Positions 1-64,000 are shown, counted from the first letter of the stretch. The stretch: DNA of 64,000 nucleotides from a virus (IMGVR_UViG_3300031963_000009); one strand, 5' to 3'. A program made the numbers and translations. The notes: generated by a model from the letters alone, not told the origin.

Positions 1-55
1 CTACCACTACAAAATCACCTCCGCATATTGTTATCACAATGGTGAGATTGTAGAC

Positions 56-265
56 ATGTATTTCATCAATGGAATTCCTTTTACATTTGATGATATTCCT
101 TTAATTATGCAACAAGATCCTTATATTCAAATGGAAGCTGAAGATAATTATTCATACACATCTGAAGATATGTATAGGTGGTCTAATTATCTGATTGATG
201 AACTATGTCATCCACTTCTTTTCGAGGTGGCTCTAGAAAATCCAGAAGAAATGCCTAAAGACTAA
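56..265 (+). CDS. hypothetical phage protein
   Basis: 69-aa ORF; stop overlaps the next start (TAATG). Confidence 0.65.
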   Translation: MYFINGIPFTFDDIPLIMQQDPYIQMEAEDNYSYTSEDMYRWSNYLIDELCHPLLFEVALENPEEMPKD

Positions 266-837
266 TGAAGACTTTCAAACAATTCTGCACAGAAGCTTAT
301 CAAGTACAAGAACTATTTGGATTTGGTCAAAAACCAAAACCCAAACCAAATAAACAAGTTCTTGCTTATAAAAACTATCAACCAGGAGTACTTGATAAAT
401 CAACAGGAAAATTTACTCAAAGAGCTCATACTGGTGATGAACAAAAGAGATATGGATGGAAACCAGTGAATGTAAGTTCATATAGTAAGGCAGATACTCC
501 TGGATCACTAACCGCTAGTGGACATAAGTTTGATGACAAACAAAAATTAGTTGCAGTTCCTTATGCATCTAAAACTAGTTCCAAACCATCTACACCATTT
601 GGAACTAAACTTCACATGACTAGAGCTCCTGGAGTTACACCCGTTGCAAAAACTTCTGTCCAAGACACTGGAAATTTTGGGCCTGCAGGAGATTACAATA
701 AGAAAACTAGTTATGATCTTTCTCTTTCGACTGCAAGAGATGTGGTTGGAAAACCAAATATTACTGCACAACAGTTTGGTAAACAAAAAGTTTACGTTCG
801 TAATGAACCTCAAACGAAACCAACCAAGAAAAAATAA
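265..837 (+). CDS. RlpA-like (double-psi beta-barrel) lytic transglycosylase with N-terminal T4-type capsid-targeting sequence
   Basis: SSY..TASGHKF..PFGTKL..VQDTGNF..YDLS..FGKQKVYV matches the RlpA/DPBB pattern; N-terminus MKTFKQFCTEA. Confidence 0.65.
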   Translation: MKTFKQFCTEAYQVQELFGFGQKPKPKPNKQVLAYKNYQPGVLDKSTGKFTQRAHTGDEQKRYGWKPVNVSSYSKADTPGSLTASGHKFDDKQKLVAVPYASKTSSKPSTPFGTKLHMTRAPGVTPVAKTSVQDTGNFGPAGDYNKKTSYDLSLSTARDVVGKPNITAQQFGKQKVYVRNEPQTKPTKKK

Positions 838-850
838 TTCTAGATGGGGC

Positions 851-879
851 TTGACATCCCCAGTTCACTGCGGTAAACT
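851..879 (+). promoter_or_regulatory. sigma70-type promoter upstream of gp32
   Basis: TTGACA(851-856)-17 bp-TAAACT(874-879); the -35 sits in the loop of a short TGGGG/CCCCA stem. Confidence 0.7.
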
Positions 880-923
880 AAAGTCGTCCCAAAGGCCAAA
901 TACACTCAATACGGAGAATACAA

Positions 924-1853
924 ATGTCTTTTGCTGATCTCAAGAAACAGTCCCGCGCTGGTTCGCTGACTGAAAAACTGATCAAACAAGTTGAAAAACT
1001 GAATAGTGGAGAAGGTGGATCTGATGAACGTTTCTGGAAACCTGAAGTAGACAAAGCCGGAAATGGTTATGCAGTTATCCGATTCCTCCCCGCACCCGAA
1101 GGATGTGAACTTCCTTGGGCCCAAGTATGGAGTCATGCTTTCCAAGGTCCTGGTGGTTGGTACATCGAAAACTCTCTGACAACTCTGGGACAAAAAGATC
1201 CTGTGTCTGAACACAATCGTGTTCTGTGGAACTCTGGATCTGATCGTGATAAGGAGATTGCTCGGAAACAAAAACGCAAACTCTCTTATTACGCCAACAT
1301 CTATGTGGTGAGTGATCCTGCACACCCTGAGAACGAAGGTCGTGTATTCCTTTATAAATTCGGTAAGAAAATCTTTGACAAGATTACCGAAGCGATGCAA
1401 CCACAGTTTGCAGATGAGGAAGCTATTAATCCTTTCGACTTCTGGGCTGGTGCTAACTTCAAACTGAAGATCCGTAAGGTCGAAGGTTACTGGAACTATG
1501 ATAAGTCTGAGTTTGATCGTCCTTCTGCACTTTCGGATGATGATGACAAACTGGAACGCATCTACAAGAACCTGAACGATCTCAATGAGTTCAGTGACGC
1601 AAAGAACTTCAAGTCCTATGAAGAACTGAAGAAGCGCCTAGACTACACTCTGGGGGTTCGTGGTGTCCCTAAGAATCAAGACCCTGAAGTAGTTGCAGAA
1701 GAAGAAGAGTGGGAAGCCGAACGTCGTGGAGAACCTTCTCCTAAGCGGTCTACTCCTTCCTTTGAAATCTCTAAACCAGTGTCTCGTGATGAGGAAGATG
1801 ATGAAGATGCAGATGATGCTCTGAGTTACTTTCAAAAACTAGCTGAGAGCTGA
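924..1853 (+). CDS. gp32: single-stranded DNA-binding protein gp32
   Basis: MSFADLKK, DERFWK, AVIRFLP, HAFQGPGGWYIENSLTT, NFKLKI..VEGYWNYDKSEF, acidic C-tail. Confidence 0.97.
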   Translation: MSFADLKKQSRAGSLTEKLIKQVEKLNSGEGGSDERFWKPEVDKAGNGYAVIRFLPAPEGCELPWAQVWSHAFQGPGGWYIENSLTTLGQKDPVSEHNRVLWNSGSDRDKEIARKQKRKLSYYANIYVVSDPAHPENEGRVFLYKFGKKIFDKITEAMQPQFADEEAINPFDFWAGANFKLKIRKVEGYWNYDKSEFDRPSALSDDDDKLERIYKNLNDLNEFSDAKNFKSYEELKKRLDYTLGVRGVPKNQDPEVVAEEEEWEAERRGEPSPKRSTPSFEISKPVSRDEEDDEDADDALSYFQKLAES

Positions 1854-1864
1854 AAAATAGTCCG

Positions 1865-1904
1865 AAAAAAATTCCCTGGCTTTTTTGGAAGCCAGGGTTT
1901 TTTT
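1865..1904. terminator. bidirectional intrinsic terminator between convergent gp32 and gp53
   Basis: stem CCCTGGCTT/AAGCCAGGG (1874-1882/1889-1897) with an A-run before and a T-run after. Confidence 0.85.
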
Positions 1905-4227
1905 ATACTCCAGTAAATTTAGGATTATAAGTTCTCTTTAATTTAGATGAAACTACGTTTTCAGAATCTTTATTATACTTCATAATTTTCTTTAGATCAT
2001 CAATAATAGTAGAAATATATGATGGTTTTGGTACAATAATTAAAGTTTTTTCTTCGTTTAATCTTAATTCATATTCCAAATTCGTTATCGGTTTGGAAAT
2101 ACCACTACCATTTACACTAATTATATTCAATCCATCTAAGAATTGGAATGGTCTTGTGATTTGTTCTTGCCATGCGGTTCCATTCCATTTCCAAATTTTG
2201 TTATTTTGAGTGTAAGTTTCGTCAACTTCTACATTGAGAACCTGTTCTGGTGATATATCAAAAGTTATTGACGGAGGGTTATCATAATTTTCTCCTGGAG
2301 AAGTAATTGTAATTGCTGATATTTTTCCATCAACTACTGAAGCAATTCCTGTTGCTCTTGAATAAGTTGGTGCTTGAGCAATCGTGACCGTAGGTGCGAT
2401 AGTATAACCGAATCCAGCATTAGTAATATTGACAGACAATACAGATCCATCAACTACTGTAGCCGTTGCCGTTGCATTTACTGCTGGATATGGAGCACCA
2501 ATCGTTACCGATGGGGCTGTCGTGTATCCAAATCCAACTTCGGAAATAGTAATGGAATTAAGAGATCCATTAACTAAGTTTGCGGTTCCTTTAGCTCTGA
2601 CTTTTATGGAATATTCAAATATAGAATCTCCAGACCCACCAGATACCAATAAGTGTTCTACATCTGAACTTATAAATGCATCGGATGGATTTGGAATTCT
2701 ATCTCCAACATATAGGAAACTACTGAATGTTAAGGTTGTTAAGTCCCAGGAATTTAAATTAAATTCATATACTGTGGAGTTTGATAGTCCAGTTGCATAC
2801 ATTTTATTTCCACCATTCAAGAAAGAAAATCCAATAATCTCATTGTCTCCTGTTGGTGTTTCTATATTATATGAGGCTACGAAAGATTTCGTTGTAACGT
2901 TCCATGCCGATGATAATGTATATTCTTCAATGGAATCTGGGGAGTCCATGTTTAATGAATACATCCTAGAACCATCAGACTTGAATCTAACACCACCAGG
3001 AGCTGTCAATGAAGTTTGATTTACATATGTTGCTGTGGATATTGACCATGGTGTGGATAAATTATAAGCAGCAACAAAGAAATTACCACTAAGTCCACCA
3101 GTAACAAACATTTTAGTTCCATCTGGACTAAATTCTATTCCAGTACAATAACCGAATACTGCACTAACATCTAATTCATAAGATAAAGAAAGAGTTGTAA
3201 TATTCCAAGCTGTAGACAACGTAAATTCTTTAATTAGATTTGATCCTATAGTGCTTGCAGTATAGACTTTATATCCATCAGATTTTACATACATCCCTTC
3301 TATTTGATTTCCAACAGAAACTGGAGATTGTTCTCTGTAGATGGTATTTGAGATAAAGTTTTGTGGTAAACTGAAGGATACTGATGGGGGAGTTAATCCA
3401 TATCCACATCCAGAATTAGTAATTTCTACACTTACTACTGTACCTCCAGTGAATTCTGTTTGACCTAGAGAACTAACTCCTACTGCTTGGATTGAAGTTG
3501 GAGCCGTTGAAATGGATACTACAGGTACAGATTTATATCCAAATCCAGAAGTTAATGATGTAACAGAAGATACCCTAAAACTTTGAATTCCAACAGATGC
3601 TGACGCTGAACTTGTGATGGTGGGCTCTGAGAAGGTTAGTTTTGGTACTTGTTTATAACCAAAACCTTCTTCTATAATATCAATTTCTGTAACTCCACCA
3701 CTTTCTATAATGCATGAAGTAATTGCAACAACAGGATTTAAATAAATCGGAGGAAATGTGATTCCAGGAGGAGTTTCTGTGATTGTTTCATATTCTGGAG
3801 CATTATAAAATGTTTCATCTACAATTAAATCTTTTGGAAGTACAACTCTATTAAATGAATCTCTTAATTCTATAGTTTCATAGTGATGTATCTCCTGTAA
3901 TGCATCTTCAGTTCCATATTTACTGATTAAATAGTTATTAAACTCATTTACAGTTAATGGCCACTGATCGTAGTAATTGATAATATTATTTGAAACTAAG
4001 ATAACCCAATCAAGACCTGCATCTCCATATAGTTTTTCTGCTATTTGATCTGGTCTCTCTCCTTCAACAATAGTATAATATTCAAATCCAGCAAAAACTG
4101 ATATTAAATCTTCTCTTACTTTTACTCTTCTGAATATATTTTTTGCTAAAGTTGTTTCATCATTAGATTTCGTATTTGGAAATCTATTTACATATTCAAC
4201 GTTTGGTAGTTCTGTAAAGTATGCCAT
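1903..4227 (-). CDS. gp53: baseplate wedge protein gp53 with large internal insertion
   Basis: MAYFTELPN..KNIFRR..GERPDQIAEKLYG..WVIL..N..QWP N-terminus and NLEYELRLNEEK C-terminus; synteny with gp48/gp2/gp4. Confidence 0.88.
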   Translation of the reverse strand: MAYFTELPNVEYVNRFPNTKSNDETTLAKNIFRRVKVREDLISVFAGFEYYTIVEGERPDQIAEKLYGDAGLDWVILVSNNIINYYDQWPLTVNEFNNYLISKYGTEDALQEIHHYETIELRDSFNRVVLPKDLIVDETFYNAPEYETITETPPGITFPPIYLNPVVAITSCIIESGGVTEIDIIEEGFGYKQVPKLTFSEPTITSSASASVGIQSFRVSSVTSLTSGFGYKSVPVVSISTAPTSIQAVGVSSLGQTEFTGGTVVSVEITNSGCGYGLTPPSVSFSLPQNFISNTIYREQSPVSVGNQIEGMYVKSDGYKVYTASTIGSNLIKEFTLSTAWNITTLSLSYELDVSAVFGYCTGIEFSPDGTKMFVTGGLSGNFFVAAYNLSTPWSISTATYVNQTSLTAPGGVRFKSDGSRMYSLNMDSPDSIEEYTLSSAWNVTTKSFVASYNIETPTGDNEIIGFSFLNGGNKMYATGLSNSTVYEFNLNSWDLTTLTFSSFLYVGDRIPNPSDAFISSDVEHLLVSGGSGDSIFEYSIKVRAKGTANLVNGSLNSITISEVGFGYTTAPSVTIGAPYPAVNATATATVVDGSVLSVNITNAGFGYTIAPTVTIAQAPTYSRATGIASVVDGKISAITITSPGENYDNPPSITFDISPEQVLNVEVDETYTQNNKIWKWNGTAWQEQITRPFQFLDGLNIISVNGSGISKPITNLEYELRLNEEKTLIIVPKPSYISTIIDDLKKIMKYNKDSENVVSSKLKRTYNPKFTGV

Positions 4228-4228
4228 A

Positions 4229-5713
4229 TTAGTAACCTACTGCGTCGTTAGCAACTGGAGAAAGATCTGTTCTTTGTGAGTTGACTGTATCTTGATAATC
4301 GACATCATAAATTGGTTCAAGTTCTGCGAATTGTAGGGTTATTCTTGTAGAAACTGGTTGACCTTCATCATATGCAACCCAGAAACCATCTGGGGTATAA
4401 TCTGTTTGCATAGAAACCAACGCACAAGTCTTAAATCTACTGATTGCTTTATTTTCTCCAGTTGTTGTTTTAAATTCCAATTTGAATACATTTGGAGTTT
4501 TAAGAAAATAAGATGCTCCTCCTGCACCTCTACCAGATCTCTTTTTTGGTGACATTCCTTGTTTAAAGAATCTGAGTATTCTCCTAATCATCATCGCTTC
4601 ATCTCTACTTCTTGCTGTTAGTCTATAACTAACACCAAAAGATCTTAATTGGGGTCCGTTGAATAACAACTCTAAATTATTATTTGGAACAATTCCTGCA
4701 CCTCTAGCCAATATTGTTTCTATTTCAGTTCCAAATTGAGCCATTTGAAGAAGTTTTTGAACACCAATGGTTCCCATTAAACCTCTCCCTTCTGCTGTGG
4801 CACTTGCTTCGTTAAGGAGTTTACCATAAGCAAGTGTTTGACCTCCTGCGGATGCTCCAGATCCTGCTCCACCAGCAACACTGCCGCCCATCTTACTACT
4901 AATAAAAGCACCCAACCCAGCGCCAACTAAACCTGCTGCTGCATATTGTCCTGGATTTTTTATGACATCTGCCATCATTCCAGCACTAATATTATTCATT
5001 TGATCTGGACCCCATCCAACATCCTTGGTTTCGGAGATACTAGAAGGCATAGGAAAAGTTACAGTTCCTATAACTTTTTCTGGTCTAAAATCACTACCTC
5101 TCTGTAAACCATTTTGAATAATACTTGAAAAGTCTCCATTTAGAAGTTGATCTCCAGCTGGAGCAGCATACTCAAATTGACTTATAAAGAGAGTATCCTG
5201 TTTCCTGGAATTCATATCAATTGGATACTTCAATCCTTTGAAAAGTAATTTAGCTTCATTTCCAGCTCCATAGTCTTGATTTGCTATTTCTCTTATAGCT
5301 TCACTTGGGTTTATTAGTGCTCCAAATGCTGCTCCTATGTTTCCCGGACTTGTAGAATTACTCGAAACACTTTGACTTGGAGTTGATGTACTTTGACCCG
5401 GAGGTTGTCCTTGATTCTGTTGTTGGGCCCAAGCAGGTAGAACTAAACCAGCAGAAGTTCCACCTAAAGCCCTAAACGAAGTTCTTACAGAAGTTTGAAT
5501 ATTTTCGTGTATTGTTTGTTGTTCTTGTGAAGATATTGATAAAGAATTGACACTAGAAGAATTCCATTTACCATCCGTATAAATCGCTGGTGTCCCAGTG
5601 GCAGCATTTTGTTGAATGAGTTGTACTTCACCAGTACGTTTATTGTACTGTAAATTATAATTTACAGAATTTTTTGTAAAGTATGGTACTGGTGAAATAT
5701 TTTGATATGTCAC
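4229..5713 (-). CDS. gp48: baseplate tail-tube cap gp48
   Basis: LKYPIDM, FPMPSSI, NNNLELLFNGPQLRSF..LTARS..EA, KTPNVF.L, FKTCAL..DYTPDG, LQFAELEP. Confidence 0.9.
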   Translation of the reverse strand: MTYQNISPVPYFTKNSVNYNLQYNKRTGEVQLIQQNAATGTPAIYTDGKWNSSSVNSLSISSQEQQTIHENIQTSVRTSFRALGGTSAGLVLPAWAQQQNQGQPPGQSTSTPSQSVSSNSTSPGNIGAAFGALINPSEAIREIANQDYGAGNEAKLLFKGLKYPIDMNSRKQDTLFISQFEYAAPAGDQLLNGDFSSIIQNGLQRGSDFRPEKVIGTVTFPMPSSISETKDVGWGPDQMNNISAGMMADVIKNPGQYAAAGLVGAGLGAFISSKMGGSVAGGAGSGASAGGQTLAYGKLLNEASATAEGRGLMGTIGVQKLLQMAQFGTEIETILARGAGIVPNNNLELLFNGPQLRSFGVSYRLTARSRDEAMMIRRILRFFKQGMSPKKRSGRGAGGASYFLKTPNVFKLEFKTTTGENKAISRFKTCALVSMQTDYTPDGFWVAYDEGQPVSTRITLQFAELEPIYDVDYQDTVNSQRTDLSPVANDAVGY

Positions 5714-6241
5714 TTAAGGTTTACTCCAAGCTTTGTGATTTGGAAATGGTTGACCCCTTGTATCAACAAATTTTTCAGTTGGTAATATTGAAACGGAGGG
5801 CCAATCCTTTTCAGGAACTCTCAAAAATCCCCCTCCAACTCCAGAAAAAAAGTAACGATGAATGCTATTACGAGGTACACTTACGGTATCTGAATTATTT
5901 ATTAGGCTTTTTGCTATTCCTTCCCTATATTGCCTATTAATATAATGCAAATTTATTCCAATGAAATAATTTTTACTGTAACTTACTTCAGTAACATACG
6001 TCAATGGTTGAGTATCAAAAAATTTAAGTCCAGGAGTAGATGCTCCGTAGATAAAAAAATACATCTTACCAACTTCTATACCTCCTGTATCCATTTCATT
6101 AATATTAAATTGATCCAGTTCACCAAGATACTGTCTTAGTTGTCCAGTATACCAATCATTTTTTACATTTTTTCCTTTGGTTTTTTTAATGAGATCGTAT
6201 CCAAAACCTTTTCCAGGTTCGAACGTGCCATCGAAACTCAT
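5714..6241 (-). CDS. gp2: DNA end protector gp2-like
   Basis: FFDTQPL..FIGINLHY motif; position between gp48 and gp4. Confidence 0.75.
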   Translation of the reverse strand: MSFDGTFEPGKGFGYDLIKKTKGKNVKNDWYTGQLRQYLGELDQFNINEMDTGGIEVGKMYFFIYGASTPGLKFFDTQPLTYVTEVSYSKNYFIGINLHYINRQYREGIAKSLINNSDTVSVPRNSIHRYFFSGVGGGFLRVPEKDWPSVSILPTEKFVDTRGQPFPNHKAWSKP

Positions 6242-6675
6242 ATTCCTAAATCCTCCTCAGTCATGATTCGGAACTCATAATTACGATCTGCACAGAACTC
6301 TTTAGCTGCTTTCCATTTTGCTTGGTTTTTTACCCAAGTTTGAACTTTATATGCCCAAGATTTTGTCCTTCTTTTTGGATTTTGTTCTGGCATGTCTACT
6401 TCTTTTTTGGGTTTTATTTCTATAACTACTGTTCGTGTATTTCCACTCTTATCTTTATACTTTACAAAAAAATCTGGAAAATATCTATGAACTTTACCAT
6501 CAAGAGGGCAAAGATATGGAATCCAGAATTCTTCAGATTGCCATTGATTTACATTTTCATTTAAGTCACAATAACGCATGAATTTTCTTTCCCACAAAGA
6601 ACGATAAACAATATTTGTGGGATCACCTTTATACTTTTTTGGATTTTCTGGACGATATTTTCCTTTATAACTCAT
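6238..6675 (-). CDS. gp4: head completion nuclease gp4 (TnsA-like fold); start revised to MSYKG
   Basis: YKGKYRPENPKKYKGDPTNIVYRSLWERKFM..HRYFPDF..IEIKP..KNQAKW. Confidence 0.95.
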   Translation of the reverse strand: MSYKGKYRPENPKKYKGDPTNIVYRSLWERKFMRYCDLNENVNQWQSEEFWIPYLCPLDGKVHRYFPDFFVKYKDKSGNTRTVVIEIKPKKEVDMPEQNPKRRTKSWAYKVQTWVKNQAKWKAAKEFCADRNYEFRIMTEEDLGI

Positions 6676-6700
6676 ATACATACTATAGATCCTTAAGAAA

Positions 6701-6708
6701 TATTTATA
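6701..6708 (-). promoter_or_regulatory. T4-type late promoter for the gp4-gp2-gp48-gp53 operon
   Basis: TATAAATA on the minus strand about 25 nt upstream of the gp4 start. Confidence 0.8.
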
Positions 6709-6709
6709 G

Positions 6710-7651
6710 ATGGCTGAGCCATTTAGGCCTGATTTCCCAGGTAATCCATATAGAGTTGATCCCATCTATCTTAGGATGACTCTACCAAGAAACACTAGAG
6801 ATAGTAGAAGTTCTCTTCCTAGTGTTCAAGATCTTTTTGGTGAATTATCAGTTACTAGTCAATTTAAGATCACTCTTTGGTTTGGAGAAAACGTATCTAC
6901 CGTTGAGTCGGACTCAAATTTAAATTCTTGGTTAGTTTCTTGTGGGATTTTTGACAAGAGTTTAAGTTCACTTCAATATGAATTCATGTGTCATAATGCT
7001 ATTCTTCCAGGTTCAACCTTATCCACTTTAGAAGAATCTGGAAGTAGACAAGGAGTTATGGAAAGATTTCCAATAATGAGACAATTTCCAGAACTTACTT
7101 TAGATTTTTATGTTGATGCGGATTATGGAGTTATTCGTTTATTTGAAGAGTGGATTAATTTTATAAATCCTCTTCATACTGTAAACGGTAAATCTATCAG
7201 AGGATCTTCCAGAGGAAGTACAAGTGATGAAGTAAGTTTTGATGATGAAAATTTCTATAGAATGAGGTATCCGAACACCTATAAAAGAAAAATATCAATA
7301 ACTAAATTTGAGAGAAATGTACAGTTTGATAGCTATGGGAATCTTTTAGAGTCCCCATCAATGTTAACGTATCAGTTTTTAAATGCTTTTCCAGTGAATT
7401 TAACTGCATTACCAGTTTCTTATGAAGGAAGTACAGTAACAAAGACAAGTGTTACTTTTAACTATGATCGATATGTTGTCTTAAAACACAATGGAACTGG
7501 ATCACCTGACTATGAACAAAAAGTAACTTCTAGTGGTCAACAAATATTGTCTGCTACAAATAACGGTAGTGGAAGTCAATCCGGACAATCTATTCAAAAT
7601 TCTACCAATAATTTACCAACTCCAACAGGTAATACAAGATCTACTACATAA
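6710..7651 (+). CDS. tail tube / tube-initiator protein (gp54/gp19 family)
   Basis: ILPGSTL..ERFP..LTLDFYVD.DY..LFEEWINFI, YQFLNAFP..V.YEGS..TSVTFNYDRY; synteny. Confidence 0.75.
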   Translation: MAEPFRPDFPGNPYRVDPIYLRMTLPRNTRDSRSSLPSVQDLFGELSVTSQFKITLWFGENVSTVESDSNLNSWLVSCGIFDKSLSSLQYEFMCHNAILPGSTLSTLEESGSRQGVMERFPIMRQFPELTLDFYVDADYGVIRLFEEWINFINPLHTVNGKSIRGSSRGSTSDEVSFDDENFYRMRYPNTYKRKISITKFERNVQFDSYGNLLESPSMLTYQFLNAFPVNLTALPVSYEGSTVTKTSVTFNYDRYVVLKHNGTGSPDYEQKVTSSGQQILSATNNGSGSQSGQSIQNSTNNLPTPTGNTRSTT

Positions 7652-7657
7652 CCCGCA

Positions 7658-7664
7658 CTAAATA
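7658..7664 (+). promoter_or_regulatory. late promoter upstream of gp26
   Basis: CTAAATA 26 nt before the start codon. Confidence 0.7.
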
Positions 7665-7689
7665 ATTTTATCTGAATTTATAATATTCA

Positions 7690-8418
7690 ATGCCATTACC
7701 AAAGATTTCTACACCAACTTATGAACTTGAGTTGCCTTCTACTGGAAAATCTATAAAATATAGACCATTCCTCGTTAAAGAAGAAAAAATTCTTATCTTA
7801 GCTCTTGAAAGTCAAGATATTAAACAAATCACACTTGCTATTAAACAAGTACTAAAAGATTGTATTATAACAAAAGGAATTAAAATAGAAGATCTACCTT
7901 CTTTCGATATTGAATACATTTTCTTAAATGTTCGTGGAAAATCTGTTGGAGAGGCCATAGATCTGGTTGTAACTTGTTCCGATGATGGTACTACAGAAGT
8001 CCCAGTTAAAGTGTACGTTGATGAAATCAATGTACAAAAAGACTCTGAACATACTTCGGAAATTAAACTAGATGATGATATTGTTGTAAAAATGAAATAT
8101 CCATCACTAGATCAATTCATTAAAAATAACTTTGATTTCAGTGTACAAGAATCTGCAAGTACAATTGATAAGTCTTTTGATATTATTTCATCTTGTATTG
8201 AAGCTATTTTTACTGCAGAAGAATCTTGGGCTGCTTCAGATTGTACGAAGAAAGAACTTGTTGAGTTTATAGAGAGTATGAATTCATCTCAGTTTAAGAA
8301 AATTGAACAGTTTTTTGAGACAATGCCTAAATTATCTCATACTTTTACTGTAAAAAATCCGAAGACTGGAGTAGAAAATACGGTTACGTTGGAGGGTTTA
8401 ACCAGTTTTTTCGGTTGA
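7690..8418 (+). CDS. gp26: baseplate hub subunit gp26
   Basis: MPLPKI..YELELPSTGK.IKYRPFLVKEEKIL..FDIEYIFLN.RGKSVGE..LEGLTSFFG. Confidence 0.93.
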   Translation: MPLPKISTPTYELELPSTGKSIKYRPFLVKEEKILILALESQDIKQITLAIKQVLKDCIITKGIKIEDLPSFDIEYIFLNVRGKSVGEAIDLVVTCSDDGTTEVPVKVYVDEINVQKDSEHTSEIKLDDDIVVKMKYPSLDQFIKNNFDFSVQESASTIDKSFDIISSCIEAIFTAEESWAASDCTKKELVEFIESMNSSQFKKIEQFFETMPKLSHTFTVKNPKTGVENTVTLEGLTSFFG

Positions 8419-8606
8419 CAATGGCTCACATTGATTTGGAAGCCTATTATCGTATTAATTTTGCTCTCATGCAGTTCCATAAATACTCTTTGACTGAGGT
8501 TGAAAATTTAATGCCTTGGGAAAGAGATATCTATCTTGCCCTATTGAAACAACATATTGAAGAAGAAAACTTAAAGGCACAACAGGCGGCAAATCGTGGC
8601 AATTAA
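8415..8606 (+). CDS. gp51: baseplate hub assembly catalyst gp51
   Basis: YYRINFALMQFHKYSLTEVENLMPWERDIY. Confidence 0.9.
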   Translation: MTMAHIDLEAYYRINFALMQFHKYSLTEVENLMPWERDIYLALLKQHIEEENLKAQQAANRGN

Positions 8607-10359
8607 ATCACCACTAAATCCAGGAGTTATTGCTAGAGAACGTAGAGTTACACCAGAAGCAGTTCAGAACTTTATTTCTGGTGGTTCTCCTCTTGGATCT
8701 TCTGTGGTTGCTAGTGCTGCTAACAAAATTGTAGGATTTCAAAGAGGAACTGCTGGAGTTGCTCCACAAGTTCCAGATCTTGGTTCGATCATTAATACTT
8801 TATCATCAAATATTTTAAACAATGTTGAGAATAGAGTACAAGCAATAACTCAAAATGTAAATCAGATTGTTCAAAAAACTGTAGGAGATTTACAAAATAG
8901 ATTTATTTCTAAAACAGATTCTATTGATGCAAACGCTCCGAATAAAATTTTATCCAATTTCTTGAGTTTATATGATAAAGCAATTGGATATATAAGATTT
9001 TTTGCAAATCCAAATAATATAAAAAGTCTAAATGAAAGTTTAGTAGAACTCAGGAAAGTATTCGATGAAACTTTCAAAGTCGCTAAAAGCATTCGTCAAA
9101 CAATTATAAGAATAGTCGATCAACTTTCCAATCTACCTACAGCTAATGCAGGAGGTGGTGGAATAGATTTGGATGTTAAAGTTCCAGGCCCACCATTAAA
9201 AAGAGCGGGAAACACTGGAATATTAAGGTCTATGAGAAGACGCCCTGGATTAATGTTGGGTGGTGCTGCTCTTGCTGGTGCAGGCACTGGAGCAATGGTG
9301 ACCAATGCTCTTCAAGACGTTGGCGGTGGAGTTCAACCTCAGTTAATGGGAGAAACTGGTGAAGGATTATCTGGACCATTACTAGACAAGTTTAATGCAA
9401 TATTAGATAGATTTTCTGCTGTTCTAAAGTCATTATCAACGAGACCATCAAAACAACAACCTGGAGGAGGAAAATCCACATCTACACAAGCGAAAGATGG
9501 AGCTCGAGGAGCTACAGGAGCACCTGGAGCACCTGGTGTTTCTGGATCACCTGGTGTTACTACGACTGGAGAAAAGGGGGTATTAGATCTTATTGCTTCA
9601 GTCGAACAAGGTCCGGAAGGATATGATAGTTTTAATACAAGTGCAGGAAAAACTCCCGGTAAGGCTACAGAGCAAACGATTGGGTGGTTGGCTAAAAACG
9701 CACGAGGAGCAATTGGTAGATATCAACAAATGCCCCAATATCTATTGGAAAGAGCGCAAAGAGCTGGATTCAATGCAAATACAAAATTTACACCAGAAGT
9801 TCAAGATGCAATAACACTAAACGAATTAAGATCAAGTCATGGAATAAATGAGTTTTTATCCGGTAAAATATCAGAAGAACAATTTTTACAAAAACTTGCT
9901 CCAACATGGAGAGGATTGCCTCAGGGAAAAATTAATGCTGCAAAACTAGGCGGAACAGCAGATTTAACATATCAAGATCAATATTCTGGAAGAAATCTTG
10001 CTGGCAAAACATATGCAACTACTATTTCCGAATTGAGAAATATTAGATCAGGTGGTAATAAACCAGTCGCATCAACTCAACAACGAAATAAACCGGCAGT
10101 TGTTGCCGCTCCAGCACAACAACAAATGCAACAACAATCTGCACAACAGGTTGCACAAGTTCCTGTAACACAATCGCAACCACAAGTAAATATTCTTCCT
10201 TTGCAAGGTGGAGGTGGAAATCAACAAGGAACCGCAAAACCACCTCAAGCACCTATAACAGGCATTAGAGGAGAAACTGTTCCAATGTTACCCACCACAA
10301 ATCCTGATAATTTCCTTACATTATATTCTAAAATGGTTTACAACATCGTTGACGGATAA
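8596..10359 (+). CDS. tape-measure/hub-like virion protein with lysozyme-like domain
   Basis: position after gp51; LDLIASVE..AIGRYQ..FTPEVQD..LAPTWRGLP (about 9577-9921); Gln-rich C-terminus. Confidence 0.65.
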   Translation: MAIKSPLNPGVIARERRVTPEAVQNFISGGSPLGSSVVASAANKIVGFQRGTAGVAPQVPDLGSIINTLSSNILNNVENRVQAITQNVNQIVQKTVGDLQNRFISKTDSIDANAPNKILSNFLSLYDKAIGYIRFFANPNNIKSLNESLVELRKVFDETFKVAKSIRQTIIRIVDQLSNLPTANAGGGGIDLDVKVPGPPLKRAGNTGILRSMRRRPGLMLGGAALAGAGTGAMVTNALQDVGGGVQPQLMGETGEGLSGPLLDKFNAILDRFSAVLKSLSTRPSKQQPGGGKSTSTQAKDGARGATGAPGAPGVSGSPGVTTTGEKGVLDLIASVEQGPEGYDSFNTSAGKTPGKATEQTIGWLAKNARGAIGRYQQMPQYLLERAQRAGFNANTKFTPEVQDAITLNELRSSHGINEFLSGKISEEQFLQKLAPTWRGLPQGKINAAKLGGTADLTYQDQYSGRNLAGKTYATTISELRNIRSGGNKPVASTQQRNKPAVVAAPAQQQMQQQSAQQVAQVPVTQSQPQVNILPLQGGGGNQQGTAKPPQAPITGIRGETVPMLPTTNPDNFLTLYSKMVYNIVDG

Positions 10360-12224
10360 TGGCTAAAGGAATCTCTTCAATGCTGCTGAATGCAGCAAAC
10401 AATATTGTAAGTACAAATAGATCCACTTCACAAATGAAGAGGTCTCAAACTACCTATCAAGATTTTGTTCGTTTCATGCAACTGGAAACGAATAATTTAA
10501 AGGCAATAAAATTTAATCAAAGAAAACTTAAGAAAGCTTTAGGAGCAAATGTAGCTGTAAGTTTTGGAAGTGCCGGTAACTTATTGAGTGGTCTTGCAAG
10601 TGGGGCTTTAGATGCTGCATCTTTTGTTGGAGATTTCTTCGGAAAAAAAGATGGTAAATCAAAATTACCAAAACCAAATAGTAAAGCAGGAAGACCATTA
10701 CAATCTGGTACAAAAATAAAAATACCAGGCGTTAGAGCATTAGGTGTTTTGACACCACTTTTGGCTGGACTTGATTTTGCTCAGGGGATTTCTCAAGGAG
10801 AATCGACTGGAAAAGCTGCTGCAGGTGCTGCTGGATCTGCAGCTGGAGGAATTGCTGGTGCAGCCGCTGGTGGAGCTTTAGCGGGTGCTATAACATCTGG
10901 AATGATTGGACAAGGTTTAGTTCCTATTCCTGGATTGGGATTTGTTTTAGGTGCTGCTGTAGGTGGATTAGGGGCTTTTGCTGGTGGATATTTTGCAGAT
11001 AGAGCTTATGAAGCTACAGAAAAAAATGCAAAACAAAAAATAGAATCAAAACTTAAAATACAAGAGGCAAAACAAAAAGAAGCAGCTGCAGCCGCTGCTA
11101 AATTATCTTTACCAGAAGTTTTAGATAAGTTTGAAAGGGTAGTATTTCAATTTGAAAGAGTTTCTTATAATTTACAATTATCAGAGGTCACTGATACTCC
11201 AACAGGATATGATGAAGAGTTAGATCCGGAAGAATTGCCGCCTCCAACGGATGAATCTACTGGTGGACCAGTTCAGTACGGATCTGGTAATGCGGAATTT
11301 GGAGAAACGGGAAACGTAAGAAATTCTACTGGTTGGGTTCATGGACATTTCCAGGGAGAAACTGTTTCTGAAGTCGTGAATGATACTACAACAGTGGTAA
11401 AAGCATTATTAAAACAAGGATCTCCAGTATATTTAAATCCAGGAATTGATTTGTTACCATCAAAACAATATAGTGATTCGGAATTGAGAAATTATGTTGA
11501 TGCCGCAAGAAGATCGCATACTCATAGCGGTAGTGGAAAATCAATTGATGTATTTGTAAGAAAAGGAACCAAAGTACCTGTTCCTTTGAGTAATATAGGT
11601 CCAACTGGAAAAGATTTTGGTGGTTATGGAAGGGGAGGACTTGGTGGATATATTCAGGGAACAAGAACTTGGATTGGCCATTTAGCTCCAAATTCCAAAC
11701 CCGGTCTTGCACAAACAAAAGGGGAAATAAAACCAAAAGGAAAAGAATCTGGAGAGATGCAAGATCTTGTCCCCAATCCAAATATGATGAATAAAACCTC
11801 GACAGACCAAACTACTATCCAAAGGCAATCACAAGTAATGAGTCAGAGGTTTATCAAACCATCCACTCAATCTTCATCTAATAATTTAATCCAAGCGCAA
11901 ACAAATGTTTTTCCGCAAGAAAAACTAACTCAAATGAAATATGATGAAAATAATATTTCTAAAGTACAGGACTCGATGATACAACCAACATCTACACAAT
12001 TGGTTGTAATACCTCAACAAATCCAACAATATCCATCTTATAATATGCCACAATCATCAGTAACTTTGATTCCTATACTTTCTGGAAATGGTAATCAAAA
12101 ACCTGTCGTTATTTCTACGCCAAATGGAGGTTCTCAAACAGTAGTAGTGTCTGGGCCAAGTGAAGGTCAAGTGTTAAATAGTTTATATAAGAACATACTT
12201 CTAACATCTCTATCAGCCACATAA
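10359..12224 (+). CDS. tape-measure/hub-like virion protein with M23-peptidase-like motifs
   Basis: Gly/Ala-rich hydrophobic stretch; STGWVHGHF, SIDV..GTKV..GGYG..GHL. Confidence 0.55.
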   Translation: MAKGISSMLLNAANNIVSTNRSTSQMKRSQTTYQDFVRFMQLETNNLKAIKFNQRKLKKALGANVAVSFGSAGNLLSGLASGALDAASFVGDFFGKKDGKSKLPKPNSKAGRPLQSGTKIKIPGVRALGVLTPLLAGLDFAQGISQGESTGKAAAGAAGSAAGGIAGAAAGGALAGAITSGMIGQGLVPIPGLGFVLGAAVGGLGAFAGGYFADRAYEATEKNAKQKIESKLKIQEAKQKEAAAAAAKLSLPEVLDKFERVVFQFERVSYNLQLSEVTDTPTGYDEELDPEELPPPTDESTGGPVQYGSGNAEFGETGNVRNSTGWVHGHFQGETVSEVVNDTTTVVKALLKQGSPVYLNPGIDLLPSKQYSDSELRNYVDAARRSHTHSGSGKSIDVFVRKGTKVPVPLSNIGPTGKDFGGYGRGGLGGYIQGTRTWIGHLAPNSKPGLAQTKGEIKPKGKESGEMQDLVPNPNMMNKTSTDQTTIQRQSQVMSQRFIKPSTQSSSNNLIQAQTNVFPQEKLTQMKYDENNISKVQDSMIQPTSTQLVVIPQQIQQYPSYNMPQSSVTLIPILSGNGNQKPVVISTPNGGSQTVVVSGPSEGQVLNSLYKNILLTSLSAT

Positions 12225-12227
12225 ATT

Positions 12228-13505
12228 ATGTCAGTAGCAGTAGGTAGTTTAAGATTTAATGCGGTTGAGTTAATAGCTTTAAATGATACTAAAAGAATTG
12301 ATTTAACTAATAGTGTTGTTTTTATCGATTACTTTGAGGATATTCTTTCGCCATGCGTGACGATGAATATGCAAATAGCCACAGGAAACTCTATTTTCAA
12401 CACCTTACCAATACGTGGTGGAGAAAAGGTAGTTTTTGATATATCTACTGCGACTGGTAATTTTACGTTAGATGGTGATTATGGAATGTATGTCTACAAA
12501 GTCAGTGGTTATGCTTCTGACGGACAAAAAGAAATGTTTACATTACATCTAGTTTCTAGAGAAGGACTGACAAACGAAACTTCAAGATGTCAAAAGAAAT
12601 ATGAAAAGTTACCTATAAATGAACATGTAACTTCTATATTAGATGAAGTATTAACTACAAAAAAATATGAATCATCTAATATTGAAAGAACTTCAAATTC
12701 GTATAGTTTTATTGGTAATCAGAAAAAACCTTTTCATATTTTAACTTGGTTAGGTCCAAAGGGAATTCCTTCAACCGGATCTTCAGGAACTAGTGGAGAA
12801 CTAGCCAAAGGAGTTGCTGGATTTCTTTTTTATGAAACAAAAGACGGATTTAATTTTAAAAGTATCGATAAATTAGTTTCTGCAACCACAAGTGGAGCTG
12901 AAGATTCCTCTGTAATAACTTATACTTATAATAATGTTATTCAAGAAAATTCTATTCAAAATAATTTTACAATCTTAGATTATGCTTTGGAAAAAAATAT
13001 TGATTTAATGAAATCTCTTCGAGTTGGAATGTACGCAAATAAAACTTATTTTTATGATTTGTACACAAATAAGTTAGATATCTATGCATACTATCTAAAA
13101 AATGAAATTCGTAGTAAACTAGGTACTCAAGATGATCTTGTGATACCGAGTGGATTTGAAGAATCTTTTTCCCGAATTCTAGTTAGAACAAGTGATAAAG
13201 GTACTTTAGACCCAAATGATATTGCAGGTAGTTCTGGAAGAGACAATGCTGACATGGCTAAATCTTTTTCCAGATATAACTTGCTCTTTACTCAATCGCT
13301 AAATATGGTAGTGCCATGTAACGTTAATCTTCGTGCAGGTGGGGTTGTGAAAGCTCAATTTCCAAAAGTTGAATCATCACAACAAACAAGTCTCGATGAA
13401 GAACAAAGTGGTAAATACTTAATTAAAGAATTGAGACATCATTTTGAAGGCAACAACATGGTCACCTCTCTAAAATTAGTTAGAGATTCTTACGGATTGT
13501 ATTAA
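12228..13505 (+). CDS. probable baseplate hub protein (gp27-like)
   Basis: size and position upstream of gp5; IDYFEDILSP, PIRGGEKV, GFLFYET.DGFNFKSI, VPCNVNLRAG..SGKYLI. Confidence 0.6.
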   Translation: MSVAVGSLRFNAVELIALNDTKRIDLTNSVVFIDYFEDILSPCVTMNMQIATGNSIFNTLPIRGGEKVVFDISTATGNFTLDGDYGMYVYKVSGYASDGQKEMFTLHLVSREGLTNETSRCQKKYEKLPINEHVTSILDEVLTTKKYESSNIERTSNSYSFIGNQKKPFHILTWLGPKGIPSTGSSGTSGELAKGVAGFLFYETKDGFNFKSIDKLVSATTSGAEDSSVITYTYNNVIQENSIQNNFTILDYALEKNIDLMKSLRVGMYANKTYFYDLYTNKLDIYAYYLKNEIRSKLGTQDDLVIPSGFEESFSRILVRTSDKGTLDPNDIAGSSGRDNADMAKSFSRYNLLFTQSLNMVVPCNVNLRAGGVVKAQFPKVESSQQTSLDEEQSGKYLIKELRHHFEGNNMVTSLKLVRDSYGLY

Positions 13506-13511
13506 ATTACC

Positions 13512-13724
13512 ATGGAAAACATAGATGCACATATTGCCAAGGATAAAGCTCTCCTTGACGACCCACTAATTTCTGCACAATCACGCAGACATACAGAAGA
13601 AGAATTAGAAGCTCTTGAAGCTTATAAAATGAATCATCCAGAAGATAGTCATGACCCAACTCCATTAGAGTTGTTCTGTGATTCTAATCCAAATGCTCTA
13701 GAATGTAGAATTTACGATGATTGA
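13512..13724 (+). CDS. cp12: CP12 Calvin-cycle regulator (cyanophage form)
   Basis: C-terminal LELFCDSNPNALECRIYDD; lacks the N-terminal Cys pair. Confidence 0.93.
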   Translation: MENIDAHIAKDKALLDDPLISAQSRRHTEEELEALEAYKMNHPEDSHDPTPLELFCDSNPNALECRIYDD

Positions 13725-15960
13725 AGAATCTTTACTTAAATCTAACTTTATCGGAAAAGATGGTTTCGTTTGGTGGATCGGCCAAGTTGCCGATCCGAAA
13801 GTTTGGCGTACCGAAAAGTCCAGAGTAGATGAAAGTAAAGATACAAGTTGGGCATATAGATGTAAAGTACGAATAATAGGGTATCACAGTTTTGATGCAA
13901 ATATTTTACCCGATGAAGATCTACCTTGGGCTCATATTTTAACCAGTGCTTCAGAAGGATCTCCAGGACAAGGTAGTTTTGGTAAAACTCATATGATAGT
14001 GGGAGGAGAATCTGTTTTAGGATTCTTCTTAGATGGCGAAGAAGGTCAACAACCAGTTGTTGTATCTTGTTTTTATAGATCAAAAGCAGTAGAAAACGCA
14101 AAAGAACCTGGACCTTTTAAACCTTTCACTGGGATGCAAGGTAATTTAAAGGCCAGTGCAACAAGAATAAAAGCTCCTGCAACTGGAGTCATAAAAGAAG
14201 CCGAAAAAAATACAGTTGAAAGTGGATCAGCAATAAAATTTTCACAAAATCCAGAATTTGGAATAGGAGATTCTGGATTAGATTTATCCCCTAATTTTAA
14301 TCCACTTACGCCAGATACAGGAAATTCATCAGGAAGTTTTAGAAAAATACCTGGTGCATCTTCTGACGAACTTTTTTACAAGGATGTAGGAAATCTTGCA
14401 TTTTTAAAGGCTTTTAATGATGCAGGAGAAGTGTCTGGATCTAACGGATGTTTGACAAATGTATTAGCTAATATTACTAGTGCTTTACAGGGATTCATTG
14501 GATTTGTGAATGGTTTAGAAAAGACTATTTTTGGATTCATAGACCCAATAAGAAATAAAATTGTAGATATAGGTTCACAAATAAAATCAGTCGCAAGATT
14601 GATAGCATCTCTTATGAAATTCATCATAAATGGGATGCGTGACAATATAATAAAGTTAACAGGGTGTTTATTTAGAGCTTTTTCGATAACAATACCACTT
14701 CCTCAGTGGTTAAGACTATCCGAAGCAGCTAAAAGAATTTTAGATATAATTTTTTGTATCTTTGAAAAATTATTTGGACCAATAGAAAATTTTATTGCTG
14801 GATTACTGTCAGGACTAATCGGAAAAACTCCAAATATTCCAAGATGTGCTGCAGAAGAACTTACTGCTTCTCTTATTTCCAAACTTATGGAAATGGTCGA
14901 TGACAGTTTAGCTACAGTTCTTTCTGGTTTGGATTGGTTAGTTGGTGGAGTAGGTGAAATCACAGGATATTTAAAAACTGCAGCTCAAGAAATTTCTCAA
15001 CTACTTAGTTTCTTAAACTGTGATGGACTTCTATGCCAAACTCCTGGAACATGGGATCCATTTAAAGGAGTAAAGTTCCCAGAGACTGATGAGTGGGCAA
15101 AAGTAGTTGGTAATATAGATTTACTAGGTGGTTATGGTGGTGAAGTCAATGATTGGATAGGTTTACTGTCATCGTTTGGATCTGCAGACACTCCATTCAA
15201 AGATTGTAGAAACAAAGCATTAAATCCAAAGAATCAAAAAGATCTTCCACCCATACCACCAGGTACATTATTCTATAAGTGTATTCCACCAGAAGTAATT
15301 ATAAATGGTGATGGAACAGGTGCAAAAGCAATACCTGTTATAGAACCTACATCTGGTTCTATTTTAACAGTAAAAGTTCTAGAAGCTGGTAAAGGATATA
15401 GTAGACCACCTTCTATTTCGATTCTTGATAACAGTAATTATGGATCTGGTGCTGAAGCAAAATCAACCATCAAAAATGGACAAATAGAATCAATTTACAT
15501 TGTAAAATCTGGATCTGGATATTGTTTAACAGATCTTCAATCGGCAATTGTAAATGTAGGAGTAGACACCACTAGTGTAGGTTCTGGAACTGGAATAGGT
15601 GCAACTAGTTCTGTTGGTGTTGGTACAACCAGTTCTGCTGGAATTTCTACCGTACCTGTTGGAATTATAACCTCTTTAGTAGTAGAATCTCCAGGATTTG
15701 GATATACTTCTGGTGATACTATCTTAGTCGGTAGTTGCGTTTATAGTCCTATTTTAACTACTAATGGTTCAATAATAGGTATAAACTCAGTTTCATATTG
15801 TTCTCAACAATTCAAAATTGTTCCACCAGTGACCATAAATACAACTACTGGGGTTGGTGCTGAAGTATATCCAGTATTACAATATATTCCACAATATATT
15901 GTCAATAATCAACCTACAACTGGTATAGGTTCAATCACAGAAGTAGTAGAGTGCGTATGA
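13717..15960 (+). CDS. gp5: baseplate hub/spike protein gp5 (OB-fold, no recognisable lysozyme domain)
   Basis: FIGKDGFVWWIGQV..YRCKVRIIGYH..DEDLPWA..GESVLGFFLDGE.GQQPV. Confidence 0.9.
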   Translation: MIEESLLKSNFIGKDGFVWWIGQVADPKVWRTEKSRVDESKDTSWAYRCKVRIIGYHSFDANILPDEDLPWAHILTSASEGSPGQGSFGKTHMIVGGESVLGFFLDGEEGQQPVVVSCFYRSKAVENAKEPGPFKPFTGMQGNLKASATRIKAPATGVIKEAEKNTVESGSAIKFSQNPEFGIGDSGLDLSPNFNPLTPDTGNSSGSFRKIPGASSDELFYKDVGNLAFLKAFNDAGEVSGSNGCLTNVLANITSALQGFIGFVNGLEKTIFGFIDPIRNKIVDIGSQIKSVARLIASLMKFIINGMRDNIIKLTGCLFRAFSITIPLPQWLRLSEAAKRILDIIFCIFEKLFGPIENFIAGLLSGLIGKTPNIPRCAAEELTASLISKLMEMVDDSLATVLSGLDWLVGGVGEITGYLKTAAQEISQLLSFLNCDGLLCQTPGTWDPFKGVKFPETDEWAKVVGNIDLLGGYGGEVNDWIGLLSSFGSADTPFKDCRNKALNPKNQKDLPPIPPGTLFYKCIPPEVIINGDGTGAKAIPVIEPTSGSILTVKVLEAGKGYSRPPSISILDNSNYGSGAEAKSTIKNGQIESIYIVKSGSGYCLTDLQSAIVNVGVDTTSVGSGTGIGATSSVGVGTTSSAGISTVPVGIITSLVVESPGFGYTSGDTILVGSCVYSPILTTNGSIIGINSVSYCSQQFKIVPPVTINTTTGVGAEVYPVLQYIPQYIVNNQPTTGIGSITEVVECV

Positions 15961-16514
15961 CGGATCAACCAAAAGAGTATTATGAAAAAAGACCCGGATT
16001 TGAAATAAAATCTGGAGTTCCTGATGGTGCAGGTAGAACGATAGATTATTCTGTAATAACTGATAAAGCACAAGGATTTCAATATTCTACTGATGGTACT
16101 AAATTTGATCTGACAAATAAAACATCATATGAATTGTGCGGTGAAGATTGTCAACCTAAAGAACCTGCTAAAATAATTCGTGCAAAGAATGGAGATATAA
16201 TTATTGAGGCAATGTCTGGGGAAATTGTCTTGCGTGGAAAAAATATAAGAATAGAAGCAATAGATGGAAAAGGTGAAGTTACTGTAACTTCTACTAGTCA
16301 AATTGCTTTAAATAGTCCCATTCAAAGTTTTAAATCCACAAATTCAAATTCAGTATCAACAAATAACCATACAGTGGCTGGTAATGTTGTTGAAGATACA
16401 GCTGGAGTAGTTAAATCTAGTAGTGTAGCTACAGATGCAACTCAAGGAAGTTTTCTTGGATCATTAATGAAAGTGATTGAAAAATTCAAAAAATGGTTAG
16501 AGTGCGCTCCATAA
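15951..16514 (+). CDS. gp5-associated structural protein (beta-strand repeats)
   Basis: overlaps gp5; IRAKNGDIIIEA..GEIVLRGKNIRIEA. Confidence 0.55.
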   Translation: MRMTDQPKEYYEKRPGFEIKSGVPDGAGRTIDYSVITDKAQGFQYSTDGTKFDLTNKTSYELCGEDCQPKEPAKIIRAKNGDIIIEAMSGEIVLRGKNIRIEAIDGKGEVTVTSTSQIALNSPIQSFKSTNSNSVSTNNHTVAGNVVEDTAGVVKSSSVATDATQGSFLGSLMKVIEKFKKWLECAP

Positions 16515-16520
16515 GAAAAA

Positions 16521-17369
16521 ATGACAAACTCTATCAAACACATAGGTGATAAACTAGTAGTAGGTGAGTTAGATGTTTCATTCCTTGATGTGGGATCAAG
16601 GTTGTTACCAGGAACATCCGTATTGAATGGTCCAGTTTATATTGGTTTAGTTGCTAGTGCAGTTATTCCAAGAGCAAACTGCATGATGGGCCCTGGTATA
16701 ACTTCACCAAAAACATTAGAAGTTGTTGGTGTTTCCGACATTATTGGAATTACAAACGTCACTGGCGTCGTGAATAGATTTGCATTTACTACTGCAAAAG
16801 GTGCTACAATAAAGTTAGGAGTAAGTATAAAAAAAGCTTTAGGTGCTAGTTTAGGATTAAGTACAAAAGCAGCAAAACAACTAACGCACGGAAAGAAAAT
16901 TTGTAGTGCAGGAATCGTAACTCCAAGCATTAAGGCCGGATTAGGAAAATTTGTAACTTGTAAAGCAGATCTAGGTGTATTCAAAGCAGTTGCAGCACCA
17001 TTTAAAAAATTTGATATACCCCATCCATCAAAACCTGGATATAGACTTACTCACACCTGTATCGAAGGTCCAGAGATAGGGGTATATTATAGAGGAAAAT
17101 TAAAAGATTCTAATGTTATAGAATTACCAGATTATTGGAAGAATTTAATAGATCCAGAAACTATCACTGTACATTTAACACCACATACTTTTCATCAAGA
17201 ACTCTATGTAAAAGATATTCAATGGGGTTCTAGAATCAATATAATAAATAATTCTGGTGGAAACATTGACTGCAGTTATATTGTTTATGCAGAAAGAATT
17301 GATGTAGAAAAATTAGTAGTTGAATACGAAGAAAAAAAATCAGATTTTTGTCCAGAAAAAAATAATTAA
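16521..17369 (+). CDS. spike/fibre-associated structural protein
   Basis: C-terminal FDIPHPSKPGYRLTHTCIEGPE.GVYYRG..IELPDYW domain typical of phage fibre/spike proteins. Confidence 0.55.
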   Translation: MTNSIKHIGDKLVVGELDVSFLDVGSRLLPGTSVLNGPVYIGLVASAVIPRANCMMGPGITSPKTLEVVGVSDIIGITNVTGVVNRFAFTTAKGATIKLGVSIKKALGASLGLSTKAAKQLTHGKKICSAGIVTPSIKAGLGKFVTCKADLGVFKAVAAPFKKFDIPHPSKPGYRLTHTCIEGPEIGVYYRGKLKDSNVIELPDYWKNLIDPETITVHLTPHTFHQELYVKDIQWGSRINIINNSGGNIDCSYIVYAERIDVEKLVVEYEEKKSDFCPEKNN

Positions 17370-17371
17370 TT

Positions 17372-19012
17372 ATGAGTTTATCAACCCATTTTAGAGCAGA
17401 ACTAGAAGAGGAAATTGAAATTCTAGAGAATCAAAAGGATGCTATCCGAAGTGAAGTAACTTTACTAGATACCCAGCTGGATAGATATGATGTTATAATA
17501 GAAAATATTGATAGAGATTTAGTGCCATTAATTAATGAAATTAATGTTGGTATCAATTCTGTAAAAAACGCATATGATAATAGGGTCTCTATAGGATGCA
17601 AAAATGATCTAAGTTGGGAAGTCGTCAAACAAACTAAAGTTAGATTTGGAATAACTGAATATAATTCTGTAACATATGAAGTTAAAAAGAATTCAGACGT
17701 ATCCGAAACTACCAATTATTATGGAGTAAAGTTCTACAGAAAACCACAAAATAAAGACTATGGATCTAATGTAATAGGAGAATTCACTGGAACAATTAGT
17801 TTGGGTTCAACAAGTTTAGCAGTAATAAGCATAGGCGGAACATCGGGTATATTAGTCGGAGACACAATCGTAGATAACATTGATGATCCAGTAATATTTT
17901 CAAGTGGAAATCTACCAACAGTTGTTGGATTTGATACTACTTCAGAAATCGGAATCAATACAACTATCAGTGGTTCAATATCTGTTGGATCTACTATTCT
18001 GGCTTTTACTGGAACAGGAAGCACGATTGGTATTAATACTGGAGATGCAATAGGACTTGAGTATATTTTACCAGAAAACACAACCGTTGTTGGATTTAGT
18101 ACTGGATCAATTACTTCAGAAATTTGGGTTGGTGGATCTGGATTTATAACAACTTCTGTAGTTGTTCCTAGTTTAGTTTTAAGTGACTCTGCTGTTGGAA
18201 ATACAACTAGTGGAATATTTAAAGTTGGCGTTGTATCGGAATTTTCTTCAATATTATTAAGTACAAGTCCAACAGCATCTGTAACTGGACAACTTTTTAC
18301 AGCAATAAGAAATACTGAAATAGGCAGTTCTGTTTTCAATGAAGAGACAAATCCCATAGATCCAGTATCAATTGATTTAATGGATTTGAACAAAGCTGGA
18401 CTTGGACATAAGGTAGTTTTAGTAAACAATGGAAGTCCGATTGGACCATTCCAATGGCATGAAGTCAGAGAAGATCGTGAACCAGATTGTGGAGCAAGTT
18501 TCGCTCTTTACTATCCAGGAAACGAATCATGGCCAAGTATCTCAACATTTACATATAATCCTAGCACTGGTGCATTAATTTCAGTAGCAACTACATATGC
18601 GTCAATAGGAGCTAGAGTAACTATTGGAGTGGGAACATTAAGTTCTAATGGTATAGGAACTATAACAAGTAAACCTGCTCGTTTTAATGGTACTGTTCCA
18701 TCTGCTGGAGTATGTGCTTCATATTCAAGTAGTATTACATCCTATGAAAGTTCTCTGACAACCATTATTAATAGAAATGTTCCGAAAATTACGGAACTTA
18801 TTTCTAAATCCTCCATCTTAAGAAGACTTAGAGATAAAAAAGAAAGTGCTGCATTTTCTCTTTCTCAGGCATATGACTTTGTGGTTTCGGAAATACAACA
18901 AGCCACTTCTGATCTAAACAATCTTAGGGTTGAAGATTTTAGTAAATATGATCCTGACAATTACAAACCAACGAGAAGGTCCACTGCAGTTGGTATTGCG
19001 TCCGCAATTTAA
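17372..19012 (+). CDS. virion structural protein
   Basis: 546 aa; coiled-coil termini and a Gly/Ser/Thr-rich beta core; end of the late operon. Confidence 0.6.
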   Translation: MSLSTHFRAELEEEIEILENQKDAIRSEVTLLDTQLDRYDVIIENIDRDLVPLINEINVGINSVKNAYDNRVSIGCKNDLSWEVVKQTKVRFGITEYNSVTYEVKKNSDVSETTNYYGVKFYRKPQNKDYGSNVIGEFTGTISLGSTSLAVISIGGTSGILVGDTIVDNIDDPVIFSSGNLPTVVGFDTTSEIGINTTISGSISVGSTILAFTGTGSTIGINTGDAIGLEYILPENTTVVGFSTGSITSEIWVGGSGFITTSVVVPSLVLSDSAVGNTTSGIFKVGVVSEFSSILLSTSPTASVTGQLFTAIRNTEIGSSVFNEETNPIDPVSIDLMDLNKAGLGHKVVLVNNGSPIGPFQWHEVREDREPDCGASFALYYPGNESWPSISTFTYNPSTGALISVATTYASIGARVTIGVGTLSSNGIGTITSKPARFNGTVPSAGVCASYSSSITSYESSLTTIINRNVPKITELISKSSILRRLRDKKESAAFSLSQAYDFVVSEIQQATSDLNNLRVEDFSKYDPDNYKPTRRSTAVGIASAI

Positions 19013-19056
19013 ACTGGCACACACCTCCACCCAACCGCAAATTTCTGTGGTATGAT
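19000..19056 (+). promoter_or_regulatory. palindrome-type promoter cassette (right half-site only)
   Basis: AACTGGCA(C) at 19012-19020; -10 TATGAT at 19051 (offset 51). Confidence 0.55.
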
Positions 19057-19082
19057 ATTGGAGTACAACAAAATTACTCTAA

Positions 19083-19259
19083 ATGCAAATTGATCGTGAT
19101 GTCTTGAAGTCCCTTCAAGAACTACAAGAAGATGTTGCCGCAGCCTTTACAGATGAAAACTTTCCAATTAGTGGTGAAGTTTACTGGACTGCTGTAGAGT
19201 GTCTTGCAACTGCAAAACTTGCAGAACTTCGTGGCGAATTGATTGCAGATGAAGTATAA
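19083..19259 (+). CDS. small hypothetical protein (not in ORF track)
   Basis: MQIDRDVLKSLQELQEDVAA..ELIADEV, 58 aa, directly after the promoter. Confidence 0.65.
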   Translation: MQIDRDVLKSLQELQEDVAAAFTDENFPISGEVYWTAVECLATAKLAELRGELIADEV

Positions 19260-19396
19260 GGTCGATTATAAAAAACCAAAGAAAAAAGGTTACAGTAATC
19301 AGAGTGTGATTTTCTTTAATATTGAAGATGCTATCAGGTGGGAAAATCATGTAAAAGAAAACTGTTGTATAAATGTAGAAGTAATTCCGATTTTAA

Positions 19397-20299
19397 ATGA
19401 TGTTTGAGAGAGTAGACTGGACACTGAAAAAAGAGTCAAATAACAAATTAGATTTGTCGAATAATGTTTGTTTTGACTCAATTTTGCAAAATCAAATTGC
19501 AGGTCTTTTTCGCAATAAGGGTCCAGTCTGCAATCAATATGCAGATGAAGGGGTGGTTTATGACATTCTTTCAGAATATTATGAAATTTCTTCCAGACAA
19601 ATTGCAATAGGACTTGGATTGGGAGAGTTGATACCAAGAATCTTTCAACTCTATAGAGACAGAAAGTTCTCTATTATTACTCCCACATGGATGATGGCTA
19701 CAGGATTCTGTGAGATTTACAATATCAATTATGTGGAGGGAATTGATACCTCTGCTGACGTATTGTATATTGCGAATCCTAATGGAATGACAGGGGAATA
19801 TACACATCCAGACAAGATACGAGAGCTATTTTCTCAATTTGAATTAGTAATCATTGATGAAGCCTACGCAGAGTTTTGTGTGGAAATTGATTGTTCTCTA
19901 ATTTCTTCCGCAATAACTCTTGATAATGTGATCGTATGTAAAACCTTGAGTAAAAGTCTTGCTTTACCTGGACTTAGATTTGGATATTGTTTTTCTAATG
20001 AAAAAACGATTTATGAGATCCAAAAAGTAAGACCTTCTGGTGTATGTAATACTATCATTCCTAGTATTGGAATAGAACTTTTTGAACTAATTCCTCAACA
20101 TGTAAAAAGGATGTTAGACTGTAGAACGTATATCCAACGTAAATATGATTGTGTTCCATCGCACTCTAATTTTGTTTTGTTGAAGAACAAAGAAAAGTTT
20201 TTAGATTTTGTAAAATATAAAACTATCAATGGTCTACATAGAATGTCCCTTTTAGATTACAGTTCTTTTAGATATTATGAAGAGATTTCAAACCTTTGA
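19397..20299 (+). CDS. PLP-dependent class I/II aminotransferase (HisC/CobD-like)
   Basis: IANPNGMTG, IIDEAYAEF, KTLSKSLALPGLRFGY. Confidence 0.85.
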   Translation: MMFERVDWTLKKESNNKLDLSNNVCFDSILQNQIAGLFRNKGPVCNQYADEGVVYDILSEYYEISSRQIAIGLGLGELIPRIFQLYRDRKFSIITPTWMMATGFCEIYNINYVEGIDTSADVLYIANPNGMTGEYTHPDKIRELFSQFELVIIDEAYAEFCVEIDCSLISSAITLDNVIVCKTLSKSLALPGLRFGYCFSNEKTIYEIQKVRPSGVCNTIIPSIGIELFELIPQHVKRMLDCRTYIQRKYDCVPSHSNFVLLKNKEKFLDFVKYKTINGLHRMSLLDYSSFRYYEEISNL

Positions 20300-21023
20300 T
20301 GGAACAAGTGGAAAAGATTTAATTAATTCTACACTTAAAAGCATAGAACTAAATATAACCACTACATGTAATCGATCTTGTTCTTTTTGTCCACATTCAT
20401 GGGGATTCAAAAAAGAAGATACAAGGGAGAAATTTGTTTCATTGGATATCGTAGATAGATTTATTGAATGGTTATCAGACTATGATAATCAAATTACGTT
20501 ATGTGGTCTTGGTGAGCCCACTATGCACCCACAGATTAATGATATCCTTGATAAATTCCAAAAACTAAACAACAAAATTATTCTTGTAACTAATGGATAT
20601 AAACTAAAAGATGTTGTAAATCATTTGGGTAAAATTCGTGCAAGGGTAAGTCTATATGAAACTATGGATTTGCCGAATATTGATTGTGATATTTTGGATT
20701 ACACAAATCAAGGAGAAAATGAATACTTCAATAATAGAAGTTATGGTGAAGGGATAACTAAATCATGTTATCTTCCATCATATAAAATGGTAGTAGATAC
20801 CAATGGTGGAATTTTACCTTGTGACAATAACTGGCAAGAAATTTTATACCTTGCCAATATCCAGGAGGACACATTAGAGTATGCATGGTTGGAAAAATTC
20901 GGACCATTCAGACTAAACTGTTCCAAAGATAGAAAGTTGAATGATTACTGCAAGTCTTGTAATGCACATGGAACTCTCTATGGGGAAAGTGAAATGAGGC
21001 TCTTGACAACTGACCAAATCTGA
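20277..21023 (+). CDS. radical SAM protein with SPASM/twitch domain
   Basis: CNRSCSFC (CX3CX2C), GLGEP, TNG, C-terminal CYLP..PCD..CKSC. Confidence 0.88.
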   Translation: MKRFQTFDGTSGKDLINSTLKSIELNITTTCNRSCSFCPHSWGFKKEDTREKFVSLDIVDRFIEWLSDYDNQITLCGLGEPTMHPQINDILDKFQKLNNKIILVTNGYKLKDVVNHLGKIRARVSLYETMDLPNIDCDILDYTNQGENEYFNNRSYGEGITKSCYLPSYKMVVDTNGGILPCDNNWQEILYLANIQEDTLEYAWLEKFGPFRLNCSKDRKLNDYCKSCNAHGTLYGESEMRLLTTDQI

Positions 21024-21026
21024 ACT

Positions 21027-21239
21027 ATGATGCATATGTACAAAATCAATTATGAATCCTTGAAGGAAGTTCCAGTAAAAACAACTCCAAAAAATGTACA
21101 AGAAGCCAATGAAGCTTTATTTCATGCACGAATGACTATTCCTGCCGCTGCTAAACACTGTGGAATGACCACCAAAGAAATGAAGTTGACATTTCACGAG
21201 TTTCTGAAGTATAATCCTCCTATCTACAAACAAGAGTAG
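21027..21239 (+). CDS. small hypothetical protein, possible helix-turn-helix
   Basis: MTIPAAAKHCGMTTKEMK. Confidence 0.6.
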   Translation: MMHMYKINYESLKEVPVKTTPKNVQEANEALFHARMTIPAAAKHCGMTTKEMKLTFHEFLKYNPPIYKQE

Positions 21240-21249
21240 AACTTTTCTT

Positions 21250-21333
21250 GGGAGCGTGGCGGAAGTGGTAGACGCACCGGACTTAAAATCCGTTGGGAGC
21301 AATCCCGTGAGAGTTCAAGTCTCTCCGTTCCTA
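21250..21333 (+). tRNA. trnL: tRNA-Leu(TAA)
   Basis: acceptor GGGAGCG/CGTTCCT, anticodon loop CTTAAAA, long variable arm, GTTCAAG T-loop. Confidence 0.95.
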
Positions 21334-21338
21334 CTTTA

Positions 21339-21345
21339 ATAAATA
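21339..21345 (+). promoter_or_regulatory. late promoter upstream of cpeT
   Basis: ATAAATA 20 nt before the ATG. Confidence 0.6.
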
Positions 21346-21364
21346 AATCAAAATATTTCTGATC

Positions 21365-21844
21365 ATGACTATTAAAGCTAAGTTCATTTCATATTTTGAA
21401 GGTTACTTTAACAATCAAAAACAAGCTTTCCACATGCCCAGAGAGTTTGCACTTATTGAAGTAAATCATACTAAAATTTCTGCAAATAAATTTAGAGTAA
21501 CTCAAAAGTATATCATTGATCAACATCCATATAGACAATCAATTATTGAAGTAACTCAAAAAGACGGAAAAATCATCTTAAAATCATATAGAGATACAGA
21601 AGATCAACCTTATTTGAGTGGATGTGATGTAGAATTTGAATATAATGAAGAAAAGGATGAGTTTCATGGACAAAACACTTGTAAAGAGTGTTTCATTGAA
21701 AAAAATGGTAAAAACACATATCTAGTTACTGAAGCTTATCTCGGAAAAGATTACTATACAGTAATTGATAAAGGATATGATCCCGAAACAGATTCTCAAG
21801 TTTGGGGTTCATATCACGGACATTTCCTATTTGATAGGAAATAA
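21365..21844 (+). CDS. cpeT: CpeT/CpcT-like phycobilin lyase
   Basis: GYFNNQKQA..PYRQ..GCD..C..NGKNTYL..DKGYDPET..VWGS. Confidence 0.88.
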   Translation: MTIKAKFISYFEGYFNNQKQAFHMPREFALIEVNHTKISANKFRVTQKYIIDQHPYRQSIIEVTQKDGKIILKSYRDTEDQPYLSGCDVEFEYNEEKDEFHGQNTCKECFIEKNGKNTYLVTEAYLGKDYYTVIDKGYDPETDSQVWGSYHGHFLFDRK

Positions 21845-21864
21845 TCGGAGAAATCCGATTTTTA
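21843..21864 (+). terminator. hairpin/terminator after cpeT
   Basis: AATCGGA-GAAA-TCCGATT followed by TTT. Confidence 0.55.
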
Positions 21865-21865
21865 C

Positions 21866-21939
21866 GCCTTCGTAGCTCAGTTGGATAGAGCAGGGCTTTT
21901 GTAAAGCTCAGGTCGCAAGTTCAAGTCTTGTCGGGGGCT
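21866..21939 (+). tRNA. trnT: tRNA-Thr(TGT)
   Basis: acceptor GCCTTCG/CGGGGGC, TAGCTCAGTTGG D-arm, anticodon loop TTTGTAA, GTTCAAG T-loop. Confidence 0.95.
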
Positions 21940-21959
21940 TTGAGTTAATAAAAACTTAA

Positions 21960-22130
21960 ATGTCTTTACTATCACAAAAAGATAGGGAAATCACTATCGC
22001 CGCATTGGAAAACTACCTAATGAAACTGAGGTTAGAATCTCAGTTTGATGATTCTAAAATTACAGAAACAAACTCTCTTTTAAATTGGATTAAATTAGAC
22101 TACCAAAAGAATAATTTATCAGGAAACTAA
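21960..22130 (+). CDS. small hypothetical protein (not in ORF track)
   Basis: MSLLSQKDREITIAALENY.., 56 aa. Confidence 0.55.
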   Translation: MSLLSQKDREITIAALENYLMKLRLESQFDDSKITETNSLLNWIKLDYQKNNLSGN

Positions 22131-22154
22131 AACAAAATAAGTAAAAATACTTAG

Positions 22155-22766
22155 ATGAAATCGGATTTTTATATAGATAGAGTTAGTAAAGATGAAATTA
22201 AAGATCTTCTTTATACTCATCATTACTTAAAAGATGAATCCAAAGATTTCAAATCTGGGTATAACTATGGACTTTTCAAGCATCCAGACTGGGAATGCCC
22301 TCTTAGACTTGGCGGGTGCCTTGGTGCTTGCGTTTTTACTGGTCTCCCAGTTCCAGAAATAGCAGTAGGAGCATTTGGATTAGATCGTAATGAACAACAA
22401 GGAATCTTTGAACTCTCCAGACTTTGCATCGAACCTAGTACGCAGTCATGCGAATATAACATCACTTCTTGGTTTGTGTCACGAGCGATTAGACAACTTC
22501 GGAAAGATACTGAAGTTAAAGCGATCATCTCTTACGCTGATAACAGTCACCATGTTGGTACAATCTATCGCGCTTGCAACTTTAAGTATTACGGTCTCAC
22601 GGATAGAAAAAAAGATTTCTATTATTCAGACGGAACTAAACACTCTCGTGGAAAAGTAAAAGGACAAGAGGGTGAATGGAAAAATCGAAGCCAAAAACAC
22701 AGATATGTAATGATCTTTAATAAAGAGTTGAACGATAAACTTGCCTGGAAAGAAGTAAAGTGGTAA
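22155..22766 (+). CDS. Mom-like (GNAT-fold) DNA modification protein
   Basis: FELSRLC..SWFVSRAIRQL..IISYAD..HVGTIYRACNF.Y.G. Confidence 0.72.
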   Translation: MKSDFYIDRVSKDEIKDLLYTHHYLKDESKDFKSGYNYGLFKHPDWECPLRLGGCLGACVFTGLPVPEIAVGAFGLDRNEQQGIFELSRLCIEPSTQSCEYNITSWFVSRAIRQLRKDTEVKAIISYADNSHHVGTIYRACNFKYYGLTDRKKDFYYSDGTKHSRGKVKGQEGEWKNRSQKHRYVMIFNKELNDKLAWKEVKW

Positions 22767-22816
22767 TATATACTTGGTGATACTAACACCGTGACAAATC
22801 CCTTCCGTGTGACTTC

Positions 22817-22845
22817 AAAACCTCCTCTTTTTGGGGAGGTTTTTT
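22817..22845 (+). terminator. intrinsic terminator
   Basis: AAAACCTCCTC-TTTTT-GGGGAGGTTTTTT. Confidence 0.75.
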
Positions 22846-22850
22846 AGTGT

Positions 22851-22857
22851 CTAAATA
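22851..22857 (+). promoter_or_regulatory. late promoter for the giant fibre gene
   Basis: CTAAATA 36 nt before the ATG. Confidence 0.7.
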
Positions 22858-22892
22858 TAAAAAGAATAGATTTGTCACTGTAGGATAACGCA

Positions 22893-25800
22893 ATGCCCCT
22901 AAGTAGATTAGAGAATTTCCTCAAAAATGCTGAAGGTAATATTCTTTATGTAAACCCAGCAGACTTCGATGCTACAGATAGTTTTGAAAATAGAGGTAAC
23001 TCGTTAACCAGACCCTTCAGAACAATTCAAAGAGCATTAATTGAAGCGGCAAGATTTTCATACAGAGAAGGAAGAAATAACGATAAAATTGACACTACGA
23101 CTATCTTAGTTTATCCAGGAACTCACTATATTGATAATAGACCTGGACATTCTATTCAAAATGTAAGTGGATCAGCTGTATTTAAAAAATTAGTAAACGG
23201 TGCGTGGACTACTTCTGGTGCTACCTTAACGGAATTTGATGAAAATTCAAACTTTGATATCTTTGATGAAGATAATGATTTATACAAATATAACTCGGTA
23301 GAAGGCGGTACTATTTTACCAAGAGGAACATCAATCGTTGGATTAGACCTCCGTAAAACTAAAATTCGTCCATTATATGTACCAGATCCATATAACGATA
23401 ATATTGCAAACTCCGCTATTTTCCGAGTAACTGGTACTTGTTACTTCACTGCTTTTACCATATTCGATGCTGATCCTTCAAGAGTCGCTTATAGGGATTC
23501 CACAACAGCAAAAGTAAATCCAAATTTCTCTCACCATAAGTTAACTTGTTTTGAATATGCTGATGGTGTTAATAAAGTAATCCTTGACTCAAATACTACG
23601 GGTCTAACTGACCTTGAAATGTATTATTATAAAATTACTTATGCCTTTGGTGATACATCTGGTAGAGGTTTACCCAACTTCCCAGTAGCTACTGGAACTG
23701 ATTTTGAACCTTCTATTGATGAATATAGAATCGTTGGAGATCTTAGATCCGATGCTATTGGTATTACAAGCATAAAAGCAGGAGATGGTGTAGTCGCTAC
23801 CAAGACTATTTCGGTTAAAACTTCAGAGTCTCATGGATTGTTTAAAGATACCCCAGTGCTAATTGCGGGTATTACTACGAACTTAGAGTCATATAATGGA
23901 TCTTTCTTCGTAGCTGATGTATTAAGTGATACTGAATTTACCTATGTTTCTCCATCACAACCAACAGATCCACTACCAGATGTTGCTACATTTGTAAACT
24001 CATCAGTAATTGTAGAGTCTGATAGTACATCTTCGGCTTCTCCATATATCTTCTCATGTACGTTGAGATCCGTTTATGGTATGAACGGTCTTCATGCAGA
24101 TGGATCAAAAGCAACTGGATTTAAATCCATGTTGACTGCACAATTTACTGGAATTTCTCTACAAAAAGATGATAATGCATTTATACTTTATGATCCAGAA
24201 ACTGGAATTTATAATGACAATTCCACTGTAGCTGATAATGAAAAACCACTACACATAAATTCCAGAGCAATTTATAAGCCTAGTTACGAAAACGTACACA
24301 TGAAGGCATCTAACAATGCCATTATTCAGTGCGTATCTATTTTTGCTATTGGTTATGCAAAACATTTCGTTTCCGAGTCTGGTGGAGACCAGTCCATTAC
24401 AAACTCAAACTCAAACTTTGGTGCAATTTCCCTAGAGTCTTCTGGATTTAGAGGAGAATCTTTTGACAGAGATGATGTAGGATACATCACACACGTTATT
24501 CCACCAAGAGAACCTGCTCCAAGAACTTCAGCAGTTACTTGGTTACCTCTTGACGCACTAAAAATTGTCTCTGCTGCAACAACAAGTAGATTATACATTG
24601 CAAATTACAAATCTGCAGATATTCCACCACCAAGCCAAATTGACAGTTATAAGGTAGGTGGAAAAAGAGGAGAAGAGTTATACTTCTCTACAATTATTGG
24701 TATAGCTCAGAGTACATTCTCTTCTCCAGTATTGATGCAAGTTCCTTCTGGAATTAGTACATCGGCTGAAAAGATCTATACCGTTGGTAGATCAGCAGGT
24801 ATTAATAGTATTTCATCAAATATTATTACTCTTACCTCAAATCACCAGTTATTTAATGGAGAAAAAGTAAGAATTTATAGTGATACAGGAGAACTCCCAT
24901 CAAACGTACAAAATAATAAAATTTATTATGCATTAACTAATGGTGTAGCATCTAATCAAATTAAACTCTCATCTACATTAAATGATGCCAACTCTGGAAA
25001 TAATATTACTGGAATTTCAAATGGAGGGGGAGTAATAACTATTCTAAGTACTGTTTCTGATAAAAATCCAGGAGATGCAGGACACCCAATTCAATATGAT
25101 ACAACTGAAAGACAGTGGTATGTACAAAGTTCCCCAACAACTTCAACTAATAAAATTTACGATGCAATTGTAGGAATCGGAACTAGTGTTCTTGGAGAAG
25201 TTACAGGTGCATGTTACATCTTAAGAAGAGTAGACAATAGAGGTATTGATGAAAGAATTTATAGATTACGTTACGTAATTCCAAAAGAATATCTTAATGC
25301 TAGACCACCAACAGATGGATTTATTCTTCAGGAAACAAAATCAGCTGGTATTGGAAGTGCTTCGTTTGTAAGTTCAAACGTAGAAGATCCCACACAACTA
25401 AAAAATCCAAAGATAATACTAGATGCATCATACCTATCAGGAACCGCAACAATCAAAACAGAGTTACCACATAACTTAGTTGCTGGGGACCTAGTAAAAA
25501 TAACCAATGTTGTAAGTAGTAATAATACAACTGGTTCTAATGAAATACCATACAATGGTAGTTTTATAGTCAATGAAGTTCTAGGTCCAAGAGAATTTAA
25601 TTATATTGGATTAACAAGTAGTCCAGGAACGTTCTTAAATCAGACAAACCAAAGAACCACACAACAACAAATTGAAGCTCTACCTACAGTACAAAGAGAA
25701 AAATACAAAGAAAGTATTTTCATCTATAGAAGTACAGAAATTAAAAAACATATTCCAGGTTCTGATGGCCAGGATGGAATTTATAACTTAACAGCGATTT

Positions 25801-28800
25801 GTGGAAGTATTAGACCAGAAACCTCTGTTGGATTTGGTTTAAGTGAGAAAAGGTTCAATCAAGACGTAAGAAATTTATATCCACAACAAGATAGAGATAA
25901 TTTCAATTCAGATCCACTACCATCTACAAGTTTTGCAGATCTCGATCCACTAGGAAAAATTAGTACTAATGATAAGAGACTCTCAATTACCAAAGAAGCT
26001 CTAAACATTTTCCTTGAAAATAATAGAATAGGATATGCAATTACCGGTGCAACTGTAAGTGGAGTTGGTAATACTACAATTACATTATATACAAATGTTG
26101 AACATGGTTTAAACCAGATTAAATCTTTATCATTGATTAATCCTGGGGCAGGATATAATAATAGTGCTGGTGTTACTAGTACAATATACTCTGCTGACTT
26201 AGTTAATGGTAGTATAAATGGCGAAGGTGCATCCGTAAAAGCAAACATCTCAGTAGGTAATACTATTACTAGTATTTCATTAGTAAATGGTGGTTGTGCT
26301 TATGGTGTTGGAAATACCATGACCATATCAGCTTCTCCTGCTGGTTCCCCAACAACATCTGCCGTAGTACAAGTAACAGAAATATTTGATAACGTCGGTG
26401 ATACCTTAGAACTGTCTGGATTTGTTAATCCTGCATATAATGGAATTTTTAGAATTTTATCTGTACCAAATTCCAGATCTGTTCAAATTTTAAATACTGG
26501 ATTAGGAACAGATTCAAGTGCTGCAGCATACAGACAAAGAACAGACTCCAGATATCCAATAGCCACATTAGTTTCCAATGGGGTCGGTATAACCACTATA
26601 TCATACACTAAAGAAACTGGTATAGCGACAGTAACATGTTTAAGTGCTCATGGACTCATTCCAGGAAATACTTTCAAACTGGTTGGAACAGGAAGTACAT
26701 TCTTCAGTGAAAAATTCTTTGTAAATGAATCTGTTGGCATTAATACATTTAATTTTAGTGCAGGAATTTCCACAATTTCTCATACTACTTCTTCAAGTGG
26801 AATGACCGTACACAAATATGGAATTTCTGCTAATGCAAGGGCTTTAGGAGCTGGTGAGGAGAATTTAGGTGGAAGAGGATCATACATTTATGCAGGAATT
26901 ACTACAACTCTAAGTGGAAATATTAGTAATACTACGACGACATTATCTCTAACATCTGCAAATGGATTCAAAAAGGGTGATTATATTTTAATCAACTCCG
27001 AAATTTTAAGAATTACTTCAGATCCAGTAGGAAATTCAATCACCGTATCTAGAGGACAATTCTCTACTTCAGTTTCATCTGCACTTTCTGGATCTTCTGT
27101 TAGAAAGATCCGTGTCTTGCCTATGGAAATTCGCAGACACTCTATTCTTCGTGCATCTGGCCATACTTTTGAATATCTTGGATATGGTCCAGGTAACTAT
27201 TCAACAGGTTTACCTGTAAAACAGAATCGTGTGTTGAGTGAGGATGAGGTTCTAATCTCACAAGCAAGAGAACAAGATGGTGGTACTGTCGTTTACACTG
27301 GAATGAACGATAGAGGAGAGTTCTATTCTGGTGCAACTAAAATTAATGGTGCAACAGGAGAAGAAACTGTTATTGAGGCTCCTATTGTTACATTTTTTGG
27401 AGAAGATGAGACCGACACTGACGTTAATAATAAACTCAGTGGAGTTTTTGATGATTTAGTTGTAAAAGAAAGAATTACTATTGAAGGTGGTGAAAACAAT
27501 AACCAAACATCACAGTTCTATGGTCCTGTAAACTTTGGACAAAAAGTTACTTGTGCTTCAGAAGATGGACTTGAGACAAGAGATCTATTTGTAAAGGGTA
27601 TCGCATCACAACCAAAACTCATAACTGTTGGACTTGCAACTCCTACAGATCCTAAGAAACCTGGTGATATTTCACTCCTAGCAACTCCAACTCCATCTGG
27701 ATACATTGGACATGTTTATGCTGATGGAGATTGGCGTCGTTGGGGATTAATTTCTCAACAAAAAGATAGAAACTTCTTAAAATTTGATCAAATTGGTGTA
27801 GGATCAAGTGAAGGAGTATACAACTTTACTGATGCTGCAGAAGTTAATGGTACTTTGAAGGTTAAGAATCTTTATGTGGGTGGTGCGGTTACGTTTGCAT
27901 CCAATCAGGCATTCACAGCTGTTACCTATGAAGACATTACTGTTACAAATCAAATTAACTATGCAGGAACTGGATCATCAACTTATACAATCAGACATCC
28001 AGATGCTACATCTATTGCACAATTCCAAAACATAGAAGTTACTGGAACTGCTGCAACATTTACAACTGCAAGAGTAAGACTAGAGAATTCTCTAAATTCC
28101 GTTTTTGCTGGAGTATCTACTTTTGCTGGAACGGTTGAAATAGGAAATCTTGTATGTAGTGCAGGAATTCTAACTGTATTTGAATTAAGAGGAAATCAGA
28201 TCGGTATTGATACAATAACTGTAAGAAACAATGCTTTCATAACATCAGGTATTGTAACTAACTTATATACGAATGTTTCTTCTGCAACCAGTTTCTTCGG
28301 ATATGTGGGTGTTATTACATCTCTAACTGGTCTTGCATGTACATTCACAAATGTTAATGGTACAAATGGATTCCTTAGTGGTCTTCGTGCAACTTCATCA
28401 TTTGCAACACCAAATGCTTTCGTTAATGTTGGAGTAACCACAACACTTTCCGGAACAAGTTTAACTTATACCAGATCTTCAATTGGTTTAGCTACCATCA
28501 CGAACTTAAATTCTACTGACTGGATTGGAGCTCCAACTGCTTATATAAATTCAGGACTTGTAACTGCGATTACCGCAAATTATATTGGCGGTGGTTTAGG
28601 TGGAAATCCACTATCTATTTCAGTCAATAGTGGTGTTATCACATCTCTAACTGGAACCGCAGCAACATTCACAAGTGTAAGAGCATCTTCTAGTTTAGTT
28701 TCTAATGATCTGGTATCATCTCCAGTAGGTGTTATTACAGCATTAAGTGGAGATAGAGCAAACTATACTGGTATTGTTACTGCACAAAGGTACGAATCAA

Positions 28801-29474
28801 CAGTTGCAACTGGAGCTCCACCAATAGTTGTTGCTTCAACTACAAAAGTAACTAATCTGAACGCAGATTTACTGGATGGTTTAGATGAATCAACATTCTT
28901 AAGAAGAACAAATGATGTATGGCATACCAGTCAAGATGGTGATAATAGATTCTATTTCACAACAGACGGAAAAACTTTATATGGATCTGCAAATGGACAT
29001 GAGTTTAGAAACAGTTCAGATTCTGCTAGTTTCATCATAAACAATGATGGAACAGTAAACTTTAGTTCAACTGCAGTATTATCTTCTAATGGAATAACTG
29101 CTACAACAAACGCTCTTGTTGATAAGGTCATTTTAAAGAACTATGCAGAAAGACTCGTAAATGTTGGAAATACTGGTAGTGCTACAACACTAAATCTTGC
29201 CGATGGTAATTTCTTCGCTGCAACATTAAATGCTAACTGTACTTTCACTTTCTCTTTAGGAGTTAATAACGCTTCTGCAACGAGTTTCACATTATTATTA
29301 ACAAATGATGGTACTTCAGGTAGATCAATTGTATGGCCTGCCAGTGTTAAGTGGCCAAACTCAACCGTTCCAACAAGAACCACATCAGCAAATCGTTCGG
29401 ATGTTTATACGTTCTTCACTACTAATGGAGGTGCAAACTGGTATGGTGCCTTAGCACTATATAATTATGCATAA
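22893..29474 (+). CDS. giant tail-fibre/virion structural protein (2193 aa)
   Basis: MPLSRLENFLKNAEGNILYV N-terminus; long Gly/Ser/Thr beta-rich body; NLNADLLDG motif; C-terminal SFTLLL..WPASVKW..T.GGANWYG fibre domain. Confidence 0.8.
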   Translation: MPLSRLENFLKNAEGNILYVNPADFDATDSFENRGNSLTRPFRTIQRALIEAARFSYREGRNNDKIDTTTILVYPGTHYIDNRPGHSIQNVSGSAVFKKLVNGAWTTSGATLTEFDENSNFDIFDEDNDLYKYNSVEGGTILPRGTSIVGLDLRKTKIRPLYVPDPYNDNIANSAIFRVTGTCYFTAFTIFDADPSRVAYRDSTTAKVNPNFSHHKLTCFEYADGVNKVILDSNTTGLTDLEMYYYKITYAFGDTSGRGLPNFPVATGTDFEPSIDEYRIVGDLRSDAIGITSIKAGDGVVATKTISVKTSESHGLFKDTPVLIAGITTNLESYNGSFFVADVLSDTEFTYVSPSQPTDPLPDVATFVNSSVIVESDSTSSASPYIFSCTLRSVYGMNGLHADGSKATGFKSMLTAQFTGISLQKDDNAFILYDPETGIYNDNSTVADNEKPLHINSRAIYKPSYENVHMKASNNAIIQCVSIFAIGYAKHFVSESGGDQSITNSNSNFGAISLESSGFRGESFDRDDVGYITHVIPPREPAPRTSAVTWLPLDALKIVSAATTSRLYIANYKSADIPPPSQIDSYKVGGKRGEELYFSTIIGIAQSTFSSPVLMQVPSGISTSAEKIYTVGRSAGINSISSNIITLTSNHQLFNGEKVRIYSDTGELPSNVQNNKIYYALTNGVASNQIKLSSTLNDANSGNNITGISNGGGVITILSTVSDKNPGDAGHPIQYDTTERQWYVQSSPTTSTNKIYDAIVGIGTSVLGEVTGACYILRRVDNRGIDERIYRLRYVIPKEYLNARPPTDGFILQETKSAGIGSASFVSSNVEDPTQLKNPKIILDASYLSGTATIKTELPHNLVAGDLVKITNVVSSNNTTGSNEIPYNGSFIVNEVLGPREFNYIGLTSSPGTFLNQTNQRTTQQQIEALPTVQREKYKESIFIYRSTEIKKHIPGSDGQDGIYNLTAICGSIRPETSVGFGLSEKRFNQDVRNLYPQQDRDNFNSDPLPSTSFADLDPLGKISTNDKRLSITKEALNIFLENNRIGYAITGATVSGVGNTTITLYTNVEHGLNQIKSLSLINPGAGYNNSAGVTSTIYSADLVNGSINGEGASVKANISVGNTITSISLVNGGCAYGVGNTMTISASPAGSPTTSAVVQVTEIFDNVGDTLELSGFVNPAYNGIFRILSVPNSRSVQILNTGLGTDSSAAAYRQRTDSRYPIATLVSNGVGITTISYTKETGIATVTCLSAHGLIPGNTFKLVGTGSTFFSEKFFVNESVGINTFNFSAGISTISHTTSSSGMTVHKYGISANARALGAGEENLGGRGSYIYAGITTTLSGNISNTTTTLSLTSANGFKKGDYILINSEILRITSDPVGNSITVSRGQFSTSVSSALSGSSVRKIRVLPMEIRRHSILRASGHTFEYLGYGPGNYSTGLPVKQNRVLSEDEVLISQAREQDGGTVVYTGMNDRGEFYSGATKINGATGEETVIEAPIVTFFGEDETDTDVNNKLSGVFDDLVVKERITIEGGENNNQTSQFYGPVNFGQKVTCASEDGLETRDLFVKGIASQPKLITVGLATPTDPKKPGDISLLATPTPSGYIGHVYADGDWRRWGLISQQKDRNFLKFDQIGVGSSEGVYNFTDAAEVNGTLKVKNLYVGGAVTFASNQAFTAVTYEDITVTNQINYAGTGSSTYTIRHPDATSIAQFQNIEVTGTAATFTTARVRLENSLNSVFAGVSTFAGTVEIGNLVCSAGILTVFELRGNQIGIDTITVRNNAFITSGIVTNLYTNVSSATSFFGYVGVITSLTGLACTFTNVNGTNGFLSGLRATSSFATPNAFVNVGVTTTLSGTSLTYTRSSIGLATITNLNSTDWIGAPTAYINSGLVTAITANYIGGGLGGNPLSISVNSGVITSLTGTAATFTSVRASSSLVSNDLVSSPVGVITALSGDRANYTGIVTAQRYESTVATGAPPIVVASTTKVTNLNADLLDGLDESTFLRRTNDVWHTSQDGDNRFYFTTDGKTLYGSANGHEFRNSSDSASFIINNDGTVNFSSTAVLSSNGITATTNALVDKVILKNYAERLVNVGNTGSATTLNLADGNFFAATLNANCTFTFSLGVNNASATSFTLLLTNDGTSGRSIVWPASVKWPNSTVPTRTTSANRSDVYTFFTTNGGANWYGALALYNYA

Positions 29475-29483
29475 TTGATCTAA

Positions 29484-30077
29484 ATGATGGATATTAAATA
29501 CTTAGATTTTATAGGGATGTACTCAGAAGTATATCCCGATGGATTTTGCAATCATGTAATTAATGAATTTGAAAAGTTAATAACTGCAGGACATTGTGGA
29601 AATCGTCAAGATAATGAAGGAGTGACAAAAACAAAAAAAGAAGATGTCTATTCTTTTTTAAACCTAAAAAATCACTTATTAAAACCCTTTAATGGTGTCC
29701 CAGTTGTCGATATTTTTTTTGAAGGTTTGCAAAAATGTTATGAAAGTTACACTGACCAATTTGACATTTTAAAAGGCATAAGTCTTAAATGTACTGCTAT
29801 AAAAATTCAAAAAACAGTTCCAGGTGCAGGTTATCATGTTTGGCATTGTGAACAGGGAAGCGATCTTGGCGCTGACAGATGTTTGGTTTATTCGTTATAT
29901 CTAAATGACATAGATGGTGCTGGGGAAACGGAATTCTTATATCAAAAACTAAGAATTGAACCAAAAGAAAATTGTATGATTATATGGCCAGCAGCATATA
30001 CTCATACACATCGAGGAAATGTTGTTCATGGCAATAAATCCAAATATATAATAACAGGTTGGTTTTATTTGGATTAA
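29484..30077 (+). CDS. 2OG-Fe(II) oxygenase
   Basis: YHVWHCE..YLND..GETEF..WPAAYTHTHRG..KYIITGW. Confidence 0.88.
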   Translation: MMDIKYLDFIGMYSEVYPDGFCNHVINEFEKLITAGHCGNRQDNEGVTKTKKEDVYSFLNLKNHLLKPFNGVPVVDIFFEGLQKCYESYTDQFDILKGISLKCTAIKIQKTVPGAGYHVWHCEQGSDLGADRCLVYSLYLNDIDGAGETEFLYQKLRIEPKENCMIIWPAAYTHTHRGNVVHGNKSKYIITGWFYLD

Positions 30078-30081
30078 AAAG

Positions 30082-31200
30082 ATGCCTATAACCAGAGACA
30101 TTTTCAGAGCAACAATGGAAGGTGGTGGAAGTGTAACTTTCATTGCTCCTGACACTTCAAATTTTGAAACTACCTGGACAACACCTGCGAAAATTTCAAA
30201 AGTTTCTGTTGAAGGTGAAGGTGGTGTTGGAAATCCAGGTGGTGAAGGAATTGCTGGATCTGGAGGAAATGCTGGTGTAGGTAATGATGGAAACGCAGGC
30301 CGCTGCGGTGGTGGCGGAGGTGGTGGTGGTGCATGTTCAACCGCAGGAGATTTTAGAACCCAAGATGGTGCCTCAGGAAATCCCGGTACTTTTCCTGGAG
30401 GAGGTGGAGGTGCTGGAGGAGCAAAACGAGCTTCACTAAGTTACGGTACTTCCCCTAGACCCTCAGCAACTGCCACTGCAGGTTCTTCTGGTGGTGGCGG
30501 TACAAATGGAAATCCAGGCACTACTACTTCTGCAGGTTCTGGTGGTTCTGGTGGTTTTGGTCCTAGTGGTAACCCAGGAAGAGCTAGTACTGTTTTTGGA
30601 ATATCCTTTCCAGGGGGAGCTGGAGGTTCTGGTGGATCCGGAAATAATGGTACTCCAGGAACTAATGGTGGGGCTGGTACTGGTGGAGCCGGTGGTTCTG
30701 GTGGTGGCGGCGGCGGAGCTGGAAGTATTAATGCTGGAACATTTACTTCGGCTAGTGGAAATACTAGTTTCGGTGGTCCTGGTGGATTGGGAGCAGGAGA
30801 CATATTTCCCGTAGTTTCATCCAGAACAGGAAATCCTGGAGGCAGTGGACCCGGAAGAACGGGTACAGGTTCTGCGACTGGTGGAGGAGGTGGAGGAGGC
30901 GGCTTCGCGGCCGACGGTCAACGTGGCGGCGATGGTGGTTCAGGTGGATCAGTAACCCCACCAACAAATGCTCCACAGATCAAATCTGCTGGCGGTGGAG
31001 GAGGTGGAGGAGGTGCTTCAAATCCAGGTAATGCAGGATTTGATGGTGATTTTGGAAATCCAGGAGATTCTAATCCCGGTAATGATGGAAGTCCAGCAAA
31101 TCCAACTACTGCAAGTGATATTGCAGTTACCCCTCTAACTAATTATCCAGTTTCTGTTGCTGCTGGTGGATACATAACAATCACTTGGGGTTCCCAATAA
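30082..31200 (+). CDS. glycine-rich fibre-associated protein
   Basis: extensive G-x-x / GGGGG repeats between globular termini. Confidence 0.75.
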   Translation: MPITRDIFRATMEGGGSVTFIAPDTSNFETTWTTPAKISKVSVEGEGGVGNPGGEGIAGSGGNAGVGNDGNAGRCGGGGGGGGACSTAGDFRTQDGASGNPGTFPGGGGGAGGAKRASLSYGTSPRPSATATAGSSGGGGTNGNPGTTTSAGSGGSGGFGPSGNPGRASTVFGISFPGGAGGSGGSGNNGTPGTNGGAGTGGAGGSGGGGGGAGSINAGTFTSASGNTSFGGPGGLGAGDIFPVVSSRTGNPGGSGPGRTGTGSATGGGGGGGGFAADGQRGGDGGSGGSVTPPTNAPQIKSAGGGGGGGGASNPGNAGFDGDFGNPGDSNPGNDGSPANPTTASDIAVTPLTNYPVSVAAGGYITITWGSQ

Positions 31201-31203
31201 ATA
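31197..31203 (+). promoter_or_regulatory. late promoter candidate
   Basis: ATAAATA 24 nt before the ATG at 31227. Confidence 0.55.
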
Positions 31204-31226
31204 GAAGTACTTACTGAAAATTAATT

Positions 31227-31679
31227 ATGGCACCTAAGAAAACATCAAAAACAAGACAGAAAATCCATCAACTTTATGAAGAAAACGAACTCGCAAATTT
31301 AGAGTCAAATAGAAATAGAGCGAGATCATTTTCAGTAGGAACAACCACTGGTGGAATCTTAGAAATAAGTATGAGAGGTGACTATTCTCATCTTTGGTAT
31401 ATACTCCAACCTGTAGAAGCTGTAGAGATAATTAACCAATTGGCAGCTGCAACTGGATTAGAAGTTGCGATGAGACCCAGACAAGATTTTGCCACTTGGA
31501 GAGGATGGGACACCGATACTCCAAATGGTGCTTTTTGGGTGGGAGCTGCTGCTTGGCAACTAAAGGAAGAAGATAGACTTAAAATAGAGGAAACGAAAAT
31601 GAAAAATATAAAATCAATTGAACCAGTAAATGAAAATGATGAAGTAAAAGAAGAAAGTGAAGTAAATGACGAAGAATGA
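31227..31679 (+). CDS. hypothetical protein
   Basis: 150-aa ORF coupled to the next gene. Confidence 0.7.
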   Translation: MAPKKTSKTRQKIHQLYEENELANLESNRNRARSFSVGTTTGGILEISMRGDYSHLWYILQPVEAVEIINQLAAATGLEVAMRPRQDFATWRGWDTDTPNGAFWVGAAAWQLKEEDRLKIEETKMKNIKSIEPVNENDEVKEESEVNDEE

Positions 31680-32223
31680 TTTTTATGTTTTAGTAGATAC
31701 TAATACGAAACAAATAATAAGTAAATTAGAACCACTCCCAGAATACTGGAAAAATATAGCTGGCCTAACCAATTTTTCTGAAGAAGAATTAAAGGACTTA
31801 AGTTGGAGTGGGAATCCAGGTTTAGGATGGATTAAAATAACTTCAGAATTATTGGAAGACTATAGTTCATCTCCAGAAAATTTAACTCTGAATAAAAATC
31901 ATTTTAAACAAATTATTTCCGATCATTTTGAATTAAAAAAGGAAATAGGTGTTACTTATAAAAATATAAGGTGTCCTGTTAATAAAACTACTATTTTTGA
32001 TTTAAATATTAAAAATTTACAAGCCGATCAAAGTCCAGAAAAAACATTTGTTTATAAGATAATAAACGATTATTATTCATTCCGTGCAGAAGAAATAAAA
32101 GAATTGTGTGATCTTATAAATCAACATGATATTGAATTATCACTATCAGAAATGAACATTTTTAAAGAAATTGAATCTTGTTCGACAGTACACGAGCTAT
32201 CTAAAATTAATTATGATCTCTGA
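31666..32223 (+). CDS. hypothetical protein, possible fibre-assembly chaperone (DUF4376-like)
   Basis: LPEYWKNIAGL..DLSW.G..GW N-terminus and helical C-terminus; fibre-locus context. Confidence 0.55.
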   Translation: MTKNDFYVLVDTNTKQIISKLEPLPEYWKNIAGLTNFSEEELKDLSWSGNPGLGWIKITSELLEDYSSSPENLTLNKNHFKQIISDHFELKKEIGVTYKNIRCPVNKTTIFDLNIKNLQADQSPEKTFVYKIINDYYSFRAEEIKELCDLINQHDIELSLSEMNIFKEIESCSTVHELSKINYDL

Positions 32224-32884
32224 CTTTTTTTCATATAAAAATTCTTTAGATGATATCTATCAATTCCAAGTATTATCTAACGGATCAACTAGTGGATATT
32301 GGTATTTAAATCCTAAAGAGACTGTAAGTTATTCAACAGAAGATAATATCTTTGGTCCTGAAGAAATAAGGGCAATTATCTTTATTTCAAAAAAACTAAA
32401 AAAACAATATGGAACTGTTGGATCCGACGAAAAAGAAATTGTTATTAAGAAAATAAGAACATCTTCAATATGTTGGATGCCAATGAACTGCAATACAGAT
32501 TGGATCTATAGAAGATTGACTGATTATGTCATTAATCACAACAAGACATATTTTGATTTTGATTTAACAAAAATAGAATCTTTACAATTTACAGAATATA
32601 GAGGAGAAGAAACTGGACATTATTCCAAACATGTAGATCCAATGTTTTGGAATATACCAGAAGATCGAAAATTGAGTTTCGTAGTTCAACTATCCGATCC
32701 TTCAACATATGAGGGAGGTGATTTATTATTATATTCTGGTATTTCTTCTGAACCAATAAAGATTGAAAAAAAGATAGGTAAAATAGTATTCTTTCCTTCC
32801 AATGTTTTACACGAAGTAACTCCAGTAACTAAAGGAACTCGACATACTCTAGTGGGTTGGGTTCATGGTCCCAAATTGAGGTAA
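32171..32884 (+). CDS. 2OG-Fe(II) oxygenase (PKHD/prolyl-hydroxylase-like)
   Basis: HYSKHVD..RKLSFVVQLSDP..YEGGDL..FPS..LHEVTPVTKGTR..LVGW; true start may be downstream. Confidence 0.9.
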   Translation: MNLVRQYTSYLKLIMISDFFSYKNSLDDIYQFQVLSNGSTSGYWYLNPKETVSYSTEDNIFGPEEIRAIIFISKKLKKQYGTVGSDEKEIVIKKIRTSSICWMPMNCNTDWIYRRLTDYVINHNKTYFDFDLTKIESLQFTEYRGEETGHYSKHVDPMFWNIPEDRKLSFVVQLSDPSTYEGGDLLLYSGISSEPIKIEKKIGKIVFFPSNVLHEVTPVTKGTRHTLVGWVHGPKLR

Positions 32885-32890
32885 TTTTCA

Positions 32891-33469
32891 ATGAGTTTTA
32901 GTAAAAATGGTTATTATATTATAGAAAATTTTCTTAATCATGATTTTTTAAAATTTATAGAACAATATTTTTATACAAGAATTAAATCTGGATTCAATGT
33001 CACCTATGGTGATGATCAAGCTCCAGGTAGTTGTTCATTTTATGGTGACCCTCTGATAGATACCATATTAGAAAATTCTAAAGAACATCTTTCTAAAGTA
33101 ACAAATAAAATTTTGTTACCAACCTATAGTTACACAAGATTTTATGGTAAAGATGATGAACTTATAATTCATAGAGATAGGCCATCATGTGAAATATCCG
33201 CTACACTATCACTAGCAATTCCCAATGGAGAAGAAATATCTCCAATTTACTTTAGTGAAAATGAAGATAAAAGTAATGCTGCAGAGATATTACTAAAACC
33301 AGGAGATTTATGTCTTTATAGAGGATGTGATTTATATCACTGGAGAGAACCATTCACTCAAAGATGGTATTTACAATCTTTCTTACATTATGTCGATGCA
33401 GAAGGGCCACATGCAAAAAACATTTATGACGGTAGACCCTACTTAGGGTGTCCTCCCAAAAAAGACTAA
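32891..33469 (+). CDS. 2OG-Fe(II) oxygenase-like protein
   Basis: HRDRPSCEISATL..LKPGD..YRGC..HWRE..FLHYV. Confidence 0.8.
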   Translation: MSFSKNGYYIIENFLNHDFLKFIEQYFYTRIKSGFNVTYGDDQAPGSCSFYGDPLIDTILENSKEHLSKVTNKILLPTYSYTRFYGKDDELIIHRDRPSCEISATLSLAIPNGEEISPIYFSENEDKSNAAEILLKPGDLCLYRGCDLYHWREPFTQRWYLQSFLHYVDAEGPHAKNIYDGRPYLGCPPKKD

Positions 33470-33501
33470 ATAAAGTGTCTGAGTTATTTTACCATTTAAA
33501 C

Positions 33502-33681
33502 ATGACCGAAGAAAAATCACAAAATATTGACGAAATGATTGCTGAGATCACCAAACAAATCGAAGATCTCAGAGAAGAACTGATTGAAACAGAAAGAACG
33601 TTCAATCTTAAAAAAGAACAGTTCATTAAACTTCAAGGAGCTCTAGAAGCTTTTGAAGTAGTAAAGACTAATAATCTTTGA
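33502..33681 (+). CDS. small coiled-coil protein (start revised to MTEEK)
   Basis: heptad pattern; CTAAATA at 33466-33472 upstream. Confidence 0.6.
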   Translation: MTEEKSQNIDEMIAEITKQIEDLREELIETERTFNLKKEQFIKLQGALEAFEVVKTNNL

Positions 33682-33713
33682 AACTGCACAGAGTTATTAT
33701 AACCGCAATTGAA

Positions 33714-33757
33714 GGGGCTAGTCAACATTGACAATAGCCCCTTTTATTTTGTATAAT
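33714..33757 (+). promoter_or_regulatory. overlapping hairpin terminator and sigma70 promoter
   Basis: GGGGCTA/TAGCCCC stem plus T-run; TTGACA(33728)-18 bp-TATAAT(33752). Confidence 0.65.
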
Positions 33758-33767
33758 TATTGGATTT

Positions 33768-34046
33768 ATGGACGAAAAAAAATTACCAGAATTAATTGAT
33801 GAAAATCAATATCCAGACTTTTGGGAACAAATAAAATCTTTTCAAGAGTTTGCTAAAGATGTGGGTCAAGGTGCTGCGTCTGGAAATGGATTTTTAGCGT
33901 CTAAAGAATTACAAGAAAAAAGAATTGAAATTTGTAATGAATGTCCAGATTACAACAAAGATCAAAAAAGATGTTACAAATGTGGATGTTTTATGGAACA
34001 TAAGATAAAATTTGCAAATGTAAAATGTCCAGCATCTAAGTGGTAA
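33768..34046 (+). CDS. small Cys-rich protein
   Basis: CNECP..CYKCGCFM..KCPASKW. Confidence 0.7.
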   Translation: MDEKKLPELIDENQYPDFWEQIKSFQEFAKDVGQGAASGNGFLASKELQEKRIEICNECPDYNKDQKRCYKCGCFMEHKIKFANVKCPASKW

Positions 34047-34047
34047 C

Positions 34048-35679
34048 ATGTGTGGTTTTGGTCTGGTATTATGTAAAAGAGATAAAATTGACTATGAGTT
34101 GATTCGTATTGCAGAAGATGATCTAGGTCTTCGTGGCCCATCTTCTGCGACTCACTATTTGAGTGAACAGGTTTATATGTATCAGTCAGTTCTTGCGATA
34201 CAAACTGAACCTAAACATGAAAAGTCAATTGCAAATCTACCAATAAATTACAAAGTTACGTTGTATAACGGTGAGATTTATGATGAGACAAAATACTCCA
34301 ATGACACAGATTACATTAAAAAAGAAGAGTTAGAAAAAATTCTACTCAACTGCGACGGAATGTTTTCTGTTGCGAATGTGGAAAAACATGGATCGTATTT
34401 CAACGTTGATGTTTATAGAGATGTGATTGGTGAAAAGAGGTGTTTTTACTACGATTCTCCTAGACTGTTTATCATATCCTCAACTCCATCTTTTATTAAG
34501 GATGTGTTGGAAAAATATGGAGTTCCAATTAGAGTTAATAAAGTTGCTTTAAAAGATTACTTTTTAACAAGACATTACATCTCAAATTCCACTTCAATTG
34601 AAGGAATTTATCAAGTACCGCCAGGCCATAAATTAACTTACAATAAACATTTAACTGTAGAAAGAGTTTGGTCTGGAAGAGATTATTTAAACACCGATCT
34701 AATATTTGAACTCAAGAATAAAAGTCAGCATGATTACACATTACAGGTAAATGAGTTATTGTTAAAAACTTTGCAAAAGATGCAAAAGTCTGTCCTTCCA
34801 CATGTAAAGGTGTATTCAGTAGTTTCTGGTGGTGTCGATTCTTCTATTGTTACTCATTTTTTAGAACAGGCTGGAGTGAATGTTGAACGTGCAATTACTC
34901 TGACATTTAACCAAAAGGATCCTGTAGCTTTATCATCAAATAGACTATTCAAGAATCTTTCGTCTTTACAACTACAGAGAAACATTGATATTGATGAGTA
35001 TTATGAATCTTACTTGGAATGTTTAAAGTTATGTTGTTCTCCGATTCCATCCCATGATTTCGCTTCTGCAAATATCATGTTTAGTATGGTCGAACCTGGA
35101 TCAATACTTTATGGAGGAGAAGGTGCGGATGAATTGTTTTTGGGATACAAATATTACGAAAGTTCAAATAAATCCCAATATACACTACCGATCAGAAATA
35201 ATTTTATTCTCTCATTTGAGAAAGAAATTGAAGAGGATTTTAATTATGTGAAAGACTTTTTTAAAAATCATGGATTTTCAGAAAGAGATTCTTCTATCAA
35301 AGCTTGTTCTTATGTAGATTTCTTTCATCAGATGCCTAATGCAACATTAATGTCAACAGATCTTATTGGATCAAGTCATGGTATTGAGTGTAGGACTCCC
35401 TTTACTCGTAAAGATATAGTAACTTTTGCTTTAAATTCTCCAGTTTCTTTACTTCTTGGTAAATCATCTTTAGTTAAACTATTTGAAACTTGCTTTAACA
35501 CAGTTCCGTTTGAAAAACGAGGTTTCTGTGGACATCCTAACGAGATGTTAAGGTACTTGCCTAACGGGCTCTGCAAGTCTTATAGTACTTTTGGTACGGA
35601 TAGGTTTGAATCCTCTGACAGAGATATTGCATGGAAGTATATCAATACTGAATTTTTCTTAAATAATGTAGCTGGATAA
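34048..35679 (+). CDS. asnB: asparagine synthase-like glutamine amidotransferase
   Basis: N-terminal MCG, RGP, YNGEIY, SGGVDSS PP-loop, GEGADELFLGY, IECRTPF. Confidence 0.88.
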   Translation: MCGFGLVLCKRDKIDYELIRIAEDDLGLRGPSSATHYLSEQVYMYQSVLAIQTEPKHEKSIANLPINYKVTLYNGEIYDETKYSNDTDYIKKEELEKILLNCDGMFSVANVEKHGSYFNVDVYRDVIGEKRCFYYDSPRLFIISSTPSFIKDVLEKYGVPIRVNKVALKDYFLTRHYISNSTSIEGIYQVPPGHKLTYNKHLTVERVWSGRDYLNTDLIFELKNKSQHDYTLQVNELLLKTLQKMQKSVLPHVKVYSVVSGGVDSSIVTHFLEQAGVNVERAITLTFNQKDPVALSSNRLFKNLSSLQLQRNIDIDEYYESYLECLKLCCSPIPSHDFASANIMFSMVEPGSILYGGEGADELFLGYKYYESSNKSQYTLPIRNNFILSFEKEIEEDFNYVKDFFKNHGFSERDSSIKACSYVDFFHQMPNATLMSTDLIGSSHGIECRTPFTRKDIVTFALNSPVSLLLGKSSLVKLFETCFNTVPFEKRGFCGHPNEMLRYLPNGLCKSYSTFGTDRFESSDRDIAWKYINTEFFLNNVAG

Positions 35680-35684
35680 GTAAC

Positions 35685-36086
35685 ATGGGGATGTTTGACT
35701 ATTTCAGATCATCATACGATCTTGGTAAAGAATTTACGAATGTAGTATGTCAAACCAAGGATATTGAAGATGGTTATGGTGGCACAATGACCGATTACTG
35801 GTTAGATCCCTCGGGAAAGTTGTGGTATCCAAGTTATAGTGGTTGTTATACGATGGAAATCTTTGAAGAAGATCATCCAAAGTATGATCCAAAACGTAAA
35901 TGGATGAACTTTGAATGGGTTCGCACTGGCAGTCGTGGTAAAGTAATTCTGTGTTATATTACCAAATATATTGAAGTGTATCCAGAAAATTGGAAAGGTG
36001 AGTGGGAAGACTGGCCAAGAATGAGATTACACTTTAAGTATGGAATCATACAAGATTTCGAAAATGTCACAGGGAAATACAAATGA
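35685..36086 (+). CDS. hypothetical phage protein
   Basis: 133 aa; coupled to neighbours. Confidence 0.7.
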   Translation: MGMFDYFRSSYDLGKEFTNVVCQTKDIEDGYGGTMTDYWLDPSGKLWYPSYSGCYTMEIFEEDHPKYDPKRKWMNFEWVRTGSRGKVILCYITKYIEVYPENWKGEWEDWPRMRLHFKYGIIQDFENVTGKYK

Positions 36087-36463
36087 AATACCTACTTTTC
36101 TTACTACTACTTACTCCAACGCAAGTGTATTCACAACAAGTAAACGATTATCAAACTTGTACAAAGTATCGTGAAGTTTACACTCCTGGTTACTATGATA
36201 GATATGGTAATTATGTACAAGGAAATGTTTCTACTCAGTCATACCAAGTCCCTTGCGGAAATGGACCCGTCAATTATCAGCCACGTAGAGTTGATAATTA
36301 TGGGAACAATTATTATCGCCGCGGTTACTGTAATCCTACTCAGGCGACCCTAGGCGCACTTCTAGGGGGTGGTGTGGGTGCTGCACTATCTAGAGGTGAT
36401 GGACGTTGGTGGGCGATCCCTGTAGGCGCTGCCGTAGGTGGTACAATTTTTGGATGTAACTAA
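36083..36463 (+). CDS. secreted/membrane protein with glycine-zipper motif
   Basis: signal-like N-terminus; LGALLGGGVGAAL..VGAAVGGTIFG. Confidence 0.7.
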   Translation: MKYLLFLLLLTPTQVYSQQVNDYQTCTKYREVYTPGYYDRYGNYVQGNVSTQSYQVPCGNGPVNYQPRRVDNYGNNYYRRGYCNPTQATLGALLGGGVGAALSRGDGRWWAIPVGAAVGGTIFGCN

Positions 36464-36465
36464 AA

Positions 36466-36738
36466 ATGAATTTAATTAATTTTAAACACCGTGAAGACTT
36501 TGGACACGAATGGTATGTTCAGGTTCTAAATGCAAAAGGTTGGAGTTTGCTTCAAGCATCTGTAAGTTGGAATGATTATCCTGGATGGCCTTACATCAAG
36601 ATTAGTTCTGGAACTGGTTCTACTTTGAGTATTATGTTCTGGGCATATAAGTTTGGTTTTGATATTGGTATTATTGAACGCACTTGGAAGTGGGATTACT
36701 TAGAGGAACTAGATGAAAACGAAACTGAACTGGATTGA
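36466..36738 (+). CDS. hypothetical protein
   Basis: coupled ORF array. Confidence 0.65.
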   Translation: MNLINFKHREDFGHEWYVQVLNAKGWSLLQASVSWNDYPGWPYIKISSGTGSTLSIMFWAYKFGFDIGIIERTWKWDYLEELDENETELD

Positions 36739-37051
36739 GTATTATTTCGGTCACTGCTTCCAGACTGGTTGGAGGGAGATGTGGAACAACTTCAAGATGT
36801 GGAGAGACCTCATTAGTGGAAATTATAAAGACTATGCCCTACTTTCAACTGATGACCCTTATGAAGAATGTTATCAATGGTTCTGGTGTAGTATCAATAT
36901 GGATGAAACTTATCCCAAAGAGTTTTTAGAATACTTGATGGAAATGTGTGATCGTATTGATCGTGGAGAAGAGAAATTGATTCCGTTGACTGAAGATTTT
37001 ATGGATGATTTGAAAAAAATGTTAGAAGAATCTAATGAAGAGGACACTTGA
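36713..37051 (+). CDS. hypothetical protein
   Basis: coupled ORF array. Confidence 0.65.
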   Translation: MKTKLNWIEYYFGHCFQTGWREMWNNFKMWRDLISGNYKDYALLSTDDPYEECYQWFWCSINMDETYPKEFLEYLMEMCDRIDRGEEKLIPLTEDFMDDLKKMLEESNEEDT

Positions 37052-37098
37052 GGAACTGTCCATCGACCCTTGACTTTTACAACCAGAATCTTTATAGT
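37042..37098 (+). promoter_or_regulatory. palindrome-type promoter cassette
   Basis: GGACACTT-GAGG-AACTGTCC; TTGACT(37070)-17 bp-TATAGT(37093). Confidence 0.8.
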
Positions 37099-37120
37099 AT
37101 GAATATACAAATCTAGATCA

Positions 37121-37678
37121 ATGACTTACAAAGCAACACTGAAAGTTCACTTTGATACTGAATGGACTCCTAGTTATGGTGGGTCTGGAATCTATGATGA
37201 TGAAACTCTTCCAGAGGAACATTATACCTTTGAGATTCCTTGTCATGACATCAATACCATTCAACTGTTCCGTTTCTTTGGAAATATTGCCCGAACAATG
37301 GGGCACTGTGAACAAGGTATTATGAAAGGAGCTTGTTCACTTGCATTTAATGATATGCGTGGTGAAGAAGAAATGCGTAAGGTTGCTGAAGAGTTTGATA
37401 TGAAACTTGCAGAAGATTATGCAAAAGAGTTTCGTAAGTTGGAAGATGAAATTTATGATCTGAAAGCTAAACTTTCTCGTCTCGAACAACCTGAGAATTC
37501 TCAATATACTGATGAAGAAATGGCAGCCATTACTCATCAGGAATGGAAAGGTCTTGTTCCTGGTAGCAATTCTGCTGTGATGAAGGGATGTAAGTGTCCT
37601 GTAATGGATAACGAAGAGATGCCTGAAGATCGTAAATGGGTAAATGGCGACTGCCCTCTACATGGTAAACAAAAATGA
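37121..37678 (+). CDS. hypothetical protein
   Basis: first ORF after the promoter; coiled-coil and Cys-rich C-terminus. Confidence 0.7.
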   Translation: MTYKATLKVHFDTEWTPSYGGSGIYDDETLPEEHYTFEIPCHDINTIQLFRFFGNIARTMGHCEQGIMKGACSLAFNDMRGEEEMRKVAEEFDMKLAEDYAKEFRKLEDEIYDLKAKLSRLEQPENSQYTDEEMAAITHQEWKGLVPGSNSAVMKGCKCPVMDNEEMPEDRKWVNGDCPLHGKQK

Positions 37679-37860
37679 AACCTAACTTTCGTAAAGTCCT
37701 TAGTATGGCCCTTGAAGAAGGTGTCAGGTATGGATACAATCGTGCCCACAAACATGTAGAGAATCCACACGAAGATGCAGTGGTTGATCTAGTGGTTGAG
37801 GGTGCAATGAACTCTATCTACGAATGGTTTGAATTTGAGGAGAATCATGTCTCTGATTGA
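37675..37860 (+). CDS. hypothetical protein
   Basis: ATGA-coupled. Confidence 0.65.
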   Translation: MKPNFRKVLSMALEEGVRYGYNRAHKHVENPHEDAVVDLVVEGAMNSIYEWFEFEENHVSD

Positions 37861-38194
37861 CACAATTAATCATTTCATTCAAGACCAAGAAGGACATCTT
37901 CAGTGTCTTGAATGGGATATTCGTGAAGAAACTAATCAAGAAGAACCACAACTTGATTGGTATTGTGAAGAGTATGACCTGTGTAAAGAACGCATAGAAC
38001 ATCTACAACAAATCAAATCTGAACTTGCTCGTCTTCAACGCTATGATGATGAACTTTCATCTGTAATGCCTGAGGACTACAAAGATTGGTGGCAGAACTC
38101 TAAGGAAGAGTGGCCTGAGGTTGCTAAAGGTTCTATTGAGAATCTACGTGAACGTGAAGAACTTGCTTGGAAACAACTGGAGGCACAACAATGA
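37847..38194 (+). CDS. hypothetical protein (start revised to MSLID)
   Basis: paralogous to 42702-42896. Confidence 0.65.
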   Translation: MSLIDTINHFIQDQEGHLQCLEWDIREETNQEEPQLDWYCEEYDLCKERIEHLQQIKSELARLQRYDDELSSVMPEDYKDWWQNSKEEWPEVAKGSIENLREREELAWKQLEAQQ

Positions 38195-38541
38195 GCGGCG
38201 GACACTTTAATGATTGTGGTTACGATTACTACAAGGTAGCACAGTTTGCTGATGAGTTGGAAGTAGAAATCCAAAACAACAACAAAAAACTGGATGAATA
38301 TGAGTATGCTCCCAATTTTTCACCAGAAACTATCAAGTATTTGAGGAAGCAACTTCGTCAGATGCGTAAGGTAGCAGAGATCATGAGGCATATTGATTAT
38401 CTGTATTCTGGTGATCATGGTGAAGATAGTTTTATGCATCGTGTAAAAGAAGTAGAGAAACACTGGGAGGAGATTGAAGAGATAGTTACACGCATGGATA
38501 ATCATCCAGATGGATGGAATGAAACTGGAGACGGTGTGTGA
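38191..38541 (+). CDS. hypothetical protein (start revised to MSGGHF)
   Basis: ATGA-coupled. Confidence 0.65.
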   Translation: MSGGHFNDCGYDYYKVAQFADELEVEIQNNNKKLDEYEYAPNFSPETIKYLRKQLRQMRKVAEIMRHIDYLYSGDHGEDSFMHRVKEVEKHWEEIEEIVTRMDNHPDGWNETGDGV

Positions 38542-38656
38542 AACTTCCATATGTGCTAAAATCGTGGTATTATCACATCACAGGATACTGGGAGAAGAAA
38601 CTACCACATCTGCCTGGTGCTAATTCTAAACAATTTTGGAACATTATTAACGGTAA

Positions 38657-38848
38657 TTGATTATGGTTGAGAAAGTAAAGTTTGTAACGGTCACTCGTGT
38701 GATTGATGACCGCAAAGGTATTCATTACCTGGATGCTATTGATGAGAATGGTATCCACTGGACTGCTGAATTGGATAACAAACAAGAGAAATGGTTAGTA
38801 TATACTAAACTATGGACTAGAGATCCTCAACATCCTTACGATTTATGA
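38657..38848 (+). CDS. hypothetical protein
   Basis: coupled ORF array. Confidence 0.6.
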   Translation: MIMVEKVKFVTVTRVIDDRKGIHYLDAIDENGIHWTAELDNKQEKWLVYTKLWTRDPQHPYDL

Positions 38849-39063
38849 AAAACTATCGTATCAAAAAAGTAACAGACGGACACTCAACCAGATATTATCC
38901 ACAACACAAAAGATATGGATTGTTTTGGTATAATCTATTTGTAGATGAATATAGGGATGGTGATTATTCTACATTTGAAGAAGCACAGTGGCACCTTTGC
39001 AACTATTTGAGAGAACCTGTGATAGAATATTTGTCCTTTGATTGTGATTGTGGAGAAAACTAA
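38845..39063 (+). CDS. hypothetical protein
   Basis: ATGA-coupled. Confidence 0.6.
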   Translation: MKNYRIKKVTDGHSTRYYPQHKRYGLFWYNLFVDEYRDGDYSTFEEAQWHLCNYLREPVIEYLSFDCDCGEN

Positions 39064-39163
39064 TGACTGAATGTGTGTCTGACCCAAAAACTTGGATTGA
39101 TGTGGCTCAACTAGCAGTTTTTATGGTTCCTGTCTCCATTTTTCTTTGGAGAGTATCACAATA

Positions 39164-39382
39164 ATGACCGACCTAAAACTCTGTAAGGATTGTAAGCACT
39201 ACAAGAAAGATTGGTTTGAGCATCTTACTGGTGGTGGAGACCGATTTGATATGTGCCTCAATCCAGTAGTGAGTGGCAATCTGGTGACTGGAAAAGTCAA
39301 AGGTGGTCGTTTTTGTGATATGATGAGATTGCCTTATGGTAGATGTGGTAATGAAGGTAAGTATTGGGAGGCACGGAAATAA
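39164..39382 (+). CDS. small Cys-rich protein (start revised to MTDLKLC)
   Basis: CKDCKHY..C..C..CG.EGKYWE. Confidence 0.6.
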   Translation: MTDLKLCKDCKHYKKDWFEHLTGGGDRFDMCLNPVVSGNLVTGKVKGGRFCDMMRLPYGRCGNEGKYWEARK

Positions 39383-39585
39383 TGAAAGTTTATGATTACC
39401 GAATTGTAGAAGACCTCAATTTAAAAACTTTGAAACCTTATTTTTTCATTCAGTATTATCATCTTGCTGAAAAAAAATATATTCTTCACTCAGATGCTAC
39501 ATTCCAAACACTTCAAGAAGCACAAGAAGCAATACGACTACTGAGAAAATACAACGAACCTGTGTATCATTATGTTGAGGATTGA
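39382..39585 (+). CDS. hypothetical protein
   Basis: TAATG-coupled. Confidence 0.55.
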   Translation: MKVYDYRIVEDLNLKTLKPYFFIQYYHLAEKKYILHSDATFQTLQEAQEAIRLLRKYNEPVYHYVED

Positions 39586-39586
39586 A

Positions 39587-39760
39587 ATGATTGAAACTAA
39601 ACCAATTACGAACAGAAGACCAACAAAAGAAGATGCTAATGGATTTGGGTTAGTTCAGTATTATCGTAATGATTTTGGTGTATGGGGATATGATTACTGG
39701 TATAATGTAAGAACCGATGGTTGGGCACACACATCAAATTGGAGACCTCAAAATGATTGA
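39587..39760 (+). CDS. hypothetical protein
   Basis: coupled ORF array. Confidence 0.5.
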   Translation: MIETKPITNRRPTKEDANGFGLVQYYRNDFGVWGYDYWYNVRTDGWAHTSNWRPQND

Positions 39761-39923
39761 AATTACCAAAAACTACAAACTCACACTCACAGAAGACCAA
39801 GCACGACAACTCCATTCTATGCTAAAAGCTAATAAGGAACTATTGGATATTGGGTCTGGGTATGACGAACTGCGACCACTTTATCGGGAACTAAAAGAAC
39901 TCTTTGATAATGGGATACGATGA
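39753..39923 (+). CDS. hypothetical protein
   Basis: MIEITKNYKLTLTEDQA.. Confidence 0.55.
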   Translation: MIEITKNYKLTLTEDQARQLHSMLKANKELLDIGSGYDELRPLYRELKELFDNGIR

Positions 39924-40096
39924 TTGAACCAACAGATACAGAAATCCTTGAGTTTCTACTCAATCAGTTCAAACCACATTCTCTTAAAATGAATGGTGAG
40001 AGTGATTGGGTGTTTATTAATAGTGGATTTCCTATGAATAGAGCAAAAGGTAAAAGTGCCCGTGATGCTGTGATTGCTGCTATGGAGGCAAAATGA
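39920..40096 (+). CDS. hypothetical protein (not in ORF track)
   Basis: ATGA-coupled at both ends. Confidence 0.55.
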   Translation: MIEPTDTEILEFLLNQFKPHSLKMNGESDWVFINSGFPMNRAKGKSARDAVIAAMEAK

Positions 40097-40680
40097 CTGA
40101 AAGACTAAATCATAATCTTAATGTAGATACAATCAAAACAATTAAAGATGTGAAGAATATCTTTGATACTATGGAATTGGTTGCTTCTATGGATAAAGAT
40201 AATCCAAAATATGAAGTCGCAAAGGAATACTTTACAATTCCTTATGTTCCACCTGAACTTAAATTACCAACACCACGCAAGAGTATTGAAGAAATCCAAC
40301 AAGAACTGGATGAGAAGATTGATGCTCTCATAAAGGCAACAAAAGAAAAGTTTGATTGTTCCCAATATTTTGCTGGAAAAAGATATAACGAAAAGTTTGA
40401 TAGGATTATTCAGGACTTTGAGTATGCGAAGGAACACGGAAGCTTTCCACAAAAACTTACTCTTGGTTACTCCAAGTTTGATTACTCCAATTTTGTTGTG
40501 ACTGGTAGTTCTGTGGAATCCTCTTTTGTAATCAAACAGGGGAAAACCCACGAAGGTTATTATACGAATGGAAACCGTAGATATTTGAAGTATTATATGC
40601 CTGATAAACCGAATATGATTGTTCGTTTCTTTATGAAAACTTGTTTGGGCTTTGTGTGGGTTGATGAGAAGGACACTTGA
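40093..40680 (+). CDS. hypothetical protein
   Basis: 195 aa, ATGA-coupled. Confidence 0.65.
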   Translation: MTERLNHNLNVDTIKTIKDVKNIFDTMELVASMDKDNPKYEVAKEYFTIPYVPPELKLPTPRKSIEEIQQELDEKIDALIKATKEKFDCSQYFAGKRYNEKFDRIIQDFEYAKEHGSFPQKLTLGYSKFDYSNFVVTGSSVESSFVIKQGKTHEGYYTNGNRRYLKYYMPDKPNMIVRFFMKTCLGFVWVDEKDT

Positions 40681-40727
40681 AGAACTGGCACAGGGAGACC
40701 CCACAAGGTCTCCTATTGGTCTATAAT
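40671..40727 (+). promoter_or_regulatory. palindrome-type promoter cassette with stem-loop
   Basis: GGACACTT-GAAG-AACTGGCA; GGAGACC/GGTCTCC stem; TATAAT at 40722. Confidence 0.8.
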
Positions 40728-40749
40728 ACTCTCATAAGCAACCAAACCG

Positions 40750-41079
40750 ATGATTGACCTCTCTCAACTGAATGTAGAACAACTCAAAGAACTTGAACTT
40801 CAAATTCAGAAACATAAGGAACAACAGAAGACAAAGGATGCTCTGGAAAATCTACAAGGTTATAAAGTAACTTTTTATATTAGGTTTGACCCTGAAAAGC
40901 ATAAGGATCACGATATGCTTACAAATAAAGGGAAACTTGACCCGAACATTTTTGCTGATTATCTGTGTGATAATCTTGTTACAGACCTGATTAGGGATTT
41001 TGAATTGTATGGTTATGAGGATGTGAGTTATCCTAATGTGGAAGTAGCAACAAAACAAGAAATTGAAGAGAAGTTTTGA
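40750..41079 (+). CDS. hypothetical protein
   Basis: single-gene module between two cassettes. Confidence 0.7.
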   Translation: MIDLSQLNVEQLKELELQIQKHKEQQKTKDALENLQGYKVTFYIRFDPEKHKDHDMLTNKGKLDPNIFADYLCDNLVTDLIRDFELYGYEDVSYPNVEVATKQEIEEKF

Positions 41080-41136
41080 GGACACTTGAAGAACTGGCAC
41101 AGGGACACTCCAAAGCCCCCTGTGATGCCTTATAAT
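41080..41136 (+). promoter_or_regulatory. palindrome-type promoter cassette
   Basis: GGACACTTGAAGAACTGGCACAGGG identical to the 40671 copy; TATAAT at 41131; AGGA SD. Confidence 0.8.
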
Positions 41137-41160
41137 ACTCTCATACACAAAGGAACTCCA

Positions 41161-41382
41161 ATGACTATTGAAATCACCAACCAAGTTCGTATTCAACAAT
41201 ACGAAGATTTTTGGTATACAGTAGAAGACACTCACCTTGATGTGGGATGTGATGGTTGCACCATTTCTTATTGGGTATATGATGTTGAGAAAGGTGATAA
41301 ACGAGTACAACACATTTGTATGAATGAAGAACAAGCACTTGCTATTGCTGATGCCATCTACAAACTCTTCAAGAAGGACTGA
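41161..41382 (+). CDS. hypothetical protein (start revised to MTIEIT)
   Basis: AAGGA SD; the track start lies inside the promoter cassette. Confidence 0.65.
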   Translation: MTIEITNQVRIQQYEDFWYTVEDTHLDVGCDGCTISYWVYDVEKGDKRVQHICMNEEQALAIADAIYKLFKKD

Positions 41383-41383
41383 G

Positions 41384-41578
41384 ATGATGACTGAAGAACA
41401 AATCCTACAACTTGCTGAAAATTATCTAACTTTTGAAAAGTGGAATGATATTTGTTGGAAGGCAGATACTCTACAACTTTTGAACTTTGCCCGAGCAATG
41501 TATGATGAAGGTTATGACTATGGATATGATGAAGGTTACAGTAATTGTTCTATTGATATGGGAGATGAGAATGTATGA
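41384..41578 (+). CDS. hypothetical protein
   Basis: MTEEQILQLA; paralogous to 41814-42032. Confidence 0.65.
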   Translation: MMTEEQILQLAENYLTFEKWNDICWKADTLQLLNFARAMYDEGYDYGYDEGYSNCSIDMGDENV

Positions 41579-41814
41579 CTAAACTTTCTACACAAACACA
41601 AGCAATCATAGATGCTGCCGATGAAGTATTTTCTCACGGAGGAACAATTAGAGAGGGTTTTGCTGCTTCTCTTCGTGTTCTTGCTGATAATGTTGCCCCT
41701 GAAAATTATGCCTGTTTTTCGGGGCATAGAGAATGGGATGAAGCACTTGAAACAAGAAATGAAAGTATTCGTGAGGCAATTTTAGATATTGCTACTGAAT
41801 TGGAGCAAACCTGA
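41575..41814 (+). CDS. hypothetical protein (MTKLS family)
   Basis: paralogous to 44985, 45859 and 42893. Confidence 0.65.
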   Translation: MTKLSTQTQAIIDAADEVFSHGGTIREGFAASLRVLADNVAPENYACFSGHREWDEALETRNESIREAILDIATELEQT

Positions 41815-42032
41815 TGACTGACGCACAAATCCTAAAACTTGCTAAATCCTGTGGGTTTGATACATTCGTGGGTGAAAAAGATGATGGGACAAACTCCGAT
41901 TACTGGGAGTGTTGGGAACGACAACTCTTGAAGTTTGCTGCTCTAATCTACACAGAAGGCTTCAAAGTGGGTTATGATGAAGGTTGGGAAAGAAGTAATG
42001 TAAGCACCAAATGGAGTTCTGATGATGACTAA
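41814..42032 (+). CDS. hypothetical protein
   Basis: MTDAQILKLA; paralogous to 41384. Confidence 0.65.
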   Translation: MTDAQILKLAKSCGFDTFVGEKDDGTNSDYWECWERQLLKFAALIYTEGFKVGYDEGWERSNVSTKWSSDDD

Positions 42033-42225
42033 ACTCACAGCACTTGATTTGATGGTAATTTCAGATACTTTGTATAGAACTCTTTCTATCGCAGGATTTG
42101 AGGGAACTCTTGGTGGATATACAAAAGAAGCAAGAGAAAATGTTGCGAATAAGGTTCAAACAATTTTGAGTAATATGGAAGTAGAACTAACTGTGGAGAA
42201 AACTGATGCCCAAGATGACTTATGA
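42022..42225 (+). CDS. hypothetical protein
   Basis: MTKLTALDL; paralogous to 42526. Confidence 0.65.
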   Translation: MMTKLTALDLMVISDTLYRTLSIAGFEGTLGGYTKEARENVANKVQTILSNMEVELTVEKTDAQDDL

Positions 42226-42525
42226 AGAATGGTGTGAAAAAAATCCAATTGATTGGGATGAGATTGAAAAAAATGATAATCCAGATATGTTGATTACTAA
42301 AACAGGTGTAGAAATGATGCATTATCACCTATACTTGTGGGAATGTAAAAAAGAAGAAGAAACAAATGACTGACAAACAACCAACTTGGGATGGGATTTA
42401 CAAATCTCTTAATGTAGGTATTGTGAATGTTTATGAACTCACCGAACACTTGGATACACTCTACACTAAAATTTCTGAACTTGAAGCACGATTGGATAAA
42501 GAGGAAGAATACCGACAGGAGCAAA

Positions 42526-42702
42526 ATGACTAAACTCACATCATTAGATTTATACATTCTCACCGATACTGTGCTACACTCCATAAGTCACGGTGATTAT
42601 TGGACTGGTTCTGCTACAAAAGAAGCACGGGATGGTGTCATCAAAAAACTTCAAATGATTATGAATGAAATGGAAGTAGAAGTATCTGTGGGAGAAAACT
42701 GA
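42526..42702 (+). CDS. hypothetical protein (start revised)
   Basis: MTKLTSLDL..TKEARD..MEVEVSV. Confidence 0.65.
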   Translation: MTKLTSLDLYILTDTVLHSISHGDYWTGSATKEARDGVIKKLQMIMNEMEVEVSVGEN

Positions 42703-42896
42703 TGACTTTACTTGAAACACTTGAATACTTTCTCACAGAAACCGCAGCAGATATGGATGGTTTGTCTTGGGAAATCCGTGAGGAAACTAACTTTGAGGAC
42801 AACAACATAGACCATTTGACTGAATGTTATGATTTCAATAAACAACTTTATGATAATCTCAAACAAATCAAATCTATTATTGAGGAACTGAAATGA
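42702..42896 (+). CDS. hypothetical protein
   Basis: WEIREETN motif shared with 37847. Confidence 0.65.
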   Translation: MTLLETLEYFLTETAADMDGLSWEIREETNFEDNNIDHLTECYDFNKQLYDNLKQIKSIIEELK

Positions 42897-43129
42897 CTGA
42901 CAAAAAAGAAGTAGCACAAACACTAAAAGATGCTGTAAAAACACTTTATCAGGATGAGAAGTGTGCCGAAATGGGTTGGGAAACAGATAAACCTACTGTT
43001 ATTATTGTTCTCCGTGAGTTAGTAGCAGAACTCCAATACTATCAGTTTTGTAGAGAGGAAGGTGTGGAAGATATGGTGCTTGATGCCCGTGCTATACTTG
43101 ATGTATGTGATGAATTGGAGAACCTGTGA
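42893..43129 (+). CDS. hypothetical protein
   Basis: ATGA-coupled. Confidence 0.6.
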   Translation: MTDKKEVAQTLKDAVKTLYQDEKCAEMGWETDKPTVIIVLRELVAELQYYQFCREEGVEDMVLDARAILDVCDELENL

Positions 43130-43304
43130 TGAGACATCAACACAACCTCAAACAAACTAAAATGTTGATTGATGCTGTTGAGCATTACATTTACACTATC
43201 AAAGATGCTGCTCCTCAATATGCTGTGAAAGAATACCAAGAGTTGCTGAAAGAACTTGAAGAAGAGGAAGCTCTACTTGAAAGAACTATTAAGAGGGATT
43301 TGTA

Positions 43305-44027
43305 ATGACTAACCTTAAATTCACATCACCAAGTGGAGAAACTACCATAAAAGTTGAAGATACTGGTAGATTGGGAACAGTAGCACCTAAAACACAACTA
43401 CACATTCGCAAAATGGATGAACCAGTGAAATATGAAACTCCTATGACTGAAATTGAAGAACTGAAAGCACAAATCAAAGTGCTTGAAAAGAAGCTCTCAT
43501 TCCTTGAAGAACTGGAAAAAACAAAATCACCAGTAGAAGAAGCATACAAAGATTGGTGGGGACAATATCCTAAATTAGAAACTGATTCCAAGTATGATGT
43601 TATAAGGTGGCAAGGTTTCCAAGCAGGATATAATGCTGCTTATGAAGAAAAGGTAAGTGAAACCGCACAAGAACGAGGAGAACGAGTTCATAATGAAATG
43701 GAAGAAACTATCAAAATCCACGATGGTTATGGTGTAGTTGATTACAAACCAACTCCACAAACACCAGAACAAGTTGCTGATGGATTGAAAGAAGCATTTA
43801 GAGAAGCAGTCAAACAAGGTGTAGTTTCATCTACTAAATCAAAAACACTCACAGACCTGATTTACGATTGGTGGGAAGATGTATTCACAACTCATAGTGA
43901 TTGGGATATGGAAACTTCCATTGATAATTTGGTAGATGAAATTAGTTTGTGGTTGCCTACAGAACACGATACTAACAGTTATAAGTGGAATGAGTGTATC
44001 CGAATGATTAGAGAGAAACTACGATGA
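43305..44027 (+). CDS. hypothetical protein (mosaic, coiled-coil)
   Basis: 240 aa, coupled. Confidence 0.65.
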   Translation: MTNLKFTSPSGETTIKVEDTGRLGTVAPKTQLHIRKMDEPVKYETPMTEIEELKAQIKVLEKKLSFLEELEKTKSPVEEAYKDWWGQYPKLETDSKYDVIRWQGFQAGYNAAYEEKVSETAQERGERVHNEMEETIKIHDGYGVVDYKPTPQTPEQVADGLKEAFREAVKQGVVSSTKSKTLTDLIYDWWEDVFTTHSDWDMETSIDNLVDEISLWLPTEHDTNSYKWNECIRMIREKLR

Positions 44028-44206
44028 CTGAAAGAAACTTCAAACAAGAGCTCGTTCACTCCTGTTACTATGATATGGAGAATGGATACGACAGCGAAAC
44101 AATTGATTATGATTGTCTGATTGGTATTATCACTGAATTGTGTGATAGAATAGAGCAGTTGGAAAAGGACAACGAGCTCCTGAAATCTTATGCTTGGGAA
44201 CAATGA
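44024..44206 (+). CDS. hypothetical protein
   Basis: ATGA-coupled. Confidence 0.6.
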   Translation: MTERNFKQELVHSCYYDMENGYDSETIDYDCLIGIITELCDRIEQLEKDNELLKSYAWEQ

Positions 44207-44988
44207 CTGAATACAATCTACCAGAAAAAGATGATGCTCCCTGGTTAAACACTACTTATGATGGATTTATGACCCACGAAGAAATGCTTGAAGTTGCCGC
44301 ACAACGAGAAGCAGCAAATGAAGTGATTGTTGCTAAGGTATCTGAGGAAGACTATCAGAAAGTTCAGAAAGAAGTGGCAAACAAAAAAGCATGGGAAGCA
44401 GTAAAAAAACTGTATGATGAGAATGGTGATGCTCTCCAACAACTTGCTGATATCGAAAAGGAGGAACGAATGGATGCTGTGAGAACTGCTATTGCTGGTA
44501 TTGATAAGTATTCTGATGCTCTCAAAGAACTTAATGAAACTGAAAAAGTAGAACTGCGAGCAGAGTTAGAAGCAAAGAAGAAAGAAAACTTTCAACTGGT
44601 TGCTGATGCTTGTATGAAAGAATATGAGCAGAAGTATCATCGTGATGTATTCCCTGTGGATGAACACTGGGTTTATATGGTTTCTGAATACTTTGGCACA
44701 GGTGAAGGTCAAACCGTGTGTATTATGATGACACAGGCAAATCCTGGTCATCCTGAAGATTTTGAAACATCTACCAATAAGTATGTTGCTTGCACCACTA
44801 AACAGTATCGTGCTGTGAGAGCATTCCATGAGCAGTTTGGCACTTGGCATCTTCATGGTCTCAGATTTCTCAGTAAAGAAGATTTCTTCAGCGAATATTC
44901 ATACTACATTCCTCCAGCGATGATGAAACTCCTCAATAGAAGTTGCTTCAAAGACTTCTACACTCGTGTTCACTACAACTTCTCATGA
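44203..44988 (+). CDS. hypothetical protein
   Basis: about 260 aa; coiled-coil N-half. Confidence 0.65.
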   Translation: MTEYNLPEKDDAPWLNTTYDGFMTHEEMLEVAAQREAANEVIVAKVSEEDYQKVQKEVANKKAWEAVKKLYDENGDALQQLADIEKEERMDAVRTAIAGIDKYSDALKELNETEKVELRAELEAKKKENFQLVADACMKEYEQKYHRDVFPVDEHWVYMVSEYFGTGEGQTVCIMMTQANPGHPEDFETSTNKYVACTTKQYRAVRAFHEQFGTWHLHGLRFLSKEDFFSEYSYYIPPAMMKLLNRSCFKDFYTRVHYNFS

Positions 44989-45170
44989 CTAAACTTTCTC
45001 CAAAAGCAAAGGCAATTATGGATGTTTTTGATAATGAATATTATCATAAAGCAAAATTACGACAAGTTGCTATTGCTTCTACTCTTCGTGAGTTGATTAA
45101 AGAACTCAAGTATATTGGTATTACTGAAAAGAACATTCTTGAAATTGTTGATGAACTGGAGGCATTATGA
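44985..45170 (+). CDS. hypothetical protein (MTKLS family; start revised)
   Basis: ATGA-coupled; ends EIVDELEAL. Confidence 0.65.
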   Translation: MTKLSPKAKAIMDVFDNEYYHKAKLRQVAIASTLRELIKELKYIGITEKNILEIVDELEAL

Positions 45171-45370
45171 CTGATAAAGAGCTCTACAACCCTGATGAGT
45201 TTCTACTGGATAACATCAAAGGGTATCACTATGAGGTGATGGATGAAGGACATCATGTGTGGATGGCTTTCTATTTTGAGAATGGTAACACAGGGCACTT
45301 GAATGTCTTTCTGAATGATGGTAAGATTAACACACGTTATGAAGAGTGGGTGAATGACTTACAAACTTGA
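45167..45370 (+). CDS. hypothetical protein
   Basis: ATGA-coupled. Confidence 0.6.
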   Translation: MTDKELYNPDEFLLDNIKGYHYEVMDEGHHVWMAFYFENGNTGHLNVFLNDGKINTRYEEWVNDLQT

Positions 45371-45659
45371 TGAAAACGCCAAAGCATTCTCTTATACCAA
45401 AGAAGAATTGTTTGATTGCATTACCCGTATTGTTGCACACCCACACACTGCCATTACACATCACGATAAAACTCGTGCTATGGCAATATTTCTTACGTTT
45501 GCCGATTATCTTGGAAACTATACTGAAAGCGACAACAACTTCGGTCATGTTATCTACGAATCAGATTCTACCGATTTTGAGGGACATGTTCTACAGTTGT
45601 TGGGTAAGAATAAGCCGATGGATTTTTATCAACCTGATGTTGATGAGTTACTGAAATGA
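45354..45659 (+). CDS. hypothetical protein
   Basis: coupled ORF array. Confidence 0.6.
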   Translation: MTYKLDENAKAFSYTKEELFDCITRIVAHPHTAITHHDKTRAMAIFLTFADYLGNYTESDNNFGHVIYESDSTDFEGHVLQLLGKNKPMDFYQPDVDELLK

Positions 45660-45862
45660 AAGAGTGGTTTGAAGATGCTTGGTGGTCTTGGACTAATTGT
45701 ATTAACTTTCGACTCGTCAAGTATGGTGACGAGATAGATCGTTTTGCCTTCTTTGAAGAATTAAACAACGGTTGGTATCACATGTATATCTACCCTTATG
45801 ATGACTGGTATCATCCGACTATCTCACAAGAACGAAAAAAGTTTTTAGGCCAAACACCATGA
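45656..45862 (+). CDS. hypothetical protein
   Basis: ATGA-coupled. Confidence 0.6.
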   Translation: MKEWFEDAWWSWTNCINFRLVKYGDEIDRFAFFEELNNGWYHMYIYPYDDWYHPTISQERKKFLGQTP

Positions 45863-46050
45863 CTACTAGAGCGTTACAAATCCTGGAATGTACGATGGAA
45901 CTTTCTATGCGTCCTAAAAGTGGCGATAGACAAAAGTTGATTGCTCGTGTAATTCGTGAGGTTGCTGATAGATTATGTACCGATTGGGGAGAACTTGAAG
46001 ACCCTATTGAGATTTTGCGTGAAATTGCTGATGAGGTGGAGGCACTCTAA
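45859..46050 (+). CDS. hypothetical protein
   Basis: ends EIADEVEAL. Confidence 0.6.
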   Translation: MTTRALQILECTMELSMRPKSGDRQKLIARVIREVADRLCTDWGELEDPIEILREIADEVEAL

Positions 46051-46457
46051 TGTTTGAAACTGAAACAACTTGGTGGTTTGAAAAACAAGACCGCAAAACT
46101 TGGTTACATCGTGCTCAATCAAAACTTGAAGAAGTTGTAGAACGACATGATGATGATATTGAACAAATTGAGAAAAGACTTCGTTATTTGGAGGATAATT
46201 TATCGTGACTGAAGAACAAAAAACACTTCTTGAAATGGTTGCAGAGGAACTCGGTGGAAAACTTTACACGGTTCTAGTGGCTGATAAGTACAAAGAACAC
46301 AAAGAAATTGTAATTAGATATGATGAACAAAAACGATAAGAACCTAGAAGTTAGACTTTATTATTCTTACAAATAAAAAGTTAGATGTTGCAAAAGTTTT
46401 CAAAATGTTACAAGACAAGTCAGCTTCAGATCCAAAATATGTTACAATGTTTAAGGA

Positions 46458-46661
46458 ATGGAGATATTAAGAATGAATGTAACTGAATACAATGTAACTG
46501 ACTGGCAACTAACTCAAGATGAGTTTGCTGATGTGATTCATCTTGTAAAGAATGAAATGCAAAAACATTCTGATGATAAGTTCAAAGAACTTTATTATGG
46601 TTTGATTGCAGGAAAACTATTAATTATGAAGAATGAAACGCAACCGTTCTCAAATAACTGA
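46458..46661 (+). CDS. hypothetical protein
   Basis: ORF array; start uncertain. Confidence 0.5.
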   Translation: MEILRMNVTEYNVTDWQLTQDEFADVIHLVKNEMQKHSDDKFKELYYGLIAGKLLIMKNETQPFSNN

Positions 46662-46800
46662 ATTTTATAAAGTTGGTTATATTCTAGACGAAGAACAAAA
46701 ATGGGCTTGTTATTTTGACTTTAATTGTGCTCAAGAAGCTATGATGAAGATGATTCGACTCGGTATAAATGTGACTGGAATGGAAACACAAATGATGGTG

Positions 46801-46870
46801 TGACAGTCTGTTGGCTGTCCACTAACCACGCCGAAGGGGCTCAGATCTTGGTATCTTAGCCATGTTGAGA
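46801..46870 (+). promoter_or_regulatory. palindrome-type promoter cassette with shared leader
   Basis: TGACAGTC-TGTT-GGCTGTCC; CGCCGA; TATCTTAGCCATGTTGAGA. Confidence 0.85.
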
Positions 46871-46924
46871 CACGGATGTGGTCTTGACGCAACACAAACC
46901 CCTTTCAAGTAACTTCAAGACAAC

Positions 46925-47308
46925 ATGGCGACTCGTTCTCGCATTGGTGTTCAACTCAAGAATGGCTCTGTCCTTTCTGTGTATTGTCACTGGGATGGCT
47001 ATCCGGAGTGGAATGGTAAGAAACTGAAAGAATACTTCAACACTCGGCAGAAAGCTGCGGAATTGGTTGATGGTGGAGACATCAGTGCTCTGTGGACTGA
47101 TAAAGATTGGGATGGTAAAGAACAAGAGTTCGGTACTCTTTACTACGAAGGTCGTGGTGATGTAGACACTGAACCCAATTTGAGTGAATCTTTCCAAGAC
47201 TTTATCAAGTCCGTGAATGATTCTTGGGCGGATTATGCTTACCTCTTTGCCGATGGTGAGTGGAAGTGTTATACTCCTAAAGGTAATGAAGAAAAAATCC
47301 CTGCCTGA
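46925..47308 (+). CDS. conserved phage hypothetical protein
   Basis: MATRSRIG..SVYCHWDGYP..NG. Confidence 0.75.
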   Translation: MATRSRIGVQLKNGSVLSVYCHWDGYPEWNGKKLKEYFNTRQKAAELVDGGDISALWTDKDWDGKEQEFGTLYYEGRGDVDTEPNLSESFQDFIKSVNDSWADYAYLFADGEWKCYTPKGNEEKIPA

Positions 47309-47592
47309 TATGGAAAACCTCATTCAAGTGAAGTATTACTTCAAGGAACATCCCAACACTACTCTCTCGGTGTTCCTTAAGACTAAAGAACAAGTTGAGG
47401 CTTTCAAGGCTAAACATCCCGACTATGTTTATGTGGAGGCTAAATGATTTACGTTGTTGAACTTTATGTTGGCGGCACTGTCTTCAAAGAAGAAGTGATT
47501 GCTACTAATCCTAAAGATGCCCGCGAAACTGCTCTTGCTCGTAATCCCAAAGCAAAAGTTGTTGGTGTTAACGTTAAATTCTGAAAATTATT

Positions 47593-48000
47593 ATGACTAA
47601 ACAAAACGGATTTATTGACCCTGCTGTTGCTGCTATTGCTGTCGGTGTGGTTGTGATTGGTGGTCTCATCTTCATTGGTGGCCCACAATATAATGTGTGG
47701 CAACAATCTCTTGCTGGTAAGGCGGAACTGCAGAAAGCAGAATACACACGTCAGGTTGCTGTTCTTGAAGCACAAGCAAAGAAAGATAGTGCTCAACAAC
47801 TTGCTGATGCTGAAATCATTCGTGCTACTGGTGTTGCTAAAGCAAACCAAATCATCGGTGATAGTCTGAAAGATAACCGTGAGTATCTTCAGTACCTGTA
47901 TATCACTGGTATTGAAGATGGTGCCAAGAATGGTAACGTGACCATCTATGTTCCCACCGAAGGTGGTATGCCAGTTCCTACTCTTCAAATGAATAAGTGA
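47593..48000 (+). CDS. membrane protein with SPFH/prohibitin-like coiled-coil
   Basis: N-terminal TM helix; EAQAKK..EIIRATGVAKANQII..EYLQYLYI. Confidence 0.65.
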   Translation: MTKQNGFIDPAVAAIAVGVVVIGGLIFIGGPQYNVWQQSLAGKAELQKAEYTRQVAVLEAQAKKDSAQQLADAEIIRATGVAKANQIIGDSLKDNREYLQYLYITGIEDGAKNGNVTIYVPTEGGMPVPTLQMNK

Positions 48001-48386
48001 TGAAACATCTGTTGATTCTTGTGTCTCTGTTGGTAACTTCTCCTGCATTTGCACAAACAAAAGAAGTCACTAAACAGAAAGTATATCGTCCTTTTACATA
48101 CGAAACTGCATGTGCATTGGAAACTCCTCAAGAGTTTCAAGTAGATACATGTAAAGTTGTGGAAACTAGGGAGTCTACTGGTGCTCTTCGCACTCGTAAT
48201 ATCTTCTCTAATCGTTTCCGTCTTACCATCAAATCTCGTTTTGATAAAGAAAAGGGATTTGTAACTTGGGATTCTCACAATAAGTTTGAGTACAAGTTTG
48301 AATATAAAGTTGGTGGTGTAGATGGCCTTGGTGCCTGGTCTTATGTAATGCCAGGATTCTTACTTGAGAATGTCTCATGGGACTGA
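47997..48386 (+). CDS. hypothetical protein with signal peptide
   Basis: MKHLLILVSLLVTSPAFA. Confidence 0.65.
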   Translation: MMKHLLILVSLLVTSPAFAQTKEVTKQKVYRPFTYETACALETPQEFQVDTCKVVETRESTGALRTRNIFSNRFRLTIKSRFDKEKGFVTWDSHNKFEYKFEYKVGGVDGLGAWSYVMPGFLLENVSWD

Positions 48387-48439
48387 TAAGGATCTTTGAT
48401 CAATCAGCCCTTGACTTTCTTCCGTTTTTTTCTTATTGT
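48386..48439 (+). promoter_or_regulatory. promoter with second-type palindrome
   Basis: ATAAG-GATCT-TTGAT; TTGACT(48411)-17 bp-TATTGT(48434). Confidence 0.7.
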
Positions 48440-48462
48440 ACTTTTGTTCAACTGATTCACAC

Positions 48463-48609
48463 ATGAACGACGATTTCAATTTTGATTCCTTTGATGAAGG
48501 TGATCTCTATGAATCCTTGATGGAATCTAATCCAGAAGATTGGCTTCCTGATGCTGGTATCCGAGAAGAGTTTGATTCTGAAACTCTTGCCCTTCTACGG
48601 AACTTTTAG
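48463..48609 (+). CDS. small acidic protein (not in ORF track)
   Basis: 48 aa, 15 D/E versus 2 R; first ORF after the promoter. Confidence 0.6.
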   Translation: MNDDFNFDSFDEGDLYESLMESNPEDWLPDAGIREEFDSETLALLRNF

Positions 48610-48634
48610 TATAATAAAATGGGTAAGTAGGTGA

Positions 48635-49147
48635 GTGTTAATGAAGGTTGTTGAAAGACACCGATACGAAAACGGAGAAATCTTTGAGACTAGATCTCTG
48701 AGGTTTCTCCCTTTTTATTACTCGGAAGAGATTGCTGAATCTCTGATGAAGATCATTCGTAATCAACTTACACCTGACTTGCTGACTAAAAAGTATCGCA
48801 AGGAGAATGAAACAAACCCAATGTACGGGCATTGTTATCATTCAACTCAAGCCCTATTTTATCTCATGGAACCTCACGATTTGATTCCAATGAGTGGAAT
48901 AGATTACAGAGGTGATACACACTGGTGGTTGTATGATGACCGAGGAGTTATCTATGACACAACCGCAGATCAGTATTACTCTGTGGGACAAGTTCCCCCA
49001 CATGCTGTTGGAAAGAAAACAGCTTGGTATGGTTGGAAACAACGACCACACCAAAGATCTCTCACTTTAATCATGAGAGTTCTTGATGCTTGTAACATTG
49101 AGTATTGTTACGAAACCATCAAACCTCAGACGGGGGGCTTGACATAG
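48635..49147 (+). CDS. hypothetical protein, possible Cys-His (papain/transglutaminase-like) fold
   Basis: GHCYH..HWWL.D..YDTTADQY. Confidence 0.5.
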   Translation: MLMKVVERHRYENGEIFETRSLRFLPFYYSEEIAESLMKIIRNQLTPDLLTKKYRKENETNPMYGHCYHSTQALFYLMEPHDLIPMSGIDYRGDTHWWLYDDRGVIYDTTADQYYSVGQVPPHAVGKKTAWYGWKQRPHQRSLTLIMRVLDACNIEYCYETIKPQTGGLT

Positions 49148-49167
49148 TTCTTTGTCTGATCTATACT
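49139..49167 (+). promoter_or_regulatory. sigma70-type promoter
   Basis: TTGACA-17 bp-TATACT. Confidence 0.75.
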
Positions 49168-49233
49168 CAAAACATCAAAGACACGGACACAATCCCAACT
49201 CTTAATTGAGACGGTCAAAACTCCAAGTCCTAG

Positions 49234-50637
49234 ATGCAAACCTTACAAACAAAAACCATGAAAACTAACACCAAAACGTACACTCTGACTGTATCTCAAC
49301 TGGCTTCTCTACAAAAGGACACCAAGATTTATCTTGATGAAGCCTTCCAGTCCAATACACGTTGGAATACTGCAATGAATCAAGCATACATTAAGTCTGT
49401 GCTTGAAGGTAAAGCAATTACCCCCATTACTTTAGGTAAAATCTCTGATCTTTTGAGTTCTATTGAACTTCATTATGGTCCTACTCATTCTGACTATCAA
49501 TTTTTTAGGGATCTTCTAGATCAAGATTTCATCTATATCACGATTGATGGAAATAATCGTGATAACTGCATCTGCAAGTTCCTGAACAATGAGTTTCCCC
49601 TCTCTGAAGGGAAATACTATATTGAACACAATAACATTGTGTACTTTGAAGCGACTAAGAACAACAAGTATTTCAAAGATCTAGATGCAGAAGTTCGCAA
49701 CTACATTGAGAACATTTCTCTGAACACTCTTGTAGTTTTGCAATCTGATCGTAAGGGTCTTGCTGAACTGTTCAGTAACATTAATGAGGGTCTTCCCCTT
49801 AATAATCAAGAGAAACGCAACGCTACTCCTTGTCGTTTCGGTGCTCTTGTTAGGAATCTTGTTCAAAGTCACTTGAATGGATTTTCTATGTTGTATAGTT
49901 CTAAGAACATCAATCGTCGTTATCCCGATGAATTGGTTGTGACAATTTCCACAATCGTTGCTCATGGGATAAAGAATCTGGATAAGAATACTCTAGATGC
50001 TGCTTATGGTGATTCTACGGTTGAGGTTATTTCTTTCAACAAAACCGCAACTATTGTTGAACAACTTTCTAAGATTGTTGTCAACTATGGTGCTGCTGGA
50101 TTTGATGTTGGTGGTAAGAAAAACTCTAACCTGATTGACTTTGCAATGTTGTTGAACTATCTCAACAATAACTCGATTGTCATCGAAGATTACGAAGCTT
50201 TCTACAACTGGTTCACTGAAAGTCAGGGAGAACGAATTGAAGATCCTACCATTCTCTACTATGGTAAAAAGGGTAATAATCCTCGTAGTTATGCTGGTCT
50301 TCTCCGTGGATCTTCTTCCAATTTCCTTCAAATCCGACTCAGTAAGTTGGTTGATTCCATCTCTTCTACACCAGACAACGTTCTGACCTTCCGTGACAAA
50401 GATCGCAAGTATGATCCTAAGATTCGATTCTCTCTTTGGAAATCTCAGGGTGGGCGATGTGCATTGACTGGTGAACCTATTGATGCACGTCACATCTACG
50501 ATGGATCTGTGACTCATATCGACCATAAAGATCCTTGGTCGAAAGGTGGACAAACTACAGTTGAAAATGCACAACTGGTATTTGCAAATGCAAATCTCCG
50601 TAAAGGTGCTCAACTCGTAGAAGTTCCCTCTCTTTGA
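49234..50637 (+). CDS. DUF262 (ParB-like) plus HNH nuclease, GmrSD-like
   Basis: FQSNTRW..YIKSV..TIDGNNR..LFSNINEGLPLNNQEKRNA; C-terminal CALTG..HIDHKDPWSKGG.T..N..NLRKG. Confidence 0.8.
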   Translation: MQTLQTKTMKTNTKTYTLTVSQLASLQKDTKIYLDEAFQSNTRWNTAMNQAYIKSVLEGKAITPITLGKISDLLSSIELHYGPTHSDYQFFRDLLDQDFIYITIDGNNRDNCICKFLNNEFPLSEGKYYIEHNNIVYFEATKNNKYFKDLDAEVRNYIENISLNTLVVLQSDRKGLAELFSNINEGLPLNNQEKRNATPCRFGALVRNLVQSHLNGFSMLYSSKNINRRYPDELVVTISTIVAHGIKNLDKNTLDAAYGDSTVEVISFNKTATIVEQLSKIVVNYGAAGFDVGGKKNSNLIDFAMLLNYLNNNSIVIEDYEAFYNWFTESQGERIEDPTILYYGKKGNNPRSYAGLLRGSSSNFLQIRLSKLVDSISSTPDNVLTFRDKDRKYDPKIRFSLWKSQGGRCALTGEPIDARHIYDGSVTHIDHKDPWSKGGQTTVENAQLVFANANLRKGAQLVEVPSL

Positions 50638-50652
50638 GAACTTATCTAATCC

Positions 50653-50719
50653 ATAAGGATCTCTGATCAATGGCCCTCTTGCCCCGCAACGGGTAAGAGG
50701 GTATTCTAGCTATGTTGAA
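50653..50719 (+). promoter_or_regulatory. promoter with second-type palindrome and shared leader
   Basis: ATAAG-GATCT-CTGAT; TTGCCC; TATTCTAGCTATGTTGAA. Confidence 0.7.
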
Positions 50720-50729
50720 ACGCAATTCA

Positions 50730-50870
50730 ATGAATCTCCGACCACACCAAGAACGTGCAGTTGAGGTAATGCAACTGCATAAAAAGGGTCAAATCATTGT
50801 TCCCACTGGTGGTGGTAAAACAATGAAGATGATCAAAGACGCAATGATTCAATTCCAGGAACAGAAATGA
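50730..50870 (+). CDS. N-terminal fragment of SF2 helicase (Q motif and Walker A); not in ORF track
   Basis: MNLRPHQ..IIVPTGGGKT..; 46 aa; TGA overlaps the next ATG. Confidence 0.8.
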   Translation: MNLRPHQERAVEVMQLHKKGQIIVPTGGGKTMKMIKDAMIQFQEQK

Positions 50871-51976
50871 TCGAAATGCAATCACAAACTGAAAAAACGA
50901 TTGTTGTTGTTGCTCCTCGTATTCTTCTCGCAGAACAACTTTGTTCCGAGTTTCTGGAGTTTATCACCAACGCAAGTGTGATGCACGTTCACAGTGGTGA
51001 AACTCATCACTTTTCGACTACCAAACCCCAAGAGATTTCTAACTGGTGGGTGAATACTCGTGGTCACAAACTAATCTTCACCACTTACAACTCTCTGGAG
51101 AGGTTGCAACAATCTCGCATCAAGGTTGACACCATTTACTTTGACGAAGCTCACAACTCCGTCAAACGCAACTTCTTCCCTGCAACTGAATACTTCAGTC
51201 AGGAAGCTGACCGTTGTTACTTCTTCACTGCGACTCCCAAACATTCACTCGCAGTTGGTAAGCCTGGGATGAATGATGTAGAAGTTTATGGCCAAGTCAT
51301 TTGTAATGTTCCTGCACCTGAACTTGTCGAAGGTGGTTACATCCTGCCTCCGAAAGTTATCGCAAAACAACTTCCGATGGTAAAGTCTGGTAAGATTCCT
51401 GCAGATCGTGACTGTGAGAATCTGATTGAGACTCTGGATGAATGTGGTAAGGGTAAAGTGTTGATCTGTGCGAAAGCTACCAAACAGATCTCTGCACTGA
51501 TGTCTGAGACTGACTTCATTCAACAACTGCAAGATCGCGGATTCTCTTACCTCTACATCACCGCAAAGACTGGTGCAATTATTGATGGTAAGAAGGTGAA
51601 TCGTGAGGTGTTCTTTGATACTCTCTCTGCATGGGGTAAGGATGACTCTAAGAAGTTCGTTGTTCTCCACCACTCCATCCTTTCTGAGGGTATCAATGTG
51701 TCAGGTCTGGAAGGTGTCATCTTTATGCGTTCGATGGACTACATTGGTATCTCCCAAACCATCGGCCGTGTGATTCGGATGCACCATGATGATGCAGCTC
51801 GCATCCATAGTGGTGAACTTGTCCCTGGTGATGTTGACAACTATACCAAATCTTTCGGTCTAGTTGTTGTTCCTGTCTTCAACAAAGTTGGGATCTCTAC
51901 TCACCAGAAGATCCAAGCTGTGGTGGATACGATCTTCCAAAAAGGAATGCCCGCTATTTCTGTCGTAAAACGATGA
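50867..51976 (+). CDS. SF2 (ResIII-like DEAH) helicase, C-terminal part lacking Walker A
   Basis: VVVAPRILLAEQL, IFTTYNSL, DEAH, FTATP, ILSEGINV, QTIGRVIR. Confidence 0.85.
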   Translation: MIEMQSQTEKTIVVVAPRILLAEQLCSEFLEFITNASVMHVHSGETHHFSTTKPQEISNWWVNTRGHKLIFTTYNSLERLQQSRIKVDTIYFDEAHNSVKRNFFPATEYFSQEADRCYFFTATPKHSLAVGKPGMNDVEVYGQVICNVPAPELVEGGYILPPKVIAKQLPMVKSGKIPADRDCENLIETLDECGKGKVLICAKATKQISALMSETDFIQQLQDRGFSYLYITAKTGAIIDGKKVNREVFFDTLSAWGKDDSKKFVVLHHSILSEGINVSGLEGVIFMRSMDYIGISQTIGRVIRMHHDDAARIHSGELVPGDVDNYTKSFGLVVVPVFNKVGISTHQKIQAVVDTIFQKGMPAISVVKR

Positions 51977-52527
51977 TGGAAAAGTGGGAAGTCTACGCTG
52001 AAGGCACCTTCAACAATATGAGGGCCAATGCACACAACTGGGAACGATCTTTCGATGACAAACGAAAGATCTCCCGTGATTTTTACTACGGGGTTTTTGA
52101 TGCAGGAAATCCCAACCCTACGAACCTGATCAGTGAACAAGCTTTGGAGAATCAACTCTCCAAACAATACAGGCTAAATACTCTGGATCACTACCACTCT
52201 CCACAATTTGTTGGTCGAATGATTATGGAGAATCGAGACAAATATCTAGAGGATTATGAAGAGTTCAAGAAGATCTTTCTGGTCTGCACACAACAAATTG
52301 TTGTGACCAAAAAGGAGAATGAATCTCTGTCATTCTTGACTGCACCTGACAAAGAAGATTATAAGGTTCTTGTACCTACCAATCTCAAGTACAACCATCT
52401 TGGTATCAGATTGTATCAGAGACAAGAGGGTAAAACTAGGTGGAAAAACTCCGATCCAATTGATTCCAACATTCTGGAGATTCCTGAAGATCTGTTAGAA
52501 TATGAGAAAAAGTATCTAGTAACGTAA
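51973..52527 (+). CDS. hypothetical protein
   Basis: ATGA-coupled to the helicase; TLDHYHSPQ. Confidence 0.7.
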   Translation: MMEKWEVYAEGTFNNMRANAHNWERSFDDKRKISRDFYYGVFDAGNPNPTNLISEQALENQLSKQYRLNTLDHYHSPQFVGRMIMENRDKYLEDYEEFKKIFLVCTQQIVVTKKENESLSFLTAPDKEDYKVLVPTNLKYNHLGIRLYQRQEGKTRWKNSDPIDSNILEIPEDLLEYEKKYLVT

Positions 52528-52967
52528 TGAACTACAAGTTTATACCAGATAAGTACCAACTATGTAAAAATGTAACTTGGGAAGATGTAATCAATAAAAT
52601 GGATGTGGAGATCTACAATCAATCACACAAATTGATTGTAGACTATGGAATCGCTCCAACAATTATCTTACATGAAGACTATTATCCAGGATCTATTTCA
52701 TCTGCATTTAACGAAGTCCAGCAAGATCTAAATATTGAAGTTCTTCACATTTATACTTCTCTTGGTAGAAATGCCAAGACTTTTGGTAGACATTGTGATA
52801 CAATGGATGTAGTAATTGTTCAATCCATAGGGAGAATCTATTACGATTTTGATTGTGGATCTAGGGTAGAACTTAATCCAGGAGATGCACTCCACATTCC
52901 GAAAGGAATCTATCATAACCCCATTGTTTTTGAACCTAGAGTTACCCTGAGCTTTTCTTGGACATGA
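52527..52967 (+). CDS. minimal JmjC/cupin-type oxygenase
   Basis: RHCD..DV..VQ..G..LNPGD.LHIPKG.YH. Confidence 0.72.
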   Translation: MNYKFIPDKYQLCKNVTWEDVINKMDVEIYNQSHKLIVDYGIAPTIILHEDYYPGSISSAFNEVQQDLNIEVLHIYTSLGRNAKTFGRHCDTMDVVIVQSIGRIYYDFDCGSRVELNPGDALHIPKGIYHNPIVFEPRVTLSFSWT

Positions 52968-53506
52968 CCGCAGACTATAATGATTACATGTTTTATGCAC
53001 CAATTTATCACTACGCAGTGAGAGATTGGAAGAATAAAAAAACTTCTTTGATGGAATTGTATAACAGGATTGATAGAAACTTAGAAAGAAAAGATGATGA
53101 CAGTGTGATTACAAATTATCATAAGGATTCACTTTCTATGATAGAAAGTATTTCCGAAATTTTTACTGATGAGATCAATTTGTTTTGTGGTAAAGTTCAA
53201 TCTCGATTCAAATTAGCCTGTGCATGGTTTGAATTGACTGATAAACATGCTTATCACTCAATGCACAATCATGGATGTACGGGATACAGTTCGGTGTGTT
53301 ACATCAAATACAATAGTGATGAACATAAACCCACACATTTTATGTCTCCTTTTCCAAACTTTTTAACTGGTCTTCAACTAACTTATACTCCAGAAGTTGA
53401 TGAAGGCTCAATTATATTTTTTCCATCATATATCAGTCACTTTACTGAACCTAATTTGTCTGATGAGAATAGACTAATCGTATCTTTTAATCTACAATCA
53501 GTTTGA
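52958..53506 (+). CDS. putative 2OG-Fe(II) oxygenase
   Basis: HSMHNHG..SVCY..PEVDEGSIIFFPSY..H..RLIVSFN. Confidence 0.78.
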   Translation: MDMTADYNDYMFYAPIYHYAVRDWKNKKTSLMELYNRIDRNLERKDDDSVITNYHKDSLSMIESISEIFTDEINLFCGKVQSRFKLACAWFELTDKHAYHSMHNHGCTGYSSVCYIKYNSDEHKPTHFMSPFPNFLTGLQLTYTPEVDEGSIIFFPSYISHFTEPNLSDENRLIVSFNLQSV

Positions 53507-53507
53507 G

Positions 53508-53897
53508 ATGATGTACCCCAACACAAGTATTCTTGATCCCGACAATGGCCCTACTGGATTTACCACTCCAGACTTCCAATTTGCTGCTATTCCATTTGGA
53601 AAAGAATACATGATCATTGCAGATGGCCAACAACTTGAAGTAGTCAAAACAAGACAACTTGCAGAGATTCGGCTTGAACAATTAAAAAACTCGCATCGGA
53701 CTCTGAAGAAGGGTACTAAGACCCCTGCACCACCAAAATCACAAAAAAAGGCGAAAACGTCTAGTGGCCGCAAGGGGTCTCAGGGACCAAAGCCAAAGGC
53801 CACCAAGGGTTCTACCAAGTCTCCTAAATCTAAGAGTGTGACAGTCAAGAAACCGTACACTCTTCATCCAAATCCATTGATGGATGCACTACTCTAG
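53508..53897 (+). CDS. hypothetical protein with Lys-rich tail
   Basis: PNTSILDP..GPTGF; basic C-terminus. Confidence 0.65.
   Translation: MMYPNTSILDPDNGPTGFTTPDFQFAAIPFGKEYMIIADGQQLEVVKTRQLAEIRLEQLKNSHRTLKKGTKTPAPPKSQKKAKTSSGRKGSQGPKPKATKGSTKSPKSKSVTVKKPYTLHPNPLMDALL
53839..53895 (+). promoter_or_regulatory. palindrome-type promoter cassette inside the 3' end of an ORF
   Basis: TGACAGTC-AAGA-AACCGTAC; TACTCT at 53890 followed by AGCTAT. Confidence 0.6.
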
Positions 53898-53912
53898 CTA
53901 TAGTTCAGAAAA

Positions 53913-54164
53913 ATGTCTATCGAAGAAAAACTCTTATCTTTGGGATTTGCATACAATGCAAAGGGGAATGTTCTATCAAAACGTGTCTTACGAAAAAGTC
54001 AAATCCCCATAGGTTGTTTCTTCAAATCCTTAGAAACTGGTGTTGAGTTTTACTCTCAAAATCCAGAAGATGATACTAAGTGGGATCATCTTATTATGAC
54101 AAGAGATTTTGAAGAAGTTCTACTTGACGAAACTGTTACTGCACAATCAATTCTTGAATTATGA
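53913..54164 (+). CDS. hypothetical protein
   Basis: first ORF after the cassette. Confidence 0.6.
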   Translation: MSIEEKLLSLGFAYNAKGNVLSKRVLRKSQIPIGCFFKSLETGVEFYSQNPEDDTKWDHLIMTRDFEEVLLDETVTAQSILEL

Positions 54165-54379
54165 CCACAAAAACTAAAATGAAACGAGTTTGTGTTACTC
54201 CTCTCTCTAGTAAGGCTAAAAACCGATTCCATAACATTATGGATCAGTTTCATACCTGTACTGTTGAACAAGAGAAGACTATTGATGGAGTTCCACATTT
54301 GTTTCTAGTTTCGATGAATGGTCAATACTGTTTCTGGGTTCCGAATAAAGGTAACGAACACTGGAAAGTTGAAAAGTGA
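54161..54379 (+). CDS. hypothetical protein
   Basis: ATGA-coupled. Confidence 0.65.
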   Translation: MTTKTKMKRVCVTPLSSKAKNRFHNIMDQFHTCTVEQEKTIDGVPHLFLVSMNGQYCFWVPNKGNEHWKVEK

Positions 54380-54660
54380 CAGTCGAACTTTTTCATAAAG
54401 CTCCTAATGGTTATCATTATGAACAAGAAAAAGATTTCAAGAGAAATGTTACTGCTATCTGGTTACATCATCATAGGAAGTATGACTTTAATCTTGGAAA
54501 ACCAGTTAAAACCATCTGGGGATTCTACAATACAAAAACCAGACAATTCCACGCACCAGTTAATAGTCAGACAGTGGGAAGTGTAGTTGAGATTGAAAAT
54601 ACTACCCCATATACGGCTATGCCTATCAAAATAACTCCACTTGAAGCTGCATTTGCATGA
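54376..54660 (+). CDS. hypothetical protein
   Basis: GTGA-coupled. Confidence 0.65.
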   Translation: MTVELFHKAPNGYHYEQEKDFKRNVTAIWLHHHRKYDFNLGKPVKTIWGFYNTKTRQFHAPVNSQTVGSVVEIENTTPYTAMPIKITPLEAAFA

Positions 54661-54829
54661 TTAAAAGTAAGAAAGAACTTATCAGGTATCTTGAAAACTA
54701 CCATGAATCGAGATGTAGTGATCTTGCATCTGAAGGTAGAGAAAAAGATGCAATGTCCATCTACAGTGAAATTATTGTAGATGAAGAAGATCCAGATTCC
54801 TATTTGTTTATTTCCCTCCACAAAGTATT

Positions 54830-55225
54830 ATGAAGTACAAAGTTGATTGGACCTCTCCAACTCAGGGTGTTCGCTCTACTACAGTTGACGCACTGACTTT
54901 GAACACGGCTCGAGAACAAGTTGAGTCAATGTATAGGGATCTTAAAGGATTCAAAGTAGTTTGCATTTCTCCTGTTTTCGAGAAAAAGGAATACGAAGAA
55001 CCTGAGACTTACTCTACATCCAGTCAATCAGATAATCGTAGTTCTGATCCTGATGATTTTAATTTGAGTACGATTGTAGGAACTGCGGGCATTTGTATTG
55101 GTGCATTTATCGCACTTATTGGGTTGTTTAGTCTTCCTTCTGGTATCATCGCTCTAGTTATTGGTGGACTCATTGGCTGGGGTGGTATGCAACTCGGCTT
55201 CTGGATTAGTGACAGAGGTTGGTGA
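54830..55225 (+). CDS. hypothetical membrane protein
   Basis: two C-terminal hydrophobic helices. Confidence 0.65.
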   Translation: MKYKVDWTSPTQGVRSTTVDALTLNTAREQVESMYRDLKGFKVVCISPVFEKKEYEEPETYSTSSQSDNRSSDPDDFNLSTIVGTAGICIGAFIALIGLFSLPSGIIALVIGGLIGWGGMQLGFWISDRGW

Positions 55226-55605
55226 TGGATTACATTACTCCAACGCATCAAGAAATTCTTGACGTATTAAATAGAGTCAACATTCAAATCATTGTTGACA
55301 ACCATCCTATCTGTGATAGTAAACAGTATGATGGCTTTGTTATGAGTACCAAAGATTCTCGTAATAGTTCTGATCGCACACAATTCTTGTTGTGTGTTGA
55401 GGCCATGCAACAGAACTATACTGATTGGATTGGAGAAGTGAATCGCACATTAGCTCATGAAGCTCTTCATGTAGCACAACTATGTAAATCTAAAGATGGT
55501 TTATTTTATCCTCTTGGATTTAGGAATGATGTAGAAAAAGAAGCTTTTGCGGTTCAAGAACAACCGAGAGAAGTTCTTCGTATTCTCAAAAAGTATTGTC
55601 TTTGA
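55219..55605 (+). CDS. putative zinc metalloprotease-like protein
   Basis: TLAHEALHVAQ (HExxH) and a downstream EKEAF. Confidence 0.6.
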   Translation: MVMDYITPTHQEILDVLNRVNIQIIVDNHPICDSKQYDGFVMSTKDSRNSSDRTQFLLCVEAMQQNYTDWIGEVNRTLAHEALHVAQLCKSKDGLFYPLGFRNDVEKEAFAVQEQPREVLRILKKYCL

Positions 55606-55608
55606 CCA

Positions 55609-55637
55609 TTGACAAATACGGACAAAACCCTTACACT
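55609..55637 (+). promoter_or_regulatory. sigma70-type promoter
   Basis: TTGACA-17 bp-TACACT. Confidence 0.7.
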
Positions 55638-55660
55638 ATAAAAGTAATTCACAACTTACA

Positions 55661-55906
55661 ATGACACAAAAATTTCTTTACATCGTTGATCATTATGTTC
55701 CCTTTCCCTCTAGTGAGTATGGTGGGCTTTGGAATGTAGTTGCTACCGACGATGATGAATGTTTTGAGATGATTGTTGCTGAAGATGATGGCAATTTCAA
55801 TCAGCCATATTACAATAAACTTCGAGAAAACATTCTTAATTCCCGTACTTTTGCTCTTGCAGAAGATGGTCTAGATTCTTGCGTTGTAGAAAGTTTTACG
55901 ACATGA
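55661..55906 (+). CDS. hypothetical protein
   Basis: first ORF after the promoter. Confidence 0.65.
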   Translation: MTQKFLYIVDHYVPFPSSEYGGLWNVVATDDDECFEMIVAEDDGNFNQPYYNKLRENILNSRTFALAEDGLDSCVVESFTT

Positions 55907-56079
55907 TAAACTTTACTGAGCACGAATGTGGCATCATCAATGATGCAGTAAGATTTTATCAAATGAACAAAAGTACAACAGGAAGTAAATTGTACTGGGA
56001 TTGTGATTCTATTCTAAGAAAAGTTTTTCCATACAAAAAACTTGATGGTATAGAACCAGGATACAGATCAGATACATAA
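55903..56079 (+). CDS. hypothetical protein
   Basis: ATGA-coupled; start revised. Confidence 0.5.
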   Translation: MINFTEHECGIINDAVRFYQMNKSTTGSKLYWDCDSILRKVFPYKKLDGIEPGYRSDT

Positions 56080-56268
56080 TTGTTGTTAGTTTTTGAGTTT
56101 CTATGTTAGATCCTAGATTCCAAGATCCGGAAAGACAAAAAAGATTAAGACAACAAAAAAGTGATGCTCTTAAGGTCATTATGAGTGAGATGTTGGATAA
56201 TCCATCCTCAAAGGAAAATCAACAATTAAAAGATGTAATAGAGTTTCTGGATAAAGTAGAATAGTATG

Positions 56269-56326
56269 TGACGCTTTGAGAACTGTCACAGGGGCTCTTT
56301 ACAGAGCCCCTTTTTGCATGTATTGT
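56269..56326 (+). promoter_or_regulatory. palindrome-type promoter cassette with stem-loop
   Basis: TGACGCTT-TGAG-AACTGTCA; GGGGCTCT/AGAGCCCC stem plus T-run; TATTGT at 56321. Confidence 0.7.
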
Positions 56327-56332
56327 GGCTAC

Positions 56333-57277
56333 ATGAAGAACACTCACCTCGAACATCCCGAAGATTCTGTACTTCTCGGTAAGAAGGCTGTGCAGGATAC
56401 TATCAACTATCTGCGTAACTGCAAAGGTGATTGTAGTGTGAAGTATGATGGTGCTCCTGCCATTGTGTTTGGGACGCATCCTGTCACTAATCAATTCTTT
56501 GTAGGGACGAAAAGTGTATTCAATAAGAAGAAAGTTAAGGTTAATTATACTCACGCTGACATCGAAAAGAATCACGGTAATAATTCCAAAGTTGCAGGAA
56601 TACTTCACACTTGCCTTGAAGTATTGCCTAAGTTGGAGGGTGTTTACCAAGGTGATTTTATTGGGTTTGGTGGTACTAACCGATTCACCCCTAATACTAT
56701 CACTTATACCTTCAATACCGATAGCGATTCTTTTCGTAATTGTTCTGTGGTCTTTGCTGCTCATACACGGTATTCTGGAGATACGTCATGCGTTGAAGGT
56801 TCGGAGAACCCGCTCAACAAACTGAGTGCATCTTTTGATGTTCCTGAGTATCTCAAACACAACTTTATGTCAACTTACTTTGTGAATGGTGATGCACAAT
56901 TTACCTCCCGTCGTCGTAGGATTGATTACCTTCTTGGCCTTGCAAGTTTGGTTAGCAATTTTGTTAGATACCCTGAAGAAAAAGAAGTAGCAAATCTCAA
57001 AGTTGCGATCAATAAGTGCATCCGAGAGAATGTTCCTGTTGATTGTATTGACGGCAATCTTCTCCTGTTGTTCAACCTGTTGACCAAAGCCAAGGATTTG
57101 ATTGTAGAAGGAATCACCGTCACTGGTGATCAAGTTGATGCAGTGATTGATCTCGGTGTGGATTATGTTGCGTCTGGCCATGAAGGTTATGTTCACTCTA
57201 ATGATTATGGGACTTTCAAGTTAGTCAACCGTCGTATGTTCTCTTACTTTAACTTCACCAAACCAAAAGGTTGGTAG
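56333..57277 (+). CDS. ligase-like nucleotidyltransferase-fold protein (start revised to MKNTHLEHPED)
   Basis: KYDG (motif I), YQGDF, HEGYV, FKLVNR. Confidence 0.6.
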   Translation: MKNTHLEHPEDSVLLGKKAVQDTINYLRNCKGDCSVKYDGAPAIVFGTHPVTNQFFVGTKSVFNKKKVKVNYTHADIEKNHGNNSKVAGILHTCLEVLPKLEGVYQGDFIGFGGTNRFTPNTITYTFNTDSDSFRNCSVVFAAHTRYSGDTSCVEGSENPLNKLSASFDVPEYLKHNFMSTYFVNGDAQFTSRRRRIDYLLGLASLVSNFVRYPEEKEVANLKVAINKCIRENVPVDCIDGNLLLLFNLLTKAKDLIVEGITVTGDQVDAVIDLGVDYVASGHEGYVHSNDYGTFKLVNRRMFSYFNFTKPKGW

Positions 57278-57347
57278 GGACAGTTGCCTGGCTGTCCACC
57301 AGAGGCGCCAGGATCGTTCCTGGCATCGTATCTTAGCTATGTTGAGA
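57278..57347 (+). promoter_or_regulatory. palindrome-type promoter cassette with shared leader
   Basis: GGACAGTT-GCCT-GGCTGTCC; GCCAGGA/TCCTGGC stem; TATCTTAGCTATGTTGAGA. Confidence 0.85.
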
Positions 57348-57356
57348 GGTTCACCC

Positions 57357-57530
57357 ATGACTCGTCTTGAAATCCAACAGGCACTGTATGAGACTCGCAA
57401 CAACTATCTCAAAGCAAAAGCTTCGGTAGAGTTCTATCGTAAGGAGATCATGTTCCTCAAGGAATGTGAAGCAAACCTGGACAAACCTGAAGGTTGGTTG
57501 TATCAAGAAATGTTCGGAGCTGAAGTATGA
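57357..57530 (+). CDS. hypothetical protein
   Basis: GAGAGG SD; MTRLEIQQALY. Confidence 0.65.
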   Translation: MTRLEIQQALYETRNNYLKAKASVEFYRKEIMFLKECEANLDKPEGWLYQEMFGAEV

Positions 57531-57830
57531 AGGTTGAACTCACCGACTATCAGATCAATTTGATTCTTTATTGTCTTGAACAACAAACTTATGAGTTTAG
57601 TTGGGACGAAAAGAATGACTACACTGGTATCCTAAGGGCTATTGAGTCTGCTGCTAACTTTGAGTACGATTTCGGGTATTAAAGATGACTAACTTTATGA
57701 CTTGGGATAAGTTGAAAAAGCAGATGACGATTGAAGCTGTTGAATACTACATCTATCGGATGAAGGAAGACAACTGCAATCAAGCTGCGATTGATGTCTA
57801 CACAAAGTTTTTGGAGGAACTTGAATCGGA

Positions 57831-58016
57831 ATGACCTACACAATTTCAAAAGAAATTAGAATCCACAATGATCAAGATGGTTGGGAGTATGTATTTACAA
57901 CCGATGATTATGGAACTGTAAATGTGCAAGATAGTAATGGTCCTACATTTCAAACCATTCACATTCCTAGGGATTGTATTCAACACTTCATTGATGCTTT
58001 GGAAGAACTGAAATGA
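57831..58016 (+). CDS. hypothetical protein
   Basis: coupled ORF array. Confidence 0.6.
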   Translation: MTYTISKEIRIHNDQDGWEYVFTTDDYGTVNVQDSNGPTFQTIHIPRDCIQHFIDALEELK

Positions 58017-58387
58017 ACTATCAATGTCCTCGTTGTCAAGAACGTGTAAAAGATTGGGAAGGTGATGATCCCAAATGTGGTTTTGATGAGAATGGCAACT
58101 TTCTAGAAAATAACTGGAATTGTGCTACTCTCAATGCTCTGCGTGAGAGAGCAGAAGAGAACACAGTGTGGAGTAACAATCAACAAAATGTTTCTGTCAT
58201 TCAAACATATGATGTAGGACATGCTATCCTCTCTTGGTATAAGTGGAGAGGTCAAACTGATGACTTCCGTGATGGTTACTTTGATCGTGGAACTCTAACG
58301 TATGCCCAACAGATTCTAGGTGATAGAGAACCTGACAATGGTTTTGATGGTTGGGAAGATTCTATTTTTGATGAGGATGAAGAATGA
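58013..58387 (+). CDS. hypothetical protein, Cys-containing
   Basis: CPRC..C..NWNC. Confidence 0.65.
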   Translation: MNYQCPRCQERVKDWEGDDPKCGFDENGNFLENNWNCATLNALRERAEENTVWSNNQQNVSVIQTYDVGHAILSWYKWRGQTDDFRDGYFDRGTLTYAQQILGDREPDNGFDGWEDSIFDEDEE

Positions 58388-58647
58388 CTAACTCAAATCT
58401 CTCTAAGATCCGTCCCAAACTGAGGACAACTGGGCGTGTTTCTGGTAACTTTGGACGAAACAAAGTTGTTAGTGGATCTCCCATAAATGATCTAGGTATT
58501 ACTAAAGTTGAAGTCGTCAAGTGTGCGACACAAGATGAATATCTTGCACGACTTTGGTACGCATTTGATAACACTGACGATGATAAACTTCGTCTTTTCC
58601 TACATCAAGAAATCCGCAAAATCCACATTCAACGAGGTACATGGTGA
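58384..58647 (+). CDS. hypothetical protein
   Basis: ATGA-coupled. Confidence 0.65.
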   Translation: MTNSNLSKIRPKLRTTGRVSGNFGRNKVVSGSPINDLGITKVEVVKCATQDEYLARLWYAFDNTDDDKLRLFLHQEIRKIHIQRGTW

Positions 58648-58862
58648 TGAGAAAAAAGTACAACTTCAATAACATGTCTCTTGCAGAGCTTCTGGGAATC
58701 TTTGTAGGTATCCTTGCAATCGTGTTTCTCTTTCTCAGTTTTGAAGCTTGGTTGCTTGGACTGATTCTATCTTGGTTTGCAGTTCAACTCACCTTCTGGC
58801 AATGTTTCGCTATTGTCTTTCTCATTCAGGCCATTTTGGGCTCTGCAAAGAGCAATAACTGA
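58641..58862 (+). CDS. small membrane protein
   Basis: strongly hydrophobic. Confidence 0.6.
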   Translation: MVMRKKYNFNNMSLAELLGIFVGILAIVFLFLSFEAWLLGLILSWFAVQLTFWQCFAIVFLIQAILGSAKSNN

Positions 58863-58869
58863 CCTAGTG

Positions 58870-58938
58870 TGACGGTTGGCGGACTGGACACCAAACCCGC
58901 CAACCGCAGCCAGATCCTGTATCTTGGCCATGTTGAGA
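58870..58938 (+). promoter_or_regulatory. palindrome-type promoter cassette with shared leader
   Basis: TGACGGTT-GGCG-GACTGGAC; CGCCAA; TATCTTGGCCATGTTGAGA. Confidence 0.85.
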
Positions 58939-58948
58939 GATGAATCAA

Positions 58949-59110
58949 ATGCGAATCGACATCCGTTGTCCTGCTGCTCCCTGGGAGAATCACACCACTG
59001 ATCTAGACAGAGCATACGACATCGCATACAATTTGAGTGAAGAATACCAGTGTGATGTTGACCTCTACTACAACACCACTGGCACACTTTACACCACTGT
59101 TTCTGCCTGA
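58949..59110 (+). CDS. hypothetical protein (not in ORF track)
   Basis: MRIDIRCPAAPWENHTT.., 53 aa. Confidence 0.6.
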   Translation: MRIDIRCPAAPWENHTTDLDRAYDIAYNLSEEYQCDVDLYYNTTGTLYTTVSA

Positions 59111-59575
59111 ACAATGTCAGTATCTATTCTGCGTCCTGAACAACAATTCCTGTTCACACATGAACAGATGGGCTTAATTTATGATCTCTTGAGTGCATAT
59201 TTGGGAGAGACAAATCATCCTGATGAAGTTGCTCTCACTCAGGAAACTCTAGATGTTATCACCATTCAATCCGTATGATCTATAAAGTATTGATTGAGTT
59301 CACAGACAACAACTTTGAAGAAAAAATTATAGCATCTAATGCCTCAGCGGGAACTTTATGCGACAAGATTTTATGTCAAGATCGCATAGGTAAAATCCGA
59401 TCTGTAGAAGCAAATCCACTTAAATCTTTAGGAGAATAATTATGTTCACATCCTTGACTATATTTGTTGCATGGTTTGCCTTTGGTTACTGTATTGCTGA
59501 CATTATCACGAATTGGCGTAGTCAAAAACAAATTGATGAGCTCGTCAAAGAGATTGTAAAAGAAGGCGATAAACA

Positions 59576-59881
59576 ATGATCCTCGCTGGATTGATGTGTG
59601 GAATCGCAACATTTTATGGTGTTGGTGATGGATTCCACGGCCAAACAACTGCAAGCGGAAAATCATTCAATGCCTATGGTCTGACTGCTGCTCATCCATA
59701 CTTGAGAATGGGCAGCAAATTACGCATCACAAATCAGGATAACATGAAACAAGTTATCGTGACTGTGAATGATCGTGGACCGTACAGCCATGCGGATATT
59801 GATCTTTCGTATGGGGCTTTTAGGAGAATTGCTTCACCTTCACAAGGTAACGCAGTTGTATGTTTTAGGGTGATCGGTTAG
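59576..59881 (+). CDS. rlpA: RlpA-family lytic transglycosylase
   Basis: ATFYG..FHGQTTASG..TAAHP..GSKLRITN..VTVNDRGP..IDLS. Confidence 0.9.
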   Translation: MILAGLMCGIATFYGVGDGFHGQTTASGKSFNAYGLTAAHPYLRMGSKLRITNQDNMKQVIVTVNDRGPYSHADIDLSYGAFRRIASPSQGNAVVCFRVIG

Positions 59882-60064
59882 TTACAACAATTCATTTTTG
59901 ATGAATCTGATTGCAGGGGATGACCTAATCCCCTACTGGGGTAAAATTGCAGAAAAATCATTGTTTGCTCAAACTCAGATCCCTTGCCACGACAGGGATC
60001 TCAAAGAGAGATCGGTGCGACGCTTTGAGGGTTGGACAGATCAGAGGCAAACCGAGCCAGAGTG

Positions 60065-60134
60065 TGACAATCCCCAAACCGCACACCAATTCAACCAAAG
60101 GTGGCCATGAGGATGTATCTTAGCTATGTTGAGA
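60065..60134 (+). promoter_or_regulatory. palindrome-type promoter cassette with shared leader
   Basis: TGACAATC-CCCA-AACCGCAC; TATCTTAGCTATGTTGAGA. Confidence 0.8.
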
Positions 60135-60150
60135 CAAACACACAAACCTC

Positions 60151-60372
60151 ATGACTTTCGTTGACGCACTGATTGCATCGGGTTATGTATTCGATGATGA
60201 GAATTATGATGGTTGTTATGTAAAACAAGATTCCGAAGGTTTCATTCATCTTTACCAGGAAAATGTGGATGATGATACTGACACTCTCTGGAATTATGTC
60301 AAGATGACTGATGATTTTGATGTGATTCATGAAGTAACTTTTGATCCTAATGTTGACACCATTGTTGAGTGA
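60151..60372 (+). CDS. small acidic hypothetical protein
   Basis: first ORF after the cassette. Confidence 0.65.
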   Translation: MTFVDALIASGYVFDDENYDGCYVKQDSEGFIHLYQENVDDDTDTLWNYVKMTDDFDVIHEVTFDPNVDTIVE

Positions 60373-60532
60373 ATCATGAACGACAAAACTAAACTCATTC
60401 TCGCATTGATGCAAATTGATAACATCACCAACCTGATGAAAGAGAATGAGTATGAGCACTTTATGGTGTCGCATTTAATTCCTCTCAAAGTAGAAATGGA
60501 ACGACAATTAACTAACTTGAACCGACCCGAAT

Positions 60533-60539
60533 CTAAATA
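60533..60539 (+). promoter_or_regulatory. late promoter
   Basis: CTAAATA 20 nt before the MKTFQEF gene. Confidence 0.7.
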
Positions 60540-60558
60540 ATTAAAAATTAGATTCAAG

Positions 60559-60765
60559 ATGAAAACCTTTCAAGAGTTCGTTGCTGAAATGGCCTATAAG
60601 GGAATGAGTAAAGAGAAAGAAAGTAGGATCAAAAAACAAATGACTGCGGCTAAAAAGTCATCGAAGAAAGCATCACAAGAAGGTGATGATGAGGCTGCAG
60701 AGAGACACGATCAAAGGCACAGAGCCCTGCGAGATAGAGTCAAACGCAGCGATCTGCCTTTCTGA
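60559..60765 (+). CDS. internal head protein-like (capsid-targeting sequence)
   Basis: MKTFQEFVAE versus the T4 IPII/IPIII CTS MKTYQEFIAE; basic body. Confidence 0.7.
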   Translation: MKTFQEFVAEMAYKGMSKEKESRIKKQMTAAKKSSKKASQEGDDEAAERHDQRHRALRDRVKRSDLPF

Positions 60766-60775
60766 TGTAGCAATG

Positions 60776-60845
60776 TGACAGTCTGCGGGCTGTCCACTGA
60801 TCGTGCCGAAGGGGGCTGTGGCCCTGTATCTTAGCCATGTTGAGA
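60776..60845 (+). promoter_or_regulatory. palindrome-type promoter cassette with shared leader
   Basis: TGACAGTC-TGCG-GGCTGTCC; TGCCGA; TATCTTAGCCATGTTGAGA. Confidence 0.85.
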
Positions 60846-60855
60846 GGAATCACTG

Positions 60856-61095
60856 ATGACTGACCGCAAGTTTCACAACATGAGCGTCGAAGATCGTGAG
60901 ATGTTTGCTTACAATGCAGCTTACGAGCGTCGTCAACAACAACTCGCTGCAGTTGCTCCTGAGCTGCGTATCAAATACTGCTTCGAGTTTCTGAAAGGTT
61001 ATGTTGCTGATGGTGATGATCTGATGTCAGCTCGTTGTTACGATGGCATCGCAAAGTACAGCGACAAACTTGACTGGTCTGAGGCACACTACTGA
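60856..61095 (+). CDS. hypothetical protein
   Basis: GAGAGGA SD. Confidence 0.7.
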   Translation: MTDRKFHNMSVEDREMFAYNAAYERRQQQLAAVAPELRIKYCFEFLKGYVADGDDLMSARCYDGIAKYSDKLDWSEAHY

Positions 61096-61097
61096 TC

Positions 61098-61289
61098 ATG
61101 CACATTCCTTTTTTCACCAAGCTTAACATTGGTGTTGATAGTTTCAAGGATGCTCTTTACTGGTGGAATGAGAATGAAATGCCCGCCTTCTGGGTTGAAC
61201 TGAATAGTGGTTACTATCAGCTACATCCCCAACAATACGCTGAGGTTATGCTGGGGGAAGGTTATGCTGATGTTGTCTACACTAACTGA
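61098..61289 (+). CDS. hypothetical protein
   Basis: ORF array. Confidence 0.6.
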   Translation: MHIPFFTKLNIGVDSFKDALYWWNENEMPAFWVELNSGYYQLHPQQYAEVMLGEGYADVVYTN

Positions 61290-61471
61290 TTCGGAATGAC
61301 TTACAAAGAACTCCTGCAACAGCTTCAACAACTCACCGAAGATCAGCTCAACTCTGATGTTGCTATCTATGATGAAGGCACCGATGAGTATTATCAACTC
61401 AAAGTTGAGTTGGTATTTACTACCGGAGAATGTGATGTTCTTGATCCTGACCATCCTGTAATTCGTTTCTG

Positions 61472-61696
61472 ATGATGTACGCAACCCTAGCTGAGTTTTA
61501 CCGTTATGTTTATGCCTTCTATGGTCGTGGTGGTGTGTATCCCATGGGCGCAACTTTAGATGAGATTGAATCAGCAACTAAGATTCTCATTCGTGAGCTC
61601 ACCGCAACAGATAAAGACTTTGTGGGTGATAGCATTGATCGTGAGCTTGTGCGGGACATCCTCATTTCAGAATACGGCTTAGAGTTTCCTGACTAA
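61472..61696 (+). CDS. hypothetical protein
   Basis: ORF array. Confidence 0.65.
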   Translation: MMYATLAEFYRYVYAFYGRGGVYPMGATLDEIESATKILIRELTATDKDFVGDSIDRELVRDILISEYGLEFPD

Positions 61697-61701
61697 GTAT
61701 G

Positions 61702-61771
61702 TGCCAGTTGGCGGGCTGTCCACCAAATCCGCCAAAGGGGCTCAGGGCCCTGTATCTTAGCCATGTTGAGA
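61702..61771 (+). promoter_or_regulatory. palindrome-type promoter cassette with shared leader
   Basis: TGCCAGTT-GGCG-GGCTGTCC; CGCCAA; TATCTTAGCCATGTTGAGA. Confidence 0.85.
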
Positions 61772-61783
61772 CAAACAAACGCA

Positions 61784-62062
61784 ATGAGTCAATTCATTTG
61801 TATCACTTTCGGTCCTCGCAATGATGATCCTGCACAATTCTGGAATGAGCGTACTTTCTGGGATCGTCAATCACAAGCAGAAAAGTGGGGTCTCAAGTCT
61901 CTCTCGATTGCAGGAACTTTCGGTTATGTTGTGATCGAAGATTGTGAAGATTCGTGGGAGATTGTTGATGAGTGCGGAGCACCTGATCATGCTGTGAGTA
62001 TTTCCTGCGACAGACTTGGCACCTATTCTGTTCAACCTGCACCTAAACTCATTCTGATCTGA
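61784..62062 (+). CDS. hypothetical protein
   Basis: MSQFICITFGP; first ORF after the cassette. Confidence 0.65.
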   Translation: MSQFICITFGPRNDDPAQFWNERTFWDRQSQAEKWGLKSLSIAGTFGYVVIEDCEDSWEIVDECGAPDHAVSISCDRLGTYSVQPAPKLILI

Positions 62063-62216
62063 TGAACAAACAAATGGAAATGATCGACATTCTGCAAGAA
62101 GAATGCCGCAAAGATTCTGAACTCCTCGATATGATCATTGAGGAATATGTGATGGGGCTAAATGCTTTTGAAGAAGCAAATCTTGAAGATTTTATTGTCA
62201 ACAACTTCGGAGATCT

Positions 62217-62492
62217 TTGATCATGGCTGCTAACAACACTCTCGCACATCTCCGTGATCGTGTGCAGCGTTTGATTGAACAACAGGGAGAAGATGCTCCT
62301 GCTGCTGCATTTATCTTTACCAATGCAGATGTATTCATTTGGGATGAAGGTGACGGAGATCAAATGCCTGTAGAACGTCAAATTGCTTCCGACATTCTCA
62401 ATGAGATTGAGGACTATGATCACATTTACACTGAGGTATTTGATCTGATCGAAGAAGAACTCAAGGCTCGCAATCTTATCGAAAATGACTGA
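62217..62492 (+). CDS. hypothetical acidic protein
   Basis: ORF array. Confidence 0.65.
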   Translation: MIMAANNTLAHLRDRVQRLIEQQGEDAPAAAFIFTNADVFIWDEGDGDQMPVERQIASDILNEIEDYDHIYTEVFDLIEEELKARNLIEND

Positions 62493-62685
62493 GCACACTG
62501 GTTACACTTTCAACCGAGTTAAGTTCACCAAAGATGAGGAAACTTGTCTCTTACGTTTGCTGTTCCAAGCACGAGATTGTGGGAACTGTAATGTTGATGA
62601 AGAATGGCTGCCTTTGTGTAATGATCTGATCACAAAGTATTACAACAGCCAGATCAAAGAAGCTCAACCTATCCAAACTCTCTGA
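62485..62685 (+). CDS. hypothetical protein
   Basis: coupled. Confidence 0.6.
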   Translation: MTEHTGYTFNRVKFTKDEETCLLRLLFQARDCGNCNVDEEWLPLCNDLITKYYNSQIKEAQPIQTL

Positions 62686-62847
62686 AATTATCATGGTCGT
62701 TCACTTCTATGAAGGTCAGTCTTACTCTTGGGAGTATTCCAACCGCAGCTATGATGATAGCGGATGCTGGGAGGATTATCTGACTGCCGATGAGTATGAA
62801 GATGCTCTAGATCGTAAGCGGTTTGAGCAATCAAATCGAGACTGGTA

Positions 62848-62916
62848 GGCCAATTCACTGGCTGCACACTAAAGCTGCCGAGTGCAGCCAGAACCTGTAT
62901 CTTGGCCATGTTGAGA
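62848..62916 (+). promoter_or_regulatory. palindrome-type promoter cassette with shared leader
   Basis: GGCCAATT-CACT-GGCTGCAC; TGCCGA; TATCTTGGCCATGTTGAGA. Confidence 0.8.
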
Positions 62917-62930
62917 GGAATCGCTCCCCA

Positions 62931-63074
62931 ATGTTTGACGAACTCTGGTCCGAGATTGCTGATGCTCCTGGTGAGATCTTCGACCGTCCGATGACAGCAG
63001 AAGAACGAGCTGAGTTTCAGAGAGTCTGTGAAATGTCTGAAGAAGAGTATTACTATTACATGGAAGCTGCCTGA
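62931..63074 (+). CDS. small acidic hypothetical protein (start revised to MFDELWSE)
   Basis: GAGAGGA SD. Confidence 0.65.
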   Translation: MFDELWSEIADAPGEIFDRPMTAEERAEFQRVCEMSEEEYYYYMEAA

Positions 63075-63076
63075 AA

Positions 63077-63255
63077 TGATGAACGATCTCCGTCAACGTT
63101 GTATGGATCTCGCCGATGAAATGTCGGCCGAGATCAATGGCAACCTGTTCTATGTTCCCGACGAAGACATAGAGAACTGCCTCAAAGCTCTGACTGAGGA
63201 TAACATCCAAGATGTCGCAGCTGAACTTGCAAACCTAGCTCACTGGTTTAACTGA
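63077..63255 (+). CDS. hypothetical protein
   Basis: MMNDLRQRC..; start revised. Confidence 0.6.
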
Positions 63256-63257
63256 TC

Positions 63258-63455
63258 ATGAATCTGAACACTCTTGAATTGCTCATTGCTGACTGCTTTG
63301 AGTACATCAATGACAACGATCCCAAAGCTGGTGCGTATTGGAGCAACCAACTCTTCACCAAGCAAGGTGACATCAAACGTCATATGATTACTGAGATGAC
63401 GCTTCAGCGGCTAGAGAACATCGCTGCTGAACTCTGCGACTATCAGGAAGTCTGA
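63258..63455 (+). CDS. hypothetical protein
   Basis: ORF array. Confidence 0.6.
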   Translation: MNLNTLELLIADCFEYINDNDPKAGAYWSNQLFTKQGDIKRHMITEMTLQRLENIAAELCDYQEV

Positions 63456-63483
63456 TTAACACAAACACAACACACACAAAACA

Positions 63484-63810
63484 ATGGAACTGACCAAAGC
63501 TTTCCCTCCCGCTGACGATCTGATCATGAAACTGCAAGAGATTGATTACAGCAAACACTTCCACAAATACATGGACATTGTTGAAACTATTGTGGTGTGG
63601 ATTGCCGCAATCGCTACTATCATCTTCGAGAAGCTGCAGACGATGCGATTCAAAACTCCCGACACGATTGCTGACTACTTCTACTTCAACATCAACATGA
63701 TTGCTGCTCCTGGTGATGAGATTGTGGGTCTGAGTGTAGGCAATCGTTACATCGGTTTCTATGGCGACTCTCTGAACTGGGGTGTGCTCGACGAGAACGG
63801 CTGCCTTTGA
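63484..63810 (+). CDS. hypothetical protein with one TM helix
   Basis: IVVWIAAIATIIF. Confidence 0.65.
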   Translation: MELTKAFPPADDLIMKLQEIDYSKHFHKYMDIVETIVVWIAAIATIIFEKLQTMRFKTPDTIADYFYFNINMIAAPGDEIVGLSVGNRYIGFYGDSLNWGVLDENGCL

Positions 63811-63839
63811 TTTGAGCGAACAATTAAATTGATTTAATT

Positions 63840-63890
63840 CTGGCTGCATGGAGTGATCCAACCTACCATGCAGCCAGTTTTAACGCTTTT
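63840..63890 (+). terminator. strong hairpin / probable terminator
   Basis: 12-bp stem CTGGCTGCATGG/CCATGCAGCCAG followed by TTTT. Confidence 0.6.
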
Positions 63891-63986
63891 TCCGGTTTCT
63901 GCCGTAGTGGTGGCCATGAGTCTCACCGCTTGCGACTTGAGACTGGCTGGGGGCTGGGTCAGATCCTACCAAACCTGGCCGGTGTG

Positions 63987-64000
63987 TGACAATCGGGTGG
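63987..64000 (+). promoter_or_regulatory. probable start of another palindrome cassette, cut by the window end
   Basis: GTGTGACAATC, as at 60062-60072. Confidence 0.45.

Follow-up and report, generated by a model that had tools for sequence, protein, structure and literature searches.

The window, a 64,000-nucleotide stretch of a 111-kb viral contig (IMGVR_UViG_3300031963_000009) whose completeness is about 52%, derives from a T4-like cyanomyovirus; a large fraction of the picocyanobacteria in the ocean is killed by T4-like cyanophages. In this virus, about 16 small-gene units open with one shared promoter cassette. The cassettes are co-oriented and sited between the small ORFs of a hyperplastic small-ORF region, where they abut the stop codon of the upstream ORF, and an inverted repeat is present. 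Each position listed in an earlier note on this DNA, which had described a palindrome at a fixed distance from a -10 box, holds a cassette copy that is intergenic and on the plus strand. The strict consensus, GMCARTYNNNNRRCYGNMCA, matches 11 times on the plus strand and 0 times on the minus strand of the 111-kb contig, against a chance expectation that we estimate at about 0.03, and four extra copies lie beyond the end of the window (at the window-equivalent positions 64924, 65529, 65936 and 68324).

The first copy (18998..19056; plus strand, as are all the others) is a half cassette, in agreement with its earlier description as a half-site: only the right arm, AAACTGGCAC, is present, scoring 16.9 bits with a host-derived matrix, and TATGAT stands 51 bp from 19000. 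A class C-like cassette with the box GGACACTTGAGGAACTGTCC occupies 37040..37120 and carries a canonical promoter, TTGACT-17-TATAGT, followed by the ATG at 37121. Two near-identical class C copies come next. The one at 40669..40749, in which the right arm, AACTGGCAC, matches the half-site perfectly, has a GC hairpin at the -35 region and TATAAT, and leads to the ATG at 40750; the other is at 41078..41160. The copy at 46799..46880 belongs to class A, with the box TGACAGTCTGTTGGCTGTCC and the -10 TATCTT followed by AGCCATGTTGAGA, and the TGA of its box doubles as the stop codon of ORF 46633-46803. At 50650..50725, upstream of a helicase gene, there is a box-less relative in which a strong stem-loop lies immediately 5' of TATTCTAGCTATGTTGAAA.

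Farther along, a degenerate cassette (53837..53912), whose left arm is good but whose right arm is weak and which has TACTCT at 51 bp, heads ORF 53913-54164. The class B cassette at 56267..56335 heads a DUF6267 gene and consists of the box, a terminator hairpin with the -35 TTTACA as its loop, 17 bp, and TATTGT; S-CREM1 shows the same layout. Class A copies head ORF 57339-57530 (57276..57350), ORF 58940-59110 (58868..58941), ORF 60151-60372 (60063..60137) and ORF 60856-61095 (60774..60849), and the last of these copies starts directly where a window-specific 68-aa ORF ends. The class A copy at 61700..61775 has a left arm, GTGCCAGTTG, with exactly the sequence of the half-site in the host element CGRE1. 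The class A copy at 62846..62932 is a hybrid of two cassettes found in a related contig, with the crossover inside the promoter core of 40 bp (about 62885-62924), and the final copy (63985..64000) is the start of a class B cassette truncated by the window end, whose -10, TATATT, was read in the contig 51 bp from 63987.

The values given earlier for the distance from the start of the box to the -10 (51 bp for ten copies, 50 bp for two and 52 bp for one) are correct: TAnnnT lies 51 bp from the start at 19000, 37042, 40671, 41080, 46801, 53839, 57278, 60065, 60776 and 61702, 50 bp at 58870 and 62848, and 52 bp at 56269. The box is better written GTGMCAGTY-N4-RRCTG(K/NM)CAC, a two-armed element of 22-24 bp that spans roughly -66 to -42 and lies 28-30 bp upstream of the -10. 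The palindrome originally described is imperfectly symmetrical, since the right arm usually has one extra base (its commonest form, TGTCCAC, is one base longer than the half-site). Nor does the intervening sequence vary freely, as had been supposed: CAC directly follows the box, and CC(R)AW is conserved at the -35 position. The -10 has the form TAnnnT in all variants (TATCTT, TATTCT, TATATT, TATAAT, TATTGT and TATAGT), and the start region is likewise conserved and often provides a GAGG ribosome site (Shine-Dalgarno) and the ATG. The -10 and start region set apart three sub-classes: class A combines TATCTT with AGCCATGTTGAGA, class B TATATT or TATTGT with GGCCACATGA, and class C TATAAT with ACTCTCAT.

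Most copies have no -35 consensus, as is typical of activator-dependent promoters. Class A has a CCGCCA-like sequence at this position, and the consensus scan did not call these copies. TTGACT or TTTACA is seen there in a few copies, in some cases within a hairpin loop. Canonical -35 boxes at 17 bp occur within the window only in the 37042 and 56269 copies, and they are also seen at gp55 and gp61 of Syn9. The sub-class with CCGCCA at -35, along with its 19-bp invariant -10/start region, is present in 64 uncultured viral stretches.

Given the inverted repeat and the adjoining stop codon of the upstream ORF, the box might be viewed as a PeSL-type stem-loop at which the transcript from upstream is terminated or processed, in which case the cassettes would be terminator-promoter composites. 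The general layout does resemble that of PeSLs (PMC4122927), and some copies have true hairpins between box and -10, one of which (56290-56311) is a full intrinsic terminator, the 56269 copy being the sole one with a separate terminator. The arms of the box, however, do not covary. Among 82 related cassettes (75 of them from 64 IMG/VR stretches), cross-arm pairing was 68.1% vs. 69.7% in shuffles, with 497 of 500 shuffles equal or higher; mutual information did not exceed 0.19 bits per pair; and the outer pairs were just 32-62% complementary, showing C-A mismatches where compensation would be expected. RNAalifold predicted no box hairpin in the cassette alignment, and the sole hairpin that it did predict is disrupted by the changes among -10 variants. 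No U-tract was found after the box, an Rfam scan of the window returned two tRNAs only and no match at the cassettes, and in the Syn9 boxes the right arm is constant and the left arm variable. Since the arms vary independently across the 82 cassettes, the box is read as sequence and not as a hairpin, and a stem-loop role is very improbable. An Rfam-type structured RNA was also considered and rejected, there being no covariance-model match and no covarying pairs.

The earlier note had also likened the cassettes to PeSLs as recombination joints; one such joint is documented, but the stem-loop or terminator feature of the likeness did not hold up. Relative to a related genome, a 452-bp unit comprising a cassette and its ORF is cleanly inserted or deleted, with the crossover inside the shared 40-bp promoter core, and about 4 of about 16 synteny breaks relative to contig L048 touch a cassette. 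One could therefore argue that the repeats serve mainly as integron- or PeSL-like recombination sites for cassette shuffling, with promoter activity being secondary. Yet most breaks fall at plain gene boundaries, no Phage_integrase or Resolvase domain was found in the contig (about 52% complete), and the same element serves host sRNA promoters. Moreover, the box and its exact distance to the -10 are kept across distant genera, which fits transcription rather than recombination, and we judge a primarily recombinational role to be unlikely. As a secondary role, the identical 40-bp promoter cores serve as crossover points at which single gene units are gained or lost, and the cassettes explain part of the gene-by-gene shuffling in the accessory region. 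An integron-like attC system was tried as an explanation and set aside: the ~52%-complete contig has no recombinase domain, and conservation of the sites is at the level of sequence.

The earlier note proposed a search of the contig and its relatives, and the box indeed recurs across several genera of Prochlorococcus and Synechococcus myoviruses. Syn9 has nine copies, all on one strand (43114-51213), which head small-ORF units before gp55 to gp79 at the same distance from the -10. The box is found too in S-CAM9, S-CREM1, P-SSM2, P-SSM4 and S-RSM4, and in the last three it always lies 28-30 nt before the -10. With one mismatch allowed, five phage genomes yielded 17 matches vs. 1 in the control. 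An early-gene regulatory element of T4-like cyanophages has reportedly been described, and the cassette box is probably this early-gene element of Syn9, which we take to be that of Doron et al. 2016 (ISME J 10:1437). The cassette family represents the probable early-promoter class, its timing assumed from synteny with Syn9 and from what that work reportedly found. How T4-like cyanophages switch on their early genes is unsettled, as a review states (PMC2984593).

When compared with cyanobacterial transcription factor motifs, as the earlier note had also suggested, the arms match the CGRE1 half-site in Yfr2 promoters: both conform to the GTGMCAGTT of these host sRNA promoters, and in the same register. 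A matrix built only from host promoters placed its top 18 matches on the phage contig, and 26 of its top 32, in cassette arms. In the 131.7 kb that surround 43 Yfr2 genes, a matrix built only from phage boxes gave seven matches, each of them between -58 and -64 relative to the RNA start. G(G/T)GMCAGTT occurs in 30 of 43 host Yfr2 promoters, with the -10 50-51 nt downstream, and the half-site lies 49-51 nt from the -10 in phage (left arm) vs. 50-51 nt in host (proximal half-site). CGRE1 itself occurs six times in five host genomes, always adjoining Yfr2, with 0 in controls. Because the strict phage consensus has no match in the five host genomes, what phage and host have in common is the half-site in its register rather than the complete box, and no CGRE1-type back-to-back site was found in the phage contig or Syn9.

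CGRE1 is bound in pull-down and EMSA by PlmA (PMM1637), a GntR-family protein of the dimeric type, which raised yfr2 promoter output in an E. coli reporter assay; binding was shown for the MED4 yfr2 and yfr4 promoters only, and the yfr5 promoter, with a single intact half, gave no EMSA shift (PMC6191309). Phages are not mentioned in that paper (Lambrecht et al. 2018), and our literature search found no PlmA-binding test for the 'type II' host promoters (i.e., those without the upstream half, which are the most phage-box-like). Each complete host genome has one GntR gene, whereas none was found in five complete cyanomyoviruses or the present contig, making a phage-encoded GntR reader unlikely. 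Of the dimeric transcription factor site first proposed, sequence-specific recognition at a constant spacing from the -10 is supported, the reader is unlikely to be a phage-encoded GntR protein, and binding itself is predicted from sequence.

Our main reading, to which we assign a probability of roughly 0.5, is that the cassettes are early-gene promoters of a T4-like cyanomyovirus, with host PlmA as the candidate reader acting through Yfr2-type half-sites. PlmA, the single GntR-type regulator of the host, which binds the palindromic CGRE1 and activates yfr2, would dock on the phage box and recruit host RNA polymerase to promoters without a -35; transcription would start early in infection. A phage without alt, motA and asiA would thereby gain a strong early-promoter set, which may be coupled to the nitrogen and light status of its host. 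Tentatively, and at somewhat less than even odds, this could extend to T4-like cyanophages in general starting infection by hijacking PlmA: their early promoters would be Yfr2 promoter copies rearranged into a face-to-face dyad, and early transcription would rely on the PII-PipX-PlmA axis of nitrogen/energy signalling, which would also tune it. If so, PlmA activity could be a host determinant of infection success, and with PlmA as reader the onset of infection would be coupled to nitrogen and light signalling in the host. Because half-site and register are shared with Yfr2 promoters, PlmA is a concrete and testable candidate.

The phage box and CGRE1 have the same half-site, GTGMCAGTT(G/A), their proximal half-sites lie at the same distance from the -10, and both kinds of promoter are without a -35. 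CGRE1, however, is a 21-22-bp back-to-back palindrome, AACTGKCAC-N-GTGMCAGTT, in which GTG/CAC is central and the half-sites are 10 bp apart, whereas the phage arms are arranged face to face across a 4-bp gap, about 13-14 bp centre to centre, and the right arm often has one more base. Given these layouts, a rigid PlmA dimer could not bind the two elements alike, and because of the face-to-face arrangement we infer, rather than observe, that PlmA binds the phage box. The misfit in geometry leaves room for the same promoters having another reader: a virion or early phage protein, the C-terminal domains of the host RNA polymerase alpha subunit (on a non-AT, UP-like element), or a host factor that also serves Yfr2 promoters. 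Hosts lack the strict phage consensus (five genomes), the CAC of the right flank is far better conserved than its left mirror positions, and the box occupies the zone that UP elements hold in T4 early promoters. But both arms score as host Yfr2-promoter half-sites, and the left arm is in host register to the base, such that any alternative reader must also read host promoters. Furthermore, no GntR-type protein was found in the phages searched (the five complete cyanomyoviruses and the present contig), and no candidate phage DNA-binding protein was found (gp230 of Syn9, a 'transcriptional regulator', matches no Pfam family). We consider a reader other than PlmA to be possible, though doubtful.

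The box might also be a shut-off or modulation site, at which PlmA or an early phage protein represses or times the promoters. Proteins of the GntR family are often repressors, and early promoters need later silencing; these phages have no asiA (PMC2984593). Against this, PlmA increased yfr2 promoter output in the reporter (PMC6191309), the box is centred near -54 and does not overlap the core promoter, and most copies are without a -35, and would therefore be weak promoters unless helped. Repression at the box is accordingly improbable, and activation by PlmA continues to be our preferred reading.

T4 early promoters are likewise conserved far upstream of the -35 and are transcribed at time zero by host polymerase that is still unmodified. 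Their UP elements are A/T tracts that the alpha subunit recognizes and whose effect Alt boosts; the phage box, by contrast, is a GC-mixed dyad. Alt, ModA/B, MotA and AsiA are the T4 proteins that redirect the host polymerase. Cyanomyoviruses are without alt, modA and modB, and also without MotA and AsiA (PMC2984593). PeSLs (from RB49/phi1, PST/T4 and nt-1/KVP40) are, like the cassettes, dense, co-oriented and intergenic in a small-ORF region, and provide a promoter, Shine-Dalgarno and ATG; their gene-unit indels are bounded by the element, which the 452-bp indel matches (PMC2839356, PMC4122927). But in PeSLs the sigma-70 boxes are close to consensus (spacer of about 17 bp) and the stem-loop is maintained as a structure (PMC2839356, PMC4122927), whereas in the phage cassettes the upstream element is conserved as sequence, with no covariation and no U-tract, and the -35 is mostly absent. 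With the Syn9-type early element the cassettes share a conserved box upstream of clusters of small, probably early ORFs, a feature common to T4-like cyanophages, and, judged at the sequence level, the CCGCCA sub-class is the addition that the present contig makes to this element.

The repeated cassette, a plus-strand unit in which a two-armed box precedes a weak or absent -35, a TAnnnT -10 and a start region, was present everywhere that the earlier note had placed it (a half-site at 19000; 37042, 40671, 41080, 46801, 53839, 56269, 57278, 58870, 60065, 60776, 61702 and 62848; and a partial copy at 63987). The spacing reported there also matched exactly: from start coordinate to TAnnnT, ten copies have 51 bp, two have 50 and one has 52. 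Searches with nhmmer and patterns recovered additional copies past the window end, at 64924, 65529, 65936 and 68324, as well as a box-less relative at 50702; across the contig, the strict box consensus had 11 matches on the plus strand and none on the minus strand. Cassettes occupy the spaces between small ORFs of the same orientation, often touching or containing the upstream stop codon. Three sub-classes can be told apart by the -10 and the 10-13 bp following it (class A, TATCTT; class B, TATATT or TATTGT; class C, TATAAT). The box-less relative has the -10/start block of class A (TATTCTAGCTATGTTGAAA): within 50650-50725, upstream of the helicase gene, this block lies after a strong 8-bp GC stem-loop that replaces the box.

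The window spans positions 8205-72204 of a linear viral contig of 111 kb, with an estimated completeness of about 52%. By gene content and order this is a T4-like cyanomyovirus (gp32, baseplate/tail genes, a giant fibre, 2OG-Fe(II) oxygenases, a UvsW-type helicase and long small-ORF runs), whose nearest cultured relatives are the Synechococcus phages S-CREM1 and DSL-LC02, at a patchy 70-80% identity. A phage asparagine-synthase-like protein (34048-35679; Asn_synthase and a weak GATase_7 match) is encoded immediately ahead of the small-ORF region. The UvsW-type helicase (50712-51976) is a 369-aa ORF that begins at position 49 of the ResIII profile. A 52-aa ORF lies just ahead and runs into its start; this may be a split or frameshifted gene. 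There are two real tRNAs in the window, Leu(TAA) at 21250 and Thr(TGT) at 21866. The 93-nt tRNA-Gln(CTG) called by ARAGORN at 47056-47148, within the ORF at 46925-47308 and with no report from Rfam, is probably a false call.

Every -10 variant retains T-A-n-n-n-T. Because the only hairpin predicted by RNAalifold lies inside the invariant -10/start region and is disrupted by natural -10 variants (TATTCT, TATATT), we read this block as a -10 and start region and not as a structure. The copy at 37042 carries the promoter TTGACT-17-TATAGT, and that at 56269 carries TTTACA-17-TATTGT with its -35 in the loop of a perfect intrinsic terminator, so that 56290-56326 is a compact terminator-promoter overlap; S-CREM1 has the same terminator-loop design, with TTGACA as the -35, ahead of the homologous DUF6267 gene. 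Class A cassettes have a CCGCCA-like sequence at -35, and a sigma-70 consensus scan makes no call on them. In a comparison by eye, none of the sigma-54, ECF, CRP/NtcA, LexA, LysR and marbox geometries appeared to fit the spacing. Canonical promoters of the form TTGACA/TTGACT-17-TAnnnT that lack the box occur in the same region (48411-48439, 49139-49167 and 55609-55637), that at 49139 being TTGACA-17-TATACT, and thus two promoter classes coexist; the box-less ones may constitute a second, perhaps middle, class. One of them precedes the gene for a 467-aa protein (49234-50637) with a C-terminal HNH nuclease domain (Pfam HNH_4/HNH), the N-terminal 400 residues of which have no match.

A possible explanation for the two arms of the box is that they pair, as in the stem of a hairpin or terminator, or in an RNA motif. 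The 19-bp class A core is present in 64 stretches of contigs from uncultured viruses and yielded 77 distinct copies, 75 of which were used, and the resulting covariation alignment held 82 cassettes. In this alignment, the inner arm pairs owe their complementarity solely to conservation on both sides, outer arm pairs are complementary in 32-62% of rows, and mutual information does not exceed 0.19 bits per pair. Overall arm pairing was 68.1%, as against a shuffled mean of 69.7%, with 497 of 500 shuffles at least as high. Given that pairing does not rise above shuffles and mutual information is low, the box is conserved as sequence. An apparent complementarity between box loop and -35 (TTGGCGG/CCGCCAA, CTGGCTG/CAGCCAG) failed across the 82 copies, among which no complementary pair ranked high in mutual information, and Rfam had no match for box or cassette. 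The conserved sequence reads GTGMCAGTY-N4-RRCTG-NM-CAC; its right flank, CAC, is conserved at 88-99%, and the right arm often carries one extra base.

The same box occurs in other cyanomyoviruses. Syn9 has nine box units, all on a single strand (43114-51213) ahead of gp55 to gp79, with a -35 that is TTGACA-type, TTGACT-type or absent and with a conserved start region of their own. It is also found in S-CAM9, S-CREM1, P-SSM2, P-SSM4 and S-RSM4, and in all of these CAC stands 28-30 nt upstream of the -10, although base composition varies greatly. A search of five phage genomes that tolerated one mismatch gave 17 matches vs. 1 for the control. Doron et al. (2016) reportedly described a novel element that precedes early genes of Syn9; the box is probably that element, and the cassettes probably a cyanomyovirus early-promoter class that has already been reported. 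The literature citing that study, as far as we examined it, does not describe the motif, and a 2010 review went no further than to call the early promoters of cyanomyoviruses sigma-70-like and described the mechanism as unclear (PMC2984593).

Do hosts lack the box? In five picocyanobacterial genomes the strict pattern GTGMCA-N10/11-TGTCCAC had no match, and allowing one mismatch gave 20 matches vs. 42 in controls. The null result misled, since the right arms of host sites are different, and matrix tests revealed a link. From Rfam Cyano-1 (Yfr2) matches in 65 genomes we took 43 upstream regions. A matrix built from phage boxes only scored 9 bits or more at seven places in 131.7 kb of host sequence, and all seven fell at -58 to -64 from the Yfr2 RNA start (by our own calculation, a chance below 1e-15). 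The element G(G/T)GMCAGTT is present in 30 of the 43 host promoters with TAnnnT 50-51 nt downstream, which is the phage register. Reciprocally, a matrix built from host promoters only, when run on the phage contig, had cassette arms, both left and right, as all of its top 18 matches and as 26 of its top 32. About one-third of these host promoters have a second, upstream half-site, forming the palindrome AACTGKCAC-N-GTGMCAGTT, which occurs six times in five genomes, always adjoining Yfr2, and never in controls. This sequence matches CGRE1 as published, a palindromic site of 21-22 bp with GTTG or GTTA flanks (PMC6191309). CGRE1 is said to start 55-57 nt upstream of the TSS (PMC6191309), which agrees with the geometry here only if that position denotes the promoter-proximal edge of the site. 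Judged by its sequence, the phage box is a rearranged copy of this host sRNA promoter element. At three Synechococcus loci (L166, L169 and L170, in genomes G001-G003), some Yfr2 paralogues have a full CGRE1 palindrome about 8 bp before the -10 and a phage-like box further upstream, for three or four half-sites in all.

The earlier note also proposed that cassettes may act as recombination joints, like the promoter-early stem-loop (PeSL) cassettes of RB49-type phages, and the copy at 62848 bears this out. Relative to the syntenic contig L048, the region contains about 16 gene-sized indels. Upstream of a shared 40-bp core, the 62848 cassette matches one L048 cassette and downstream it matches another, and the 452-bp unit between those two is absent from the window, making this a hybrid with its crossover in the core. 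Such an indel is a PeSL-type signature (PMC4122927). Since most other L048 breaks lie at plain gene boundaries, the recombination role is real but secondary. Site-specific recombination was rejected, no integrase or resolvase being found in the contig (about 52% complete).

What might read the box? The earlier note allowed for a phage- or host-encoded factor. No GntR gene was found in five complete cyanomyoviruses or in this contig, which makes a phage-encoded GntR reader unlikely, and neither Syn9 gp230 nor the DUF1825 protein offered a clue to DNA binding. Each complete host genome carries just one GntR gene, 334-343 codons long. The host GntR regulator PlmA (PMM1637) was shown to bind CGRE1, both by pull-down and by EMSA, and to act through it as an activator in an E. 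coli reporter assay; a promoter with one intact half gave no shift in EMSA (PMC6191309). The phage never uses the back-to-back layout of CGRE1; its half-sites are face-to-face, with 4 bp between them. Because of this layout and the unshifted one-half promoter, we hold candidate PlmA binding to the phage box as a good hypothesis and not a result. The host promoters that most closely resemble the phage box are those Yfr2 promoters without the upstream half.
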